Of a stretch of DNA of 64,000 nucleotides, positions 1-64,000 are shown piece after piece. Source of the stretch: Thermoanaerobaculia bacterium (GTDB lineage Bacteria > Acidobacteriota > Thermoanaerobaculia > Multivoradales > Multivoraceae). The stretch spans positions 960,001 through 1,024,000 of the forward strand of contig OY761158.1 of NCBI GenBank assembly GCA_963664405.1, in the 5' to 3' direction. The notes beneath the pieces are model-generated. The model worked only from the letters and a program-made list of their open reading frames with translations, had not been told where the DNA came from and searched no databases. Position 1 is the first letter of the stretch. Each line of letters begins with the position of its first letter. The translations under genes were made by a program, and so were the position numbers.

Positions 1-189
1 GCCGTGGCAGGAAACACAGTGATTACTGTAGAGGTAGAACCCGTACTCGATGTCGGTCTGTTCGTAGCCACCCGCATCCTGGGCGCCGAGAGGAAGCCCT
101 GCCATCACCACCATCGATGCAACTCCGACCGACGCCCGCTTGAACGATCCGTACCCGACCCGTACTATCCACTGCCATCGGTTCTTCAT
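1..189 (-). CDS. c-type cytochrome, N-terminal part (runs off window)
   Basis: Manual translation from ATG at 189: MKNRWQW...signal-like segment...YLYSNHCVSCHG, containing a CxxCH heme motif; not in the ORF track. Confidence 0.75.
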   Translation of the reverse strand, partial: MKNRWQWIVRVGYGSFKRASVGVASMVVMAGLPLGAQDAGGYEQTDIEYGFYLYSNHCVSCHG

Positions 190-223
190 GATTGATGAGA
201 TTCTACTCACTTCGAGGTAACTC

Positions 224-1285
224 GTGCCGCACACTCCCATCGGCCGTCTGACGATACTCCTTGCCGCCGTCGCCACCGGCTGCGGAGCGACCGTCGCGAT
301 CGCGCAGCGCGGTGCCGATTTCGGCACCGAACCGCCTCATGTCATTCTGGTCATGGCCGATGACCTGGGCTGGGGCCAGACCAGCTACTACGGCCACCCT
401 CTCCTCGAGACTCCGAACCTCGACGCCATGGCCGACAACGGACTGCGCCTCGACAGGTTCTACGCCGGCGCCCCTTCCTACACTCCGACCCGAGCCAGCG
501 TGCTCACCGGTCGCAACAACGATCGTACCGGGGCGGTCCGGGTTCCCGGCCCGATCAACAAGCAGGAGAAGATGATGCCGGTCGCCTTTCAGAATGCGGG
601 CTACGCGACCGCGCATTTCGGCAAATGGCATCTCAACGGGCTCCACGCCAGGCCGGGTTTACCCATCCTGAAAGAAGACCCTTACCATCCCGGTGAGCTG
701 GGCTTCGACTACTGGCTCAGCTGCTCGAACAATTTCGATCGCGACCCGATCCTGAGTCGCAACGGCGACATCGAAGAATTCGAGGGTGACTCCTCGGAGA
801 TCCTCGTCGAGGAGGCGCTCAGCTTCATCGAGCGAGAGACGGCCCAAGACAAGCGCGTTTTCGTGGTCATATGGTACTCCTCGCCACACCGGCCGTTGGC
901 CGCGTCCGAGGAGGACGCCAAGCCCTTTAGCCATCTCGATCCGGGCTCCCGCGACCACCATGGCGAGATTGTGGCGATGGATCGCTCCATCGGCGCCCTA
1001 CGCAGTGGCCTTCGCGACCTCGGCATCGCCGAGAACACTCTGGTCTGGTTCAAGAGCGATAACGGCGGCCTACCCGACATCGACTACGGCCCTGGCTACG
1101 GCCCCATCGTGCCGGATACCACCGGCCATCTGCGAGGATTCAAGAAGGACTCCTACGAGGGCGGTCTGCGGGTGCCTGCGCTGATCGAGTGGCCGGAGCG
1201 CATTCAGCCACGAATCACCCACTACCCCACCAGCACGATGGACATCTTTCCCACCCTGATCGAGGTCGCGGGCCTCGACCCCCGC
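224..1285 (+). pseudogene. Arylsulfatase-like gene, C-terminally truncated, catalytic Cys replaced by Tyr
   Basis: ADDLGW, GKWHL, SDNGG and YEGGLRVP motifs; signature reads SYTPTRASVLTG instead of CxPxR; similarity stops at ~1282. Confidence 0.7.
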
Positions 1286-3105
1286 CGGCTGCCGAGAACC
1301 GTCCCTATTCACCGTCAGTCGATCGCACTTATCCCGACAACGTCTATTGGGGCGACACCCATCTCCACACCTATCTGTCGGGAGACGCTTTCACTCTCGG
1401 CACCCGCCTCACACCTGAGGACGCCTATCGCTTCGCAAAGGGAGAGACCCTTCGAGCGACCGGCGGCGAGAAAGTACGGCTTCGCCGCCCACTCGACTTT
1501 CTGATGGCGGGCGATCATGCAGAGAATCTGGGAGCGGTGCCGCGGCTCGCAGCCGGTGATCCGAGAGTCGAGGCAAGCGAAGACGGCCGACGCTGGGCGG
1601 AAGTGCTCGCGAGCATTCCAGCGCTACCGGATATTCTGAACGCCGCAGATCCTGAAGGCTTCGATCAGGGCAATCGCGAGCTGGGGATCGCCAAAGGCGC
1701 TTGGCAGGCCGGCTATGCGATCGATGACGACTTCAGGCGCGAGGTCTGGCACGAAGTCATTGCCGTTGCCGAGAAGCACAACGACCCCGGTAGATTCACC
1801 GCCTTTGCCGGCTTCGAGTGGAGCGGGAGGGACCCCGGCATGATCCACAGAAACGTCCTCTTTGCCGGCGGGCCGGAACAGACCCAACAGGTGCTGCCCT
1901 TCTCACGCTTCGACAGCGACAATGAAGAAGACCTCTGGTCCTACCTACAGGACTACATGGATCGGGTCGGGGGCGAAGTGATTGCCATTCCGCACAACAG
2001 CAACCTGAGCGGCGGCCGCATGTTCCGGCCAACCAACTACGACAACCAGCCGTTCACAAGAGCCTACGCCCAGACGCGCTCCTCCTTGGAGCCCATCGTC
2101 GAGGTAACCCAGATCAAAGGCGACAGTGAGACTCACCCGATCATCGCACCTAACGACGAATTCGCCGACTACGAGACCTGGGGCGGCAGCCCTCCCAAGG
2201 CTAAGCCGGGGGCGCCGGCGCCGGACCTCGCCCTCTATGAAGAGAGCGTGGCCAACTCGTATGCCCGCTCGGCGTTGAAGGCAGGGTTGGGTCACGAGGC
2301 CGAGCTGGGGGTGAATCCCTTCAAATTCGGCATGATCGGCAGTACCGACTCCCACACCGCTCTCGCCACCGCCGACGAGGACAACTTCTGGGGCAAGATG
2401 GGCCTCAACGAGCCCAGTCCTTACCGAGCTGTCAAGCAGTGGAGTTTCAGCTCTTCCGGATACGCGGCGGTGTGGGCCGAAGAGAACACCCGAGAATCTC
2501 TGTTTGCGGCGATGAAACGTCGCGAGGTCTATGCCACCACGGGTCCGCGAATGACCGTGCGCTTCTTCGCCGGCTGGGACTACTCCGCCGACGATGCAGC
2601 GAGTCCGAAGCTGTCAGACATCGGCTACGGCAAAGGAGTACCCATGGGCGGCGACCTGGCTCGGGCCCCCACAGGGAAGGTGCCCAGCCTGTTGATTCGA
2701 GCAGTGAAGGACCCCGACGGCGCCAACCTGGATCGCGTGCAAGTGGTCAAAGGCTGGCGCACCAGCTCCGGCGAGCTGCTCGAGCGCGTTTACGACGTAG
2801 CTCTCGCTGATGGCAGAACCGTGGACGCGAAGGGCAAGGTGCAGCCCGTGGGCAGCACGGTCACTCTGCAGGAGCCTACGTACTCGAACAACATTGGCGA
2901 CCCCGAGCTGTATGTGGTTTGGCGCGACCCGGATTTCGATCCCGACGAGCTCGCCTTCTACTACGTGCGAGTGCTGGAGATCCCGACGCCGCGCTGGACG
3001 GCCTACGATGCCAATTTCTACGACCTCGGAGCGCTCCCGAAAGAAGTGCCGGTGATCACACAGGAAAGAGCGTACACCTCGCCGATCTGGTATACGCCCG
3101 AATGA
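1283..3105 (+). CDS. DUF3604 (PHP-like metallohydrolase) protein lacking its native start/signal peptide
   Basis: YWGDTHLHT..S.DA, DHAENLG, HRNV, IPHNSNLS, GSTDSH and QERAYTSPIWY motifs. Confidence 0.8.
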
Positions 3106-3290
3106 GGCGATGAGAAGGATCCTTGGATTCACAGTGGCTCTGGCTTTGCTCGGTCCCTTACCGGTGTCGGAAGCATGCCGAGCGCCACTAGAACCAGCAC
3201 GCCATGCCATCCCTCCTTGATTACTCATGGGTTGAAGAGCCGCCGGGAGAATATACTCTCGTCCAACAATTGAGATACGAAGGGACTCCC

Positions 3291-4148
3291 ATGAAGCACG
3301 CGACACTGTCAGCCATCGGCGCCCTTCTCCTGCTCACGAGCGTCAGTCTCGCCGATTCGATCGACTTCGGTCGCGGCGCACTTCCCATCACGATCCCCGC
3401 CGGCTACAGCGCAGAGCGGCCCGGCCCCTTGGTGCTGCTCATCCACGGCTACACCAGTAGCGGCGAAGGGCAGAACAAGTATCTGAAGATCGGAGCGCTG
3501 GCCGATGAGTACGGTTTCTTCTTCGTCGCTCCGGATGGAACGGTCGAGAAGGAGAAAGACAAGAATCGTTTCTGGAACGCATCGAACGCCTGCTGCGACT
3601 TCCAGGGCTCCAAGGTCGACGACTCGGCCTACCTGCGAAGGATCATCGACGAGATGAAGAGCCGCTATTCGATCGACGCCAGGCGCGTGTTCTTGATGGG
3701 CCACTCCAACGGCGGATTCATGGTGCACCGGATGGCGATGGATCACCCTGAGACGATCGCGGGCATCGTCGCCTTGAACGGTGCGGCACCGCCGAAGCTA
3801 TTGGGGCCACGTCCCTATCGACCCGTCAATGTACTGCATATCCACGGCACCGCCGATGAGCTCAACGATTACAAGGGTGGCGACATCTATGGCGCGCGCT
3901 ATCCCGGCGCAAGGGAGTCGGCTGCGAGTTGGGCCGCATTCGCGTGGGGCGCAAGTTTCGGTGTCGATCTGCCGGAGCGGATCGATATCGACTCTTCCCT
4001 CGAAGGGAAGGAGACTGTCGTGACTCAATGGGCCGACGGTCATGTCGAGCTGTGGACGATCGAAGAAGGTGGACACATTCCGCGGTTCCCCGAAGGCTTC
4101 AATCGACGCGTCATCGAGTGGATGTACGCGCATCCGAAGGGGATGTAG
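3291..4148 (+). CDS. Secreted alpha/beta hydrolase (PHB depolymerase/LpqP-like esterase)
   Basis: Signal peptide, LLIHGY, WNASNACC, GHSNGG nucleophile elbow, HIHGTAD. Confidence 0.8.
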   Translation: MKHATLSAIGALLLLTSVSLADSIDFGRGALPITIPAGYSAERPGPLVLLIHGYTSSGEGQNKYLKIGALADEYGFFFVAPDGTVEKEKDKNRFWNASNACCDFQGSKVDDSAYLRRIIDEMKSRYSIDARRVFLMGHSNGGFMVHRMAMDHPETIAGIVALNGAAPPKLLGPRPYRPVNVLHIHGTADELNDYKGGDIYGARYPGARESAASWAAFAWGASFGVDLPERIDIDSSLEGKETVVTQWADGHVELWTIEEGGHIPRFPEGFNRRVIEWMYAHPKGM

Positions 4149-4228
4149 GAAAGAAACGGCCTGGCGCAAGTAAGTCCCCTCCAGCAAAGACGAATCCTCA
4201 CTGAAAGAAAGGGCAGAGAACTAGGACC

Positions 4229-5005
4229 ATGGAACTACAAGACAAGGTTGCCGTTATTACTGGTGGCGCCGGCGGCATCGGTCGCGCGATGGCCCAGGCG
4301 TTTCTCGACGAAGGCGCCCGCGCCATCGTCCTGGCGGATCTGAGCGAAGAGGCCGTACAGGCGGCTGCGAGTGAGATCGGCTGTGACGGCATTGCCTGCG
4401 ATGTCACCAATGAGGAACAGGTTGCCGCACTGGTCGAGCGGACGCTGGAAAAACACGGTCAGATCGACCTCTTCTGCTCGAACGCGGGCGCCGGTGGCCC
4501 GGGGCTGCTGACCGACGCCGACAACGAGGTATGGCAGAAGCAATGGGAGCTTCACGTGATGGCGCATCTCTACGCCGCACGAGCCGTTCTGCCATCGATG
4601 ATCGCCAGGGGCGGTGGTTACCTGCTCAACACCGCCTCCGCCGCCGGCCTCCTGGCCGCAATGGGCTCCGGCCCCTATACGGTGACCAAGGCGGCGGCCG
4701 TGAAGCTGGCGGAGTTCCTGGCGATCACACACGGGGACGAAGGCATCAAGGTTTCGGTGCTCTGCCCCCAGGGAGTCAACACCGCGATGGCGCCTAAGAG
4801 CCTGGGTGACGGCCAGACCGACGGCGTGATCGAGCCTGAAGCCCTCGCTCAGACGGTTGTCGAGACGCTCAGAGAGGAGCGCTTTCATGTTCTCCCCCAC
4901 CCCGAGGTCGAAGAATATGTGCGTCGAAAGGGCAACGACATCGACCGTTGGCTAGGGGGGATGCAGCGACTCCGGCGGCGCTCAGGTGGCGGCGAGCAGG
5001 CGTAG
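4229..5005 (+). CDS. Short-chain dehydrogenase/reductase
   Basis: TGGAGGIG, NAG and YTVTK motifs. Confidence 0.9.
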   Translation: MELQDKVAVITGGAGGIGRAMAQAFLDEGARAIVLADLSEEAVQAAASEIGCDGIACDVTNEEQVAALVERTLEKHGQIDLFCSNAGAGGPGLLTDADNEVWQKQWELHVMAHLYAARAVLPSMIARGGGYLLNTASAAGLLAAMGSGPYTVTKAAAVKLAEFLAITHGDEGIKVSVLCPQGVNTAMAPKSLGDGQTDGVIEPEALAQTVVETLREERFHVLPHPEVEEYVRRKGNDIDRWLGGMQRLRRRSGGGEQA

Positions 5006-5052
5006 TAGAGATCGCACGCCCCAAAACAACTCATTCCTCGAGGAGCCTCCGC

Positions 5053-6849
5053 ATAGAGACTCATGAGTACCGACTCACGACGGTCGCCTTCATGGTGGCG
5101 GCCGTCGCCTCGCTGAACCCATCGCCGGGAGTCGCTCAGGCTCGGTCTTCGGACTTCATTCCGGTGACCGACGCGATGCTGCAGGATCCAGCGCCGGGAG
5201 ACTGGCTGATGTTTCGCCGCACTCTCGACAGTTGGGGCTATAGCCCCTTGGACGAGATCAACCGAGAAAACGTCAGCGAGCTACGGATGGTGTGGTCACG
5301 CGCACTGGCGCCGAGCACCTCGGAGATCACCCCCCTGGCCTACGACGGAGTCCTCTACGTACCGCAGGTGAGCGATGTCATTCAGGCCATCGATGCCCTG
5401 ACCGGCGACCTCATCTGGGACTACACCCGCGAGCTGCCGTCGGATGTCTACACCCACGTCGGCCTCGGCGCCGCCAACAATCGCAACATCGCGATCTACG
5501 GCCGATTCATCATCAACACCAGCGACGACAACTACGCCTTCGCCCTCGATGCAGATTCCGGCGAGATCGCCTGGGAGACCAAGATCTTCGACTACAAGGT
5601 CCATTCCGCCACCCACAGCTCAGGACCGATCATTGCCGACGGCAAGGTCATCTCGGGACGGAGTTGCCGACCCTGGGCTGGGCCGGACGCCTGCGTGATG
5701 ATCGCCCACGACGCTCGCACCGGCAGAGAACTGTGGCGGCGGCGCACGATCCCGGCTCCCGGCGAGCCGGGTGACGAGACCTGGGGCGGTGTTCCCGAGG
5801 AAGATCGGCAGCACGTCGGCACCTGGATGGTTCCGAGCTACGACCCCGAGCTGCGCCTCATCTACTTCGGCACCGGGGTCACGTCGCCGGCACCGAAGTT
5901 CATGCTCGGGGGCATCGACAAGACGCACCTCTACCACAACTCGACGCTTGCGCTCGATGTGGACACGGGTGAGATCAAGTGGTACTTCCAGCATATGAAC
6001 GACCACTGGGACATGGACCATCCTTTCGAGCGCATCCTCCTCGACACCGTCGTCCAACCCGATCCTGAGGCTGTGCGCTGGATCAACCCGGCCCTCCAAT
6101 CCGGGGAAGTCCGGAAGGTCATCACCGGCATTCCCGGCAAGACCGGACTGGTCTACACCCTCGATCGCGAGACCGGCGAGTTTCTGTGGGCAACGCCCAC
6201 GGTTCCGCAGAATGTGATCGACGACATCGACACCACCACCGGGCGAGCCACCGAGAACTCCGAGGTAGTGTTCACAGAGCTCGAGCAGGAAGTCTTCGTG
6301 TGCCCCACCTCGACGGGAGGCAAAGACTGGGAGGCCGGCGCCTATAGCCCCCTCACGAGGACGATGTACTTCCCACTCCACAATGCCTGTGCGGACATGT
6401 TGGTGACCGATAACCTCGATAGCGCTCGGGCCCAAGCGATGAGGCAGAGACTCTCGTCCTACTCGCTGGCCGTAGAACACAAAATCGCCCCGGGCACAGA
6501 CCAGCTGGGAAGCGTGCAAGCGATCTCGGCCGAGACCGGCGAGACCAGATGGCTCTACCGAACGCGGGCGTCGACGACGTCGCTGGTAGCCACCGGTGGC
6601 GGCCTGCTCTTCGGTGGCGACGAGAACGGACGATTCCGCGCCTTCGACCAGGATACCGGCGAGGTCTTGTGGGAGATCAATCTCGGATCGTCGGTGATGG
6701 GCTTTCCGATCAGCTACAGCGTCGACGGACGCCAGTACGTGGCCGTCTCGACCGGCCCGGGCAGAGTCATCAACATGAACATGACCCCCGAGCTCCGCCC
6801 CAGCCGAGGGAGCAACCTCTTCGTGTTTGCCCTCACTAAAGGAGACTAA
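5053..6849 (+). CDS. PQQ-dependent dehydrogenase (quinoprotein alcohol dehydrogenase-like); start uncertain
   Basis: GDWLMFRRT..WGYSPL, Trp-docking repeats, DHWDMD, GRQYVAV. Confidence 0.85.
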   Translation: METHEYRLTTVAFMVAAVASLNPSPGVAQARSSDFIPVTDAMLQDPAPGDWLMFRRTLDSWGYSPLDEINRENVSELRMVWSRALAPSTSEITPLAYDGVLYVPQVSDVIQAIDALTGDLIWDYTRELPSDVYTHVGLGAANNRNIAIYGRFIINTSDDNYAFALDADSGEIAWETKIFDYKVHSATHSSGPIIADGKVISGRSCRPWAGPDACVMIAHDARTGRELWRRRTIPAPGEPGDETWGGVPEEDRQHVGTWMVPSYDPELRLIYFGTGVTSPAPKFMLGGIDKTHLYHNSTLALDVDTGEIKWYFQHMNDHWDMDHPFERILLDTVVQPDPEAVRWINPALQSGEVRKVITGIPGKTGLVYTLDRETGEFLWATPTVPQNVIDDIDTTTGRATENSEVVFTELEQEVFVCPTSTGGKDWEAGAYSPLTRTMYFPLHNACADMLVTDNLDSARAQAMRQRLSSYSLAVEHKIAPGTDQLGSVQAISAETGETRWLYRTRASTTSLVATGGGLLFGGDENGRFRAFDQDTGEVLWEINLGSSVMGFPISYSVDGRQYVAVSTGPGRVINMNMTPELRPSRGSNLFVFALTKGD

Positions 6850-6854
6850 GTCTC

Positions 6855-8339
6855 ATGCCGAAGGTAGTCATCGGTACCGCCTTCCTCGCTCTCGCGTTCG
6901 TTCACCTCGCCTGCACGGCTCCCGCCGCCCAGGCGCCTGATACGAGCGCAGACACAGCGGCGCAGACGCGGCCCAACTTCGTAATCATCTTCGCCGACGA
7001 TCAGGGCTACGGCGATCTGGGTATCTACGGGGCCACCGACTTTGCGACGCCTCGCATCGACAGGTTGGCGCAAGAAGGTCTGCGCTTCACCGCCTTCTAT
7101 GCGCAGCGCTACTGTGGCCCATCGCGAACGGCTCTTCTCACCGGCTCTTACCCCACTCGCGTCGGCGAGTACGGCAATGAGAAGCGAGCCTTCCCCTATG
7201 TACACGAAGAAGAGATCCTCCTGCCTCGAGTGCTCCAGGAAGCCGGCTATGCCACCGCTTGGATCGGCAAGCTCGACATCACCATGCGCCGAAACGGTTT
7301 TCGACCGGAGCTCAACCCGGTGCGGCGCGGCTTCGACTACTGGTTCGGGCCGGTAGGAGCGAACGACAGCGGCGAGGTCCACTGGATCCACCGCAACGAA
7401 GAGAAGATCGAAGAATCCGCGAGGCTCGCCGACCTGACCCGCCGCTACACCGATGAGGCGCTCGACTTCATTCGCCGCAGTCAGGAGCAGCCTTTCTTTC
7501 TCTACGTCGCGCATACCATGCCCCATGTCGTCCTCGACGCTAGCGAGGCCTTTCGTGGCCGCACCTCGCGCCTCTACGGCGACGTCATCGAAGAGCTCGA
7601 TGCCAGTACGGGCGAGATCGTCGACCTGCTCGAGGAGCTCGATCTGGCTGAGAACACCGTCGTCGTCTACACCTCCGACAACGGACCGTGGAGCAATCAC
7701 TCACTGCCGCGTTACGCCGACGACATCGAGCAGCACGCCGGCTCCTCCGGTCCCCTGCGAGGCGCCAAGGCCACCACCTGGGAGGGAGGGATCCGTGTTC
7801 CCGCAGTCGCCTGGGGGCCCGGACTCATCCCGCCGGGCCGAGTGACCTCCGAGATCGCAACGACAATGGATCTACTCCCAACCTTCATCTCGATGGCCGG
7901 TGCTTCACTCCCGGCCGACCGCATTCTCGACGGTCGTGACATCTCGCCGCTGCTTCTCGGAGAGCCCGACGCCACGAGCCCGCACGAGGCGTTCTACTAC
8001 TACACCGAGACTCAGCTAGATGCGGTGCGCAGCGGGCCGTGGAAGCTCGTCTTCCCGCGGCCCGGTCGCGACGATACCGAGTGGCTGCTGTCGAAGACCG
8101 GGAACTTCCTCGGAGAGATTCTCCAGCCCGTGAAGGAGCTCTCCCTCTACAACCTCGAAAGTGACATCGGCGAGCGTCGCAATGTAAGCGGAGAGCACCC
8201 CGACGTAGTGGCACGCCTCGAGACCCTGGCGGAGTCGGCCAGGGATGAGCTAGGCGACTACGACCGTATCGGTGCCGGAGTGCGCTTCTTCGAAGACGGA
8301 GCGAAGTGGCCGAATCGAAAGCGGTGGATCACGCATTGA
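6855..8339 (+). CDS. Arylsulfatase (formylglycine-type)
   Basis: FADDQGYGD, CGPSRTALLTG (CxPxR), SDNGPW, WEGGIRVP. Confidence 0.9.
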   Translation: MPKVVIGTAFLALAFVHLACTAPAAQAPDTSADTAAQTRPNFVIIFADDQGYGDLGIYGATDFATPRIDRLAQEGLRFTAFYAQRYCGPSRTALLTGSYPTRVGEYGNEKRAFPYVHEEEILLPRVLQEAGYATAWIGKLDITMRRNGFRPELNPVRRGFDYWFGPVGANDSGEVHWIHRNEEKIEESARLADLTRRYTDEALDFIRRSQEQPFFLYVAHTMPHVVLDASEAFRGRTSRLYGDVIEELDASTGEIVDLLEELDLAENTVVVYTSDNGPWSNHSLPRYADDIEQHAGSSGPLRGAKATTWEGGIRVPAVAWGPGLIPPGRVTSEIATTMDLLPTFISMAGASLPADRILDGRDISPLLLGEPDATSPHEAFYYYTETQLDAVRSGPWKLVFPRPGRDDTEWLLSKTGNFLGEILQPVKELSLYNLESDIGERRNVSGEHPDVVARLETLAESARDELGDYDRIGAGVRFFEDGAKWPNRKRWITH

Positions 8340-8378
8340 CCGACGAAGGGCCAACCGCAGGCAGCGCCAGGCCGCTGA

Positions 8379-8557
8379 CTAGACGAGCGTTTCCGAAGTT
8401 CGAGTCGCATAGCTCGAGGTCATTCTGTTCGCTGGCAAGGCGCGCCGACGCAGGCATATTGGGAATCTGTCGAGGAGCGCGGGGGCGCCTAGCCAACGCC
8501 GCCAGCGGGCAGAAGGGGCCGAGATAGGTAGCGCGAACTTTGGAAACGCTGGTCTAG
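8379..8557 (+). repeat. CTAG-bounded palindromic MITE-like element, copy 1 (179 bp, 13 bp longer than copies 2-4)
   Basis: Ends CTAGACGAGCGTTTCCGAAGTTCG and CGAACTTTGGAAACGCTGGTCTAG; closely matches copies at 17479, 20204 and 32047. Confidence 0.9.
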
Positions 8558-10797
8558 TCCACATAACCCAAGGCTCTCATCTGTTCGAGGACCTCCGGCT
8601 CGAGATCCTCTTCATCGACCGTGGGAACCGCCTCCGTGGAAGCTTCCACGGAGGTCAGCAGGATGCGGAAGTACTCGCTCAGAATCGGCCACTCGGCGGC
8701 GACGTTAGTTCTCTCACCAGGATCCGAGACGCGGTCGTAGAGCTGGACGTCGGAGCCCATATTCTCGGACTGCGGCAGAATGAATCGATGCGTCGGTGTA
8801 GTAACGCTCCGCCCTGTGAACCCGTCAACATCGATCGTCGAGAGGATCCACCCGCCCCCCCCATCCGAGGCCGCTGAGCCCCGTAGGATCGGCATCAGGT
8901 CGCGGCCTTCGACAATTTTCGGTGCCTCGACGCCAAGGTACGCCAGGAGGGTCGGGAGCAGGTCGACGTGCTGGACAGGCTGCTCGATCCGCGCCCCGCG
9001 TGCGAGATCGGGAAAGCGGACGATGAGGGGCACATCGAGGACTTCGGTATAGAGCGAGTGGCCGTGCTGCCAGCGGCCGTGCTCACGGAACTCCTCGCCG
9101 TGGTCGGAAACGAATACGACGATAGTGTCGGCGGCGACTGGAGAGCGTTCCAGGATGTCTAGAAAGTCGCCGAAGTTCGCGTCGGCACCGGCAACTTCGG
9201 CATCGTAGAGGGCGAAGAGGTCGGCCGTGAGCTCGGGACTGGCCTGGACTTCGTCGTGGGCCAGCTGCCGGAGGATTCGCAGTGAAGTGAGCTCGGAGTC
9301 GTCGGCGTTGGGGGCGAATCGTTGCTGGAAGCCTGGAGAGGGTGAGTAGGGTGCATGGGGCTCCACGGTGTGTAGATACACAAGAAAAGGACGGCTCTCG
9401 TCTTCGCGCTCCGAGAGCCAGCGCTCGAAGGTCTTGTTGAGATCTCGGGCCGGCCCTCGGCCGGTCAGGCGATAATTGTCGAACCCCTGGCCTAGCCCGA
9501 AGCGTCCTGCCACGTTGGGGTTATTGACCCAGCCCATCGTCGCGTACCCCTCGTCGCGGAGTACCTCGGCCAGGGTCACGTTATCTTCGGCCAGCCGATG
9601 GCGCCGATCCTGAACGCCATGGGTATCCGGCCCCAGGCCAGTGAAGATCGACGCCACCGAAGGCCGCGTCCACGATGACTGCGCGACCGCCTGCTCGAAG
9701 AGCGTGGCTGTTTCAGCGAACCCGTCGATCCTCGGCATCAGTGACCGATCGGCTCCATAGCCACCCAGACGATCTGCTCTGAGGGCGTCGACCATATAGA
9801 TCACGACGTTCTCGCGTCGGCCGGCGCCTTCTGCGTGTGTGGGCCTCTCTGGCATCTCCGGAAATTCGATTCGTGGCAGCTCGAGGCGCAAGGGGCTCGA
9901 GCTTGCCCCGGCTCCGCCCGCCGACCTCGAGATCGCGGCGAAGGAGAGACGCACCACCCCGGCTTGGCCGCCTAGCCCGAGCCGCTGACCTCCATCGGCG
10001 TTCCCCAGCTCGGCCGAGATCGGCGGCTCCTGATCCCGAGCGACATCGATCTTGAGGACTCCTTCGTCGTCTCCACTCAAATCGTCAATCACCAGCATCG
10101 CGCCGGCGGGCAGCCGGAGGTAGTAATCGACCTGTGTTCCGTACGGAAGGATCAGCTCGTTGGAGCGCACTTCCACCTGGCTCTTCTCACGCGGCGCCGG
10201 GCCTTGAAAAGAGACAGAGTCCCAGGCGGCTGCGAGCTCTCTCTTGTCTTCTGTCCCAAGCACCTCGCTGGGCGCCACCGCAAAGGCGCTGCGAAGAAGC
10301 AGCTCGTTGGAGCCCCTTCGCAAGGCGCGAGCAGGGAGGTCGAAACGCAGCGTCCCGCCGCCCTCCGCCAGCGGTGCCTCGTCGAGTACGACTCCGTTGA
10401 CCTCGACACCGATTGTCTGGCCGCCGGAATCGGGATAGGCCAAAGACCAGCCGCGCAGCTCCAAGCGGAGATCGTGGGAACCGAGGGCGAAAAAGGAGAG
10501 GGTCGACTCGCGGCCGACAGCCCAGACGAAGGTCCTCTCGCCTGGGGTCCCCTCGTCCGTGGACCAACCCTCACGAAGAACAAGACGCCCAGCCTCGGTG
10601 CCGAGATCGAAAGCCGCCGTCTCTTGCCGTACCTGAGCATCAGGGAAGGCCGCTAGTAGGTCCAAGCCGGCGCCGCGCCGAGGCGCTGCCGCTTCGCGCC
10701 CGCCGCAGCCATTGGCCATGACGGCCATCGAAACGGCAAGCAGGGTCGGAGCGAAAGCGAAGGGCCTCGAGATCCCGGCGGCGATCACGGCTTGCAA
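8554..10797 (-). CDS. Sulfatase-like hydrolase/transferase lipoprotein; start uncertain
   Basis: VDALRADRLG, QSSWTRPS, SDHGEEF, LRALGY-type C-terminus; N-terminal beta domains; lipobox-like ANGC. Confidence 0.85.
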   Translation of the reverse strand: MQAVIAAGISRPFAFAPTLLAVSMAVMANGCGGREAAAPRRGAGLDLLAAFPDAQVRQETAAFDLGTEAGRLVLREGWSTDEGTPGERTFVWAVGRESTLSFFALGSHDLRLELRGWSLAYPDSGGQTIGVEVNGVVLDEAPLAEGGGTLRFDLPARALRRGSNELLLRSAFAVAPSEVLGTEDKRELAAAWDSVSFQGPAPREKSQVEVRSNELILPYGTQVDYYLRLPAGAMLVIDDLSGDDEGVLKIDVARDQEPPISAELGNADGGQRLGLGGQAGVVRLSFAAISRSAGGAGASSSPLRLELPRIEFPEMPERPTHAEGAGRRENVVIYMVDALRADRLGGYGADRSLMPRIDGFAETATLFEQAVAQSSWTRPSVASIFTGLGPDTHGVQDRRHRLAEDNVTLAEVLRDEGYATMGWVNNPNVAGRFGLGQGFDNYRLTGRGPARDLNKTFERWLSEREDESRPFLVYLHTVEPHAPYSPSPGFQQRFAPNADDSELTSLRILRQLAHDEVQASPELTADLFALYDAEVAGADANFGDFLDILERSPVAADTIVVFVSDHGEEFREHGRWQHGHSLYTEVLDVPLIVRFPDLARGARIEQPVQHVDLLPTLLAYLGVEAPKIVEGRDLMPILRGSAASDGGGGWILSTIDVDGFTGRSVTTPTHRFILPQSENMGSDVQLYDRVSDPGERTNVAAEWPILSEYFRILLTSVEASTEAVPTVDEEDLEPEVLEQMRALGYVD

Positions 10798-10877
10798 TCG
10801 TACCCCTTCACTCGAAAGCGCGGTGTGGAATCGGGCGCCAGTGCCGTCCTTCCTAGTGCCATGTCGGAGACACAACA

Positions 10878-13208
10878 CTAGGGTGTAAAGACCCGGAGCT
10901 CTGAGACCGACCACGCCGTAAGCATCTCGTAGGACAACTGCCGCAGCCGGATGAAGCGCGCCACCTCAGCTCCCAGCGGAAATACCAAGGGCATCGCCTC
11001 CAGATCGTGAAGAGCGGCGGAAACGGTGTGGGCAAAGGTGGTGCCATGCCAAGCTTCTCTCCACTGCTCTCCGTCCGCGGAAAGCTCGATGACGAGTTGA
11101 AGGGGGTAGTGGCTTCGGTGGGGACCGAGCTCGAGCACGACTGCCCCCAGCTTCGCCTCGACCCCCAGGTCGACGGTGAGTTGGTGAGGCTCGCGCTGCG
11201 ATCCGGCCATCCACACCGTCCCGCTGTCGCCGTCGTCGACGAAAGCCACCGCCTCCGGGTTGCTGTCGCTGCTCACCGCGGCGAGCCGGAGCTCGCCGCC
11301 GAACGACTCGGACACCGGGAACGGTGCCGCCGGCTCGAGATTGTAGAGAACCTGATCGCCCTCCTCTCCCAACCGCTGTGCACCTTCATAGCCCCCCACG
11401 TAACGCTCCCATCGCTGTCTGCGGCCATCGCCACCCTTGATCAGCACATGGCGCACGCCGAGCCCGGCAAGCAGGCGTAGCACTTCGGGGTCGCGCCACC
11501 GCAAGCCCTGCTGCAAAGCCCTGTAGTGCGGTGCGCGGTACCCACTCCGCCCGTTGACCACAGGCTGACCATGGCCGCTGGAGCGATACGCGGCCGCGAG
11601 GTCCTGCCTCTGCCCGCCGAGCGGCAGCTCGAGGACCGGCCCTGTGGCGTTTTCATCGAGCAGCCGCGAATGGCGAGGTGCTGGAAAGGTCGGCATTGCG
11701 AACATCCAACCGTCGGCGAGGATCCCAATCGACACCAACGCCAGGAGGGTCCGGCGCCATCGACCAGACGGCGACACGAGGCGAGCGAAAATAACACCTG
11801 CGAGCGCGGATAAGCAGAGAACGGCCAGCATCCAGAAGCGGGCTGGTACTCGCACGCCGTCGAAGCCGGGTAGAAGCATCAGCCACCGGAACGGGGCGGT
11901 GGTCAAGATCGGCTCGTCCATCAGGGTCGGCTTCGGCCCCAGGGCAAGCACCCAGAGCAGAGCCGCCGCCAACAGATAGAAAAGGGGGACGGACTTGCGG
12001 CGCCAGGCGCCGAGGAGGGCCGGACCGCTGAGAGCGAAGAGCGTCCACACCGCAACCGTCAGCGTGACTGCCCGGCTGAGACGACTGACCGAAAGCTCGA
12101 GGCCGAGGAGCCCGACCTCCCAGGGTCCGAGCGCCAGCCGGGCCGCCAGCGCCAGGCACCCCGCAACGCCAAGCACACCGAGCACTCGGTGCACGCGACT
12201 GAGCCACCCCGGCGATCGCTGCTTGTCCGGCCTGGGCAAGCGCACAGCTGCACCGACGATCAAAAGTAGGATGGTCAGCCCTGGAAAGAGCTTCATCCCC
12301 GTCGCCTTGCGGAATCGATGCTCGAAACCCCAAGCCGTCAAGTTCTTCGAGGCGCTCAAGAGATCCGTCAGGTCGGCGCTGAAGTGCTCCGCCTGGACCA
12401 CCGAGCGTGAGAACCCGAGGCTCTCGTGCACCTCACTGTAGTGCAGAAGCACCGGCAGGACCGGTAGATGGGCGAGCGCTGCGACCGCGACGACAGCCCC
12501 CACCCGACTACCAACGCGACGCCACCCCACCCTCGGATCGACGATGAACCAGAGAGCCCAGAGGCCAACCAGTACCGGGACGTAGAGCATGTAGTACAGG
12601 TTGCACAACCCCTGCATCAATAATGAGAGGCCGAAGAGGACGAGCCACCGGCGGCGACCCCGGCGGAGATAGCGGTGCAGTCCCAGCAGCACCAGGGGCA
12701 TCCAAAAGGAAGCCAGGACCTGAATGTGGGTCAGCTGGTCGGCGCGATAGGGGGCGAAGCCGAACGCCAGACCGACAATCCAGCCCGCGTCGCGCCTCCC
12801 GGTGAGCTCGTGACCGAGAAGATAACCGGCAACGACAGAGAGAGGAAAGGTGAGCAGCAACACCAGGTTGTAGGTAGCCACAGGACTGGCGGTGAGCCAG
12901 GAAATAGGGGTCGCCAGGAAGGAGAGACCGACCAGGTTCTCCGAATACGCCATCACGTCGGTAGCCGGATAGAACATGGGGGCGCTCCACCAACGGTCGG
13001 TAAACGGTAGGACCTGACCGTTCCACCACAGAATCCAGCTGGTGAGAACCGAATCGCTGACGCCGGCCACGATGACCGTACGAAGATGCAGGATCAGCGG
13101 GAAGGTCAGGGCCACCGCGATCACGGTGTAAGCGACAAAGGCCCACGGCGCGGAGAATCGCCGCCAGGGAGACCGGCCGGCCGGGCGCGTACCTGCGTCT
13201 GACACCAT
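10878..13208 (-). CDS. Polytopic membrane protein (GT-C/YfhO-like) with C-terminal F5/8 type C (discoidin) domain
   Basis: Many TM segments, FYP..AYSE, RVPARF, VNGRSGY; C-terminal DGD..T.W, VDLG, S.DG..W, ARFIRL. Confidence 0.7.
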   Translation of the reverse strand: MVSDAGTRPAGRSPWRRFSAPWAFVAYTVIAVALTFPLILHLRTVIVAGVSDSVLTSWILWWNGQVLPFTDRWWSAPMFYPATDVMAYSENLVGLSFLATPISWLTASPVATYNLVLLLTFPLSVVAGYLLGHELTGRRDAGWIVGLAFGFAPYRADQLTHIQVLASFWMPLVLLGLHRYLRRGRRRWLVLFGLSLLMQGLCNLYYMLYVPVLVGLWALWFIVDPRVGWRRVGSRVGAVVAVAALAHLPVLPVLLHYSEVHESLGFSRSVVQAEHFSADLTDLLSASKNLTAWGFEHRFRKATGMKLFPGLTILLLIVGAAVRLPRPDKQRSPGWLSRVHRVLGVLGVAGCLALAARLALGPWEVGLLGLELSVSRLSRAVTLTVAVWTLFALSGPALLGAWRRKSVPLFYLLAAALLWVLALGPKPTLMDEPILTTAPFRWLMLLPGFDGVRVPARFWMLAVLCLSALAGVIFARLVSPSGRWRRTLLALVSIGILADGWMFAMPTFPAPRHSRLLDENATGPVLELPLGGQRQDLAAAYRSSGHGQPVVNGRSGYRAPHYRALQQGLRWRDPEVLRLLAGLGVRHVLIKGGDGRRQRWERYVGGYEGAQRLGEEGDQVLYNLEPAAPFPVSESFGGELRLAAVSSDSNPEAVAFVDDGDSGTVWMAGSQREPHQLTVDLGVEAKLGAVVLELGPHRSHYPLQLVIELSADGEQWREAWHGTTFAHTVSAALHDLEAMPLVFPLGAEVARFIRLRQLSYEMLTAWSVSELRVFTP

Positions 13209-13437
13209 GACTCAGCGGACAGTCTACTAGCCGCCTCCGCCGAATGAGAGCCAAGGGCCCACTCATTGGGTCGAGGTGCACAGGGACCGGCACGAGGTTA
13301 CCCCTACTCGGGCGGCCCAGAGCTGAAGACCTCTTGAACACAGCCCGCCGAGGGATTGGCGGGGGCGGTATGATCGCCCCACGTTCTACGGAGGGGGTTC
13401 CGACTCCCGGCAGAGACAGCGTCGAGGAGCCTTGGCG

Positions 13438-13923
13438 ATGAAGGGAACACTGAAGGTCGTTGGCGCAGGCGTGACTCTATTGGTCGTTTTCGCCCTCGGG
13501 TGGTTGCTCTCAGCGACCGGCGCCGGACAGGCCGCGGCACCGGAGAGCTTGAGTGAGCGCGAGAGAGCTTTCACCGAAAGGATGCAGAACGTCGTCCTGA
13601 TCGGCAACTTCACGATCGAAGGACGTGACGTGCCGAGGGGTCGGCCGGAGCGCTACGAGATCTCCAGCGTCACCAAGCTCGACGGCGATCGTTGGCGCTT
13701 CAACGCTCGAGTCACCTACGCCAGCGTCGACGTAACCGTGCCCGTCGTCGTTCCGGTCCTGTGGGCCGGCGGCACCCCCATGGTCGCTATCACCGATGCT
13801 GCGCTACCGGGACTGGGCGAAGGCTTCAGCGCCCGAGTACTCTTCTATGAGACCCGCTATGCCGGAACCTGGGATCACGGCGAGTACGGCGGGCTCATGT
13901 ACGGCACCATCGAGCCGATGTAG
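13438..13923 (+). CDS. Hypothetical exported protein
   Basis: Upstream GAGGAG, signal peptide, co-oriented with the MOSC gene. Confidence 0.7.
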   Translation: MKGTLKVVGAGVTLLVVFALGWLLSATGAGQAAAPESLSERERAFTERMQNVVLIGNFTIEGRDVPRGRPERYEISSVTKLDGDRWRFNARVTYASVDVTVPVVVPVLWAGGTPMVAITDAALPGLGEGFSARVLFYETRYAGTWDHGEYGGLMYGTIEPM

Positions 13924-13952
13924 GCCGATCGACGTCAGTCAGAGGAGAGAGC

Positions 13953-14417
13953 ATGAACGGCAAAGTCGAATCGATTCACATCGGTATTGATGCAGGCTCG
14001 ACCATGACTGAAGTCGCCGAGGCGAAGCTCGAGGCCGGCAGGGGCATCGCCGGTGATCGCTACCACTCCCGGATCGGCACCTTCTCCCCTGATCCGCCCG
14101 ATCCCGACCACGAGCTGACTCTGATCGCCGCCGAGGAGATCGACGCCTTCAACGAAGCCGGCGGCCGCTCCCTGAGCGCAGGAGAGCTGCGCCGCAACAT
14201 AGTGACGCGCGGCGTCGATCTCAACGCCCTCGTCGGCAAAGAGTTCACCATCGGCCCCGTAAGAATCCAAGGAATCCGCCTCTGCGAGCCCTGCTCCTAC
14301 CTAGCAGACCTCATCGGCCCCGACATCCTCCCCACCTTGGTCAGCAGAGCCGGCCTGAGAGCAGGCATCATCGAAGGTGGAACGATCCAAGTCGGCGACC
14401 GCCTCGAGGCATCGTAG
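13953..14417 (+). CDS. MOSC domain protein
   Basis: GIAGDRY, RRNIVTRG, LCEPC, GG.I.VGD. Confidence 0.9.
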   Translation: MNGKVESIHIGIDAGSTMTEVAEAKLEAGRGIAGDRYHSRIGTFSPDPPDPDHELTLIAAEEIDAFNEAGGRSLSAGELRRNIVTRGVDLNALVGKEFTIGPVRIQGIRLCEPCSYLADLIGPDILPTLVSRAGLRAGIIEGGTIQVGDRLEAS

Positions 14418-14526
14418 CGCCACAGCTGTGTTGCTCGATCGGCATTTCAAGAAGATCGAGACGGCGAGCAACACGCGGCCTCAACCCGCACGGCCCCGCC
14501 CCGCCGCCGCGCTCAACGCCCCAGCT

Positions 14527-15030
14527 TCAGAAATACGGGTAGTACATCCGCCAGAAGTTGGGGTCATCGTTTTCGGCCCATTTGGGGCCGAAGGCTCGCT
14601 CGAAGAAGTCGCCGAGGCGGTCGAAGAGGAGCTGCCAGGTCGAGCCGCCTCGTCTGGCGGTCGCCAGGAGGTCGACAAGAAAGGCGTCGAGGTTGGCTAG
14701 CTCTTCTTTCGGCAGATAGGCAAGCGCACCCTTGTTCACCGAGTCTTTGAGCGTCTCGACGCTCACGGCGTGAGCGGTCAACATCACCGTCGGGATGTCG
14801 CACTTCACCGTCTCTGACAGCAGTTCCTGCCCGTTCACGCCCATGATGTCGAGGATCGCCAGGTCGTAGCTATTGACCTCGAGCTTAGCCAGGGCAGCTT
14901 CGAAACTCTCGGCGGTATCGACTTTCGCGTCCTCGAGAACATCGACGATGGACTCGAGAACGTCCGGCTCGTCGTCGACGGCAAGGATGTGGAGGCCCTC
15001 CAGTGTCTCTAACCCTTCACTCTCGCTCAT
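14527..15030 (-). CDS. Single-domain response regulator
   Basis: ILAVDDE, LDIMGVNG, MLTAH, YLPK. Confidence 0.9.
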   Translation of the reverse strand: MSESEGLETLEGLHILAVDDEPDVLESIVDVLEDAKVDTAESFEAALAKLEVNSYDLAILDIMGVNGQELLSETVKCDIPTVMLTAHAVSVETLKDSVNKGALAYLPKEELANLDAFLVDLLATARRGGSTWQLLFDRLGDFFERAFGPKWAENDDPNFWRMYYPYF

Positions 15031-15063
15031 CGCTCTTTCTCCTTTCCTGTTCTGGGCTTCCGA

Positions 15064-15903
15064 TCAACTGCCCGAAGGCGCCTCCTTGTCGTCCGCCATT
15101 CTGCCACCTTCAAAGGCGACAGGAATCTCGAGACGAAAAAGGGCACCTCCCTTCGATGCATCTTCAACGGAAACCTCTCCACCGAGACTGCGAGCGAGAG
15201 CCCGGGCGCCGGCCAGGCCGAGACCATGACCCGACTCCGAGCCGCTCTCCCCCGTCCCGACACGAGCATACCGCCGAAAGACTGTCTCTCGCTCTTGCGG
15301 CTCGATACCGGGCCCATCATCTTCCACTTCCACGGTCACGATCCCGTCGACCAGCTCAGCGTGAATCCGGAGCGCCTTGCGACGAAACTGCACGCCATTG
15401 CGGAGCAGGTTGCCGAGAATCTGCTCCAGCTTCGTCGCATCTTGTTCCATTTCGAGACTGTCGATACCGGGTCCCAGGTCCAGCAAGACGCCTTCCTTCT
15501 CGAGCGCAAGCAACGCCAGCGCATCGTCCTCCGGAAGTCGGCTGGATCGCTCCGCCTCCACTACTTCGAAGGACTCTAGAACAGCCGGGAGCAGAACATC
15601 GCGAAACCGAAAGTGAAGGATGCTGAACTCTTCGGCATCGGCACGCGCCAGCTCCAAGAGATCGTGAAGCATTCGACGGGTCTTGAGCACACCGCGCAGA
15701 GCCCGCTTCAGGCTGCGCTCCTGCCGGTCCGACAGGACTCCGTACCTCTCCCGCTTCTCCAACAAGGGTCGCACCGCCGCTTCGACGACCGAGATCGGAC
15801 TCTTGAGATCGTGGACGAGAAGCTCGATCGAGATCTCCCGAAACGGCGAGCCAGGTGCGGCCTCTCTAGGCTCTTCGGGCGGGTCCCGGCGAGCGCTGGT
15901 CAT
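15064..15903 (-). CDS. Cytoplasmic histidine kinase without sensor domain
   Basis: HDLKSP H-box, NLLRNG, DDGPGI, GLGL. Confidence 0.88.
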   Translation of the reverse strand: MTSARRDPPEEPREAAPGSPFREISIELLVHDLKSPISVVEAAVRPLLEKRERYGVLSDRQERSLKRALRGVLKTRRMLHDLLELARADAEEFSILHFRFRDVLLPAVLESFEVVEAERSSRLPEDDALALLALEKEGVLLDLGPGIDSLEMEQDATKLEQILGNLLRNGVQFRRKALRIHAELVDGIVTVEVEDDGPGIEPQERETVFRRYARVGTGESGSESGHGLGLAGARALARSLGGEVSVEDASKGGALFRLEIPVAFEGGRMADDKEAPSGS

Positions 15904-17333
15904 GGAGAGCGCTCCGTAGCCAACTCCGAGCGACGGTGGGCGAAAACGCTAGCCGGGAGCTCGAGAGTAAAGAGGCTCCCCTGCCCCACTTCGCTGCTGA
16001 CACCAAGGCGAAGCCCGCTCCGTTCGGTGAAGAGTTTCGTACGCAACAAATCGAGGCCGACACCGCCGGCCTTGTAGTCGTAGGGATGCCCCGAACTGTA
16101 ATCCTCGGTGCGACCGGCATGAACAAAGCCCGAAAACAGCTGATCGACGAGCTCGGCGTCCATGCCCACGCCAAAGTCTCGCACACGTAGCTCGATCTCT
16201 CCGCCGCTGTCTTCGAGCTCGACCCGAACCTCGCCGCCGTCAGCGGTGGCCTCGATCGCATTCCGAATGAGCCCGATCACGGCTTTCCTCAGGGGCGCTT
16301 CAGGCAAGCGCACCGAGGGGCAAACCTCGAGACAGAGCTTCACCTCCACCGCACGATGGCGATGAAGAGGAGCGATCTGCGCCACCACCTCGGCGACCCA
16401 GTTCTGCAGCAGAATCTCGACTTCCTCGTCATCGCGCCCTTCGGGGTAGAGCGCTTCGAGGCGACCGACGAGCTGAGCCATGGCGGCCGAGGTCGGACTC
16501 TCTTCCGCCACCCAGCAGGCGAGAAGATCGTGACAGCGGCTGTGCCAGGCATCGTCTCTCCGCTCCTCGCCGCGATCCTCCGCGTTGGCAATATCGGCGG
16601 CTTCGGTCTGCAGCTCGGTGAGGCGACCGAGGCTTCTCCGCGCCCGTTCCAGGATTGCCTCGAAACGGGCATCGTCCTGCCGCACCGAAGGCCTGCCGAG
16701 CAATCTCGAAGCCGAGGCAATGATGGCGAGCGGTGTCTTCAGCTCATGCGACAGGTGATCGATCATCTTCCGCTGCGCCTTAGCTACCGTTTCGAGGCGC
16801 GCATGGGCCTCCCGTAGCTCCTTCCATACCCTGGCATTGTGCAGGCTCACCGCCAGGATCGATTGAATGATCAGGAGGCTCTGCAAGGTCGCGGTATCGA
16901 TCGGCGACGGGTTTATCCTCTTCACCGTGACCACACCGAGCACCTGGTTTGAAGCCTGCATGAGCGGCACACATAGGCACTCTTTCCCATCGCTGGGCGC
17001 CTCTGCCCGGGGGAAGGGTACGGCTACATCCGAGTCCAGCGCATAGGACTCCGGCGCCTTCGATCGCAAGACGGCGCCAAAGACGCTACCCTCGACGGGT
17101 ACAGCGTCCGCCTCGCAATCGCTCACAGTCGAAGATGATCGCTCGAGATGCAGGAAGTCGCCGCTGGCGTCGAGAAGGAATATCGCCACTCCCTCACCGC
17201 CAGAGAAGTCCGAGAGGGCCTCGACACCACGATCCAGAATGGTCTCTCGGTCATCGTCGGCGAGCAGCAGACGAACCGCGAAGCTGAGGAGAGCGAGGCG
17301 CTCGGAGCCATCAAGGTTGGAGATCTGCGACAT
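15900..17333 (-). CDS. GAF-domain sensor histidine kinase
   Basis: N-terminal GAF (CVPL..GV, HNAR), SHELKTPL, RNAIEA, DFGVGM. Confidence 0.88.
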   Translation of the reverse strand: MSQISNLDGSERLALLSFAVRLLLADDDRETILDRGVEALSDFSGGEGVAIFLLDASGDFLHLERSSSTVSDCEADAVPVEGSVFGAVLRSKAPESYALDSDVAVPFPRAEAPSDGKECLCVPLMQASNQVLGVVTVKRINPSPIDTATLQSLLIIQSILAVSLHNARVWKELREAHARLETVAKAQRKMIDHLSHELKTPLAIIASASRLLGRPSVRQDDARFEAILERARRSLGRLTELQTEAADIANAEDRGEERRDDAWHSRCHDLLACWVAEESPTSAAMAQLVGRLEALYPEGRDDEEVEILLQNWVAEVVAQIAPLHRHRAVEVKLCLEVCPSVRLPEAPLRKAVIGLIRNAIEATADGGEVRVELEDSGGEIELRVRDFGVGMDAELVDQLFSGFVHAGRTEDYSSGHPYDYKAGGVGLDLLRTKLFTERSGLRLGVSSEVGQGSLFTLELPASVFAHRRSELATERSP

Positions 17334-17463
17334 CTCGGCGTCGAGCCTTGCCGTCGGCTGTTAGTCTCGCCCGAGGGCGAACTATAGCAGCGCAGGTCCT
17401 CCCGCACTTCTCGCGGGTCCTCCGCACAGACTCGCGGACCGGCGCTAGGGGAAGGGATTGGAC

Positions 17464-18177
17464 ATGGCACGCATTCCACTAGACCAGCGTTTCCAAAGTT
17501 CGTGGTGCATAGCTCGAGGTCATTCTGTTCGCTGGCAAGGCGCGCCGACGCAGGCATATTGGGGAATATGTCGAGGAGGCGCAACGCCGTCAGCGGACAG
17601 AAGGAGCCGAGATATGTGCGCGAACTTTGGAAACGCTGGTCTAGTAGACCCGAAGACGAGCGAGGGCTACGCCTCGAAGGTGTTCGAAGCGCAAGAGAGA
17701 ACCTGGGGAGCACCGCTTCTCAACCATCGGATCTATGCCCGGCGACCGGCGCTACTAAGAGCGGTAAGGGGCATGTGGACAGGATTGAACGACGGCGGAC
17801 TCCTCGATGACACGCTGTTGGCCCTGGTCAACCGCCGCGTCGCGGGCTTGAATGGCTGCGTCTTCTGAGCGGATCTCAACGCTGCAGTTGGCAGCGCTCT
17901 GGGAATCGCAGACAAGAAGCTGCTCGCCGTCGAGATCTACGCCACGAGCCCGCTGTTCAGCGATCGAGAGCGTGCCGCTCTCGAATACGCCGATGCCATC
18001 ACGCTGTCGGACCGCGACTTGAGCGAGGCTCTATTCGCTCGCTTACGGCGCTTCTTCGACGAAGACGACGTTGTCGAATTGACCGCAGCCATCGCCTGGG
18101 AAAACTCTTCGAGCAAGTTCAACCGCGCGCTCAGAATCGAGTCCCAGGGCCTCTGGAAACCCGATCGAGTGGGCTGA
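17464..18177 (+). CDS. AhpD/carboxymuconolactone decarboxylase-like probable selenoprotein (CVFU) with an in-frame 54-codon repeat insertion
   Basis: RVAGLNGCVF-TGA(17866)-ADLNAAVG...FSDRERAALEYADAIT...VVELTAAIAWEN..SKFNRAL continues in frame; hairpin follows the TGA. Confidence 0.85.
17479..17644 (+). repeat. Palindromic MITE-like element, copy 2 (166 bp), inside the AhpD-like gene
   Basis: Perfect terminal inverted repeat CTAGACCAGCGTTTCCAAAGTTCG. Confidence 0.92.
17869..17896 (+). promoter_or_regulatory. Putative bacterial SECIS element
   Basis: 11 nt after the TGA: stem CGCTGC, loop AGTTG, stem GCAGCG. Confidence 0.6.
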
Positions 18178-18246
18178 GGCCGTGCAGCGAGACGGGGCCT
18201 CGTGGCGGCGCGCAGCCAGTGGCCGGCGGTGGCATATGATGGGACG

Positions 18247-19563
18247 ATGCGAAGACTGAATCAGGTGAAGCTGCTCTCGCTGGTCTTGATGCTGGCGCTC
18301 AGCCTCACTACCACCGCCTGCGACGTTCAGTCGCGGGCCGACATCCCCGCGCCCCAGCCGCGCAATCTGAGCCCGGCGTCCCCAGAGGATGTTGGTATGT
18401 CGACCGAGCGCCTCGGCCGTCTCTCGGTAGCGATGCAGAACATCGTAGACGAGGGCGAGCTCGCCGGCATCACGAGCATGGTGGCTCGTCGCGGCAAGGT
18501 CGTCTACGCCGAGACCTTCGGCCATCAGGAGATCGCCTCCGACACGAAGATGGATATCGACACCATCTTCCGCATCTATTCGATGTCCAAGCCGATCACC
18601 GGAGTGGCCATGATGCTTCTCTACGAAGAGGGCAAGTTCCGACTCTCCGACCCGGTTGAGAAGTACATCCCCGAGCTCGAGGGCCTCGAGGTCGCAGCCG
18701 GCGAGGGGAAGGACGGGCCCATCGTGGAAGAGGCCGACCACCCAATGACCATCCGCGAGCTGATGAGCCACACCGCTGGGCTCTCCTACGGCATCTTCTC
18801 CCAGTCCCAGGTCGACGATATGTACCAGGAGGTCAATGTCCTAGATTCGAAATCGACGCTGAGAGATATGATCGAGAAACTGTCGAAGATCCCGCTTCGC
18901 CAACAGCCCGGCTCGCTCTGGCACTACAGCGTGGCGGTAGATGTACAGGGCTATCTCGTCGAGGTCCTGTCCGGCAAGTCCTTCGACCAGTTTCTCGAAC
19001 AAAGGATCTTCGAGCCCCTCGGAATGAGCGACACCGCATTCCACGTGCCCCCTGAGAAGACCGATCGCTTTGCCCAGGTTTACTCTTATGACGAGGACAG
19101 GGATCTAGTCGCCCGGGAGGGCGGCGGCGGGTCGCGGAGCTACTTCGAGCCTGCGACGTTCTTCTCAGGCGGTGGCGGGTTGGTCTCGACCACCATGGAC
19201 TACATGCGCTTCTGTCAGATGCTCTTGAACGGTGGAGAGCTCGACGGCGTAAGACTGCTCTCCCCGCTCACTGTCGATCTCATGCACCGCAACCAGCTCC
19301 CTCGAGAGATGGGTGAGATGTCCCCGGGAGGCGGTACCGGCTTCGGTCTCGACTTCGCCGTGGTCCTGGACCCAGTCGCCGCCGACGGAGTGTCGAGAGG
19401 CGAGTACTACTGGGGTGGCGCCGCCGGCACATGGTTCTGGATCGATCCGGCCGAAGACTTGGTCTTCGTCGGCATGATCCAGCAATTCGGGCAAGGCCGA
19501 CCCGATCTTCGGTCGCTGTCTCGAAGGCTCACCTACCAAGCCATCGTCGACTCCGATAGCTGA
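18247..19563 (+). CDS. Serine hydrolase, beta-lactamase class C-like (lipoprotein)
   Basis: FRIYSMSK (SxxK), HTAGL, WHYS, WGGAAGT. Confidence 0.9.
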   Translation: MRRLNQVKLLSLVLMLALSLTTTACDVQSRADIPAPQPRNLSPASPEDVGMSTERLGRLSVAMQNIVDEGELAGITSMVARRGKVVYAETFGHQEIASDTKMDIDTIFRIYSMSKPITGVAMMLLYEEGKFRLSDPVEKYIPELEGLEVAAGEGKDGPIVEEADHPMTIRELMSHTAGLSYGIFSQSQVDDMYQEVNVLDSKSTLRDMIEKLSKIPLRQQPGSLWHYSVAVDVQGYLVEVLSGKSFDQFLEQRIFEPLGMSDTAFHVPPEKTDRFAQVYSYDEDRDLVAREGGGGSRSYFEPATFFSGGGGLVSTTMDYMRFCQMLLNGGELDGVRLLSPLTVDLMHRNQLPREMGEMSPGGGTGFGLDFAVVLDPVAADGVSRGEYYWGGAAGTWFWIDPAEDLVFVGMIQQFGQGRPDLRSLSRRLTYQAIVDSDS

Positions 19564-19595
19564 AGCTCCCGCCTCGATCAGCGCCAAAACGAAGA

Positions 19596-20186
19596 ATGCA
19601 TAAACCTCTTCACGACTTGCAGCGGAATCAGCAGCGGGCCCGTGACGCAAACGATTCGAACGCCGAGCTCTGCTGCCTGGCAACGGTGTCGAAGGCGGGA
19701 CGGCCGGGTCTACGGGTGCTGGTCCTTCGCGAGGTGACCAACAACGCACTGGCGGTCTTCTTCTCCCGTTCGAGCGCGAAGTGGGAGCAGCTGCAGGCGA
19801 CCAAGACCTACGAGATCTTGATCTATTGGACCGCGATCAAACGCCAATACCGCATTCGCGGATCCTTCACGGAGATCCCCCAGCCCGAGATCCAGAAGAA
19901 CTGGAAGAAGCGCGCCTACGGATCCAAGCTGCTCGACCATTACTACCAGCGTTTCGACCCGCAGTCGAGCCCGATCACCTCCCGCGATCAACTGTTGGAA
20001 GGCATCGCGACCTTGGCGCGCGAGTACCCCGAGTCGAACCAGGTGCCCTTCCCCCAGGGCGTCATGGGCGTTCGTTTCGCGGCCGAGCAGGTCGAGGTCT
20101 GGCGCGAGTCGCCGGATCGAATTCACGATCGATCGCTCTATAGCCTCCGGGGCCCCAAATGGCATCATCAGGTGCTCGTTCCATGA
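19596..20186 (+). CDS. Pyridoxamine 5'-phosphate oxidase family protein (PdxH-like)
   Basis: LATV..GRP..RVLVL, RQYRIRG, EVW...DRIHDR..Y, C-terminal LVP. Confidence 0.8.
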   Translation: MHKPLHDLQRNQQRARDANDSNAELCCLATVSKAGRPGLRVLVLREVTNNALAVFFSRSSAKWEQLQATKTYEILIYWTAIKRQYRIRGSFTEIPQPEIQKNWKKRAYGSKLLDHYYQRFDPQSSPITSRDQLLEGIATLAREYPESNQVPFPQGVMGVRFAAEQVEVWRESPDRIHDRSLYSLRGPKWHHQVLVP

Positions 20187-20203
20187 TCGAGCCCCCGGCC
20201 CAT

Positions 20204-20369
20204 TAAGACCAGCGTTTCCAAAGTTCGTGCTGCATAGCTCGAGGTCATTCTGTTCGCTGGCTAGGCGCGCTGACGCAGGCATATTGGGAAATATGTCGAG
20301 GAGGCGAAACGACGCCAGCGGGCAGAAGGGCCCCAGATATGTGCGCGAACTTTGGAAACGCTGGTCTAG
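20204..20369 (+). repeat. Palindromic MITE-like element, copy 3 (166 bp)
   Basis: Same termini (left end TAAG instead of CTAG); intergenic between the pdxH-like gene and recQ. Confidence 0.9.
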
Positions 20370-20477
20370 TCCGTCGAAAGCTCCTGCAAGGTTGATGGGG
20401 AACTTTGCGTCCCCTATTGGCAGGGGCCCCAAGCCCACGGCAAAAAGACCGACTCGCGCGGGGTACTATCGAGCGAC

Positions 20478-22364
20478 GTGAGTGATCTTCTGTCAGCGAC
20501 CACTCTCCAACACCAGCTGAACGGCTCTGAGCCGGACCGGTCAGATGAGCGCCTACTCCAGACCGTCAAGAATTACTGGGGCTTCAGCGAGCTGCGGCCG
20601 CTGCAAGAGGAGGCGATCGCTGCGGAGCTCAGCCATCGCGATTCGCTGGTGGTCCTCCCAACCGGCGGCGGCAAATCACTCTGCTATCAGGCGCCGCCTG
20701 CGGTCGCAGGCCGTACCGACATCGTAGTGTCACCCTTGATATCGCTGATGAAGGATCAGGTGGACGGCCTGCTCCAGTGCGGCTATCCAGCCGCCGCGTT
20801 ACACAGTGGCCTTACCCCCAATGAGCTGCGCTCAGCCGAAGGCCAGGCCGCGGAGGGTCGCCTGCGTCTGCTCTTCGTCGCTCCCGAGCGCTTGCTCTCG
20901 AGCCGCTTTCTCGAGCTCGCGGCCCGACTCGAGGTTCGCGCCTTCGCGATCGACGAGGCTCACTGCATCAGCCACTGGGGCCACGACTTCCGCCCCGAGT
21001 ACCGCCAGCTCGCACAGCTCAAAGAACGCTTTCCCGACGCCAGCGTGCATGCCTATACCGCGACGGCGACCGAGCGAGTGCGCACCGATATCGTGAACCA
21101 GCTCGGCCTCGAAGAGCCGACAGTTCTGGTCGGCACTTTTGATCGCCCCAACCTCGTTTACCGAGTGCTGCCGCGAGTCGACCGGCTCCAACAGATCGCC
21201 GACGTCATCGATCGCCATGCCGGAGAGGCGGTCATCGTGTACTGCATCAGTCGCAAGGAGACCGAGCAAACGGCGGCGATGCTGCGCGCCAGGGGAGTGG
21301 GAGCCGCCCACTACCACGCCGGAATGGACCGCGAGGCGCGGCGCTCCACTCAGGAGACCTTCGCCGACGAGACGCTCGACGTCGTCACCGCGACGGTCGC
21401 ATTCGGCATGGGAATCGATCGCAGCGACGTGCGCTGTGTCGTGCATTCGGCGATGCCGAAGTCGATCGAGCACTATCAGCAGGAGACCGGCCGCGCCGGA
21501 CGAGACGGCCTCCCCGCCGAGTGCGTGCTGCTCTACTCAGCGGCCGATGTTCTGCGCTGGCAGTCTCTCGTTGAGCGCAGCGCGAGCCAGGGCGAGGTCA
21601 GCGCCGAAGCCAAGGCGGCGACGAGCGAGCTCCTTATCCATATGCGTCGCTACGCCAGCAGCATGAGCTGCCGCCATCGGACGCTCTCCGAGTACTTCGG
21701 CCAGGCCTACGAGGCCTCGAGCTGTGGAGCCTGCGACGTGTGCCTGGAAGAGGTAGAGGGAGTCGCCGACGCAACCTCCGCCGCTCAGAAGATTCTCTCC
21801 TGCGTAGCCAGAGTCGAGCAACGATTCGGCGCCACCCACGTGACCTCGATCCTACTCGGGGCCGACACCGAGGCGGTGCGCCGCTGGGATCACCAACAGC
21901 TTAGTACCTGGGGTCTCCTCGAGGGCGAGGATCGCAAGAGGCTGACCAGCATGATCTACCAGTTGATCGACCAGGGAGTGCTCGAGCGCACCGCCGGCGA
22001 GCGGCCGATATTGAAGCTCAACGAGGCCTCTTGGCAGGTGATGCGGGGGGAGCTTTCCGTGCGCCTGGTCATGCCTAAAGCCAAGCTGCGAAGGACAAAG
22101 GCCGACAAAGAGTCTTGGGATGGCGTCGATCGGGGACTTTTCGAGAATCTGCGCGAGCTGCGACGCGATATCGCACTCGAGCGCGGCGTGCCTGCCTACG
22201 TCGTATTCGGCGACGAGTCGCTGCGCCAGATGGCACGCGAGCTGCCGTCAACAGTCACCGAATTCCTCCAGATCCACGGCGTCGGACAACAGAAACTCGC
22301 CGACTTCGGCGAGCGCTTTCTCGAACGGATCGCCGAGTGCAGGCAGCGCAGCGGGGCGTCGTAG
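20478..22364 (+). CDS. recQ: ATP-dependent DNA helicase RecQ
   Basis: PTGGGKSLCYQ, DEAHCISHWGHDFRP, QETGRAGRDG, Zn/RQC and HRDC domains. Confidence 0.95.
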   Translation: MSDLLSATTLQHQLNGSEPDRSDERLLQTVKNYWGFSELRPLQEEAIAAELSHRDSLVVLPTGGGKSLCYQAPPAVAGRTDIVVSPLISLMKDQVDGLLQCGYPAAALHSGLTPNELRSAEGQAAEGRLRLLFVAPERLLSSRFLELAARLEVRAFAIDEAHCISHWGHDFRPEYRQLAQLKERFPDASVHAYTATATERVRTDIVNQLGLEEPTVLVGTFDRPNLVYRVLPRVDRLQQIADVIDRHAGEAVIVYCISRKETEQTAAMLRARGVGAAHYHAGMDREARRSTQETFADETLDVVTATVAFGMGIDRSDVRCVVHSAMPKSIEHYQQETGRAGRDGLPAECVLLYSAADVLRWQSLVERSASQGEVSAEAKAATSELLIHMRRYASSMSCRHRTLSEYFGQAYEASSCGACDVCLEEVEGVADATSAAQKILSCVARVEQRFGATHVTSILLGADTEAVRRWDHQQLSTWGLLEGEDRKRLTSMIYQLIDQGVLERTAGERPILKLNEASWQVMRGELSVRLVMPKAKLRRTKADKESWDGVDRGLFENLRELRRDIALERGVPAYVVFGDESLRQMARELPSTVTEFLQIHGVGQQKLADFGERFLERIAECRQRSGAS

Positions 22365-22428
22365 GCGGGCCGGCCGCGGGAGGGGGTCTCGGGCGCGTCA
22401 CAGCCTCGAGATCTGGACGCGAGTGCTA

Positions 22429-23094
22429 TTACTTCTGTAGGACCGTCTTCCGAGCTTCGGTTTTCTTTCGGGCCTCGGAGATTTGCTCTGGGGTCATCTC
22501 TTCTTCGAGACGGTCTCTGCGTCGGATGGCAATCTCGCTGTTCTCGCCCTCTGGGTCGGAGGCGGCCAAGCTGTACCACACATAGGCCTGGACCTTGTCC
22601 TCGGCTACACCCAGACCGGCGCTGTACGCGAAACCCAGGTTGTACTGCGCATAGGGGTTGCCCTGATCGGCGGCAGCCTGCAGCCAACGCACCGACTCTT
22701 TGTCGTCCTGGGCTACTCCATGCCCGGTGCCATACCTGACTCCGATGTCGTACTGGGCCTCTACGTGTCCCTGCGTAGCCGCCGCCAGGATCCACTTGAA
22801 GCCCTCACCGTACTTCTTGGGCACGCCGCGGCCGATGTCATACATCCTCCCTAGCTGATATTGGGCTCCGGCGTGTCCTTGGCCTGCCGCCTCGCCATAC
22901 CAGCGTGCCGCCTCCTCGTAGTTCTGTGCCACTCCCTCTCCGGCCTCATACATCTGCCCGAGATCGAACTGAGCCTGCTCATCCCCCTGCTCGGCCGCCC
23001 GAACGATCGCTGCAGGGTCCTTCGCCGCAACACATGGGGTGCCTGCGCCTAGGAGCAAGGCCGGTAGAGCCATCAGGACAACGCGCACGATCAA
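22429..23094 (-). CDS. Sel1-like repeat protein
   Basis: Four AQxxLG.MY..G.GV repeats, signal peptide. Confidence 0.9.
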   Translation of the reverse strand: MIVRVVLMALPALLLGAGTPCVAAKDPAAIVRAAEQGDEQAQFDLGQMYEAGEGVAQNYEEAARWYGEAAGQGHAGAQYQLGRMYDIGRGVPKKYGEGFKWILAAATQGHVEAQYDIGVRYGTGHGVAQDDKESVRWLQAAADQGNPYAQYNLGFAYSAGLGVAEDKVQAYVWYSLAASDPEGENSEIAIRRRDRLEEEMTPEQISEARKKTEARKTVLQK

Positions 23095-24443
23095 TCGCCA
23101 ATCGAGAACAGGGTGCCGTCACTGCGAAGCAACAGCCTGCTGTCGGCTATCGCCGGTGACGCGATGAGACGTTCACCCAGGTCATTCCGGGCCAGAATCT
23201 CCGGCTCCCTTCCGGCACGCAGCACGAAGACTTCGCCGGTTTCGCTAGCCATATATACCTTTCCGTCGGCAGCCACCGGAGAAGCGAAGAAAAGGCCACC
23301 CAGTCTCTTCTTCCATACCGGCTGGCCTGTGCTCGCCTCCGCGCAGGTCACCACTCCGACTTCATTGGTCATGTAGAGCAGCCCACCGTAATGGACGATC
23401 GAGGGCACGTAAGAGGCCCCCCCCGGCGTCCGCCACACGATGTGGCTCGCCGACACATCGCCTCGCCCGCCCGGGCGAAGAGCCAAGAAGTCACTGTTGC
23501 GATAGCCCCGGCTCATATATACCAGGCCATCGTGGAACACGGGGGTCGGGATCGGCGTCTGGCGAGGAGTGCCGGCATGCCAAAGAAGAGTGCCCGTGGC
23601 AGGGTCGTAGGCGTCGATGCGCTGGCTCGAATTGACGATCAGCTCGCCTCCCTGCGGACCAGGAACGATCAGCGGAGTGGAGTGCGAGCTGCGACCGGGG
23701 CCGCGCTCCACCTTCCAGCGCACGCGACCTGTGCTCTTGTCGAGCGCCAGCAGATAGGCGTTGGAGGAGGTGTGGTCGCACAAGAGAATGAGCAGATCCT
23801 GGTAAAGGACCGGCGAGCTGCCGTGCCCCCACTGGTTGCGAAAGGGTGGGTAGTCATCGGCAAGATGGCGGGTCCAGACCAGTAGGCCATTCATATCGAC
23901 GGCGATGATCTGTCCGTTGCCAAACCAGCCGTAGATGCGCTCGCCGTCGGTGGTCGGAGTCGGGCTCGCCAAGTTGTGTTTTTCGTGGAGTTGAGGAAAC
24001 TCTCCGGTGGCCCTGACGCGATGTTCCCAGAGCTTGCTTCCGTCGGCGTGCTCGAAGGCTTCGATCACAAGGAAAACTCCATCGGGAGAAGGGGCCATCC
24101 GCCGCCCGCCAATGGGATTCTCATCTACAGCCAGAGAGCGGTCGTCTCGCGCCAACTGAGGGTGCGAACCTTGTCTCGTAGGAGCACTGCCGAGCTGCGA
24201 GGTGACATAGACCCGATCGTTCCAGACGATAGGCGAAGAGCTGCCAAGGCCCGCCAACGAAACCTTCCAAGCGATGTTCTGGTCGGCGGCCCAGTGCGTG
24301 GGAAGTCCCGACGCGGCGGAAACGGCGTTACTCGAAGGCCCTCGCCATTGCGGCCAATTCTCCGCCTCTAGCCCAGCCGGGTGCAGGCAGCAGAGAGCAG
24401 CCAAGGCCCAAGGCCAAGCACCCCTTCCATCGCCTGCCCACAC
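23091..24443 (-). CDS. PQQ-binding-like beta-propeller (BamB-like) protein
   Basis: ENWPQWRGP, SSPIVW, repeated SP/TG..W motifs. Confidence 0.85.
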   Translation of the reverse strand: MWAGDGRGAWPWALAALCCLHPAGLEAENWPQWRGPSSNAVSAASGLPTHWAADQNIAWKVSLAGLGSSSPIVWNDRVYVTSQLGSAPTRQGSHPQLARDDRSLAVDENPIGGRRMAPSPDGVFLVIEAFEHADGSKLWEHRVRATGEFPQLHEKHNLASPTPTTDGERIYGWFGNGQIIAVDMNGLLVWTRHLADDYPPFRNQWGHGSSPVLYQDLLILLCDHTSSNAYLLALDKSTGRVRWKVERGPGRSSHSTPLIVPGPQGGELIVNSSQRIDAYDPATGTLLWHAGTPRQTPIPTPVFHDGLVYMSRGYRNSDFLALRPGGRGDVSASHIVWRTPGGASYVPSIVHYGGLLYMTNEVGVVTCAEASTGQPVWKKRLGGLFFASPVAADGKVYMASETGEVFVLRAGREPEILARNDLGERLIASPAIADSRLLLRSDGTLFSIGD

Positions 24444-24464
24444 TACTCGCTCACTCCCGACATC

Positions 24465-27257
24465 CTACGGCGCACGCTCGACGCGGACAGCGCAGAACTT
24501 GAAACCAGGGATCTTCCCGTCCGGATCGAGCTCGTCGAGAGTAAGAAGATTCGCGGCGGCCTCACGAAAATGAAAAGGCATGAACACAGCGCCACGACAC
24601 TCACGCTCTGTGAGCCGCACTTTGAGAGTCACACTTCCCCGCCGGCTGGTGACTGTGACCCGCTCGCCATCTTCGATCGCCAGCTCGGCTGCATCTTCAG
24701 GATGCATCCCCACGAAAGCTTCCGGGGCGATCTGGTCGAGGACGCGGGAACGACGCGTCATCGCACCCGTATGCCAGTGCTCGAGCAGACGCCCCGTATT
24801 GAGAACTAGAGGGTACTCATCGTCCGGTAGCTCCTTGGCTGCCGTCCACTCGGCAGGCACGAACTTCGCCTTGCCGTTTGCCGTGGGAAAGCCTTCACCG
24901 AAGAGAACGACAGGGCCGTCTTCGTGCTCCGGATCCGGGTTGGGCCAGAGTTTGCCGGTGGGACCGAGGTTGTCGTAGTTGAGAGTGGCGTAGGAACTGG
25001 TGAGAGCCGCGAACTCGTCGAAGATCTCCGCCGGCGACTCGTAGTCCATCGCATAGCCCATGCGCTCCGCCACCTCGCAAAGCACCTGCCAATCCAAACG
25101 CGCTTCCCCCGGCATGGCGAGCGCCGGGCGTCCGATCTGTACCCGCCGATCCGTATTGGTGTAAGTGCCGAGCTTCTCGAGGTAGGAGCTTGCCGGCAGA
25201 ATGACGTCGGCAAACTCCGCAGTCTCGGTGAGAAAGATGTCCTGAACCACCAGGAAATCGAGATTTGCCAAGGCCTTGCGTACTTTGTTGACGTTTGGAT
25301 CAGAGAGAAAGGGGTTCTCCCCCATGATGTACATGGCCTTGATCCGGCCTTCCAGGGCCCCCTGGGTGATCTCGACAACCGTCAGGCCGGGCTCGCTGGA
25401 GAGCTGTCTCCCCCATGCGCTCTCGAACTTCTGCCGTACCGCCGCATCGTCCACCGGCTGGTAGTCGGGGTAAACCATCGGGATGAGCCCGGCGTCACTG
25501 GCCCCCTGGACGTTGTTCTGGCCCCGCAGAGGATGCAGTCCCGAGCCCGGCTTGCCGATGTTTCCGGTGAGCAGGGCGAGCGAGATCAGGCAGCGCGCAT
25601 TATTGGTGCCGTACACGTGCTGCGAGATACCCATACCCCAGAAGACGATCGCGCTACGGGCACGCGCAAAAGTGGTTGCCACGTTGCGGATGGTCTCGGC
25701 ATCGACACCGCAGATGCGTGCAGCGCGTTCCGGCGGGTACTCCACCACCAAGCTCCGCAGCGACTCGTAGTTCTCGGTGTGGCGAGCAATGTAGTCGTCG
25801 TCGGCGAGCCCTTCCTCGATGATCGTGTGCATCATCGCATTGTAGAAGGCGACGTCCGTACCCGGCTTGATGCGACAGTAGAAGTCGGCATGATCGGCGA
25901 TCGCCTCGCGGCGCGGATCGACCACGATCAGCTTGGTACCGCGCCTGTGCGCATCTTTGAAGAAAGTGGCAGCGACCGGATGATTGACCGTAGTGTTCGT
26001 GCCCGCCAGCAAGGCCGCGTCGGCATTCGCGATGTCACGGTAGGTGGTCGTGACCGCGGCGCTACCAATGCCCTCGAGCAGAGCGGCCACGCTCGAGGCG
26101 TGACACAGGCGAGTGCAGTGATCGACATTGTTGGTGCCGAAAACAGCTCGAATCAACTTCTGAAACAGGTAGGCCTCTTCGATCGAGCACTTTGCGCTGC
26201 CGAAGCCGGCCATCGAATCACCGCCGTAGGTGTCCCGGACCGCCGCAAACTTCTCGGCGACGAGATCGAGAGCCTCGTCCCAGGTCGCCTCACGAAATGC
26301 GGGGAGGACTTCGGCATAATCGACAATGCCACCCGGCTTGCGGCGTCCATCGTGCTCGCCACGCACATCCGCGGATAGAGCTCCCTTGGGATAGGCCCCT
26401 TCGCGCCGGATCAGTGGAACTGTCAGGCGCTGCGGGTGGGCGGCATAGTCCCACCCGTAGCGACCCTTGACGCACAGCCGCCCATCACTGCCCGGGCTGT
26501 CACGACCCTCCGCGAAAACAATGGCATTCTGATCTCGGTCGACGTGGTAGGTCAGCGCACAGCCGACACCGCAATAGGGGCACACGCTGTCGACCGACTC
26601 GAGCTCGCTGCGAGGCCTGAGGTCGACACCCACCGCGCGGTCGACGAGCGCGCCGGTCGGGCAGGCCGCGGCACACTCTCCGCACGAGACACAGGTGCTC
26701 TCCCCCATTGGAGCGTCGAGATCGAAAGCGATACGGGCTTCGAACCCTTTACCGGTGCGCCCAATCACCTCGTTACTCTGGATCTCGTTACAGGCTCGAA
26801 TACAGCGATCGCAGAGAATGCAAGCCTGATGATTGACGTCGATCACCGACGAGCTCGTGTCGCATGGACGGCCGTTGGCTCGAGGCAATCGATCTCCCCA
26901 TGCGTCGTAGCGGCGAGCGAGAGCCAGAAGCTCGTTGTCGCCGGTCGTGGACTCGCGGGGATCCTCTGCGGGAGGGAGCTGATCGGCCATCAAGAGCTCG
27001 GTGAGAGTGGCTCTTCTCGCCTCGACCTCGGGGGTCGCCGTGCGCACCTTCATCCCCGCCGAGCACTGCCTGACGCAAGCCGCGGCCAAAACCCGCTCGC
27101 CGACGTCGACCACGCACATCCGACATACACCAACAGGCTCCATCCGCGGGCTGTGGCATAGCGCAGGGATCTCGATACCTGCAGCAGCCGCCACCGCGAA
27201 GATCGTGGATCCCTCTTCGGCCTCGACCTCGACGCCATCGATCTCGAGCTGAATCAT
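24465..27257 (-). CDS. fdhF: NAD-linked formate dehydrogenase alpha subunit (Cys type) with N-terminal Fe-S domains
   Basis: [2Fe-2S] and 2x[4Fe-4S] motifs, CPYCGVGC, NNVDHCTRLCH, LRGQNNVQG; ATG at 27257 overlaps the aor stop codon. Confidence 0.92.
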   Translation of the reverse strand: MIQLEIDGVEVEAEEGSTIFAVAAAAGIEIPALCHSPRMEPVGVCRMCVVDVGERVLAAACVRQCSAGMKVRTATPEVEARRATLTELLMADQLPPAEDPRESTTGDNELLALARRYDAWGDRLPRANGRPCDTSSSVIDVNHQACILCDRCIRACNEIQSNEVIGRTGKGFEARIAFDLDAPMGESTCVSCGECAAACPTGALVDRAVGVDLRPRSELESVDSVCPYCGVGCALTYHVDRDQNAIVFAEGRDSPGSDGRLCVKGRYGWDYAAHPQRLTVPLIRREGAYPKGALSADVRGEHDGRRKPGGIVDYAEVLPAFREATWDEALDLVAEKFAAVRDTYGGDSMAGFGSAKCSIEEAYLFQKLIRAVFGTNNVDHCTRLCHASSVAALLEGIGSAAVTTTYRDIANADAALLAGTNTTVNHPVAATFFKDAHRRGTKLIVVDPRREAIADHADFYCRIKPGTDVAFYNAMMHTIIEEGLADDDYIARHTENYESLRSLVVEYPPERAARICGVDAETIRNVATTFARARSAIVFWGMGISQHVYGTNNARCLISLALLTGNIGKPGSGLHPLRGQNNVQGASDAGLIPMVYPDYQPVDDAAVRQKFESAWGRQLSSEPGLTVVEITQGALEGRIKAMYIMGENPFLSDPNVNKVRKALANLDFLVVQDIFLTETAEFADVILPASSYLEKLGTYTNTDRRVQIGRPALAMPGEARLDWQVLCEVAERMGYAMDYESPAEIFDEFAALTSSYATLNYDNLGPTGKLWPNPDPEHEDGPVVLFGEGFPTANGKAKFVPAEWTAAKELPDDEYPLVLNTGRLLEHWHTGAMTRRSRVLDQIAPEAFVGMHPEDAAELAIEDGERVTVTSRRGSVTLKVRLTERECRGAVFMPFHFREAAANLLTLDELDPDGKIPGFKFCAVRVERAP

Positions 27258-29029
27258 AGATTGCCGGCCTCCATCGTCGAGTCGATCGCCAGATCCCTCA
27301 CCACGGTCTCGGGTAGGTAGCCCTCGTCGGTCCATCCTCGAGCACGGTGATAGCCGACAATCATCTCCTGCAAGCGCTCTCGCGGCAGCCGCGTGCCCGC
27401 TACTGTGCCCTCCGGGAGTGCCTCGCTCAAGAATCTCTCGGGTAGGCAGTCGTCTTTCGGCAACCAGCCCTCGCGAATATTGAACGCCTTGCGCAGCGCA
27501 ACAATACGCCTGGCCACCGTCTCGAGCTCTTCGCCATTCCAATCCATCCCGGTCACCGCCCGCAACAGCTCCGCCGACTCGCCATAGAGATCGTCGAAAG
27601 CGCCGCGCACGAATTTGCACAGAATCAGTGAATCGATGAGGGCGGCTCGATCTTCGGGTCCGGTTGCAAGTGCGGCCGAGCGAGCATCGCCGTGGAGGCG
27701 GTCGACGTCGTCCGAGAAGTCGAGCTCATAAGCGCCACTGCGATTGTGATCCGCTCCACGGCTGCCGACGGCAAAACCGAGAGCCATGGTCTGCAGCGCT
27801 CTCGGCTCGTACCCCGGGAGCTCCAACCCTTTCACCTGAGGCGCAAAATCGAGTGAGTGCCTGCCGATACGGATGGCGGCTCGCCGCGAGCCCTCGGCGA
27901 GAAGATCGCCGATCCCCCGGCGATGAGCAATGTCCGCCAGCAGCGCCAGGAGCCCTTCCGCGTCACCGAAGCGCGGGGCCTCGAGGTAGCCCTTCTCCGC
28001 ACATTCCATCGCGAAAGCGATCGTACCGCCGGCAGACACCGTATCGAGGCCGAGCTCGTCACAGCGATGGGAGGCGGCGAGAACGGAGTCGGGATCGACA
28101 ATGCCACAGAGCGGACCGAGGGCGAAGAGATTTTCGTACTCCACACGAGTCGTTCTGCCGTCGGCAAGGGCATAAAGGTGCTCGCACCCGATCGTGCAAC
28201 TGGCACAGGAAGCCCTCGCATGGCCGCGCAGAGGCTGCAGCTCCTCCGCCGAGAGAGAGTCGGCATCCTCGCAATGGCTGGTTTGGAAGTTACGGGTGGG
28301 TAACGCCGCCAGCCGATTGAAGGCCATCAGATTACCGGCGGTACCAAGCTCCCGGTACTTGGCAGTCGCGGGGCCGAGAGAGCGTCGGGAAAGGGCACGG
28401 GAAAGCTCGAGCACGCGTTCGCGGTCGTACAGCGAGGTCTGCGTCTTACCGCCGACAACGAGAGCCTTGAGCCTCTTGGCCCCCATCACGGCCCCCAGAC
28501 CGCCCCGACCGGCGTGACGACCACCGTTGGAGATCGTTGCATAGCGAACGCCGTTCTCTCCGGCGACGCCGATCGCCGCTACCGAGCCCTCGCAGCCGAG
28601 CACGGCTTCGGTTGCGGCAGCCGAGCTCCCCCACATAGAAGTCGGTCGCAGCTCACCCCTCACCAACTCCGAAGGCTCGGCGCATGCGCCGACCACGACG
28701 ATGGCGTCGACGCCCATACTCTTGCCCGCGATCGCGAAGTCCGAGCTCGAAAGGCCGTCACTGATCATCCCGGTGAGAGGCGACTTGGCCACCACCGCGA
28801 ACTTTGCAGAGGTGGTCAGCGGCGTCCCGACCAAGGGCGAGAAGCTGAAAACCAGAGGTGCCTCCGCGGCCATGGGGTCGACCCCGGGGGGAGCCTCGCG
28901 GTGCAGAAGCCAGGCTCCGAGCCCCACTCCACCGAGGTAGCGGCGCAAGACCCGCTCCTCGATGGGCACCATCTCACCGCGACCGGTACTGAGATCGAAG
29001 CGCCAGTAGCGACCGTGGAAGCCGTGCAC
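27254..29029 (-). CDS. aor: Aldehyde:ferredoxin oxidoreductase family (tungstopterin) enzyme
   Basis: KSPLTG, AGRGGLGAVMGAKRLKA, CASCTIGC, EYE, LGLDTVS, RGADH. Confidence 0.9.
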   Translation of the reverse strand: MHGFHGRYWRFDLSTGRGEMVPIEERVLRRYLGGVGLGAWLLHREAPPGVDPMAAEAPLVFSFSPLVGTPLTTSAKFAVVAKSPLTGMISDGLSSSDFAIAGKSMGVDAIVVVGACAEPSELVRGELRPTSMWGSSAAATEAVLGCEGSVAAIGVAGENGVRYATISNGGRHAGRGGLGAVMGAKRLKALVVGGKTQTSLYDRERVLELSRALSRRSLGPATAKYRELGTAGNLMAFNRLAALPTRNFQTSHCEDADSLSAEELQPLRGHARASCASCTIGCEHLYALADGRTTRVEYENLFALGPLCGIVDPDSVLAASHRCDELGLDTVSAGGTIAFAMECAEKGYLEAPRFGDAEGLLALLADIAHRRGIGDLLAEGSRRAAIRIGRHSLDFAPQVKGLELPGYEPRALQTMALGFAVGSRGADHNRSGAYELDFSDDVDRLHGDARSAALATGPEDRAALIDSLILCKFVRGAFDDLYGESAELLRAVTGMDWNGEELETVARRIVALRKAFNIREGWLPKDDCLPERFLSEALPEGTVAGTRLPRERLQEMIVGYHRARGWTDEGYLPETVVRDLAIDSTMEAGNL

Positions 29030-29031
29030 TC

Positions 29032-29859
29032 TCAGCCTCCCGCCTGCGCATCGATAACGATCACACGCTCGCCGGGTCCGATGGGCACTCGAGCATCCCG
29101 CACCAGGTCACGACCATCCAGAGAAACAAGATAGGGCGATGCGACACGCTCTCCATCGAGCAATTCGAGGCTAGGACGGGTACAGGCCAAGACCTCGGCC
29201 AAAGTGCCGACAGGTACCTCCATGACCTCGCGGCCCAGGGCCAATCGCGCACGGCCGACCACTTCGAGGTGAGCTGTGGTCTCTCCAAAGGCCTCGCGCA
29301 CAGCCTCAAGATACTGCTCAGGAGTGTTGAAGCCGCGCCAAGCACCCTGGTCGGGAAGCTCTGCCTCAGTCACGGTGCGATAGTCGGCAGCCTCGAGCAG
29401 AAAGAGGGGCCGCATCCGCTTGGCTGCGAGGAGCTCCTCGGCTGCCGGCAATGCCGAGCGCGGATAGACCGCTGACAGAGTCTGCACGTAACCCTCGACC
29501 TCGGCGGCAGCCGCTGTGCCAAAGCTCAACATGGTGCGTACGAAGTGTGGAGTGAGAAAGGGCGAGTCCACGCTCGTGACGTAGGCGAGGTCGGCTTCGA
29601 TCGCCGCCAGCCCCTCGCGGATCCCGGCGAGTGGCCCGAGGGCGGGGGCGCGATCCATCACGACTCGAGCCTCGAGCTCCGGCAACTCGAGGTCCGCCGA
29701 CGAGACCACGACGACCTCGTCGACGATCTCAGCCAAGACCGCGACGACATGGCTCAGCAACGGCCCTTCTCCCCAAGGCAGCCAGGCCTTGGCTCGACCC
29801 ATCCGGGAAGATCGTCCCCCGCAGAGCACGACCCCCGCGCTGCTCAGGCCCGAGCTCAC
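29032..29859 (-). CDS. mobA: Molybdenum cofactor guanylyltransferase fused to a MoaD/ThiS-like domain
   Basis: LCGGRSSRMG..KA, GPLAGI, FNTPE; C-terminal ubiquitin-like domain ending in AGG; GTGA overlap with the upstream gene. Confidence 0.85.
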   Translation of the reverse strand: MSSGLSSAGVVLCGGRSSRMGRAKAWLPWGEGPLLSHVVAVLAEIVDEVVVVSSADLELPELEARVVMDRAPALGPLAGIREGLAAIEADLAYVTSVDSPFLTPHFVRTMLSFGTAAAAEVEGYVQTLSAVYPRSALPAAEELLAAKRMRPLFLLEAADYRTVTEAELPDQGAWRGFNTPEQYLEAVREAFGETTAHLEVVGRARLALGREVMEVPVGTLAEVLACTRPSLELLDGERVASPYLVSLDGRDLVRDARVPIGPGERVIVIDAQAGG

Positions 29860-31451
29860 TTTCCTCGCACCTTGTCGGGGAAGCGCTCGAGGAGCGACAG
29901 CAGCGGACCTAGAGCCACTTGGCCCAGACCGCAGATGCTGGTCTCCTTGAGCGTGATGTCGAGCTCGGATAGGAGCGACTCGGTGGCCGGCGACACCGCC
30001 GTGTCTGCCTCCACCAGAGCCACGGCCTTCTCCGAGCCCAGCCGGCAGGGGACGCACTTGCCGCAGGACTCGTTGCGGAAGAATCGAGTGACGTTGAGGC
30101 CAACCTCGAGAAGGTCGCGTCCCTCGGCGACAAAGATCGCGGCTCCTGAGCCGAGCATCGAGCCCGCCGCGGCGAGCGTGTCGAAGTCGAGCGCGAGTGC
30201 AAGAGAGTCGGCGCCAAGAAAATTACTGGACGCTCCTCCCGGCGCCACCGCCGCCAGCGGCAGGCCCTCACGCATGCCGCCACAGCGCTCCAGGATCTCG
30301 CCGAGGGTGGTACCGAAGGGAACCAGCACCACGCCGGGCTCGGCAACGTCGCCACTCACCGCCATGAACTTGTGTCCAGCATGGCCTTCGCGTCCCAGCG
30401 AGCGCCACCAATCGGCACCGCGCTCAGTGATTGCAGCGGCGTGGGCGAGGGTCTCCACGTTGTTGATCAGAGTCGGTTGTCCGAAGAGACCCTCGCTGCC
30501 GGGGAATGGAGGCTTGTTTCGGGGCTCGCCTCTGCGACCCTCCATACACTCGAGCAGCGCGGTCTCTTCGCCGAGAATGTAGCCACCGGGTGAAACGAAG
30601 ATGTCTATGTCGAAGCAGAAGTCGCTGCCCAGGATCTTGTTGCCGAGCACACCGGCGCCTCGCGCCTCCTCGATCGCCGTTTCGAGGCGCCTGCGCTCTG
30701 GCTCGTACTCGTGACGGATGAACACAGTGCCGCGCTCGGCGCCGATGCACAAGGCGCCGAGGGCCATCCCCTCGATCACCAAATGCGGAAGATCGTGAAG
30801 GATCTCTCGATCTTTGAAGGTGCCCGGCTCGCTCTCGTCGGCATTACAGATCACGTACTTCGGCGTTGCCGCCTCGCCGGCCACGATCGACCATTTGCGG
30901 GCGGTAGGGAACCCGGCACCACCCATCCCTCGCAACCCAGAGTCCTCCAGATTGGCGATGATCTCGGCGGAAGGTCGCTCCAAGGCCCGACGTAGAGCGC
31001 CGTAGCGATCCTCCACCTTCTCGTAGGGGTCGGCGGCCCAGCTCCGTACCGGGAGCTCGCTCAACACCGAAGTGTCTTCATCGAGAGCCGCGACGATACC
31101 CTCGAGGTCGTCGGCGGTCATCAGTCTGTGGCCGAGCGCGACCGCCGGCGGACGATCGCATCGACCCAAGCACGAGACCTCATCGATCTCGACGTCATCG
31201 CGACCGGCAACTACCGCTCGCAGCGCCGCGCAAGCCTCCCCTCCCCCAAGAGCACAGGGAAGATCACGACAAAGACTGAGCTCTATCCCCCGCGGGGCTT
31301 CCCGTCGGAAGTGGGTATAGAAGGTCGAGACGCTTTCGAGACGGTGAAGAGGTACTCCCAGCCTGCCCGCAAGGCTGTGAAGCGAGGCGTCGGAAAGCCA
31401 CCCCTCTCGTTCTTGGAGTAGGGTCAGCTCGTGGAGAATGGCCTCTTGCAC
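29856..31451 (-). CDS. NuoE-NuoF fusion (FDH beta / NADH-binding subunit)
   Basis: STFYT, CRDLPC..SCLGRC; LRGMGGAGFP, NADESEPGTFKDR, ESCGKCVPCR, SICGLG. Confidence 0.9.
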   Translation of the reverse strand: MQEAILHELTLLQEREGWLSDASLHSLAGRLGVPLHRLESVSTFYTHFRREAPRGIELSLCRDLPCALGGGEACAALRAVVAGRDDVEIDEVSCLGRCDRPPAVALGHRLMTADDLEGIVAALDEDTSVLSELPVRSWAADPYEKVEDRYGALRRALERPSAEIIANLEDSGLRGMGGAGFPTARKWSIVAGEAATPKYVICNADESEPGTFKDREILHDLPHLVIEGMALGALCIGAERGTVFIRHEYEPERRRLETAIEEARGAGVLGNKILGSDFCFDIDIFVSPGGYILGEETALLECMEGRRGEPRNKPPFPGSEGLFGQPTLINNVETLAHAAAITERGADWWRSLGREGHAGHKFMAVSGDVAEPGVVLVPFGTTLGEILERCGGMREGLPLAAVAPGGASSNFLGADSLALALDFDTLAAAGSMLGSGAAIFVAEGRDLLEVGLNVTRFFRNESCGKCVPCRLGSEKAVALVEADTAVSPATESLLSELDITLKETSICGLGQVALGPLLSLLERFPDKVRGK

Positions 31452-31464
31452 CCGTGTGCCCTTC

Positions 31465-31917
31465 CTAGCTCGCCACCGCAGTTAGCTCGACAATCGGAAT
31501 CTCGCGCTCCGTCCTCTTCTGATAGGTGTCGTAGTCGCTGTAGATCTCCAGGAAACGAGGCCATAGCTCGCCACGGCGCGCTGGCTCCGCCGTCTCTGCA
31601 CGCGCCTGCAATCGCTGCGCTCCGACCTGGATCTCAACCGCGGGATCGTCGACGAGATTCAGGTACCACGCCGGATGCCGATCGGAGCCACCATAGGAAG
31701 CGACCAGCGCGTAGCCGGTCTGAGTCTTCAAATAGAGAAGAGGCAGCGTTCGCGGCAAGCCGGTCTTGCGACCGGTTGTCGTGAGTAGAAGAATCGGTCC
31801 GGCGAGCCAACCCCCGACCCTGCCCCGGCTCACCCGATAGAGCGCCTTGTGCACTCCCACGAAAGCCTGGAAGAGATGGTACCGGAAATCTCCGGGATTC
31901 GGTTTCGGAGGGGCCAT
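31465..31917 (-). CDS. Deazaflavin (F420)-dependent nitroreductase family protein (Ddn-like)
   Basis: LLTTTGRKTG.PR..PL, ASYGG..HPAWYLNL, REIPIV. Confidence 0.88.
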   Translation of the reverse strand: MAPPKPNPGDFRYHLFQAFVGVHKALYRVSRGRVGGWLAGPILLLTTTGRKTGLPRTLPLLYLKTQTGYALVASYGGSDRHPAWYLNLVDDPAVEIQVGAQRLQARAETAEPARRGELWPRFLEIYSDYDTYQKRTEREIPIVELTAVAS

Positions 31918-32046
31918 GAGCTCCTGCAAGCATACCGCTTAGCGTGCAGGTGACGGCGTGCGGGTCACGGCGTGCCTGTTTTCGGCCTGCTTGTCGCGGC
32001 GCGACGGCCACAGGAAGCCGGCAGTACCAACAGGCTGCTTCAGGGA

Positions 32047-32212
32047 CTAGACCCGCGTTTCCAAAGTACGTGCTGCATAGCTCGAGGTCATTCTGTTCGC
32101 TGGCTAGGCGCGCTGACGCAGGCATATTTGGAAATATGTCGAGGAGGCGAAACGACGCCAGCGGGCAGAAGGGCCCGAGATATGTGCGCGAACTTTGGAA
32201 ACGCGGGTCTAG
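32047..32212 (+). repeat. Palindromic MITE-like element, copy 4 (166 bp)
   Basis: Terminal repeat carries a compensatory pair change (GACCCGCG...CGCGGGTC). Confidence 0.92.
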
Positions 32213-32222
32213 GCGATCAGCC

Positions 32223-32252
32223 TTGAGTAGACAACCGGCAAAGTGCTAGCAT
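32223..32252 (+). promoter_or_regulatory. Possible sigma70 promoter of typA
   Basis: TTGAGT-N18-TAGCAT with a TG extension. Confidence 0.35.
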
Positions 32253-32357
32253 CCTTTCTGCCTCTACATGCCACCCTCGGCCTACCGATCCCTACACAAA
32301 ATCTCGCTTCTCTCGTCCCCTGTCGCTGACAGTCTCGCTTCTGCTGAAGAGCTCGCC

Positions 32358-34205
32358 ATGACCACAGCCATCGCTTCCCCACCCGTTGCCAACAAGCGTG
32401 AAGATCTACGCAACGTAGCGATTATTGCCCACGTCGATCACGGCAAGACGACCTTGATCGATGCGCTGCTATGGCAGAGCGGCATCTTCGAAGCGCACGA
32501 GTCGATCAACGAGCGGGTACTCGACTCGATCGACCTCGAGCGCGAACGCGGCATCACGATCATGGCCAAGAACACGGCCATCGACTATCGCGGCACCCGC
32601 ATCAACATCGTCGACACTCCGGGCCACGCCGATTTCGGCGGCGAGGTCGAGCGCACCCTGAAGCTGGTGGACGGCGTGCTGTTACTGGTCGACGCCAGCG
32701 AAGGTCCCCTCCCCCAGACCCGTTTCGTGCTCAAGAAGGCGATGGAATCCGGGCTGGTTCCAGTGCTCATCATCAACAAGATCGATCGCGCGGATGCCCG
32801 CGCCAGCGAGGTCCTCGACGAAGTCTACGATCTGTTCATCGATCTAGGGGCGAGCGACGACCAGCTCGGTTTCCCCGTGCTCTACTGTAATGCCCGGGCC
32901 GGGCTCTGCCGCCGCGAAGCCGACGGCGAAGACTTTCCTCTCTCAACCCTCCTCGACGAGATCCTCGAGACTGTGCCTGCACCGGTCTATGACCCGGACG
33001 CCCCGCTTCAGTTCTTGGTTACCAGCCTCGAATACGACGACTATGTCGGGCGTTTGCTGATCGGCCGCGTAGTCAATGGGTCGGTCGCCAAGGGACAACA
33101 AGCAGTGCTGTGTCGGCTCGACGGCAGCAGCGTGCAGGTCAAAGTCACCCGCCTCTACTCTCATCGAGGGCTCGAGCGCAATGAGGTGAGCGAGGTGGGT
33201 CCGGGCGAGATCGTCGCAATAGCCGGTGTCGACGAAGCAACGATCGGCGACACCCTTTGCGCCGTCGAGGACCCGCGGCCGCTGCCTGGAATCAGCATCG
33301 AAGAGCCGACGATGAGCATGCGCTTCTCGGTCAACAACTCTCCTTTCGCCGGTAGAGAGGGGCAGTATCTAACCTCGAGAAGGCTCCGTCAGCGCTTGCT
33401 GAAAGAGGCGCTCCACAACGTGGCGATAGAAGTCATCGAGACCTCTTCCACCGACTCGCTCGAAGTCGCCGGCAGAGGAGAGCTACAACTCGCGATTCTG
33501 GTGGAGACAATGCGTCGTGAGGGCTACGAGCTCGGGCTCGGCAAACCGCAGATCATGACCCGGACCGTTGATGGCGTACTCGTTGAGCCGGTCGAGATTC
33601 TTCTGGTCGACTGCCCTGAGGAGTTCGTCGGGAATGTCACCCGTCTCCTCGGACCCCGGAAAGGCCGCATGATCGAGATGGCCCACCAGGGCAGTGGGCG
33701 GGTCCGGCTCGAGTTCCGCGTACCTTCTAGAGGGCTTATCGGCCTGCGATCGCCGATGCTCGGCGAAACTAGAGGCACCGCCATTCTCCACCACATTCTC
33801 GACGGCAACGAGCCCTGGGCCGGCGAAATCCCACAGCGAGCGACAGGTGCCTTGGTAGCCGATCGTGCCGGCCGGGTCACCGCCTACGCCTGCGACCACC
33901 TCAAGCCGCGCGGCGTGCTCTTCACCCCGCCCGGATCCGAGGTCTATGCGGGCATGATTGTCGGCGAGCACTCGCGCCCGGGTGACCTCGATGTCAACAT
34001 CACCAAAGAGAAGAGGCTGACCAATATGCGGGCCGCCTCGTCCGACGACTTCGTCAAGATCTCGGGCATCAGAAGCATGAGCCTCGAGGATGCAATCGAG
34101 TTCCTTGCCGAGGACGAGGTCGTCGAGGTGACGCCAAAGGCCTTCCGCCTGCGCAAGCAGTCTCTTCGGGCCTCGGACCGGAAGAAGCTGACACCCACGG
34201 ACTGA
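32358..34205 (+). CDS. typA: Translational GTPase TypA/BipA
   Basis: [42 protein letters not shown]. Confidence 0.95.
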
Positions 34206-34245
34206 AGTGGGCCGAGGCTCATTCGACAACGGCGAGGAGTAGAAG

Positions 34246-35238
34246 ATGAGCGAGACCTTCCGCGCAGTGGTCGCGGACAAAGTTGACGACAAGCACTGCG
34301 TCGCCATCCGCGATCTGTCTGTGAGCGACCTCCCGGAGCACGACGTCCTCGTCAACGTCGAGTATTCGACCCTCAACTACAAAGACGGCCTCGCCGTCTC
34401 CGGCGCGGCTCCCATCTGCCGTAGCCTCCCGATGGTATGCGGCATCGACCTGGCGGGAAGCGTGGCCGAATCGTCGTCCCCGGATTGGAGCCCAGGAGAC
34501 CGGGTACTGGTCAACGGCTACGGTCTCAGCGAGAGTCACTGGGGTGGTTACAACCAGAAGGCGCGTCTCGATCCGGGCTGGCTGGTCAGAGTCCCCGATC
34601 CCTTCACCGCCAAAGACGCCATGGCCATCGGTACCGCCGGATACACCGCGATGCTCTGCGTGATGGCACTGGAGGAGCACGGCTCGACGCCAGAGGGCGG
34701 GGACATTCTGGTCACCGGAGCCGCCGGAGGCGTCGGATCCGTCGCCGTCGCCCTGCTCGCAGGCCTCGGATATCGGGTCATCGCCTCGACCGGCCGAGCC
34801 GAGACCCATGACTACCTGGGAGAGCTCGGGGCCTCCGAGTTTCTCGACCGCGAAGAGCTCGCGGGCAAGCCGCGCGCCCTCGGCAAGGAACGCTGGGCGG
34901 GAGCGGTCGACGCCGTCGGCTCCACCACCCTGGCAAACGTCCTGGCGCAGACCCAATACGGAGGCTGCGTGGCCGCTTGCGGACTCGCCGGAGGTATGGA
35001 CCTACCCGCGACCGTCTATCCCTTCATCATCCGCGGTGTGACTCTCGCCGGCATCGACTCGGTGATGGCGCCGATGGCGCGCCGAGAGGAAGCTTGGCGG
35101 CGGCTGGCTCGGGACCTACCGATCGAGTCACTGCGCAAGATGACGCAGGTGGAACCGATGAGCGAGATCGAGAGCCTGGCGAAAAAGATTCTCGCCGGCG
35201 CAACTCGCGGACGAGTCGTCATCGACGTAGCCTCCTGA
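34246..35238 (+). CDS. acuI: Acrylyl-CoA reductase AcuI/YhdH family
   Basis: YSTLNYKDGLA, GTAGYTAMLCV, GAAGGVGS, PFIIRGV.L.GIDSV. Confidence 0.9.
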   Translation: MSETFRAVVADKVDDKHCVAIRDLSVSDLPEHDVLVNVEYSTLNYKDGLAVSGAAPICRSLPMVCGIDLAGSVAESSSPDWSPGDRVLVNGYGLSESHWGGYNQKARLDPGWLVRVPDPFTAKDAMAIGTAGYTAMLCVMALEEHGSTPEGGDILVTGAAGGVGSVAVALLAGLGYRVIASTGRAETHDYLGELGASEFLDREELAGKPRALGKERWAGAVDAVGSTTLANVLAQTQYGGCVAACGLAGGMDLPATVYPFIIRGVTLAGIDSVMAPMARREEAWRRLARDLPIESLRKMTQVEPMSEIESLAKKILAGATRGRVVIDVAS

Positions 35239-35291
35239 AGTGATTGCTATCACTTCCTCCGGCTACCATTACATGGCGCCGAGGACGGCGC
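35227..35291 (+). repeat. 40-bp imperfect palindrome plus REP-like hairpin, copy A
   Basis: GTAGCC..GAAGTGAT-TGCT-ATCACTTC..GGCTAC, then TGGCGCCGAGGACGGCGC; matches 57684-57749. Confidence 0.7.
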
Positions 35292-35359
35292 GTCCTGAAC
35301 TGGCGGCGCATCCAGACTCCTCGCGCAGGCTCCTGAGGGCTACACCGCTGAGAGTCTTC

Positions 35360-35677
35360 TCAGTTCTGCAGCGCCAGAGCGAAGTGTACGGCCTCGTCGA
35401 CGGCCGAGATCTTCTCTGGGCGCAGGAGGCAGATCGGGTCGTGGAGCGAGCTCTTCGAGATCGTCACCAGGCTGTCGAGATTCACCACGCACTCTCGCGG
35501 CAGGCCGTCCTCCGGCCCGAGAGGCACCTCGACCGGGATTTTTCGCACTCGCGTACTGAGAGGCGCTACAGTCACCAGCCTCCGCACCGAGTAAGCTTCG
35601 TTCCGAGACAGGAGCAGCACAGGACGTCGGCCTGCCTGGCCTCGAAGGTCGGCCCACCAAACCTCTCCACGTCTCAA
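35360..35677 (-). CDS. mazF: MazF/PemK family toxin
   Basis: RRGEVWWADL, RRPVLLLSRN, VAPLST, VNLD. Confidence 0.9.
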   Translation of the reverse strand: MRRGEVWWADLRGQAGRRPVLLLSRNEAYSVRRLVTVAPLSTRVRKIPVEVPLGPEDGLPRECVVNLDSLVTISKSSLHDPICLLRPEKISAVDEAVHFALALQN

Positions 35678-35925
35678 TCCCAGTCGCTCCCCTCGAGGAT
35701 CGGCTGCGCCGCCTCGCTGGCGGCATGCGCTTCCTCTTCGGTCTCCGGCTCGGCCATGTAACCGGCGACGTAGGCCGCCAGCTGCAACTCCTCACGGGTC
35801 CGATCCACCAGGCCCTCGAGAGCTCGTCGCACCAGCTCGCTGCGCGACTCACCCTCGCGCCGGCACTCCCTCTCGGCCGTCTCCAGCACTTCGGGCGGAA
35901 GACTCACTGAGATCTTCGTTGCGAT
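35674..35925 (-). CDS. Ribbon-helix-helix antitoxin; start uncertain
   Basis: KISVSLP...SRSELVRRAL; 4-nt overlap with the toxin gene. Confidence 0.8.
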   Translation of the reverse strand: MATKISVSLPPEVLETAERECRREGESRSELVRRALEGLVDRTREELQLAAYVAGYMAEPETEEEAHAASEAAQPILEGSDWD

Positions 35926-36060
35926 GGCCCTTTTGGGGCCGACCCCACCAACAGACCAACTGGTTGGGAGCCGCCCACGACCCGGCAAGGTCGGCCGGTC
36001 GCCGTCTACTTCAATCTGACGGTGAAGTTCGACCTGCAATAGACTACTGCGCGGGGACAA

Positions 36061-38184
36061 TTGAGAGCTCGCGCCAACTCCGCAATCGTAGTGTCGAGCT
36101 GCCTCCTCGGCACCCTCTTCTTCGCAGCCTGCGCCAACGAGGCGCAGCGCATCGACCCCGAGCCGACTCTGATTCTGGATCTCGTCCGCGACGGAGAGCC
36201 CGAGGACCAAGAGATTCTCGCCTTGGATCTCGGCTCACCCGAATCTCGGGCGAGCCTCCTCTCGGGTTGGTCCGCCGATACGACTAGAGGAGGTAGGACC
36301 ATCGTCTGGGCCGAGGGCCGCGAGTCGGTGTTGGAGCTCACCCTCCCTCAACCCTCTCCGCTCGTGGTGAGATTCGTCGGCAGGGGTTACGGAAGGACAA
36401 GGGGTGCCAGCCGAATCGCGATCCTCCTGAATGACTCACCGGTCGGCGAGATCCTGCTCCACCGGCGATGGAGGGCGGTCCCTCACTATCTGAGGTTGCC
36501 GGCGTCGGCCACCACCGCGGGCACCAATCGCTTCCGTCTCGTCTACTCCGATCGCGCGTCGGGCGACGACAGACACGACGAACGTCGAAGGCGGATAGCC
36601 TGGGATCGCATCGATATCCTGAAAGCCACTCGCATCGAGCGGGTGGAAGAAGACGGGGAGATACGGCTGCCGGCGGGAGACAGCCTCAGTTCCACCGTCC
36701 TCGTGACCGGCTCCAGCGCGCTTCACATCGACGGAATGACTCTGCTCGGAGAGGCCAGCGGACTGCGCGTCGAGCGTCGGATCGACGGCCAGGCGTCTGA
36801 AGTCTTGACCGTCATCGCCGACCCCAACACTCAACCCGTCGAGCTGAGCTCGGACCCCGGTCTCGTGACCCTACGGCTGGTGGCGGAAGGGCCACCGGGC
36901 TCGTCAGTCGTGCTGAGAAATCCGCAGCTGCGAGGTTCCGGCCGCAGGTCGCGGCGCCCGAACCTCATCCTCTACGTGGTCGACACCCTGCGCGCGGATC
37001 ATCTCGGCTGCTACGGCTACCCGCACGCCACCTCGCCGAGACTGGATGCTCTGGCCAAGGACTACCTTCTCTTCGAGGACGCGGTGTCGCAGTCGTCCTG
37101 GACGCGACCTTCGGTCGCTTCGATCATGACCGGTCTGGACCCCAGAGCTCATCGCGCGGTCAACCGAGATGACGGCATCCCGCAAACCGCCACGACGCTG
37201 GCCGAGGAGCTCGGGCGCCTCGGCTACCGGACCGGAGCCGTCATCACCAACGGCAACGTTCACGGTCGCTTCGGTTTCTCCCAGGGCTTCGACGACTACA
37301 TGTATCTTGGCGAAGACGCCGGAACCGTCAACCTACACAAGACCGCGCACATGGTGCACGAGAGAGCCGAAGAATGGATTCGATCGCTGGCGCACGGCAA
37401 GCCGTTCTTCCTCTACATGCATACGACCGACCCGCATGACCCTTACACTCCGCTCTCCGATCCGGAAGCCTGGAACGAGGTCTCCGGCCTTCTCGCTCAA
37501 TCGGCGGAATCGGTCGGCGCAGAGGACATTGCCAAGCTCACCTCTCTCTATGACCTCGAGATCCGCCAGAACGACGAGGCCTTCGGGATGATCCTGGATC
37601 TTCTGGTCGACCTGGGCCAATGGGACGACACGATGGTGATCTTCACTTCGGATCACGGAGAAGAGTTCGGCGACCACGGCGGCTTCCGACACGGGCGCAC
37701 CCTCTTCGACGAGCAGATCCGCGTGCCGCTGGTCGTCAAGCCCGCCTCGCCTCCCGATCCGATCCGAGTCGCTGCGACGACGCGCCTTACCGACATCTTC
37801 CCTACCGTGCTGGAGGTTGTCGGCCTGGAGCCGGGTGCCGAAGTGGACGGCCGGAGCTGGCTTCCCTCCATAAGCCAAGGAGCTCCGCCAAGGCCCGCCT
37901 TCTCTCATCTGGAGCTCGACGGCCGCTCGGCCGAGAGCGTTGTGCTCGAAGAGTGGAAGCTGATTCGCACCCGCGAGGACGGCGGCTGGCGCACTCAGCT
38001 CTTCGATCGACGTCGGGACCCCGGCGAAGAGCAAGACCTGGCGGAGCAGGAGCGCGAACAGCTCCGCCGGATGGCAACTCTTCTGACAGCCCACAGCGAA
38101 GCCCAGATACCCATGTCAGGCACCAAGATCGAGATCGATGCAGCCCTCAAGAAGAGGCTCGAGGCCGCCGGTTATCTCAAATGA
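36061..38184 (+). CDS. Sulfatase-like hydrolase/transferase lipoprotein (paralogue of 8554-10797)
   Basis: Lipobox FAAC, VDTLRADHLG, QSSWTRPS, SDHGEEF. Confidence 0.85.
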   Translation: MRARANSAIVVSSCLLGTLFFAACANEAQRIDPEPTLILDLVRDGEPEDQEILALDLGSPESRASLLSGWSADTTRGGRTIVWAEGRESVLELTLPQPSPLVVRFVGRGYGRTRGASRIAILLNDSPVGEILLHRRWRAVPHYLRLPASATTAGTNRFRLVYSDRASGDDRHDERRRRIAWDRIDILKATRIERVEEDGEIRLPAGDSLSSTVLVTGSSALHIDGMTLLGEASGLRVERRIDGQASEVLTVIADPNTQPVELSSDPGLVTLRLVAEGPPGSSVVLRNPQLRGSGRRSRRPNLILYVVDTLRADHLGCYGYPHATSPRLDALAKDYLLFEDAVSQSSWTRPSVASIMTGLDPRAHRAVNRDDGIPQTATTLAEELGRLGYRTGAVITNGNVHGRFGFSQGFDDYMYLGEDAGTVNLHKTAHMVHERAEEWIRSLAHGKPFFLYMHTTDPHDPYTPLSDPEAWNEVSGLLAQSAESVGAEDIAKLTSLYDLEIRQNDEAFGMILDLLVDLGQWDDTMVIFTSDHGEEFGDHGGFRHGRTLFDEQIRVPLVVKPASPPDPIRVAATTRLTDIFPTVLEVVGLEPGAEVDGRSWLPSISQGAPPRPAFSHLELDGRSAESVVLEEWKLIRTREDGGWRTQLFDRRRDPGEEQDLAEQEREQLRRMATLLTAHSEAQIPMSGTKIEIDAALKKRLEAAGYLK

Positions 38185-38188
38185 CGTC

Positions 38189-38355
38189 CTAGTGTCCCGT
38201 GCGGGAAGTTCGTTGCCATTCGAGCGCCGATGCATCCCGCTGGGCGGCGTTGCTCCTCGTCGACAGAGTCCCAGCTATGCCTGCCTCGGAGCGCCTTGCC
38301 CAGCGGGCGCCTCGACGCTCTCGGTGGTCAACGAACTTCCCACACGGGACACTAG
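38189..38355 (-). repeat. Divergent palindromic MITE-like element (167 bp), same core with different arms
   Basis: Ends CTAGTGTCCCGTG..GGGAAGTTCGTTG; minus-strand core GCAAGGCGCTCCGAGGCAGGCATA...TGTCGACGAGGAGCAACGCCGC. Confidence 0.88.
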
Positions 38356-39140
38356 ACGTGGGACAGGTAGTCGGTCCTACCACCGTCGGCAAGTAGAAGC
38401 TGGCCGGTCATGAAGCCGGCTTGCGGCGAGGCAAGAAAAGCGATTACCGCCGCGATCTCCTCCGGCTCTCCCACACCGCGACCGAGAACCGAGTTTGCGT
38501 TCATCCGATCCGCAATCGCCTGGAACTGCTCTTCGCTTCGGCCTGCCGCGGTCATATCCGTCTTGGTGAAGCCGGGCAGGACAGCATTGACCGTTATTCC
38601 GTCGCTGCCGAGCTCGAACGCCATTCTCCGGGTGAGGGCGAGTACCGCCGCCTTCGTGGCCGCGTAAAGAGTCGTGCCCGCCAGCGCGGTGCCGATGCCC
38701 GCGTTCGAGGCAACATTGATGATCCGGCCCCAGCCCTTCTCGACCATCAGCGGCGCGGTGGCTTCGGCGCAGTGAAGAACGCCCTTTACATTGGTCTGCC
38801 ACATCGCGTCGAATTCGTCGTCGTCGTAGGCGAGGAGAGTGCCGCGATGCATGATCCCCGCATTGTTGACCAAGATGTCGACGGAGCCTAGATCCCGCAC
38901 CACCTGCTCGACCATCGCCGCCACCGCCGACCGCTCGCCGACATCGGCGCGATAGGCCTCAGCTCGCCCTCCACCTTCGACAATCGCGGCCACGACTTCC
39001 TCGGCGGCGTCCTCGCGGCTGCGGTAATTCACCGCCACCTCGGCACCAGCTGTCGCGAGATCGAAGCAAGCGGCGCGACCGATACCTCTCGAGCCCCCAG
39101 TTACCAGCGCGACTCGGCCCTCTAGATCTTTCTTTGTCAT
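38352..39140 (-). CDS. SDR, FabG-like
   Basis: TGGSRGIG, NNAG, YAATK. Confidence 0.9.
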   Translation of the reverse strand: MTKKDLEGRVALVTGGSRGIGRAACFDLATAGAEVAVNYRSREDAAEEVVAAIVEGGGRAEAYRADVGERSAVAAMVEQVVRDLGSVDILVNNAGIMHRGTLLAYDDDEFDAMWQTNVKGVLHCAEATAPLMVEKGWGRIINVASNAGIGTALAGTTLYAATKAAVLALTRRMAFELGSDGITVNAVLPGFTKTDMTAAGRSEEQFQAIADRMNANSVLGRGVGEPEEIAAVIAFLASPQAGFMTGQLLLADGGRTDYLSHV

Positions 39141-39152
39141 AAGAACCTCAGC

Positions 39153-39719
39153 TCAGTGTTGTGCTCGAACCAGATCGCCGGCGGCAAATGTTTTCTCGTC
39201 CACTAGGGCTGCCTCCTCCACCGGGACGCGAACCAGGAGGTCGTCAATGCGCGCGCATAGCTCCGCGTTGCAAGCCTGTCCATTGATGCGCGCCCAGGCC
39301 TCCTCACCCTCTCCCCGCTTCACCTTGGCCGCGAATCGGGAGGCACCCGAGAACCCCCACGTGAACCAGCGTATCTCGGGCTGTGATAGCTCTTCAGGAG
39401 GTGATTGGAACCAAGGCCCGTCGACCGCGAGGCCGCCAATGACTTCGATGCGAGTCGGAAGCTCGGTCTCAGGCTCGGCCTTTCCCGTCCACGCCCGGGC
39501 CCGCTCTACGTTGTCGAGGGCATAGCTGTGCCAGCCCGCGGCATGCTCCGCCTCGATCACCACATGGGAGGAGTCCACACGCGCACGGTAGGTCACCACC
39601 GCCTGATCTCGATAGCGCACTTCAGCAGCCTCTCCCCACTCCGCGGAGGGATGCTCAGCCGCGATCGCGAGAGCTGGGACCAAGGCGAGAGTCGGCACCC
39701 ATCGCAGCCCGTTGCTCAT
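39153..39719 (-). CDS. Exported protein resembling the DsbD N-terminal domain
   Basis: Signal peptide, GWHSY, GQACNAELC. Confidence 0.55.
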   Translation of the reverse strand: MSNGLRWVPTLALVPALAIAAEHPSAEWGEAAEVRYRDQAVVTYRARVDSSHVVIEAEHAAGWHSYALDNVERARAWTGKAEPETELPTRIEVIGGLAVDGPWFQSPPEELSQPEIRWFTWGFSGASRFAAKVKRGEGEEAWARINGQACNAELCARIDDLLVRVPVEEAALVDEKTFAAGDLVRAQH

Positions 39720-41035
39720 CGAGCTGCCCCGCTGAGCGCACCCGGCTTGGTTGCCAGCTTGCGGAAATTCTGGCGCCCACTTCGCAGCGGCATCTCGACC
39801 CGCTCGCCCTGACGAAGGACACCCAAGGTCGAGGCGGCGCCGGCCACCGTCTCGAGCTTCAGATGTCTCTCACAGCTGGTGGTCCAAGGACTGATCTCGA
39901 CACCGTTCACGGCATAGATGATATCTCCGGTCTCGAGCTGCTGATGGTCAAGAGCTCGCGCCCTCGGCTCGATGAAGGTGATCTCGCAAGCGAAGCCCTC
40001 CGGCGGCAGTCCGAGGCGCCGTTTGGTCTCTCCATCGAGCCTCTTGGAAGAGAAATAGAGCTGTGGCTCGATCGTCCAATAGCGAAAGAAGAGGTCGGTC
40101 GCCCACCACTCACGAGGTAGGTCGATCTCCAGAGCGACCGCGGTACCGGCTCGGTCGATGCCCAACCGGATCGCGGTCCTGTCGCGCTCGACCTTGTCGA
40201 AGCGGTACTGCAGATCGCCGAAGGTCAGGACCTTCGTTCCCTCGAGCTCGGTGAGGACGTCTCCGGGCAGAATCCCACCTTCGGCCGCCGCCCCCTCCAC
40301 CTCCGCAACCCTGAGCCCACGCGAAAGGTCCAGCGTCAATCCCAGGACCGCGATGTCTGGAGAGCGATACATCTGCCTCACCCTGACCGCACTTCCAGCG
40401 AGCTCGCGCTCCTGCAGCTCGTAGTCGGCGATCAGATGGCACTCGACACAGCGCCCGCCGTCGATCACCTTCGCTCGGAGGCTCGGGATCTGGTCGGGAA
40501 AATAGGGCTCGGGTCGGGGCGACGCCGGCAACGCGCCCTGCTGGTAGAGGCGATGCTGCTCGAGACCTCGAGAGAGCGCTATTTCCAAGCTCTCGAGGCT
40601 GAGACGGCTGGTCGGAGACTCCGCCGTACGCCCGCCATAGCGAAAGTAGATCTGCTCGTCTGCGTTGAGCGCAAAATAGTAGAGAGTATTGTGACGGTCG
40701 TAATCGAAAAGACCGAGATCGATCCCGTCCATCCGAGTGATGCGTACCAGGACATACTCACTGAGGAGTCGCCCCCTCGGCGAAGACTTCGGCGACAACA
40801 CAACCTGTGCGTCAAACTTGCGGCCGGCGATTCAGGGCGAGCAGCGGAACTCGAGAAAGATCGGGCGGCCGCTGCGCCGCGCTTCCGCAAGGGCAAGATC
40901 GTAGTCGTCGAGCCACTCGACCATGCCGTCGTCACCCCCCGCGCCAGGCTGCGGCGCCGGCTGCGCGGAGGTCTCGAGCCCGGCCGTGGTAGCGAGCGCG
41001 AAGGGGATCAAAGCAAACGCAGGGTGCATCCTCAT
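39716..41035 (-). CDS. Exported thioredoxin-like/PDZ probable selenoprotein (CSPU) with a CxxCH motif
   Basis: Two ORFs joined in frame at TGA 40834-40832: EARRSGRPIFLEFRCSP-U-IAGRKFD; later CVECH and two PDZ-like segments. Confidence 0.82.
40794..40831 (-). promoter_or_regulatory. Putative bacterial SECIS element
   Basis: GAC-GCACA-GGT-TGTGT-TGTC hairpin starting 18 nt after the TGA; loop begins with G. Confidence 0.5.
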
Positions 41036-41046
41036 AGCTCCGCAGC

Positions 41047-42180
41047 CTATCCCGTGAGCGTCAATGAGGGATCGAGCCATTCGACAATGCGCCCGTTCTC
41101 TTCTCGCGGATAGGTGTGAGACAGGTCCTCGATCTCGCGATACACAAGAGCTGCACCGCAGCGCTCGAGCTCCGCTCTGGCCATGCGCGCCGTCTCCACC
41201 GGAAACATCCAGTCGCGGCCACCGTGGACCAGATAAACGGGCTTCTCCGCCACCCGCCGGCGGGCGTTCGAATCCAAGGGAGCCAGAACACCGGAGATCG
41301 GCGCCAGATGAGTGAAGGGCACGCTTTCCTGCAGGCCGCAGATCATGGTGAAGGTCCCGCCGTCCGACATCCCGGTGAGCATTACGCGACCCGGGTCGAC
41401 ACACCAGGTCTCAGCCACCTTCTCGACCATCCCGGCCACCGAGGCGGTGTCGATCTCCGGCTGCAGCAGCGACCATGTATCACCGACCGAAGTCGGCGAC
41501 AGCAGCAGAAAGCCACGGCTGCGAGCTTCCCTGAGCCAGGTCCACAGGAAGTCCGCGCCGTGGCCGCTGCCGCCATGGAGGGCGACGACCAGAGGCCACG
41601 ACCGGGCAGGGTCGTAGAGCTCGGGAACGTAGAGCGAGAAGCCTCCGCGATGACTGCGATCGTTGGCACCGTCGAGAACCCCGACCGGAACCCCCGGTTC
41701 GTTCTCCAGGCTGGCCTTGGCCAGGCGAGCTACTGCTTCATCGGAAGAGGCGAGCGGCTCCTCCAAGAAGAAGCGATTCACCGGCACCAGTAACGGGGCC
41801 AATGGGTAAAGCCGCTCTACGGCAAGCACGCTGCGGCGCAAGGCGCGATAAAGACCGTAGATCGGTGTGGGGCCCACGGCGGGCTGGCGGAAGGCCTGAA
41901 GGGCTGCGAGAGCGTCGAGGCCGGCGTCGATCAGGGCGCGGCCGTCATCAGCGACGTGGCTGGGCCATTCGAGAGGCCCCACCTCTCGGATCGCCTCCTC
42001 GAGCGGTGCCTCCAGAGGCGCTAGCGCCTCGATCAGGCTCGTGACCGCGGAAGGGTGAAGTCGTCGTTGCGCCCAGGCCAAGCCGCCCAGAGCCTCGAGA
42101 AGCGCCGCAAGCAGCCGACTGACGGCGTCGGTGAGAGCTTCATTGCCGCCGGGTCGCGGTTCGGACTGTACTCCGCCCAT
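41047..42180 (-). CDS. Phospholipase/carboxylesterase
   Basis: ALHGGSG, GMSDGG, HGGRD, H.YP. Confidence 0.85.
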   Translation of the reverse strand: MGGVQSEPRPGGNEALTDAVSRLLAALLEALGGLAWAQRRLHPSAVTSLIEALAPLEAPLEEAIREVGPLEWPSHVADDGRALIDAGLDALAALQAFRQPAVGPTPIYGLYRALRRSVLAVERLYPLAPLLVPVNRFFLEEPLASSDEAVARLAKASLENEPGVPVGVLDGANDRSHRGGFSLYVPELYDPARSWPLVVALHGGSGHGADFLWTWLREARSRGFLLLSPTSVGDTWSLLQPEIDTASVAGMVEKVAETWCVDPGRVMLTGMSDGGTFTMICGLQESVPFTHLAPISGVLAPLDSNARRRVAEKPVYLVHGGRDWMFPVETARMARAELERCGAALVYREIEDLSHTYPREENGRIVEWLDPSLTLTG

Positions 42181-42185
42181 GTCGA

Positions 42186-42707
42186 TCAGCGGCGCAGGAA
42201 CAGCCGCATCGGAGAACCTTCGCCGGGTGCGTGAGTCGTCACCTGCAACTCGTCGTCGACGAGCTCACGCTCGACCACGAAGTGCCGCCCGCGACCGTCC
42301 ACCTGCAAGACCAGTTTGCCGTCTTCGATCACGGCAGCCGCAGGAGAGGAGGCGCTCTCTTCCAAGCTGAACACTTGGACCGTCCAGGACCGGTCTCGGT
42401 TGTCGGTGACGGCCCCTCTCAGATCACATTGCTCGATCCGCTCGACGTAGTTGATATGCAGTCTCAACTCCACAAGCATCGCCCGCCAACTCGACACCCC
42501 AGCGCTGTCGATCAGGAACGATCGGACATTCTCCGAATGGGTGAGCCGCCAGTGACCTCTGAGATCGGGGACCCCGCCGGGAAGTGGCTGGTCACATTCC
42601 GTCAGCGCAGGCTCAGGAATGGGCGGTCGACGGACCACGCTCAAGAGGCCCCAGCCCGCCAGGCTGACCGGTACGGCGATAAGGATAGCGACGATCTTCC
42701 CTCTCAC
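42186..42707 (-). CDS. Membrane-anchored FABP/lipocalin-like protein
   Basis: N-terminal TM, GHWRLTHSEN, EDGKLVLQ, ERELVDDEL. Confidence 0.55.
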   Translation of the reverse strand: MRGKIVAILIAVPVSLAGWGLLSVVRRPPIPEPALTECDQPLPGGVPDLRGHWRLTHSENVRSFLIDSAGVSSWRAMLVELRLHINYVERIEQCDLRGAVTDNRDRSWTVQVFSLEESASSPAAAVIEDGKLVLQVDGRGRHFVVERELVDDELQVTTHAPGEGSPMRLFLRR

Positions 42708-42725
42708 GGCTTCCCTCGGGCCTGC

Positions 42726-43502
42726 TTATACGGTGGTCCAACCACCGTCGACGGCGAGAGTCGCCCCGGTCACGTAGCTCGACGCTTCAGACGCGAGAAA
42801 GAGAAGGGCGCCCCCCAGTTCGGCGGGGTCTCCACCTCGACCCATAGGTGTGCGACCGCGGATCCATCGCATACCTCCGTCATCGGCAAACATCTCCTGC
42901 GTCATCTCCGACGGAAACCAGCCCGGAAGAATCGCATTGACGCGAATGCCACGGCGCGCCCACTGAGCAGCAAGCTCACGGGTCATATTCACGACTCCAC
43001 CCTTCGACGCGGTGTAGGAAGCCTGTGGCACTTGGCCGGCACCGACCACGCCTAGAATCGACGCGATATTGACGATCGCACCACCGTTCGCCGCCAGCAT
43101 CACCCTCGAGCACCGCTGCGAGCACAGAAACACGCTGTTGAGGTTGACGTCGAGAATGTGCTTGAAGTGCTCGAGCGATTCTGCTTCCGCCGGCTGTGGG
43201 TCGGCGATACCGGCATTGTTCACGAGCACATCGACAGTGCCGTAGCGATCGACCACAGTGGCAATCAGACGGTCGACATCGGCCTCGCGGGTCTCGTCGC
43301 AAGCCACTGCAATGGCCTCGCCACCATCATCGGTGATGTCCGCCGCCAATCGCTGGAGCTTCTCCATCCTTCGCGCCGCGAGAGCGACTCGGGCCCCCGC
43401 CGCCGCCATGATCTCCGCCATCTTCGCCCCCAGGCCCGAAGAGGCGCCGGTGACGATCACGCTGCGGCCATCGAGGCGAAACAATCGAGTGGGATCATCC
43501 AT
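42726..43502 (-). CDS. SDR oxidoreductase
   Basis: TGASSGLG, NNAG, YTASK. Confidence 0.9.
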   Translation of the reverse strand: MDDPTRLFRLDGRSVIVTGASSGLGAKMAEIMAAAGARVALAARRMEKLQRLAADITDDGGEAIAVACDETREADVDRLIATVVDRYGTVDVLVNNAGIADPQPAEAESLEHFKHILDVNLNSVFLCSQRCSRVMLAANGGAIVNIASILGVVGAGQVPQASYTASKGGVVNMTRELAAQWARRGIRVNAILPGWFPSEMTQEMFADDGGMRWIRGRTPMGRGGDPAELGGALLFLASEASSYVTGATLAVDGGWTTV

Positions 43503-43607
43503 CCCGCGATCCTATCTCGCCAACGACTCTCCGCCTCGCCATTCCCATTGGCGACAGACCCTGGAAGAATACGCTGCCTCGACAACGACCTTCGGTGAGG
43601 AGCAGGA

Positions 43608-44405
43608 ATGGCACGACTGGCAATACTCGGCGGCGGCTTCATGGGCGGTTCTCTTGCAGAGGGTCTGATCGACTCCGGTTGGAACTCCGGCGACATCGTA
43701 ATCGCCGAGCTCCGCGAAGCTCGCAGAACCTTTCTGGTCGATCACCTCCACGTACCGACAACCGCCGATGCGGTGGCGGCGGTCGAAGGGGCCGAGAGCG
43801 TTCTCTTCTCGGTCAAACCACAGGACATCAGCGCCGTGCTCGACAATGTCGCCCCCGCCTTCAGCAAGGACAAGCTGGCGATCTCGATCTGCGCGGGGGT
43901 AAAAACAGAGGCCTTCGAAGCTGTGCTTGGCAAAGTGCCCGTGATCCGCAGCATGCCAAATACTCCTGCCGCCATCGGCCAGGGAGCTACCGCGATCGCG
44001 CGCGGCAAGTACGCTCACGACGAGCATCTGGCCACCGCCCTAAACATCCTCAGCACGGTGGGAAAGGTCGTCGTCGTAAAAGAAGAGCAGATGGATGCGG
44101 TGACCGCGGTGAGCGGGAGCGGACCGGCCTACGTCTTCTACCTCGCGGAGGCGCTGATCAACGCGGCGCAGCGCGAAGGCCTCTCCAAAGAACAGGCCTA
44201 CGTGCTCGTCTACCAGACCTTCGTCGGCGCCTCGGAGCTACTCTCCCACGACCCCGCCGATCCGCGGGAGTTGCGCGCTCGTGTGACTTCGCCGGGAGGA
44301 ACCACCGAGGCGGCGGTCGAGTACCTGCAAGAGCACGGCTGGGCCGAGATCTTCGAAGGTGCCGTGCGACGAGCTCGAGAGCGCTCCGAGGAGCTCGGCA
44401 AGTAG
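43608..44405 (+). CDS. proC: Pyrroline-5-carboxylate reductase
   Basis: GGGFMG, VKPQ, RSMPNTP, SGSGPAY, VTSPGGTT. Confidence 0.95.
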   Translation: MARLAILGGGFMGGSLAEGLIDSGWNSGDIVIAELREARRTFLVDHLHVPTTADAVAAVEGAESVLFSVKPQDISAVLDNVAPAFSKDKLAISICAGVKTEAFEAVLGKVPVIRSMPNTPAAIGQGATAIARGKYAHDEHLATALNILSTVGKVVVVKEEQMDAVTAVSGSGPAYVFYLAEALINAAQREGLSKEQAYVLVYQTFVGASELLSHDPADPRELRARVTSPGGTTEAAVEYLQEHGWAEIFEGAVRRARERSEELGK

Positions 44406-44415
44406 CTCGACGATC

Positions 44416-45225
44416 TCACGAGATCCAGTCCTTCACCCCCTCGGCAACCTCCTCGGCAGAGAGCTTCGAAGTGTCGAGCGAGAGGAATCGCTCGGGGCCC
44501 AGCGTCTTCCTCAGCACTTCGAGGGTCGTGTCTGGGTCGTAGTTCTTGGCTTCTTCCAACAGGATCGCCGCCTTCTCCGCGACAGTACCGGGAGGCAGCT
44601 CTGCCACCGCGGGTAGGGCACAGAGTCGGCTGAGATCCTCGGCACTCATCAACCGGTCGAGGCCGGGCAGATCCACCATCAAACCGTCGACACCAGGCAT
44701 GCTCTCGGGCCTGGGCGCGGTGCGATCGAAGTCGCCTCCGCGCGCCAGGAGCCGCTGCAGCCGGACCACCCCGGGCGCATAGAGCGCGAGAAAGCGGGCG
44801 CGAGGAAAGTGCTCCACCGCCCAGCTTAGTTCGGAGATGCCACGCAGCCCGTCGAAGGCGATCAGCCCCTCACACCTCGATGGGTCGAAGCGAAGACGGC
44901 TCAGCGCGTGGGCGACCCCACCCGGAAAACGATCGCGGTAGCCCGCGGTCAAGCGAAAGCGCTCGAGTCGATCGCTGACCGGCTGCGACGCGAGCCCAAG
45001 CTCTCGCTGCATCAGTGGGATAATTACCCGGTCGGCAACACTGCGGCGATTAGGAAGGAGCCTCATCGGCACCTTCTCTGCGAGGTGGCCTAGACAGGTT
45101 GTCTTGCCGACGCCGGTAACCCCGACAACGATGAGAAGGCGGTCGCACTGCTCCAGCGGAGCCCACCCTGCACACGCCTCCCCTACGAGCCCAAAATCGG
45201 TCCAGGGATCGAAGCCAGGGCCCAT
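44416..45225 (-). CDS. P-loop NTPase, nucleotide-kinase-like
   Basis: GVTGVGKTT Walker A, FDGLRG, R..RLL.R. Confidence 0.75.
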   Translation of the reverse strand: MGPGFDPWTDFGLVGEACAGWAPLEQCDRLLIVVGVTGVGKTTCLGHLAEKVPMRLLPNRRSVADRVIIPLMQRELGLASQPVSDRLERFRLTAGYRDRFPGGVAHALSRLRFDPSRCEGLIAFDGLRGISELSWAVEHFPRARFLALYAPGVVRLQRLLARGGDFDRTAPRPESMPGVDGLMVDLPGLDRLMSAEDLSRLCALPAVAELPPGTVAEKAAILLEEAKNYDPDTTLEVLRKTLGPERFLSLDTSKLSAEEVAEGVKDWIS

Positions 45226-45232
45226 CACTTGC

Positions 45233-46624
45233 CTACTCACCGCCGAGAAAGGCCAGGATCTTGGCTGCCGCACGCCGGTAGCCGTCGACGTTGAAGTGAA
45301 GTCCTTGATAGTCGGTCGCTCCCATTCGCGGGCCGGGAGCCGCGGAAGTGAGCGAAATCTGGACCAAGCCCTCTGCTCTCCACAGATTCGTGATCGTCGC
45401 TTCCTCGGTCTGGAGATTGTGCAAACGCCGAGGCGAGATTTCGCCACGATAGCGCTCCGGAGAGGGCACATAGATCAGAAGCAGCTCTCCGCCGCCGGCC
45501 CTGACCGTGGTCGCGACTCCCCGCCACAGCTTCGCGAGCTCGGCAAGCTCGGTCGCGGTCCAATCGCGATCGAGGAGCCCCGTGGAACGCAGCGCCTCAC
45601 CGATCAGGAGCTGGCTTCGGCCAGCCAGAAGCCACAGCGCAGCTCGCCTTGCGGACGAGAGGTGGATCTCATGCGAAGCCGTCGCCAGCTGCGCCTCCGG
45701 GAGAGCTTGGTCAACCAGTCGACGCATCGCCTGCTCGAGCTGGGCAGAAAACGACGCCAATCCTTTGTTCGCACTCCCACCGGTATAGCCGAGAAGCTGG
45801 ACAGAGCTCCTCTCCATCCGGTACTCGCGACGATCGTTGCCCTCGAAATAGAGCCAGAGTACCCGTTCTGTCGGCATTGCTCGGCCATATTCCTGAAAGG
45901 TCGCAAACTGCGTCAGCACCGACGATCCGTTGATGCCGAGGCTCAACACCTCACCGAGCGGGGCGAGAAGCGAGGTGAAGATCTGTTCCGCGGGCAGGCA
46001 GAAGCCCTGGACGTATGAGTCCCCGAGCAAGAGAGTCACCCTGCCGGCGGAGTCCCAAGTCTGATCGTCATTGCGAAAGCCGAAGCGATCGCTCTTGTAG
46101 CGGACCCAGCCGGACTCGGAGTAGCAATATACGGTCTCGACATCTGGAATTCCGCCCAGAGGGAGCACTGTCTCACCCCCGATCCGAGGGAGAAAGTGAC
46201 CCGGGCTCCCTTCCGCCAGAGCGGCAAGTCCAGAGGGAAAGAGTGCGGGATAGGCCGATACACCTTGTTCTCGAAGCTCGGTAACGCGAGCTGCCTTGCC
46301 TCCTCCGACGACGATGGGGTGGCGCAGATGAAGATAGGTCTCGTAGGCGTAGAAAGGCACAGCCAAGGTCAGCCAGGCGAGCGTTACACCCCGACGCCAC
46401 GGCCGAACCAGAGAGCCGAGAACGAACAGCAGGCCGATCATGACGACGGCGATCGCCGGAGCCCGAGTCAGGGGAAAGTCATGGCGAGATCCCATCACCA
46501 GCCCTATCGCGATAAAGGCCAAGATGAGCCCGCCAGGCCACAAGCCGACTCTCGTACCCGTCGTCGATGACCCTCCTGAGCCCTTCTGCTCTCGGTCTGG
46601 CGTGTTCTCCACCGCTATACTCAC
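45233..46624 (-). CDS. Membrane-anchored SGNH/GDSL hydrolase-like protein
   Basis: N-terminal TMs, GFRN, LLGDSY, EGND, HFN..GY. Confidence 0.75.
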   Translation of the reverse strand: MSIAVENTPDREQKGSGGSSTTGTRVGLWPGGLILAFIAIGLVMGSRHDFPLTRAPAIAVVMIGLLFVLGSLVRPWRRGVTLAWLTLAVPFYAYETYLHLRHPIVVGGGKAARVTELREQGVSAYPALFPSGLAALAEGSPGHFLPRIGGETVLPLGGIPDVETVYCYSESGWVRYKSDRFGFRNDDQTWDSAGRVTLLLGDSYVQGFCLPAEQIFTSLLAPLGEVLSLGINGSSVLTQFATFQEYGRAMPTERVLWLYFEGNDRREYRMERSSVQLLGYTGGSANKGLASFSAQLEQAMRRLVDQALPEAQLATASHEIHLSSARRAALWLLAGRSQLLIGEALRSTGLLDRDWTATELAELAKLWRGVATTVRAGGGELLLIYVPSPERYRGEISPRRLHNLQTEEATITNLWRAEGLVQISLTSAAPGPRMGATDYQGLHFNVDGYRRAAAKILAFLGGE

Positions 46625-46680
46625 CTAAGGCTGCTTCTCGTCTCGGGTCCGTGTATATCAGTCTCTCTCCGCCCCGCGCC

Positions 46681-48513
46681 ATGAGTCAGGCACATCAGAA
46701 AATCCTCGAGGAGAAGAGCTACTCATCAGAACCGGCGGTCGAGTACCAGAGCCGACTGGAGCACAGGGGGCTGGAGGCCGCGCGCTGGCTTCGTCTGGAG
46801 AAGACCATCTCAGTCTCGCGACTCTTGGTCATGATCGTCCTGGCCGTGGTGGCGTGGCTCTCGCTGCAGAGCGGTCTCTTCTCCCCCGCTTGGGCCCTCG
46901 TCCCCCTCGGGCTCTTCATCGCCCTCGTCTTCGCCCATCGTCGAGTGCTGAGCAGGGCGTCGCTGGCACAGCGCTCGGCTCAGTACTACGAGCATGGCCT
47001 CGCCAGGATCGAAGATCGCTGGGTGGGAAACGGACCCTCGGGGGAGCGCTTTGTGGACGGCGCCCATCCTTACGCCGTCGATCTCGACATCTTCGGCAAC
47101 GCCTCCCTCTTCCAACTCCTCTGTACCGCTCGCACCCGCAGTGGCGAAGAAGTGCTGGCGCAGTGGCTCCTCGAAAGCGGCACTGAGCCAGAGATTCGCC
47201 AGCGCCAAGATGCTGTCATCGACCTGCGCCAGCGCGTCGACTTCAGGGAAGAGCTCTGGCGCCTCGGTGAAAGCGTTGCGGAGAGGCTGCACCCCGACGC
47301 CCTCATCCCCTGGGCCGAGGCGGGGCGCGGCGCGCCTTCCAAGGTGCTGCGCACTCTCCTCGCCGGCCTCGCCGGTCTGCAGATCTTCGCTATCGTCGCC
47401 TGGGCGAGCCTAGGCCAGGGGCCGACCCTTCTTCTCGCCCTGCTCTTGGTACACAGCGTCGTCGTCCTCGTTCTGCGCTCCAGCATTCGATCAGCCTTCG
47501 ACGGTCTCGAGGGAGCCGGGCGCGAGCTAGATATGCTTGGCCAGCTCATAAGCCGGATCCAGCTGGAGTCCTTTGAAGCCCCGAGCCTGCAGGCGCTGAG
47601 GAAGGAGCTCGACGCGTCTGGGCCAACGCCCAGTCACGAGATCGCCCGTCTGCAAAGACTTGTCGACTTCTTCGACTCGCGCAAGAACCCTCTATTCGCT
47701 CCGATCTCGGTCGCACTGGTGTGGACTCCACAGCTCGCATTTGCGGTGGACTCCTGGAGAGCCACAGCGGGCAAGAGAATTCGACGATGGATCGAGATTG
47801 CCGGAGAGATCGAGGCGACGGCGGCACTCTCGGGCTATGCCTATGAGCATCCCGAGGACGCTTTTCCCGACATCGTCAGCTCCGACGATGAACCTACCTT
47901 GGAGGGGGAGACTCTGGGGCACCCTCTCTGCCCGCGCGACACCTTCCTACGCAACGACATCGAGCTCAACCGCGAGCGCCGAGCCCTGATCATCAGCGGC
48001 TCGAATATGTCGGGCAAGAGCACCTATCTACGCACCGTGGGTGTCAACACAGTGCTGGCACTAGCTGGAGCTCCAGTGCGAGCCAGTCGCCTGCGGCTCT
48101 CGTGCTTCCGCATCGGCGCCTCTCTCGAGATCCATGACTCGCTGCAAGACGGTCAGTCTCGCTTCTACGCCGAGATCCTTCGCCTCAGGCAGGTGCTGAC
48201 TCTCGCCAAGGAGGGAGGGCCCGTGCTCTTCCTCCTCGACGAGATTCTGCACGGCACCAATTCTCACGACCGTCGCATCGGCGCCGATGCGGTGGTTCGA
48301 TCGTTGCTACGCCATCGCACCCTCGGGCTGGTGACCACTCACGACCTCGCGCTCTCCCAGATCGCGGAGGACCCTGAAGTCGCGGCCCTCAACGTCCACT
48401 TCGAAGATTCGATCGATGATGGGAAAATGGTCTTCGATTACCAGCTACGGCCCGGTGTAGTCACCAAGAGCAACGCTCTCGCCCTGATGCGAGAGGTCGG
48501 GCTCGAGGTCTAG
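46681..48513 (+). CDS. Membrane-associated MutS-like ATPase (domain V)
   Basis: TM helices, SGSNMSGKST, S.FYAE, LLDEILHGTNS, TTHDL. Confidence 0.88.
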   Translation: MSQAHQKILEEKSYSSEPAVEYQSRLEHRGLEAARWLRLEKTISVSRLLVMIVLAVVAWLSLQSGLFSPAWALVPLGLFIALVFAHRRVLSRASLAQRSAQYYEHGLARIEDRWVGNGPSGERFVDGAHPYAVDLDIFGNASLFQLLCTARTRSGEEVLAQWLLESGTEPEIRQRQDAVIDLRQRVDFREELWRLGESVAERLHPDALIPWAEAGRGAPSKVLRTLLAGLAGLQIFAIVAWASLGQGPTLLLALLLVHSVVVLVLRSSIRSAFDGLEGAGRELDMLGQLISRIQLESFEAPSLQALRKELDASGPTPSHEIARLQRLVDFFDSRKNPLFAPISVALVWTPQLAFAVDSWRATAGKRIRRWIEIAGEIEATAALSGYAYEHPEDAFPDIVSSDDEPTLEGETLGHPLCPRDTFLRNDIELNRERRALIISGSNMSGKSTYLRTVGVNTVLALAGAPVRASRLRLSCFRIGASLEIHDSLQDGQSRFYAEILRLRQVLTLAKEGGPVLFLLDEILHGTNSHDRRIGADAVVRSLLRHRTLGLVTTHDLALSQIAEDPEVAALNVHFEDSIDDGKMVFDYQLRPGVVTKSNALALMREVGLEV

Positions 48514-48529
48514 GCCAACGCCGCCTAGG

Positions 48530-48718
48530 TGTCAGTGCTCACAAGGTTGTTCAGTAAGAGGGGTGGTCCATCCCAGCCACTTCCGCCATGCTTTGGATAC
48601 GAAAACAACGCATGGAGAGGAGTGAAGGGATGGACCTGCACAAGAATGCCCGAAGCTGCCCGAAGAGTCGAGCCCTGCTGGTGAAGAGAGTGTTGGAAGA
48701 AGGTTGGACGGTCAGGAA
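48530..48718 (+). mobile_element. IS481-family left end and transposase N-terminus, truncated by IS6
   Basis: Begins TGTCAGTGCTCACAAGGTT; ATG 48630 MDLHKNARSCPKSRALLVKRVLEEGW. Confidence 0.75.
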
Positions 48719-49525
48719 GGCACTGTCAACTTGGCCTTGGCCGAGGCGAGATCTGGCGTTATCAAGGGTTGGTCGGCTCGGATTCAGCAGGCGCTCGTCA
48801 CCTGCCGCCAGACAAGGAAGGACCGCTCTCGCAGCATACGGTGGTTCGCGGAGCTAACGAGGTGCCGCCCGACGCGGAACAGGTTCTGGATGACTCCGTG
48901 AGCGGAGAGGAATCGCTGCGCTTGGCCGGGCGACTTGAAACCGCGCATCTGTCGCTCCCGCTGACGCGTCGGCTGGTGGGAGACCTCGGCTCTGTTGTTG
49001 GCATACCGCCTCGTATCGTGCCGGACGGAGGGTATGGTGGTCCGATGCGCTGCGCCATAGCTCCTCAGCTTGTCGGTCACCAGGCGCAGCGGCTCTGCTC
49101 CTTGGCCCTTCAACAGCTTGCGGAAGAAGCGTTCTGCTGCTCTTCGATCACGGCGTGGCTGCACGAGGATGTCGATCACGTCGCCGTCCTGGTCGACCGC
49201 ACGCCACAAGTACTGCCTCTTGCCCTGGATCGTGACGAAGAGCTCGTCCAAAAACCACGTGTCACCCAATCGCCCGCCTCGCCGCTTCAGCGTGCGGGCG
49301 TACTCGGTGCCGAACTTCCGGCACCACTGACGGATGGCCTCGTAGGAAACCGTGATTCCGCGCTTCGCCAGGAGGTCCTCGACGTCGCGGAAACTCAGGC
49401 AGAACCGGTTGTACAGCCAGACGGCGTGGCTGATGATCTCGGGTGGAAACCGATGGCCGCGGTAGCTCGGTGTGCTGTTGTGCATCTGCCGACTCTGGCA
49501 GCCATGGGCTCAACTTGACAGTACC
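48719..49525 (-). mobile_element. IS6-family element (807 bp)
   Basis: Inverted repeats GGCACTGTCAACTT / GGTACTGTCAAGTT; no flanking direct repeat seen. Confidence 0.92.
48784..49485 (-). CDS. IS6-family DDE transposase
   Basis: YRGHRFPPEII, WFLDE, YLWRAVD, TDKL.SY, NNRAE. Confidence 0.93.
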   Translation of the reverse strand: MHNSTPSYRGHRFPPEIISHAVWLYNRFCLSFRDVEDLLAKRGITVSYEAIRQWCRKFGTEYARTLKRRGGRLGDTWFLDELFVTIQGKRQYLWRAVDQDGDVIDILVQPRRDRRAAERFFRKLLKGQGAEPLRLVTDKLRSYGAAHRTTIPSVRHDTRRYANNRAEVSHQPTRQRERQMRGFKSPGQAQRFLSAHGVIQNLFRVGRHLVSSANHRMLRERSFLVWRQVTSAC

Positions 49526-49880
49526 GGAAAGGCGCTTGGCGATGCGGTAATAGGCGCCAAGCGTAGTGCGGCGAGCGTCCTTGGCTTGATCGACGTCGAG
49601 GGACCAATCCGGATCCGGCACGACGTAAGGCGCCTTTTCGTCCGAGCAGACTCCCATGCTGTGCCAACCCTGCACAGCACCGCCACAGCTGGAGCCCGAG
49701 TAGCCTTCGCCCTCCCACTCGTCGAACTTTTTCGCCATCTCGTAGAGCATGCGAGAGCTGACCAGCCGCGTTTCATCGCGTGCCCGCAGTTGGTGGTTGA
49801 TGACTGCAGCGAGCCCGAAGCCAGTGCAGGCTCCCTCTTGACCTTGGTCGAGGACGGTTCTCTGCGCCGGCGGGTCGATC
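49526..49880 (-). pseudogene. C1 (papain-like) cysteine peptidase fragment
   Basis: LDQGQEGACTGF motif; cut by IS6. Confidence 0.75.
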
Positions 49881-50171
49881 GCCTTCTGGACCGGCTGGCG
49901 CATCGGAGAGGTGCTGAAGCTTGAGTGGTCCAACGTCGATCTAGAGAACGGCTTCGCAAAGCTCGTTCGCACCAAGACTGCCGCCGAGGAGGTTCGACAA
50001 CTTCCCAACGAGGCGATTGAGGTGCTGCGACTGCTGCCGCGTACCGTCGGCTGCCCCTTCGTCTTTCCGGGCCGCGACTCGAGGTCGAGACTGAAGTCAG
50101 TGAGAAAGCCATGGGTGGACATCCGCAAGAAGGCTGGCCTGAGCAAGCTGGAGGGGCTGGGCCCGTTTCGC
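49878..50171 (+). pseudogene. Tyrosine recombinase/integrase internal fragment
   Basis: TGWRIGEVLKLEWSNVDL, TKT, FVFPG; ends just before the HxxR motif at the IS5 boundary. Confidence 0.8.
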
Positions 50172-51281
50172 GGCGTTGGTGCATGAATCGACTTCGGCCC
50201 CGACGGTAGCATTGGCTCGGGATCCCGACCATTCATGGAGGGGGGGGCGATGCCATGGCCGCACGCAAGTCGAGCCGAGTCAACCGCGAGTACAAGACGA
50301 AGTACAGAGTCCGGAACTGGAGGGAGTACGAGCGTGGCCTCAGGAGCCGTGGCGATGTCACGATCTGGCTGAGCGAGGCGGCGATCGCCGCGTGGACGCC
50401 ACCGAAGAACGGTCTCCGCGGAGGCCAACGACAGTACTCGAACCTCGCGATTCTGACTGCGTTGACGCTGCGAGTCGTCTTCCGGCTGCCGCTTCGCCAG
50501 ACCGAGGGGTTCCTGGACTCGCTGCTGAGCTTGATGGGCCTGGGCCTCAAGGCCCCGGACCACACCACACTCTCGCGCCGGAACGAGGACGTCGAGGTGC
50601 CGCCCCTGATCCGAGCCCACGATGGCCCGATCCACCTGGTCGTCGATTCCACGGGGCTCAAGATCCTGGGTTCTGGCGAGTGGAATGTGCACAGGTACAA
50701 GGCATCGAGGAAACGCCGGGAGTGGCGCAAGCTGCACATCGGAGTGGATGATGAGGGCTTCATCGTGGCGGCCGAGCTCACGGCGAGTAGCGAAGGCGAC
50801 GCCTCCACCCTCCCTGATCTCCTTGCCCAGGTTGAGGTTCCAATCCAGCGTTTCACGGCAGACGGGGCCTATGACCACAGGCCGATCTACGATCGGGTCG
50901 CGGCGGCCGGCACAGAGGACATCATGATCGTGATCCCACCTCGTCGCTCGGCGGTGTGCGCGGGGCCCACGGACGGCCCGTGGGCGCAGCGAGAAGCGGC
51001 TCTTCAGAGGATTCGTGAGGTCGGACGACGAGAGTGGCAGAAGGAGTCGGGTTACCGACAGCAGGCTCGCGTCGAGAACGGGTTCTTCCGATACAAGTCA
51101 CTGCTCGGAGGCGACCTGAAGGCGAGGAACAGCAACGCGCAGACGAGAGAGGCCATCATCGGGTGTCACATCTTGAACCGGATGGCAGGGCTCGGCAGGC
51201 CAGAGTCCTACGCTGTGTCGTGACGGAAGGGCTGGGAAAAGCGGCCCAGGCTCGCTCTGGGTCGAATCGTGCAACAACGCC
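50172..51281 (+). mobile_element. IS5-family (IS903-like) element, copy 1
   Basis: Inverted repeats GGCGTTGGTGCATGAATC / GGCGTTGTTGCACGATTC. Confidence 0.92.
50255..51223 (+). CDS. IS5-family transposase
   Basis: YRVRNW..Y..L..RG, VDSTGLK, WRKLH, ADGAYD, Y..QARVE. Confidence 0.93.
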   Translation: MAARKSSRVNREYKTKYRVRNWREYERGLRSRGDVTIWLSEAAIAAWTPPKNGLRGGQRQYSNLAILTALTLRVVFRLPLRQTEGFLDSLLSLMGLGLKAPDHTTLSRRNEDVEVPPLIRAHDGPIHLVVDSTGLKILGSGEWNVHRYKASRKRREWRKLHIGVDDEGFIVAAELTASSEGDASTLPDLLAQVEVPIQRFTADGAYDHRPIYDRVAAAGTEDIMIVIPPRRSAVCAGPTDGPWAQREAALQRIREVGRREWQKESGYRQQARVENGFFRYKSLLGGDLKARNSNAQTREAIIGCHILNRMAGLGRPESYAVS

Positions 51282-51869
51282 CATCATCTCGCCCGCGCCT
51301 ACAAAGACGGACAGCTCGACCTGCCACGAGATCTGGCCGAGGACGGTGGCTTCGATCGCCTGCTGTCGAAGCTCTACGCCAAGGACTTCATCGTCTACGC
51401 CAAGCGTCCCTTCGCCGGTGCGCAGCAGGTCTTCTCCTACCTGGGCCGCTATACCCATCGAGTCGCACTGTCCAACCACAGAATCCTCAACGTCACGGAG
51501 CAGGCCATCACCCTCGCCACGCGCGATGGCAAGACCGTGACGCTCTCTCCCGAGGAGCTCATCCGCCGCTTTGTGCTGCACGTCCTGCCCCGACGATTCC
51601 AGAAGATTCGCCACTATGGACTCATGGCCTCGGCCAACGTCCACTCTCGCCTCGAGCGAGCCCGCGCTCTGCTCGAGTCCACCGCCACAGCGACCCAGGC
51701 CGAAACCTCCCACCCCATCCCCATCGAGTCGGAAACCACAAACGAGCTCCTCCAACGCCTCACCGGCATCGACCTCGCGATCTGTCCCGCCTGCCAAGGC
51801 TCCCGCCTCCAGCGCTTCCCTCTCGACACCGCTGCGCACGCCCGGCCTCCACCGGCGGCTGCCGCATGA
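51282..51869 (+). pseudogene. IS91-family rolling-circle transposase, C-terminal fragment
   Basis: YLGRYTHRVALSN, RRFVLHVLP..F.KIRHYG, CPAC. Confidence 0.88.
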
Positions 51870-52284
51870 TCCCGCGCTTTTCTCTTCCCGCGCTTGTGGC
51901 CCCGCCGCGGACACGCCCGAGGTGCGCCCGCCGTGGCTCCAGACCCCAGATCGAGACGCCGACAGCCGTCCAAGCGGCCTCGCTGGCCCACGACCGCAAC
52001 CGAGTGCATCTCTGCAACGACCTCACCACCCTCGACCTGCGGCGCCTCGTGCGCTCCACAGCCTGCCAACGAGGCTGATAACCCCATACACGACCGCTCT
52101 CTGGCGGCCTTCGCTCAAGCTAGGTCTAGCAGAATCCCGCTCGAGTAGATCCGCGCGACGACGGCCCTCTTGCCTCGCGGGACTCTGCGAGATCCTTCTC
52201 CCTATAGCTGCTCAGCTATTCGTGTCGCCTCCCGCCACCAAAGGCGACACGAACCAATCTGCTCACGAGCTCCCCTCGGAGCCC

Positions 52285-52572
52285 TCAGGGACGTAGTCCC
52301 GCCGCCTCCACCCAGTCGAGAACGATGCGGATGTCCCGCCGAGAGAGTCGCTCGGGCGCCTCGAAAGCAAGGAGGCGGCCGTCACGGTGGACGGCGTAGG
52401 CGGTGTGGTCGGCCACGCTCAGCTCCGCAAGGCGATCGTCGAAGAGGGCGTGGGGCGCCGGTACGGTGGGCGGATCCCCGGGGCCCAGCGTGACGCTCAT
52501 GATCTTGCCCGATCCGCCGGGGAAGGCAACGCAGACCATCGCTACAACGAACGGCCACTTCGAATTCTTCAT
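52285..52572 (-). CDS. Small hypothetical protein or gene remnant
   Basis: GGAG RBS, signal-like N-terminus, downstream of the MBL gene. Confidence 0.45.
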   Translation of the reverse strand: MKNSKWPFVVAMVCVAFPGGSGKIMSVTLGPGDPPTVPAPHALFDDRLAELSVADHTAYAVHRDGRLLAFEAPERLSRRDIRIVLDWVEAAGLRP

Positions 52573-52643
52573 CGCTTGTCTCCAGTCACGATTTTTTGGT
52601 TCAAGGTGGCCGGGAGCCGCGCCATTGAAGCACGCTCTCTGGG

Positions 52644-53912
52644 CTAGCGCTGCGCCAGTTCCTCCTGGGTCAGTCCCTGCTCCGTCATGAACTTCTGCAG
52701 CCACTCTTGGTTGACGTCGCCGACGTCGAGGCTGCCGTTCAGGATGAACTGGGTGTACTCGGACTGGCGGCTGGGGTCCGGTCTCAGCCGTTCCTCTGCC
52801 GGGCCCGGCACGTCCCAGGCATCGTCCGGGGAGATAGCCATCCGCTCGGTGATCTCGTCGCGGGTGATGTTCCAGACCATCATGTCGTCAGCCATGGACA
52901 GCGGTCCGTCGTAGGTCTCTCGAATCCCCTCGTAGATCCCGTAGCGCGTGCTCTCCTCGTTGTAGAAGTGGTACGCCACAGCGTGGCGAGGCTCGACCAT
53001 GCTCATGATCTTGCCGAAGGCCTGGGCCGACGTGTGGAAGGTGAGGTTGATGCGCGCCGCCAGCTGCGCCGGCTGGCCATACTGGGCCATCATCTGATCG
53101 GCCGTCATCCAGGCCTCGTGTATGGCCAGGTCGGCGCCCTTGGCGTATTCCGGGTACCACTGGTTCGCGGCCGTGTCGCCACCGATGACGATCTTGTAGC
53201 CGTTCCACTCCAGGGAGAAGCTGACCGGCCCGTCGCCGGTGTGGATCGTGGGCCACGACCGGATCGTGACGCCCCTCTCCTGGTAGACGATCTCGTTGAG
53301 GCCCTTGTAGTCGAATTCGTGCACCATGATCTCCCCGGGTAGCGGGTTGATGGTCGTGGCGCGGGTCATGTAGTCCCAGTTGTAGGCCTTCAAGAAGTGC
53401 TCCACGGCGTACTTCGTCCCCATGTCCTCGCGGGCACCGCTGGGCCCCCAGATCTCGAGCGGCACCTGTCGGCCGGCCGTCCAGCCGCCGGCCCACATGC
53501 CCGCGAGGTCACCCCAGTGGTCGGTGTGCAAGTGGGTGAGGAAGATCTTGGTCAGGAAGTCGGCCGGAATCATCAGCGACTGGATGTTCGCCATGGCGCC
53601 GGTGCCGAGGTCGAACAGGAACTTCTGGCCATCCCCGAGCTCGACGAGGAAACAAGTCGCGGCTTGCCCCCGGCGTGCACCTGGCATGCCCGTGCCCGCG
53701 GCGATCATCCGTATCTCGTCGGGTCCGAGCTCCTCGGTGCCCGGGTAGTAGGCGTAGCGGTCGGGGGCGGTGCCGGTCGGGTCGGTCACCCTGCCGCCTG
53801 CCGCCTCGGCCGCGTTTTCGCCAACGGCCCCGAAGCCCACCACGTAGCCGATAATAGCGGCGACGGCGGTCACCGCCAGCAACCCGAGGATTGTCTTCTT
53901 TCTGTCGATCAT
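52644..53912 (-). CDS. Exported MBL-fold hydrolase (RNase Z/AtsA, GntH-like)
   Basis: GTGMP, FDLGTG, THLHTDH, GGDT, IHE, FHT. Confidence 0.88.
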   Translation of the reverse strand: MIDRKKTILGLLAVTAVAAIIGYVVGFGAVGENAAEAAGGRVTDPTGTAPDRYAYYPGTEELGPDEIRMIAAGTGMPGARRGQAATCFLVELGDGQKFLFDLGTGAMANIQSLMIPADFLTKIFLTHLHTDHWGDLAGMWAGGWTAGRQVPLEIWGPSGAREDMGTKYAVEHFLKAYNWDYMTRATTINPLPGEIMVHEFDYKGLNEIVYQERGVTIRSWPTIHTGDGPVSFSLEWNGYKIVIGGDTAANQWYPEYAKGADLAIHEAWMTADQMMAQYGQPAQLAARINLTFHTSAQAFGKIMSMVEPRHAVAYHFYNEESTRYGIYEGIRETYDGPLSMADDMMVWNITRDEITERMAISPDDAWDVPGPAEERLRPDPSRQSEYTQFILNGSLDVGDVNQEWLQKFMTEQGLTQEELAQR

Positions 53913-54402
53913 GTGCTCTTCCTTTCGGTTTTGTTAGCTCGTCCCTCACCAGCTCGCGATGCCGAGCTCAGGTGTAGATCCCGAGGCCCCCCAGATATGG
54001 AGAGGGGTGCGGCGTCGTCGTACATTCTCGCGGGAAGCGGTAGTCCCCCGGCTCTTCAGCCAGTCCCGCACCCGCAGCCAAGGATGCCAGTAGATAACGG
54101 AAACCGTTCACATGCGCATTAAGGCTTCCTCCTCGGAGATCCGCTCCTCAGCTCAATCGATTGAAGGGTTACTGATTCGTAAGCCCTGACAGCACCACAG
54201 GTTTTCGGGGCCGATGGTGTTTCGAGTGAGCCTCGGTCCAACAGACAAGTACAAAATGCATGCCAGGCAACGGCGTCCCGTCCTGCACCTCGTAACCCAT
54301 GGAGCAGGAAGAAGATACGGCCCCCACAGAGTAGCTCTGGGGCGACCACTCGAAGTGAGCGCCTACGCTATGCCGGAGGCCCGGCATGTCATGGCGTGGG
54401 GC

Positions 54403-54471
54403 GGTACTGTCAAGTTGGTGCTGTCGGCGCGAGCGGGTGCCGCGTTCGATGGTCGATTCGTGTTTCAGCAG
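54403..54471 (-). mobile_element. Remnant end of a second IS6-like element
   Basis: GGTACTGTCAAGTT repeat, then TCAGCAG (transposase-end-like) 62 nt later versus 65 nt in the intact IS6. Confidence 0.6.
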
Positions 54472-55563
54472 GGCGTTGGTGCATGAATCGGCGTCGACGC
54501 CCACGCTAGGATCGGCTCGGGATCCCGACCATTCATGGAGGGGGGGCGATGCCGCACGCAAGTCGAGCCGAGTCAACCGCGAGTACAAGACGAAGTACAG
54601 AGTCCGGAACTGGAGGGAGTACGAGCGTGGCCTCAGGAGCCGTGGCGATGTCACGATCTGGTTGAGCGAGGCGGCGATCGCCGCGTGGACGCCACCGAAG
54701 AACGGTCTCCGCGGAGGCCAACGACAGTACTCGAACCTCGCGATTCTGACTGCGTTGACGCTGCGAGTCGTCTTCCGGCTGCCGCTTCGCCAGACCGAGG
54801 GATTCCTGGACTCGCTGCTGAGCTTGATGGGCCTGGGCCTCAAGGCCCCGGACCACACCACACTCTCGCGCCGGAACGAGGACGTCGAGGTACCACCCCC
54901 AAACCGAGCCCACGACGGCCCGATCCACCTGGTCGTCGATTCCACGGGGCTCAAGATCCTGGGTTCTGGCGAGTGGAATGTGCACAGGTACAAGGCATCG
55001 AGGAAACGCCGGGAGTGGCGGAAGCTGCACATCGGAGTGTTTCATCGTGGCGGCCGAGCTCACGGCGAGTAGCGAGGGCGACGCCTCCACCCTCCCTGAT
55101 CTCCTTGCCCAGGTTGAGGTTCCAATCCAGCGTTTCACGGCAGACGGGGCCTATGACCACAGGTCGGTCTACGATCGGGTCGGGTCGGCCGGTACAGAGG
55201 ACGTCCTGATTGTGATCCCTCCTCGTCGCTCTGCGGTGTCTGCGGGACCCACGGACGGACCGTGGGCGCAGCGAGAAGCGGCTCTTCAGAGGATTCGTGA
55301 GGTCGGACGACGAGAGTGGCAGAAGGAGTCGGGTTACCGACAGCAGGCTCGCGTTGAGAACGGGTTCTTCCGATACAAGTCACTGCTCGGAGGCGACCTG
55401 AAGGCGAGCAACAGCAAGGCGCAGACGAGAGAGGCCATGATCGGGTGTCACATCTTGAACCGGATGGCAGGGCTCGGCAGGCCAGAGTCCTACGCTGTGT
55501 CGTGACGGAAGGGCCGGGAAAAGCGGCCCAGGCTCGCTCTGGGTCGAATCGTGCAACAACGCC
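54472..55563 (+). mobile_element. IS5-family element, copy 2, with inactivated transposase
   Basis: Same inverted repeats as copy 1; 6-bp deletion removes the in-frame ATG and an 11-bp deletion near 55040 shifts the frame. Confidence 0.92.
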
Positions 55564-55905
55564 CTTGCGCTCCCACAACCACCCTCCTTTACGATTCACC
55601 CCGTGCGGCCCATCGGTCGGTCGAAAGTCCGGAATGCCGAGGCGCCGATTGTGCGGCGTCTGCATGCGCCGGAGGCCCCGAAGCTGCGCTACTTTCTCAT
55701 CGAGATTCATGCGCTCGAGAACGTGATCGACACGCTCCTGCAGCGGGAGCGTAGGGTCGAAGTGTGGGTTGGCCTCTAGATCGAGCGGGTCTGCCGCAGG
55801 ACCGCGAATGACGATCACAAGGACGAGGCTGAGAAGCGCCGCGATGCTGAGCAGCGCGGCAACGTATCGGCCTCGTCCAGGCCGACCTCCCCTACTCACG
55901 TCCAC
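55564..55905 (-). pseudogene. GH3 beta-glucosidase N-terminus truncated by IS5
   Basis: ERV..L.RMNLDEKV, RLGIP, TDGPHG. Confidence 0.8.
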
Positions 55906-55919
55906 CCTCTCCGGGAGAG

Positions 55920-57080
55920 CTAATCGGACGCTTTACGGCCGAGCACGACGAGACTGAAGTCATCTTCGAGCGCCTGGTCCCCGAGATGGTCATCGAAGTC
56001 GAGGAGGATTCTCTCGTGGATCGCATTGGGCGTGCCAGGGTCGACCACAAGGCGGCGCAGACGCTCGTAGCCGAAACTTTCCTCTTCACTGTTCAGCCCC
56101 TCCGGCAAACCATCACTGTAGAGCACCAGCGTGTCCCCGACACCGAGTCCGGTCTTCTCACTCCGCCATTCCAGGTCGCGGCGTAGACCGAGCGGCAATC
56201 CGCCCTTGCCCAACTCCTCGATCTCACCACCCGCTCGACGCAGGAGCGGGAAAGGATGACCGGCACTGGCATATTCGAGCTCTCCGCTGCCCAGATCCAA
56301 CAGAGCATAGAAGATACTCATGAACGCTCGTTTGTCTCCGGTCTTGCACAGAGTGTGGTTGAGCAGAGTGAGGACTCGTGGCGGAGCCGGGTCCAGCTCG
56401 ACAGCGAGCTTGAGCGTGGCATTCGCAATAGCCATCAACAGTCCGGCCGCCATACCGTGTCCACTGGCGTCCCCCACCAACAGGGCGAGACGGCCGTCCT
56501 CCAGAACAGAGAAGTCGTAGTAGTCGCCACCGACCTCGTTCGCGGTTCGGTACGAGTGCGAAATACGATAGCCGGGAAGATCGGGAACCGCCCGAGGCAG
56601 CAGATCCTCCTGCAGCTCTCGCGCAACTTGGAGCTCGTCGCGCACCCGAATGCGGTCAACCAGCTCCAAGGCAAGTAGAAAAATCAGCGAAGCCGAGCTG
56701 ATCAGGAACCAGAAGGCCGAAAAGTCTACGATCACCAATCTCTCACCGCTAGGGATACTGAGCTCCGGGTCGAGAAGGCCGACAAGGAGAGCCAGGAGCG
56801 CACCGGCGAAAAGTAGCCTCCTCGCCGGTGTCAACTTGTAGGAGAACCCGAGAAAGACGATGCGCACCCGGTGCCAGAAGCGCTTGAAGGCACCCTCCGG
56901 CTCCGGAGCCTCTCTGTGATCGCGAACGAGAACGTCGTAGGCCTCCGCTGCGTCACGATCAAACAGGCGGCGCAGGTCACGAGCCCGCAGACCTGCGGTG
57001 TAGTTGCGAACGAAACGCTCGCAAGAACTGATGAAGCCCCTCGCCCCTCGCGCAGCCTTGCGAGCGCCGCTCGCCATCAC
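55920..57080 (-). CDS. PP2C/SpoIIE-family phosphatase, membrane-bound
   Basis: VGGDYYD, GDASGHG, SAGHP, YSDGL.E, DD. Confidence 0.9.
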   Translation of the reverse strand: MMASGARKAARGARGFISSCERFVRNYTAGLRARDLRRLFDRDAAEAYDVLVRDHREAPEPEGAFKRFWHRVRIVFLGFSYKLTPARRLLFAGALLALLVGLLDPELSIPSGERLVIVDFSAFWFLISSASLIFLLALELVDRIRVRDELQVARELQEDLLPRAVPDLPGYRISHSYRTANEVGGDYYDFSVLEDGRLALLVGDASGHGMAAGLLMAIANATLKLAVELDPAPPRVLTLLNHTLCKTGDKRAFMSIFYALLDLGSGELEYASAGHPFPLLRRAGGEIEELGKGGLPLGLRRDLEWRSEKTGLGVGDTLVLYSDGLPEGLNSEEESFGYERLRRLVVDPGTPNAIHERILLDFDDHLGDQALEDDFSLVVLGRKASD

Positions 57081-57224
57081 TGCCTGGCCGATCGGATCTC
57101 GAGACGCAGTACTTCCGGTGACTTCATTAAAAGGCCCCAGAGACCATTACGAAAAAAGGGCCACTGGGTTGCTCGAGAGGTCGTTCGACACCGCCCTGGA
57201 AAAGCGCCTGGGCGCCTCCCAGCC

Positions 57225-57554
57225 TCAGCTAAAGAGATTCTGGAGCTGCATGGCCAGACCCATATCGCCACCGACCTTGAGCCTTCCACTCATGAACGCC
57301 GACATTCCATCGAGACGGCCCTCGGTCATGTCGACGAAGTCTGACGCCGAGATGGTGATGGTCATGGTCGGGGCGTCGTGACCACCGTCGCTTACCGCAC
57401 ACACGCCATCTTTGATCGTGGTGTAGTGACTGCCGCCATCCTCGCCAGTCAGATCGTACTGGATGACACAATCGAGATCGCCGGCAGCCGTAGCATTGAG
57501 GCGTTCGGGCATGGTATTGAAGATAGTCTTGATCGCTTCGCCTGTCTCACTCAT
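57225..57554 (-). CDS. SCP2 sterol/lipid-binding domain protein
   Basis: AFMSGRLKVGGDMGLAM. Confidence 0.9.
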   Translation of the reverse strand: MSETGEAIKTIFNTMPERLNATAAGDLDCVIQYDLTGEDGGSHYTTIKDGVCAVSDGGHDAPTMTITISASDFVDMTEGRLDGMSAFMSGRLKVGGDMGLAMQLQNLFS

Positions 57555-57683
57555 CTCTGTTGTTCCCCCGCATTCTTCTTTGGAGCCCCGGTCCCTCCGG
57601 GGTCCGCGGGATTATACGAACTCTCGACCTGTCGCTCCCACAAGACTTGACTCATACGTTACGAATGAGAGCTGTAGAGAACC

Positions 57684-57749
57684 CTAGGCTCCAGAAATGA
57701 TGGCTATCATTTCTGGAGCCTAGTTGTCTCTTGGCGCCGAGGACGGCGC
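57684..57749 (+). repeat. 40-bp perfect palindrome plus REP-like hairpin, copy B
   Basis: CTAGGCTCCAGAAATGAT-GGCT-ATCATTTCTGGAGCCTAG, then TGGCGCCGAGGACGGCGC. Confidence 0.75.
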
Positions 57750-57892
57750 ACTTGGGCCTTGCTTCCTATTCGCTCCGGGAAACGGCTCAGGCCGAATACT
57801 CGGACACCTTACTAGCCCCGGAAAACAGGCCTCCGGCCCGTTCTCCGGCCCATCCCCCCCCCTCTCGCCTGTCCGAAGTCTCGGACCCACTC

Positions 57893-59863
57893 CTAGGGCT
57901 CGAGATTGAAGACCTGCAGCTCCGGGGCCCGGCCTGGGATCTCGAAGCCCAGAACGCGCGAGTAAAAGTAGAGCTCGCACTCGAGAGCCCGCTGGATATT
58001 CTCAGAGCGGCGGAAGCCATGTTGTTCCCCGGGGAAAGGAACATAGGCGACAGCGACCCCCTTGGTACGGAGGCTCTCGACCATTACTTCCGCCTGGTTC
58101 GGCGGCACCACCCGATCCTCCAGGCCCTGAAAAAAGATGATCGGGCAAGAGAGTTGATCCGCGGCATAGCGAGGAGATCGTTGCCGGTAGAGCGCCTGCA
58201 TCTCCGGGTAGGGCCCGACCAGACGCTCGATATAGCGTGACTCGAATTTGTGGGTGTCTCGAGCCAGGGCCCCGAGATCGCCAATACCGTAGTAGCTCGC
58301 CCCGGCCTTGAATACATCGCGAAACGCGAGAGCCGCCAGAGTGGTGTAGCCGCCCGCGCTGCCGCCACGGATCATCACTCGATCGGGGTCGATCTCTCCT
58401 CGTTGTGCCAGAAACTCGACCGCCGCCACGCAGTCATCGACGTCGAATACACCCCAGTTTCCATCCAGGCTGGTCCGATAAGCGCGGCCGAAGCCGCTAG
58501 ACCCCCGGTAGTTGACATCCACCACCGCGATCCCACGGCTGGTCCAAAACTGAATTTCCGGGCTGAGGGCGCTGGATGCCGCCGCGGTGGGGCCGCCGTG
58601 ACTCAGCACCAGGAGCGGTGGTTTCTCACCCCGCGGGCCCTCCATCTCGGCATTGCAAGGTGGGTAGAAAAAGCCGAAAGAAGTGGCTCCCTCGGTGGAC
58701 GGGAACTCGATCACCCGGGGCTCCGATACGAAAGCGGCCTCGATCTCGAGTAGCGAAGGACGATGCAGAGTCTCAGCCTCACCGCTGTCGAGATCGACTG
58801 CCGCAACAGATGGCCGCTCACGGCGCGAAGCCGCGAGGAAGAAGGCAGTGCTCCCCTCCGAACGGAGATAGTGAATCTCGGTCCACGGGCAAGGAAGAGC
58901 ATGCACCTCCTGCTCTTCGAGGGCATAGAGGCGCCACTCCCCAAGATGATTGGCCGCGAAGACGACCCGCGAGCCACTAAAGGCGTAGACCGAAGTGCCA
59001 AAGACCCATTGCGGGCCGCCGACTTCGGCGTCGAGCTTGGTCATCGCTTCGACATCCCCGGGGTCGTCGCCCTGCCAGCGATGGAGGTTCCAGTAGCCCG
59101 AGCGGTCCGAGGAGAACCAAAGCTCGCCGGTCGGTGAGAAGGCGGGCTGCAAGATCGACTCCTCAACATCGCCGCCCACCTGAAGAGCGACGCCGAGGGT
59201 CCCGTCGGTACCGATCTCTGCCACCCACAGCTGCGTTCGGTCCCAGGGCATGTCGGGGTGCTGCCACGACAGCCACGCCAGCCTGCGGCCATCGGGGCTC
59301 AGAGTCGGGCTCGAGTAAAAGTCTGCCCCTCGAACCAACGTCGCTACCTCTCCGCTGCCGCTGTCGTCGACCGCCACCAGGGAGCTAATGGGCTCGCCAT
59401 CACCACTGTGGTCCTCTTCGATGCAGACGACGCGGGAGCGGAGTCGGTCGACGCAAAGATCGGCGTATCGTCGCGAGCTCTTCTCCGTTAGGGCCAAGGC
59501 CTCGCCGCCAGGCTCAACCCGATAGATGCGCTGGTCCTCGTAGGAGCAGACAAAGAGGGCTCCATCGAGAACCGCATAGGCGCCACCGCCATATTCATGA
59601 ACGGAGCTGCGTACGCTCATCGACGGCGGACCGCACTCTTCTACCGCTCCATCCGGGGCGCGTCTCATCAGGGCGCCGCGGCCACCCTCCTGGGGCCGAC
59701 TCTCGAGCCAATAGATCGAGCCGCTATCCGCCCGAAGCTCCGAAAGCCGTATTTTCGCCGTGGCGATCGCTTCGGCAGTGACCGGCGAAGGCCACGAGCC
59801 ATAGGCGGCCTGTTTCTTCCCGCTCACCGCGGCAAGGGTAGGCGCACTAGACCGACGGGTCAA
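57893..59863 (-). CDS. S9 family peptidase
   Basis: YGSWPSP, HGGP, GGSAGG, D..V, EQHGFR. Confidence 0.92.
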   Translation of the reverse strand: MTRRSSAPTLAAVSGKKQAAYGSWPSPVTAEAIATAKIRLSELRADSGSIYWLESRPQEGGRGALMRRAPDGAVEECGPPSMSVRSSVHEYGGGAYAVLDGALFVCSYEDQRIYRVEPGGEALALTEKSSRRYADLCVDRLRSRVVCIEEDHSGDGEPISSLVAVDDSGSGEVATLVRGADFYSSPTLSPDGRRLAWLSWQHPDMPWDRTQLWVAEIGTDGTLGVALQVGGDVEESILQPAFSPTGELWFSSDRSGYWNLHRWQGDDPGDVEAMTKLDAEVGGPQWVFGTSVYAFSGSRVVFAANHLGEWRLYALEEQEVHALPCPWTEIHYLRSEGSTAFFLAASRRERPSVAAVDLDSGEAETLHRPSLLEIEAAFVSEPRVIEFPSTEGATSFGFFYPPCNAEMEGPRGEKPPLLVLSHGGPTAAASSALSPEIQFWTSRGIAVVDVNYRGSSGFGRAYRTSLDGNWGVFDVDDCVAAVEFLAQRGEIDPDRVMIRGGSAGGYTTLAALAFRDVFKAGASYYGIGDLGALARDTHKFESRYIERLVGPYPEMQALYRQRSPRYAADQLSCPIIFFQGLEDRVVPPNQAEVMVESLRTKGVAVAYVPFPGEQHGFRRSENIQRALECELYFYSRVLGFEIPGRAPELQVFNLEP

Positions 59864-59881
59864 GGGGACCAGGTGGCAGCT

Positions 59882-60748
59882 TCACTCGGCCCCGTCCGCC
59901 TCCGGGACATCTTTCGCACCATCCCGCTTTCGTAATTGAATACTGCCGTTGACGGTCTCCATCTTGAGCTGGCTGCCGCCGCCGTTCAGCGTGCCTCGGA
60001 GGCTCCTGCGCCGCCAACTATCGGAGCCGCCCTCGACCAGCACCGCAAAGTCTGTATTCACCGCGCCATGGACCGTGGAGGCGACAACATCCGCCTGGAC
60101 GTCGGCGGGGAGATAGACGGTGATGCCGCCGTTGGTGGTACGAAAATCGCAGTCGCTGGCTTGATCGACCGCGACGAGCTCAACACGAATGTTGCCGTTG
60201 ATGGTATGCGCTCGAGCGGGACCGGCTGCCTGGACGATGCGAATCTGTCCGTTGGTTGTCTCAGCTTCGATCCTTCCACTCACAGAGTCGATCTCTACGT
60301 TGCCGTTGACGGTCAGGCCCTTGAGGCCCACCTCTCGCGGCAGAGTCAGGCGATAAGAGACCCTGTACTGAACCTCGCGGCCAAAGAGCCAGCTCATGGA
60401 GCCGGAGCGCCGCTTGGGAAGAACGGTGCTGATGTGCAGGCCGTCGGTGGTGTGCTCCACTTCGATCGCGATTTCCTTCATGGCGCTTTCGGCGCGATCG
60501 CGCCCCATGGTCTTGACCATCTTGGTGGCCTCGACTCGCACTTCGTCACCGTCCCAGCTGGTGAACTCGAGACTTCCGTTGACGTTTTCTACGGAGACCA
60601 ACTTTCCGGCCTCGATGGGAAAGCTCTCGCTCCACTCCTCGTGCAGCACCTCGGCACTGAGCGAGGCAGCTGCGAAGAGTCCAAACAGTAGGACCAGACT
60701 TAGAACTCGTAGGCGAACAGACTCAAGCATGATCAAGAGGCCTCCCAC
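59882..60748 (-). CDS. DUF4097 beta-strand repeat protein
   Basis: Signal peptide, repeated TVNG/TTNG units. Confidence 0.8.
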   Translation of the reverse strand: MGGLLIMLESVRLRVLSLVLLFGLFAAASLSAEVLHEEWSESFPIEAGKLVSVENVNGSLEFTSWDGDEVRVEATKMVKTMGRDRAESAMKEIAIEVEHTTDGLHISTVLPKRRSGSMSWLFGREVQYRVSYRLTLPREVGLKGLTVNGNVEIDSVSGRIEAETTNGQIRIVQAAGPARAHTINGNIRVELVAVDQASDCDFRTTNGGITVYLPADVQADVVASTVHGAVNTDFAVLVEGGSDSWRRRSLRGTLNGGGSQLKMETVNGSIQLRKRDGAKDVPEADGAE

Positions 60749-60778
60749 CCATTCCTACGCACTCCGGCGGCGCGAGTT

Positions 60779-62458
60779 TCACTCGTCCGTCACGCAACCT
60801 TCCGACGCCGATTTCACATTTTTGATGTACTTGTACAAAGTACCGCGAGTTGCCTTCAAGGCCGGCGCCCGCCACTCCCGTTGACGCCGCTCCCATTCGT
60901 CGCCGTCGAGGCTCGCATCGATGGAGCCCGATTCTGCGTCGATCGTCACGGTGTCGCCATCGCACAACAGTGCTATCGGCCCCCCCAGCTGTGCTTCGGG
61001 AGTGATGTGCCCGATCAAGAATCCATGGGAGCCACCCGAGAACCGCCCGTCGGTGAGAAGGGCTACATCCTTTTCGAGACCCGCTCCGACGATGGCTGAC
61101 GTGGGAGTCAACATCTCCGGCATTCCCGGCCCCCCCTGCGGTCCTTCATAGCGGATGACGATGGCATCGCCCTTGGCGATACGGCCCTGCTCCAAAGCTC
61201 CGAGCATCTCTTCTTCCGAGTCGAAAACACGAGCAGGTCCGCTGAAGGAGAGACCCTCTTTGCCGGTGATCTTGGCCACCGCGCCGTCAGGAGCAAGACT
61301 GCCGCGAAGAATGCGGAGATGCCCAACCGGGCTCAGAGGATCACGGATCGGCCGAATAATCTCTTGGCCATCGCTCAAGCTCTCGACTTCTTGGAGATTC
61401 TCGGCCAAAGTCTTGCCGGTAACGGTAACGCAGTCTCCGCGCAGCAGACCCTCGTCGAGGAGAAGCTTGAGCACCGCCGGAGTGCCGCCGGCCTCATGGA
61501 GGTCCGCCATCACGAAGCGGCCGCTGGGCTTGAAGTCACCGAGTAGAGGCACTCGCCTACTCACGTTCTCGAAGTCGTCGATCGTGATGTCGACTCCTAC
61601 TGAGCGCCCCATCGCGATCAGATGAAGCACGGCGTTGGTAGAGCCGCCCATCGCCACCACGGTCACGATCGCGTTCTCGAAGGCGTCGCGAGTCATGATG
61701 TCTCGTGGCTTGAGATCCAGCTCCAATAGCCGCCGGATCGCTTCCCCGGCCTGGAGGCACTCCTCCACCTTCGCCGCCGAGATTGCAGGGGCCGAAGAGC
61801 TGAACGGCAAGCTCATCCCTAGTGCCTCGATCGCGCTCGCCATCGTATTCGCTGTATACATACCGCCGCAGGCGCCGGCACCGGGACAGGCGTCATGGAG
61901 AATCGCCTCGCGATCGTCAGCACTCAGCTTTCCGGCGATGAGCTCTCCGTAGCTCTGAAACGCCGAGATCACGTCGATCGGCTGACCCTGCCACAAACCG
62001 GGCTGTATGGTGCCGCCATAGATCATGATCGAGGGCCGGTTGAGCCGCCCCATCGCCATCACGCAGCCAGGCATATTTTTGTCGCAGCCCGGAAGCGAAA
62101 CATTGGCGTCGTACCACTGAGCCTCCATGACCGTCTCGATCGAATCGGCGATCAAATCACGGGACTGAAGGGAGTAGCTCATTCCCGAAGTGCCCATGGA
62201 GATCCCGTCGCTAACCCCGATGGTGTTGAAACGAAGGCCTACGAGCCCTGCGGCTTCGACCCCCTCCTTGACCTTGGCGGCAAGATCCAGAAGGTGCATG
62301 TTGCAGGTATTGCCCTCCCACCACATACTCGAGATGCCGACCTGCGGCTTGGTCATATCCTCTTGACGCAGGCCCGCCCCATAGAGCATGGCCTGGGAAG
62401 CACCCTGCGATTCGACTTCGGTGATGTGAGAGCTCCAGACGTTCAGTTTCTTCGCCAT
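60779..62458 (-). CDS. ilvD: Dihydroxy-acid dehydratase
   Basis: [34 protein letters not shown]. Confidence 0.95.
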
Positions 62459-62493
62459 CTTGCCTTCTCCTCGCGGGGATTGTAGAACGGCAA

Positions 62494-63585
62494 GTGGTGA
62501 GAGCGCGAAGACCCTCGACAAGCTTCCTCGGTCGCCTCCGGCCGAGTGCTCTTGCTTTGATGGCAGCGCTTGTATTGTGGGGTGCCGGAGCCCTCGGCAC
62601 GCCGTCGCCAGCCCTCCTCGCCGCTGCCCTCTTCTGCGTCCTGGTACTCGTACCTACCGCGGCCTTCCGGTCTATACGATCGGGCATTCAGCCAGGCTCC
62701 TTGGCGACCTGGAGGCGTTTTGCTCCGGCCCTGCTCCTCTACTCGACGAGCTCCCTGTTCACTCTGCACTTTCTTTCCGACCTCTTCGTGCCGACGGCGG
62801 ACACGGTATTGCACTCGACGACGAGGACCCCGCCCAGCAGCACACAGAAGCTACGCATCCTCAGCCTCAACGTATGGCACGGCTATCCCGGCATGCATGA
62901 CCACGAGAGGCGTTACCAGCACATTCGCACCACCCTCGACGAGCTCGACCTCGACCTCATATTTGTGCAGGAAGCCTGGAGCACGCCCGCCTTCGGCCGC
63001 TTCGTCGAGCGCCTGGGCCGGGACCTGGATCTGTGGGCGGCCTACGCCCGGGCGAATGGCTCACTGCGCTTCCTCGGCTTCGAAGAGGGCCTCGGCATTC
63101 TCAGCCGCCATCGTCTCGAGGAGGTCGAGAAGATGAACCTGGCGCCACGATGGCCACCTTGGGAAATGCGCGCCGCTCTCGAAGCGGTCACCGTCCTGCC
63201 GGAAGGCGATCGACTACGACTCGCAAACACTCACCTCTCCGGGCGCAGTCCTTCAGCCAGAGTCGGCCAGGCGTCGGCACTGGCAGCGGCTCTGATCGAG
63301 TCCAACACCAGCCTTGTGGCCGGCGATCTCAATGCTGGGGCCCGAGCTCCGACCCTTCGCACCCTAGAGGCGGTCCCGATGCAGCCTCTAATCTCCGAGC
63401 GCATCGATCACATCTTGGCTTCGCCGGCTCTTCTCGAAGGTTGGGAAATCCGCTCCACTCGAGCGCTTCACCTGGGTCAAGGCGCGCTGGAAGAAAAGAT
63501 CTCTGATCACCCGGCTTTGCTGGTCGAGATCAAACGCAGATCGGCGGCGGAGGAGGTACTCGAGGTCGGCTCGGGCGGTATCTGA
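62494..63585 (+). CDS. Membrane-anchored endonuclease/exonuclease/phosphatase family protein; start uncertain
   Basis: SLNV, QE, NTHL, GDLN, IDHI, SDH. Confidence 0.85.
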
Positions 63586-63671
63586 TAGCCTGCTGTACAA
63601 CGGTGGACTCAGACAGGCTGTGTAGGGCGTTAGGCGATGTTCGTGTAACCCCCTCAGCAAGGAGAAAGCGC

Positions 63672-64000
63672 ATGAGCAAGAAAGTATTCAGCGTCGCACT
63701 CGTTCTCACCCTCATCTCCGGTCTCTCCGGGATCGTCTTCGCTCTTGATCAGTGGAGCGGTGAGGGAGAAGTCGTCGAGATGGGCTGTTATGAGAAGAGG
63801 GAAGCGACCGGAGCGGGCCACGCAGCCTGCGCCAAGAAGTGCCTCAGCGGCGGTGCCGAGATGGGCCTCCTCCTTGAGGATGGCAGCATCGTCAAGCTGG
63901 TAGCTGGAGAGAACGAAGCGGCCTACAAGAGCCTCATCGATCTCGCCGGAATGCAGGCGAAGGTGAGCGGTAGTGAGGCCGACGGCACCGTCACCGTGAT
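63672..64000 (+). CDS. Small exported Cys/His protein (runs off window)
   Basis: AAGGAG RBS, signal peptide, GEVVEMGCY...HAACAKKC. Confidence 0.75.
   Translation, partial: MSKKVFSVALVLTLISGLSGIVFALDQWSGEGEVVEMGCYEKREATGAGHAACAKKCLSGGAEMGLLLEDGSIVKLVAGENEAAYKSLIDLAGMQAKVSGSEADGTVTV

Follow-up and report, generated by a model that had tools for sequence, protein, structure and literature searches.

An abundant family of CTAG-targeted mobile elements with IS630-type ends carries a covarying, strand-specific core that is found across phyla

The window analysed in this study comprises 64,000 nucleotides of DNA from a Thermoanaerobaculia bacterium (GCA_963664405.1 OY761158.1:960001-1024000), whose genome of 6.78 Mb is represented by a single contig. 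It harbours five copies of a hairpin-forming element (c1 to c5), together with a collapsed copy that had been overlooked in an earlier note on the same DNA. All five copies claimed in that note were found at the positions given there, with the corrections that c1 extends to 8557 and that the left end of c3 reads TAAG instead of CTAG. The features of the locus are as follows:

8379-8557, plus strand: copy 1 (c1), 179 bp with a net insert of 175 bp, subfamily A, containing an extra 13-nt module
8426-8512, plus strand (G000:968426-968512): structured core of c1, including the 13-nt module
8478-8490, plus strand: optional 13-nt module of c1
8554-10914, minus strand: sulfatase gene, whose stop codon is the right CTAG of c1
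10853-10881, minus strand: collapsed copy of subfamily C without core, 29 bp
17479-17644, plus strand: copy 2 (c2), 166 bp with a net insert of 162 bp, subfamily A, located between divergent genes
17479-17502, plus strand: left terminal inverted repeat of c2
17527-17598, plus strand: structured core of c2
17621-17644, minus strand: right terminal inverted repeat of c2
20204-20369, plus strand: copy 3 (c3), 166 bp with a net insert of 162 bp, subfamily A, with a PNPOx-family gene on one side and recQ on the other
32047-32212, plus strand: copy 4 (c4), 166 bp with a net insert of 162 bp, subfamily A, upstream of typA/bipA
38189-38355, core on the minus strand: copy 5 (c5), 167 bp with a net insert of 163 bp, subfamily E, located between convergent genes
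38236-38307, minus strand: structured core of c5, a subfamily-E sequence identical to L096:49-120
38352-39140, minus strand: SDR gene, which has its stop codon in common with c5

The compensatory changes that had been described between these copies are directly visible in an alignment, including the replacement of the terminal arm pair A:T by C:G in c4, the exchange of GCGCC/GGCGC for GCTCC/GGAGC in the core and the swap between C-G and G-C pairs enclosed by GA tandems. The proposed long hairpin is equally evident in c2, whose fold on the core strand (-111.5 kcal/mol, z -15.4) lies far beyond shuffled controls (0 of 200), compared to a value of -84 for the other strand. Other assignments had to be revised. 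Rather than being a divergent copy, c5 is not decayed and belongs to a separate young subfamily E, whose eight copies are 99.3% alike. The proposed restriction of G-U pairs to the core strand holds as a family-wide excess, whereas in the predicted folds of c5 four are found on the core strand and seven on the other. Similarly, a net insert that is a multiple of three is found in c2 to c4, but neither in c1 nor in c5 and in only 104 of 246 copies genome-wide. Between two and four of the six frames of each copy are free of stop codons, as had been remarked, but this does not extend to a general coding or in-frame adaptation. Since 16 of 27 intragenic copies keep the reading frame (p=0.08) and the lengths are distributed as described, coding potential is no trait of the family, and NCBIfam profiles gave no match on seven translated frames.

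In the entire genome, a profile of the core yielded 268 matches, compared to none in the reversed genome. The 246 complete copies, nearly all of which are 165-168 bp long, sort into ten end types (A 139, F 27, B 22, C 15, H2 12, D 11, G 10, E 8, H1 1, I 1) with mutual identities that mostly range between 50 and 75% (C and D 82%, H1 and H2 86%). Terminal inverted repeats are present in the family and CTAG is found at both ends in 197 of 247 copies. The 13-nt module of c1 recurs in a total of 38 complete copies from subfamilies A, B, F and G, and collapsed 29-bp copies without core are found 12 times. As judged with a home-made gene caller, 219 of the 246 copies are intergenic, compared to 3295 of 6996 other CTAG sites, and 108 of the 246 are located at a TAG stop codon. 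A same-family genome (G018) contains the same stretch, subfamilies A and C are also present in an Acidobacteriota record, and pattern scans of viral contigs returned chance matches or one single element. The elements are small non-coding MITEs of very high abundance with IS630-type ends.

Their previous description as non-autonomous mobile elements is upheld by the number of complete copies, by an empty site and by the match of their ends to IS630. The empty site was identified in a single contig of run X9 from a related strain, which, at a depth of 2.5, joins the flanks of c2 with 162 bp missing and reads CCAG, not CTAG, at the site. The collapsed copy at 10853-10881 is absent from a contig of run X10. 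With respect to the target, the net insert is equally compatible with a duplication of TA or a blunt AG...CT insertion. Among 492 ends, deviations affect the outer T of CTAG 26 times and the inner A 6 times, and the two TA copies are never altered alike. These end variants fit better to a blunt insertion than to a strict TA duplication, with sequencing error at hairpin ends as a possible contribution. A duplication of all four bases of CTAG was rejected since the end variants differ between the two ends.

In the alphaproteobacterial genome G159, an IS630 transposon has a right end that agrees with the consensus of end type A in 24 of 25 positions. Its transposase matches NF033545 with 211 bits and a full copy of the transposon has CTAG at both ends. 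This match in their ends classifies c1 to c4 as IS630-type MITEs. A pattern scan of GTDB located the type-A end in at least 36 stretches and, among the matches listed, it directly follows a transposase in one alphaproteobacterial genome. For the resident IS630, a frameshifted two-ORF form of 1245 bp, agreement with the ends of types E, H2 and I extends to 17-19 of 25 positions, including 17 of 25 in the comparison of c5 with the right end of this element. Agreement with these IS630 ends is lower for types B, C, D, F and G, with only 6-14 of 25 positions, the values for B, C, D and F being 11-14 of 25. Other IS630 ends have the CTAG start and a TTCC(A/G)AA motif in common. Within the window, pieces of IS5, IS6 and IS91 carry other ends, in line with the earlier statement that no transposase with matching ends is located there. 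For the genome as a whole, scans with PF13359, PF01609, PF13358, PF01797 and PF04986 and a genome-wide scan for TAG...CTA inverted repeats, the latter constituting the sole coverage of other transposase families, revealed no insertion sequence that shares the exact termini of subfamilies A-D or F. This negative result and the location of the IS630 that matches the window copies of type A in a different, alphaproteobacterial genome count against the explanation that we favour below.

A candidate for an autonomous parent is a 2.7-kb element, which is present in two full copies (type A) at different sites and in which the hairpin halves enclose a tyrosine recombinase together with an IS91 transposase, with this cassette residing in the apical loop. 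We regard this origin as highly improbable. The ends of the element are of the IS630 type, a third remnant joins the loop in opposite orientation and another copy carries an apparent IS21-type passenger. Moreover, 80 related IS91/integrase cassettes have their own ends and are devoid of the core at E<0.05, with a best value of 0.077. The cassette was consequently rejected as parent and classified as a passenger.

Between the ends of the element resides a core of about 70 nt with a basal bulged loop (CAAGG/AAC) and a short stem. It further contains two groups of tandem G-A pairs that flank a lone C-G pair, a G-U pair followed by a C-G pair and a stem-loop at the apex. When 25 cores were aligned with MAFFT and the structure was set by hand, both partners were found to change in 18 of 26 pairs, compared to 0 of 500 shuffles at this level and far lower values in slid controls, and 24 of 26 pairs covary among 73 model-fitted cores, about 20 of which are training sequences; the shuffled and slid controls account for relatedness in part only. 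Of the 73 rows that include the lone C-G position, all 73 are paired there, with 16 changes on both sides. At the position of the G-U pair, the 73 cores exhibit 44 GU, 9 GC and 5 AU, and the pair is invariant in 12 ERICs. The two strands are not equivalent, as the core strand folds better, with both RNA and DNA parameters, in each of the 208 distinct sequences that do not exceed 200 nt. The same asymmetry is found in mismatches of the arms, where G-T exceeds A-C (45.9 versus 9.3) and A-G exceeds C-T (29.8 versus 1.6). Private mutations are symmetric between strands (C>T 2.6 versus G>A 2.4 per 1000), which excludes deamination bias as source of the G-T excess for mutations after insertion. Since private mutations show no such bias, the asymmetry of the mismatches reflects which masters have multiplied. 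Covariation, the asymmetry of G-U and G-A pairs and the lack of a matching mutation bias together support the earlier proposal of selection for a strand-specific folded form.

The same data bear on the view that we are dealing with ordinary MITEs, whose hairpin has no specific role, with pairing preserved solely through palindrome-homogenising repair and a core that different families have in common through descent and recombination. In accordance with this view, covariation in the outer 22 pairs is a trivial consequence of the symmetry of the ends, collapsed copies have spread without a core and optional modules are common to several subfamilies. Homogenising repair would, however, erase the invariant bulges and tandem G-A pairs and it yields no strand asymmetry. 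As recent mutations are symmetric while fixed mismatches are not, and as ERIC still shows the conserved loop bases, we consider this account improbable.

The distribution of the core extends beyond the described genome. A core model matches 38 of 120 other genomes of the host phylum, which is probably the Acidobacteriota, and a second model matches 25 of 101 genomes of the gammaproteobacteria, the class of a Legionella-titled genome. The core is further found in 5 of 81 genomes of another phylum and in one Myxococcales genome, and G112 contains 145 core matches; none of our conclusions depends on the unpublished genome G382. The family is mobile and targeted to CTAG, its ends are of the IS630 type and its core, which covaries and is strand-specific, occurs across phyla. 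In core elements elsewhere, the end types vary widely and many elements contain two inverted cores, one on each strand. Similarity to the ends of an IS1182-like element resident in the same genome (154 bits, under the cut-off and in a partial frame) is seen for a core element in G149, and a further end type is similar to an IS5 element from G042 (280 bits). Conversely, type-A ends flank unrelated hairpins in alphaproteobacterial genomes. The varied ends surrounding one core, the presence of other hairpins within type-A ends and the existence of copies without core indicate that ends and core combine freely. The spread of the 12 core-less copies and of unrelated hairpins within family-A ends counts against our favoured explanation.

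The same core between unrelated ends and in inverted pairs is also consistent with a second layer of selfishness, where a REP- or attC-like hairpin would be placed or amplified by an HUH or tyrosine enzyme acting on folded single-stranded DNA while hitch-hiking on whatever DDE ends surround it. This possibility gains from the integrase and IS91 cassette that two copies carry in their apical loop, with its remnant of opposite orientation in a third, from 13 matches to Y1 transposases in the genome and from Geobacter copies, in which long terminal repeats are not obvious. We nevertheless judge it quite improbable, given that none of the Y1 genes lies between these ends, that no linked HUH gene is bounded by the same hairpins and that the 80 related loci are devoid of the core at the described threshold. 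Additionally, the borders of the core are not sharp, with arms covarying continuously with it, and the replication bias described below runs opposite to a targeting of the lagging-strand template.

For a comparison with ERIC, copies in E. coli K-12 were taken as presumed ERICs on the basis of their sites and sequence. A model from 16 longer cores, none from E. coli, recovered all 13 ERIC loci on the core strand as the top 13 of 19 hits, nine of them at E<0.05, with the search not being blind as the training rows were mostly chosen with an ERIC-aware filter. In the whole E. coli chromosome, the same model detects ERICs at E of about 1e-4 and it also scores window copies 1-4. Plain core models score the best one or two ERICs only (E 0.004 and 2e-4), with ERIC being missed by the plain core model R1 in a search of the E. 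coli genome and an nhmmer core profile giving no match on the aceF-lpd ERIC. These comparisons of sequence and predicted structure suggest that ERIC is probably a relative, which would represent the enterobacterial form of the core, and thus a closer connection than the resemblance that had been pointed out before.

The orientation of the copies bears on the choice between RNA and DNA as the folded form. Between co-directional genes, the ratio of sense to antisense is 55:56 and at stop codons it is 49:59. The absence of a bias relative to host genes argues against selection on host mRNA in this genome. Conversely, the core strand corresponds to the leading-strand sequence in 107 of 268 cases and to the opposite in 161 (p=0.0012), indicating an avoidance of the lagging-strand template. 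This replication bias is stable to shifts of the skew-defined origin and seen in both replichores, but it is modest, derived from one genome and from one of several context tests, and 17 of 340 rotated origins reach the same level. Orientation biases of IS630 elements are, in the pertinent part of a previous study, mixed and have other explanations (PMC3971601). The combination of a missing bias with respect to host genes and a modest bias with respect to replication suggests that selection on the fold probably acts on the spread of the element itself.

In an alternative that we hold to be possible, albeit rather unlikely, the core would be an RNA element. Read-through transcripts would fold and a host RNase or RNA-binding protein would either make insertions tolerable or alter the stability of mRNA, in analogy to an effect proposed for ERIC in Yersinia, with movement still being of the IS630 type. 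The conserved G-U pair and the tandem G-A pairs speak in favour of this interpretation, as do the frequent location at TAG stop codons, the elements with two cores, one on each strand, and weak matches of two Rfam sRNA families to ERIC. Orientation-dependent effects of ERIC on mRNA, as described in the section of PMC2229807 concerned with this repeat, point in the same direction. Its weight is lowered by the neutral orientation relative to host genes, by a fold asymmetry that is also obtained with DNA parameters and by the failure to find a sigma-70 promoter or terminator in c2. With gene-neutral orientation and replication bias on one side and the conserved G-U pair and the ERIC effects on mRNA favouring RNA on the other, our estimate is divided: we place single-stranded DNA first, at slightly less than even odds, RNA second, at somewhat lower odds, and assign a small residual probability to other forms.

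Taken together, we consider it probable that the elements are IS630-moved MITEs with a strand-specifically folded core, whose enterobacterial form is ERIC and whose fold serves propagation. In such a mechanism, IS630-family DDE transposases targeting CTAG would move the elements in trans, by reading terminal repeats of about 24 bp, as suggested from the match of the ends. The module of about 70 nt between them is selected to fold as one particular single strand, as evident from its covariation and strand asymmetry, and the same module rides elsewhere between IS5- and IS1182-like ends. We infer that recognition of the fold takes place when the element passes through a single-stranded state in its own propagation, the most likely recogniser being a widespread host nucleic-acid-binding factor. 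This factor would make the copying or the survival of a near-palindrome more efficient, and the fold would help movement without being required for it.

More tentatively, ERIC, the Geobacter repeats, the elements described here and perhaps Rickettsia palindromic elements (RPEs) might form a single bacteria-wide superfamily around one folded single-strand module, which would have been captured by MITEs of several unrelated transposase families and which would either be bound by a conserved host factor or be part of a fold-back strand that itself serves as substrate for transposition. The latter case would account for the constant length of 160-168 nt, for arms that are paired throughout and for the fact that a true target duplication appears to be missing. 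To our knowledge, the spread of ERIC-type repeats and the cause of their conserved structure have been open questions for decades. The family ties a structure of the ERIC type to young, near-identical copies as in subfamily E and to identifiable transposases, and the question therefore becomes testable in E. coli. The covariance models also permit the annotation of a very common repeat without Rfam entry in many genomes. If the core were inert, we would be dealing with one more MITE family.

The elements had been proposed to be possibly uncatalogued. In agreement with this suggestion, Rfam gave no match at gathering score in the window, on eight representatives (best 20.6 bits) or on the cores of 20 other loci. 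IS630-type MITEs are, however, a known class and a Geobacter family with this core is listed in PMC2700814. The Desulfotalea-1 motif, as depicted in a portion of PMC2864571, was rejected since its sequence is different by eye, and PMC2996986, in the part available, mentions palindromic multicopy families without detail. In a largely open-access literature, we found no description of a core common to ERIC and other MITEs, nor is a shared core described in the pertinent parts of the MITE reviews PMC10969869, PMC3184786 and PMC2229807.

Among related systems, RPEs of the RPE-1 type are TA-bounded rod hairpins, whose GA-rich internal loops and apical stem appear similar by eye. A kinship with RPEs, to which the earlier note compared the elements, is suggestive by eye but not significant: in RPE1-bearing loci of alphaproteobacterial genomes, the top three hits of model R3 fall on RPE-like elements at E of 0.9 or higher (best 0.93-1.4). 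Unlike RPEs, the window copies match no RPE peptide model and in-frame insertion is rare. A correspondence is also found in the 24 'short RNA elements' of Geobacter metallireducens (Gmet_R1001-R1024) displayed in Fig. S1 of PMC2700814 (2009), where they are listed with no function. On the reverse strand, many of their rows contain, as compared by eye only, the longer form of the core with CAAGGCG, GGCGTA-loop-TACG and CAACGC. In contrast to our family, they are about 113 bp long, and neither terminal repeats nor mobility nor a strand-resolved structure form part of their description. On the same strand, ERIC shares with the family the basal (C/G)AAGG...AACGC loop, including a position that is often unpaired in both, the tandem G-A pairs and the G-U pair followed by C-G before the apical stem. 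It differs by its length of about 127 bp, an extra central helix and short TA-bounded ends, compared to the 165-168 bp, long arms, IS630-type ends and other primary sequence of the family, and the relevant section of PMC2229807 states that no DNA motif besides the ends is known for it. Finally, RUP of pneumococcus and other IS630-mobilised MITEs, as far as covered in the same section (PMC2229807), resemble the family as non-coding elements of 100-200 bp with TA termini, whose ends match IS630, which form a long stem-loop and which are mostly intergenic. Compared to what is described there, the family is set apart by ten end types surrounding one interior in a single genome, by the conservation of a folded middle and not of the ends only, and by its poor fit to a strict TA duplication.

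A tyrosine recombinase and IS91 transposase cassette occupies the apical loop of two hairpin elements of the source genome (G000), and a remnant is found at a third locus.

G000:C1:6758845-6761548 (L002), tyrosine recombinase and IS91 transposase cassette in the apical loop
G000:C1:6272418-6275121 (L001), second such cassette in the apical loop
G000:C1:2170874 (L104), cassette remnant, orientation opposite to L001 and L002

Both loop-borne copies of the cassette are flanked by AAT repeats. In a relative (L213), the right end is joined to the left end in a circle- or tandem-like arrangement, and this junction suggests that the cassette entered the loop by integrase-type insertion.

Other mobile elements are nested with the hairpins. 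One type-A copy contains an element classified as IS21-type from its ORFs alone (G000:C1:6281698-6285334, L008), type-G elements carry IS1182-type copies inserted at their CTAG ends (L030, L037), and hairpin elements also reside within the CTAG ends of one another. Within the window, remnants of mobile elements cluster at 48720-55562.

50172-51280, IS5-type copy
54472-55562, IS5-type copy
within 48720-55562, IS6-type transposase
within 48720-55562, truncated IS91
within 48720-55562, recombinase fragment

Elsewhere in the window, 1005 bp (18465-19469) inside a beta-lactamase-family ORF (18202-19563) are skipped in contigs from runs X9 and X10. A candidate tRNA-Pyl with a CTA anticodon, predicted by ARAGORN at G000:C1:3207503-3207584, may be a false call.

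Double-core elements of 240-290 bp (L169, L185, L294, L297, L316, L317, L323) contain one core per strand. A CTTCGG/CCGAAG hairpin often lies between the two cores, and both strands of these elements fold to a similar degree. In alphaproteobacterial genomes, type-A or near-A ends enclose very different hairpin interiors (L053, L056, L075, L077, L081, L212), some of these hairpins forming tandem arrays. Genome-wide, 11 complete type-A copies hold an optional insert of about 70 nt (for example G000:C1:481085-481341), and a 13-nt module is present in four subfamilies. These optional segments are reminiscent of the inserts known from ERIC elements.

Follow-up and report, generated by a model that had tools for sequence, protein, structure and literature searches.

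A palindromic MITE inserted in frame behind the start codon of a probable selenoprotein gene in an acidobacterial genome

Can a protein still be made from a gene into which a mobile hairpin has inserted 15 nt past the start codon? The question is raised by a 64,000-nucleotide stretch of DNA (the window) from a genome of the little-studied phylum Acidobacteriota, belonging to a lineage found in a seawater metagenome. A first-pass annotation, made from the letters of the sequence, had placed a palindromic element in frame within a probable selenoprotein gene and had proposed that its 54 codons are translated, are removed at the RNA or translation level, or block translation.

The element and its empty site

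The insert is one copy of a repeat that runs from CTAG to CTAG. It is short, has no transposase gene and consists almost entirely of a hairpin. The parts of the insert and the other copies in the window are as follows.

17464-17481, plus strand: native start and codons 1-6 (MARIPL), ahead of the insert.
17479-17644, plus strand: MITE copy, CTAG to CTAG, 166 bp, recognized by repeat, fold, family alignment and empty alleles.
17479-17502, plus strand: left terminal inverted repeat, 24 nt, a perfect match with the right arm.
17621-17644, minus strand: right terminal inverted repeat.
8379-8557, plus strand: family copy, a 179-bp variant.
20204-20369, plus strand: family copy, 166 bp, left end TAAG.
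32047-32212, plus strand: family copy, 166 bp.

The 24-nt terminal repeat was matched eight times in the window, corresponding to the four copies, against 0.00 matches expected (100 shuffles). Folding of 17479-17644 gave a single long hairpin (-115.1 kcal/mol, z = -12.0), and none of 200 shuffled sequences was as stable. Blastn detected 246 matching places in the 6.78-Mb genome. Of these, 129 are near-full copies, divided between plus strand (67) and minus strand (62), and 106 of the 129 read CTAG at both ends. The repeat, the hairpin and the 129 copies bear out the original proposal of a palindromic mobile element within a coding sequence; with the repeat, copy-number, target-duplication and empty-site tests all in agreement, 17479-17644 is confirmed as a CTAG-bounded palindromic MITE. 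A permissive Rfam scan of 17300-18300 returned on the hairpin only a plant miRNA-precursor family, below threshold (34.3 bits against 200), plus a chance IRES match, with neither a SECIS nor an RPE family among the matches. A consensus scan of 17300-17750 detected neither promoters nor terminators.

Across the insert the coding strand reads ATG GCA CGC ATT CCA CTA / GAC CAG ... GGT CTA / GTA GAC CCG (slashes mark the junctions). The insertion thus separates codon 6 from codon 7 and lengthens the gene by exactly 162 nt, and translation confirmed the 54 stop-free codons counted previously. The first-pass annotation had given the target duplication as CTAG or, equivalently, TA. The CTAG target was correct. 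Among copies with unequal ends the flank-side base deviates 11 times and the element-side base twice, an asymmetry that points to CTAG as the preferred site with only its TA duplicated (an NTAN target) and makes a 4-bp CTAG duplication less likely. If TA is what is duplicated, the element proper covers 17482-17641 (160 bp), with a net insertion of 162 nt. The family would then be a non-autonomous transposon of the IS630/Tc1-mariner style that targets CTAG and most likely duplicates TA.

As no element with matching ends was found, the assignment to an IS630-type transposase follows from target and duplication only. The search for a resident IS630-family element gave two NF033545 loci above cut-off, neither with the 24-nt terminal repeat (≤5 mismatches), and about 30 copies of a 498-aa ORF that match NF033545 weakly (45.5 bits). 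Two stretches of 2.7 kb and 3.6 kb between half-elements were rejected as parents, the contents being an IS91-like gene together with a tyrosine recombinase, and an IS21 that lies nested among MITE copies (labels read from ORF translations). Likewise, a 45-nt end shared with four genomes of another genus proved to be no IS end but a solo remnant at an SDR gene's stop codon.

Two further public metagenome runs, each of another study, contain empty alleles. In a contig from run X9 (recorded as 'DNA?', seawater metagenome) position 17478 is joined to 17641, so that exactly 162 nt are skipped, and CTAG fits both sides. In a contig from run X7, the kind of which is not on record, 17479 is joined to 17643 with one C between, giving the site CCAG and the N-terminus MARIPPVDPK. 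The filled allele was recovered from a third run, X1, whose contigs cross both junctions between unique flank and element without differences; as these junctions are identical to the assembly, an assembly artefact is ruled out. The empty site ...CCA CTA GTA... deduced earlier from the filled sequence is therefore one that occurs in nature, and the empty alleles in two other runs show that the insertion is real, precise, recent and polymorphic. The coding sequence differs from those of the X7 and X9 strains by seven substitutions, six at third codon positions and one Leu to Val. The orthologue comparison that had been suggested gave the same picture, with five of five orthologous loci in relatives devoid of the insert in addition to the exact empty alleles. 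The insert was also absent from 15 of 15 aligned homologues, and its terminal repeat and core were absent (≤4 mismatches) from 80 of 80 metagenome loci. Among the metagenome contigs no relative exceeded 70% identity, and among the genomes searched for an orthologous filled or empty site the source genome stands alone in its genus.

Could the contigs that skip 162 nt be traces of processed RNA? The element might be excised from the transcript, or ribosomes might bypass it from the CTA before to the CTA after the hairpin, either of which would restore a 183-aa protein. Identical CTA codons on both sides of a very stable hairpin had been read as a hint of this kind, and the arrangement is broadly like that of the take-off and landing codons in gene 60 of phage T4. 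However, any copy of the family acquires such matched codons through its target duplication. The first CTA is not followed by a stop codon, and at 162 nt the gap is about threefold that of gene 60. The X9 and X7 contigs differ from the assembly at other sites too, and hence come from other strains rather than from processed RNA. Moreover, the family's frame and length bias (see below) shows that the coding content of the copies matters, unlike that of skipped DNA. We found no support for removal or bypass and regard either as extremely improbable.

The interrupted gene

The features of the host gene are listed here.

17464-18177, plus strand: YciW/AhpD-like (CMD family) CxxU selenoprotein gene with the insert, 237 aa if read through.
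17866-17868, plus strand: in-frame TGA read as selenocysteine (C-V-F-U), from translation and orthologues.
17872-17907, plus strand: SECIS-like hairpin downstream of the TGA, with core stem CGCTGC/GCAGCG and a 5-nt loop.

With TGA read as selenocysteine (U), 17464-18177 translates as MARIPL, 54 residues and VDPK..., 237 residues in all, and the only stops are the in-frame TGA and the terminal TGA. Positions 7-178 of the 179-position NCBIfam profile NF053654 ('YciW-related (seleno)protein') align to residues 61-232 with 269.8 bits, a score under the curated cut-off of 310 that fits a close relative but falls short of demonstrating a strict equivalog; the Pfam CMD score is above its cut-off (32.9 versus 23). 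As the NF053654 alignment begins with profile position 7 at residue 61, the insert falls exactly between profile positions 6 and 7. In the AlphaFold2 model the gene body has a pLDDT of about 89-98, and residues 1-45 form a disordered tail (pLDDT below 50).

The assignment as a probable selenoprotein gene stood up well. The TGA is in the same position in five orthologous loci, and homologues P0020, P0036, P0050 and P0052 have Cys at the selenocysteine position. A consensus of six sequences gives the SECIS-like hairpin 11 pairs, two of them with compensatory changes, whereas the single-sequence fold is no better than shuffles (z = -0.35). The genome encodes the required machinery: selB (339.8 bits), selA (423.1), selD (362.1 and 242.9) and a tRNA-Sec were all found. 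The only RNA-labelled contig (run X20) covers 17250-17338, which lies in the neighbouring kinase gene.

Decay of the gene or a translational start downstream of the element would have told against an expressed insertion. The gene body is intact, with no stop or frameshift across the 177 codons past the insert, and a start beyond the element is unlikely by homology. Note that, the insertion being young, an intact gene body is no proof of function. Arg3, which lies upstream of the insert, is shared by all 16 aligned sequences. It has been moved 54 residues from the body of the protein, or would be lost if translation restarted within the element, and the enzyme may be impaired in consequence.

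Reading frames across the family

The family is built so that a copy usually leaves a reading frame open. Copies of 166 bp (64 of the 129) have a net length of 162 nt, a multiple of three (3n). Of the four orientation-by-phase configurations possible at a CTAG target, three leave the standard copy open. Among the 64 copies the three open configurations are open in 61, 63 and 61, and the fourth in only 2. Pair-position shuffling of the element gave at least three open frames of four in 1.9% of cases; random genomic windows did so in 18%. The in-frame, stop-free state noted at the outset is thus real, but it is the family default, expected in three of four configurations of any 166-bp copy, and is not special to the selenoprotein gene.

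A frame bias is nevertheless present, the absence of which had been named as evidence against the in-frame reading. Considering those sides of copies at which a codon-supported gene body adjoins without an intervening stop, 3n copies account for 19 of 28 sides in open configurations versus 4 of 18 in closed ones (Fisher p = 0.006). These counts comprise 46 sides, with the focal copy left out and one copy counted with both sides, and gene bodies were delimited by codon usage with a home-made caller that found the correct frame in 93% of 80-codon windows. For 3n copies, the one closed non-TAG configuration was found in 1 of 20 against the 25% expected (p = 0.024). The association of length with frame suggests selection for frame-preserving insertions.

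In-frame copies also recur in other genes. At least 13 other Pfam-supported genes carry one just past the start, within the first 2-24 codons, and have a read-through ORF; they encode sulfatases, DUF3604, an M20 peptidase, amidohydrolases, a metallo-beta-lactamase-fold protein, SBP_bac_5, GSDH and a metalloprotease. Judged by eye, the sequences that follow the copies in these N-terminal cases resemble the hydrophobic cores of signal peptides. One PIN_3 domain is split in frame by a copy in mid-domain. Deep intragenic candidates L058, L067, L065 and L080 were excluded from the 13 for want of Pfam support, as was L081, in which the true start may fall after the element.

These data bear on whether the selenoprotein gene has simply been silenced. 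The focal allele could be a young pseudogene that has yet to decay, its open frame reflecting nothing but the three-of-four default. The hairpin base begins 11 nt past the A of the native ATG (at +12), a placement at which it might block the 30S subunit at that ATG and bury any internal one; alternatively, RNase III might cut the duplex, as a review describes for Correia-element hairpins in mRNAs (PMC10969869). The coexistence of empty alleles in nature, which makes the insertion recent, and the displacement of Arg3 are in keeping with silencing, and one further family copy splits an ORF of about 1518 aa. A null allele does not readily explain why, across the family, 3n length goes with open configurations near gene bodies, nor why 13 or more genes of varied functions have a similar N-terminal copy, and the focal gene itself has kept both its downstream reading frame and its SECIS-like hairpin. 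We therefore hold a null allele to be possible, but on the doubtful side.

Starts, expression and comparison with known systems

We consider it likely that the locus records a recent MITE insertion at codon 6/7 in which the frame is open by family design and the protein is still made, by read-through or internal restart. An IS630/Tc1-mariner-style MITE would have transposed into the selenoprotein gene with its frame preserved by the 3n net length and the three stop-free configurations, and copies of this build would preferentially survive selection at the extreme 5' end of coding regions. By one route, ribosomes would start at the native ATG and read through the element, so that the 237-aa enzyme would carry a floppy insert of 54 residues behind residue 6. 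The other route would use a start carried by the element itself, a possible fourth outcome beyond the three put forward originally, for which the sequence offers the following candidate.

17601-17616, plus strand: AAGGAG (17601-17606), 7 nt and in-frame ATG (17614-17616) in the right arm; candidate start.

Initiation at this AAGGAG-N7-ATG would give a 187-aa enzyme beginning MCANFGNAGL-VDPK..., in which the first 10 residues are new. By either route initiation is probably less efficient owing to the hairpin that begins 11 nt past the start codon, and with that hairpin at +12 and the internal ATG buried, both starts could be poorly used. Neither route requires recoding, splicing or bypass. That the protein is still made from the filled allele, by one or the other of these two starts, is the most likely outcome.

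A stronger form of the second route has the main product made from ATG 17614, with the native ATG and first 50 codons reduced to a leader. The case for it begins with the Shine-Dalgarno sequence, which depends on an A at 17605 that is private to this copy (1 of 129). The GGGG usual in the family is barely enriched at confident starts (6.8% versus 4.5% background), whereas AGGAG 5-20 nt upstream is found at 11.2% versus 2.1%, so the G to A change turns a barely enriched motif into one enriched about fivefold. The motif lies in a mismatched part of the stem, and the family consensus places an in-frame ATG near the element exit in all four configurations. However, ATG 17614 is itself within the paired stem, an in-frame ATG somewhere in 54 codons would by rough estimate arise by chance more often than not, and other forward-frame copies in genes retain the ordinary GGGG. 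A17605 was seen only in the assembly, lies outside the locus-specific X1 contigs and lacks confirmation by an independent run, so it could be a sequencing error. Moreover, a restart that sufficed would make copy length irrelevant, yet 3n copies are enriched in open configurations. Replacement of the native start therefore seems unlikely.

If the protein is made by either route, has the family become adapted to the 5' ends of coding regions? Such a reading would build on the 3n length, the three open frames and the outward in-frame ATG in every configuration. Copies would insert behind start codons, those of signal peptides and here that of a cytoplasmic selenoprotein, without killing the gene; the private G to A would have made a Shine-Dalgarno sequence, and the MITE would be in the course of co-option as an initiation region while filled and empty alleles still segregate in the sea. 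The inference from A17605 is partly post hoc, and we regard adaptation of this kind as an improbable extension.

The continued-expression reading has precedents. In-frame MITE insertions are textbook material in the case of Rickettsia, and enterobacteria and Coxiella have also provided examples; the in-frame mobile hairpin described here is of this known, RPE-like kind. Two accounts describe Rickettsia palindromic elements (RPEs) as palindromic repeats of about 150 bp that lie in frame in many unrelated protein genes and encode a stop-free peptide, and report that an RPE-bearing guanylate kinase is translated and active (PMC10969869, PMC2229807). The comparison with RPEs made at the first pass was apt as regards mode of working, namely recurrent in-frame, stop-free insertion (the focal gene, the 13 N-terminal cases and the PIN_3 gene); it is not one of sequence membership, the present host being an acidobacterium and not Rickettsia. 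The two also differ in that the present family has clear CTAG/TA target signatures and demonstrable empty-site polymorphism, and in that RPEs lie on protein surfaces throughout genes whereas the in-gene copies here cluster in the first 25 or so codons.

In size, terminal repeats, TA target and copy number the family resembles the RUP of Streptococcus pneumoniae and other IS630-mobilised MITEs, which are described as short, with terminal inverted repeats, TA insertion and about a hundred copies, RUP itself being intergenic (PMC2229807). RUP ends match IS630-Spn1, whereas for the present family the genome yielded no transposase-bearing element with ends that match. Correia elements of Neisseria and ERIC and YPAL of enterobacteria are hairpin MITEs co-transcribed with genes and in some cases fused to them in frame; a Yersinia element supplies part of a signal peptide, and hairpin processing by RNase III or RNase E modulates mRNA levels, according to the same literature (PMC2229807, PMC10969869). 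Those elements create new signal peptides or N-termini, whereas the present family splits existing ones. The QMITEs of Coxiella burnetii alter gene ends or sit in frame in ORFs (PMC5896051); the cases described there mostly concern 3' ends or hypothetical genes, in contrast to the 5'-proximal insertions into Pfam-supported genes found here.

The locus is among few cases in which the exact empty allele is found alongside the filled one in natural populations. With two natural alleles, the effect of a 54-codon hairpin 15 nt past the start on a UGA-recoding gene becomes measurable. The family shows a measurable frame and length bias and strikingly favours the opening codons of genes that encode exported proteins, which makes it a workable system for studying whether proteins merely tolerate mobile coding inserts or put them to use, and by what means. 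In annotation, genes of this sort will be given wrong starts or be split by gene callers.

The host gene also has a counterpart in the 'AhpD-like 1' family (COG2128, CxxU) of marine metagenomes, listed with 299 selenoproteins in the GOS survey (PMC2398784). The focal gene shares the CxxU motif and the CMD/YciW homology; an insert is absent from all the homologues examined. Public homologues of the selenoprotein are often mis-called, with W at the selenocysteine position or as half-length proteins.

The insertion site and its alleles

The host gene begins ATG GCA CGC ATT CCA CTA, continues through a 162-nt block and resumes with GTA GAC CCG (17464-17660). The inserted copy has perfect 24-nt terminal inverted repeats, and eight terminal-arm matches in the window (shuffles expect 0.00) define four copies of the family.

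Features in the window
8379-8557, family copy (arm matches)
17464-18177, plus strand, probable YciW/AhpD-like CxxU selenoprotein gene (host gene)
17479-17644, 166-bp MITE copy including both bordering CTAGs (terminal repeats, arm matches)
17601-17616, AAGGAG-N7-ATG, in frame, within the right arm
17866-17868, in-frame TGA of the host gene, C-V-F-U motif
20204-20369, family copy (arm matches)
32047-32212, family copy (arm matches)

Translation of 17464-18177 with TGA read as U gives 237 residues, MARIPL plus a 54-residue insert plus VDPKTSEGY..., and the insert has the same stop-free residues as those listed by the first-pass annotation. Logan contigs of four public sequencing runs were aligned to 17250-18250. 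In run X9, labelled seawater metagenome, a 644-nt contig passes directly from 17478 to 17641 and so leaves out exactly 162 nt, the four letters CTAG fitting both sides; the empty site reconstructed in that annotation was therefore correct. In a 3226-nt contig of run X7, position 17479 is followed by a single C and then by 17643, so that the site is CCAG and Pro takes the place of Leu (MARIPPVDPK). Contigs of run X1 cross both junctions between unique flank and element with zero differences and are the filled allele, assembled independently. Thus, the insertion is real, precise and polymorphic. The X9 strain also lacks 21 nt of the intergenic region upstream of the host gene (17418-17438).

The product matches NCBIfam NF053654, 'YciW-related (seleno)protein', at 269.8 bits, under the 310-bit cut-off, and its match to Pfam CMD (PF02627) exceeds the cut-off. 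Profile positions 7-178 align to host residues 61-232, which places the insert precisely at the junction of profile positions 6 and 7. The family N-terminus M-x-R-I/V is encoded before the insert, Arg3 being invariant in 16/16 aligned sequences. Five relatives (63, 65, 55, 37 and 41% identity) have TGA at the equivalent position of the orthologous locus, and the insert is absent from all five loci. A hairpin 14 nt 3' of the TGA is common to six sequences (11 pairs, 2 with compensatory changes), although folded from a single sequence it is no better than shuffles. The genome encodes selB, tRNA-SeC, selA and two selD genes. These family matches, the conserved TGA and C-V-F-U motif, the hairpin and the Sec machinery uphold the assignment as a probable selenoprotein gene. 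An earlier report (PMC2398784) describes CxxU AhpD-like proteins (COG2128) as an abundant marine selenoprotein family.

Some homologues have Cys at the Sec position and several metagenome-derived ones have W, which we read as mis-called TGA. Proteins P0002-P0019 and the ~99-aa matches have W there or only the C-terminal half called, as if TGA had been mishandled by gene callers of the public metagenomes. One selD gene of the window genome G000 (contig C1) has its own in-frame TGA (G000:C1:388007-388930), and its sequence suggests a Sec-containing SelD. A 167-bp MITE copy (G000:C1:4307341-4307507) lies ~380 nt off the selB 3' end (4307890-4309767, minus strand).

The MITE family and its mobilisation

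The window is positions 960001-1024000 of G000:C1. This 6.78-Mb genome (single contig, 62.6% G+C) matches the element by blastn in 246 places, 129 of them near-full copies (67 plus, 62 minus) of 166 bp (n=64), 165 bp (n=20), 167 bp (n=19), 164 bp (n=2) or 177-180 bp (n=24). CTAG borders both ends in 106/129. Where the ends are unequal, the flank-side base departs in 11 cases versus the element-side base in 2, which fits TA duplication in a preferred CTAG, not a 4-bp duplication. TA duplication within CTAG is the IS630/Tc1-mariner signature. The genome has two loci whose IS630-family transposase scores above the NCBIfam cut-off, and neither locus matches the MITE terminal repeat. An abundant insertion sequence, a 498-aa ORF repeated ~30 times in near-identical form (for example G000:C1:71938-72711), gives a weak IS630-model match (45.5 bits). 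CTAG is ~3-fold rarer in this genome than base composition predicts (7502 sites versus 23230 expected), and element borders make up a noticeable share of these sites.

Among the genomes searched, full-length copies turned up only in G000; 14/56 other genomes of the family-level group match the central core alone (73-93% identity). At least four sister repeat families in G000 (16, 27, 7 and 11 copies by blastn class), with CTAG...CTAG borders and similar length (for example 81413-81516 and the 590622-690691 region), have a ~100-nt central core in common with the focal element and quite different terminal repeats. MITE ends are usually better conserved than the core, and core-over-ends conservation across the sister families is the reverse. 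In another genus, a solo 45-nt MITE end sits exactly on the TAG stop of an SDR-type gene (L074 2511-2555 in genome G018, with matching places in G063, G064 and G071); this could be the remnant of an old copy at an orthologous position.

Some MITE copies of G000 themselves harbour other insertion sequences; the labels below were assigned by reading ORF translations, not by Pfam.

Units nested in MITE copies
G000:C1:6272417-6275122 and 6758844-6761549, 2.7-kb unit in two copies, IS91-like transposase plus tyrosine recombinase
G000:C1:6281697-6285334, 3.6-kb IS21-like unit

Open frames and frame bias

Within a gene CTAG can take only two phases, since the third makes TAG. Two phases and two element orientations give four configurations. 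Three of these are free of stops in most 166-bp copies (61/64, 63/64 and 61/64), whereas the fourth has one stop and is open in just 2/64. Insertion adds a net 162 nt, so that by default the reading frame is kept and stays free of stops. Shuffles preserving paired columns have at least three of four frames open in 1.9% of cases, but random genomic windows do so in 18%; as evidence for design rather than luck this is no more than suggestive.

The first-pass annotation had named the lack of a frame bias among intragenic copies as grounds for refutation, and such a bias is present. We counted element sides that directly adjoin a codon-supported gene body, uninterrupted by a stop (n=46 sides; one copy enters with both of its sides), leaving out one duplicated locus, 21 sides with an intervening stop and the focal copy, which the ORF caller cuts at the Sec codon. 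Of the sides in an open configuration, 19/28 belong to 3n-length copies, versus 4/18 of the remaining sides (Fisher p = 0.006), and 3n copies in non-TAG phases show the closed configuration in 1/20 versus 25% expected (p = 0.024). The bias favours ribosomes that enter the copies from upstream and read through them, since restart within the element would be indifferent to copy length.

Read-through ORFs were found on a home-made gene map by codon-usage scoring, with long ORFs as the training set (correct frame 93% on 80-codon windows), and 19 were tested against Pfam. Thirteen have Pfam support and a copy inside the first 2-24 codons.

Pfam-supported loci with a copy in the first 2-24 codons
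L060, PD40 / amidohydrolase
L061, DUF3604
L062, sulfatase
L063, M20 peptidase
L064, metalloprotease
L076, metallo-beta-lactamase fold
L077, amidohydrolase
L078, SBP_bac_5
L079, sulfatase
L082, DUF3604
L083, GSDH / cytochrome c
L084, sulfatase
L085, DUF3604

By eye, most of these look to have a signal-peptide or lipoprotein hydrophobic core after the copy, for example MT, the copy, then RLLAPILGVVVAAALTGAC. Four loci without a Pfam match (L058, L065, L067 and L080) were left out of the 13, as was L081, whose start probably lies past the copy. In a PIN_3 gene (L059, G000:C1:1662648-1663232, minus strand) the Pfam domain is matched in two stretches, and the in-frame copy is residues 51-105. A 178-bp copy (L066 2260-2437, G000:C1:3112759-3112936) splits a ~1518-aa ORF: the upstream 517-aa ORF stops at the element-border TAG, and a 1122-aa ORF begins within the element and resumes the old frame.

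Published reviews cover in-frame fusions of RPEs, ERIC, BOX, Correia and Yersinia elements, among them an RPE-bearing guanylate kinase that is active and a Yersinia element that supplies part of a signal peptide (PMC10969869, PMC2229807, PMC5896051). Like those elements, the G000 MITE is fused in frame to protein genes; in-frame MITE insertion is thus already known as a kind, to which this family and the selenoprotein-gene case add a member. A full-text literature search, judged by listings and abstracts, turned up no paper dealing with the G000 family or with a MITE inside a selenoprotein gene.

Reading of the host gene

The host gene probably carries a tolerated N-terminal insertion, its predicted protein being made by read-through, possibly also by internal initiation, at lower efficiency. 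The native ATG lies 15 nt 5' of the element. In an AlphaFold2 model (16-sequence alignment) the enzyme body has pLDDT ~89-98 and residues 1-45 fall below 50; in this model the insert forms a disordered tail at the N-terminus and need not disturb the fold. For internal initiation, the candidate site is the AAGGAG-N7-ATG in the right arm. The A at 17605 that completes AAGGAG is private to the focal copy (1/129) and is known from the assembly, as independent contigs at the locus do not reach that base. AGGAG is 5-fold enriched 5' of confident starts in G000; GGGG, the usual motif of the family, shows hardly any enrichment.

A serious rival is a null allele, in which the insertion silences the host gene. 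The element RNA folds into a single hairpin of -115.1 kcal/mol (z-score -12.0, equalled by 0/200 shuffles), whose stem begins 11 nt past the A of the native ATG (at +12). The X7 and X9 strains show 7 differences from the window in the coding sequence, 6 at third codon positions and 1 a Leu to Val change; this bias shows overall purifying selection on the host gene, not assignable to the period since insertion. Removal of the element from the message, or ribosome bypass between the identical flanking CTA codons, as the first-pass annotation had also proposed, is unsupported: the matched codons arise automatically from the duplication, and the contigs lacking the element come from other strains.
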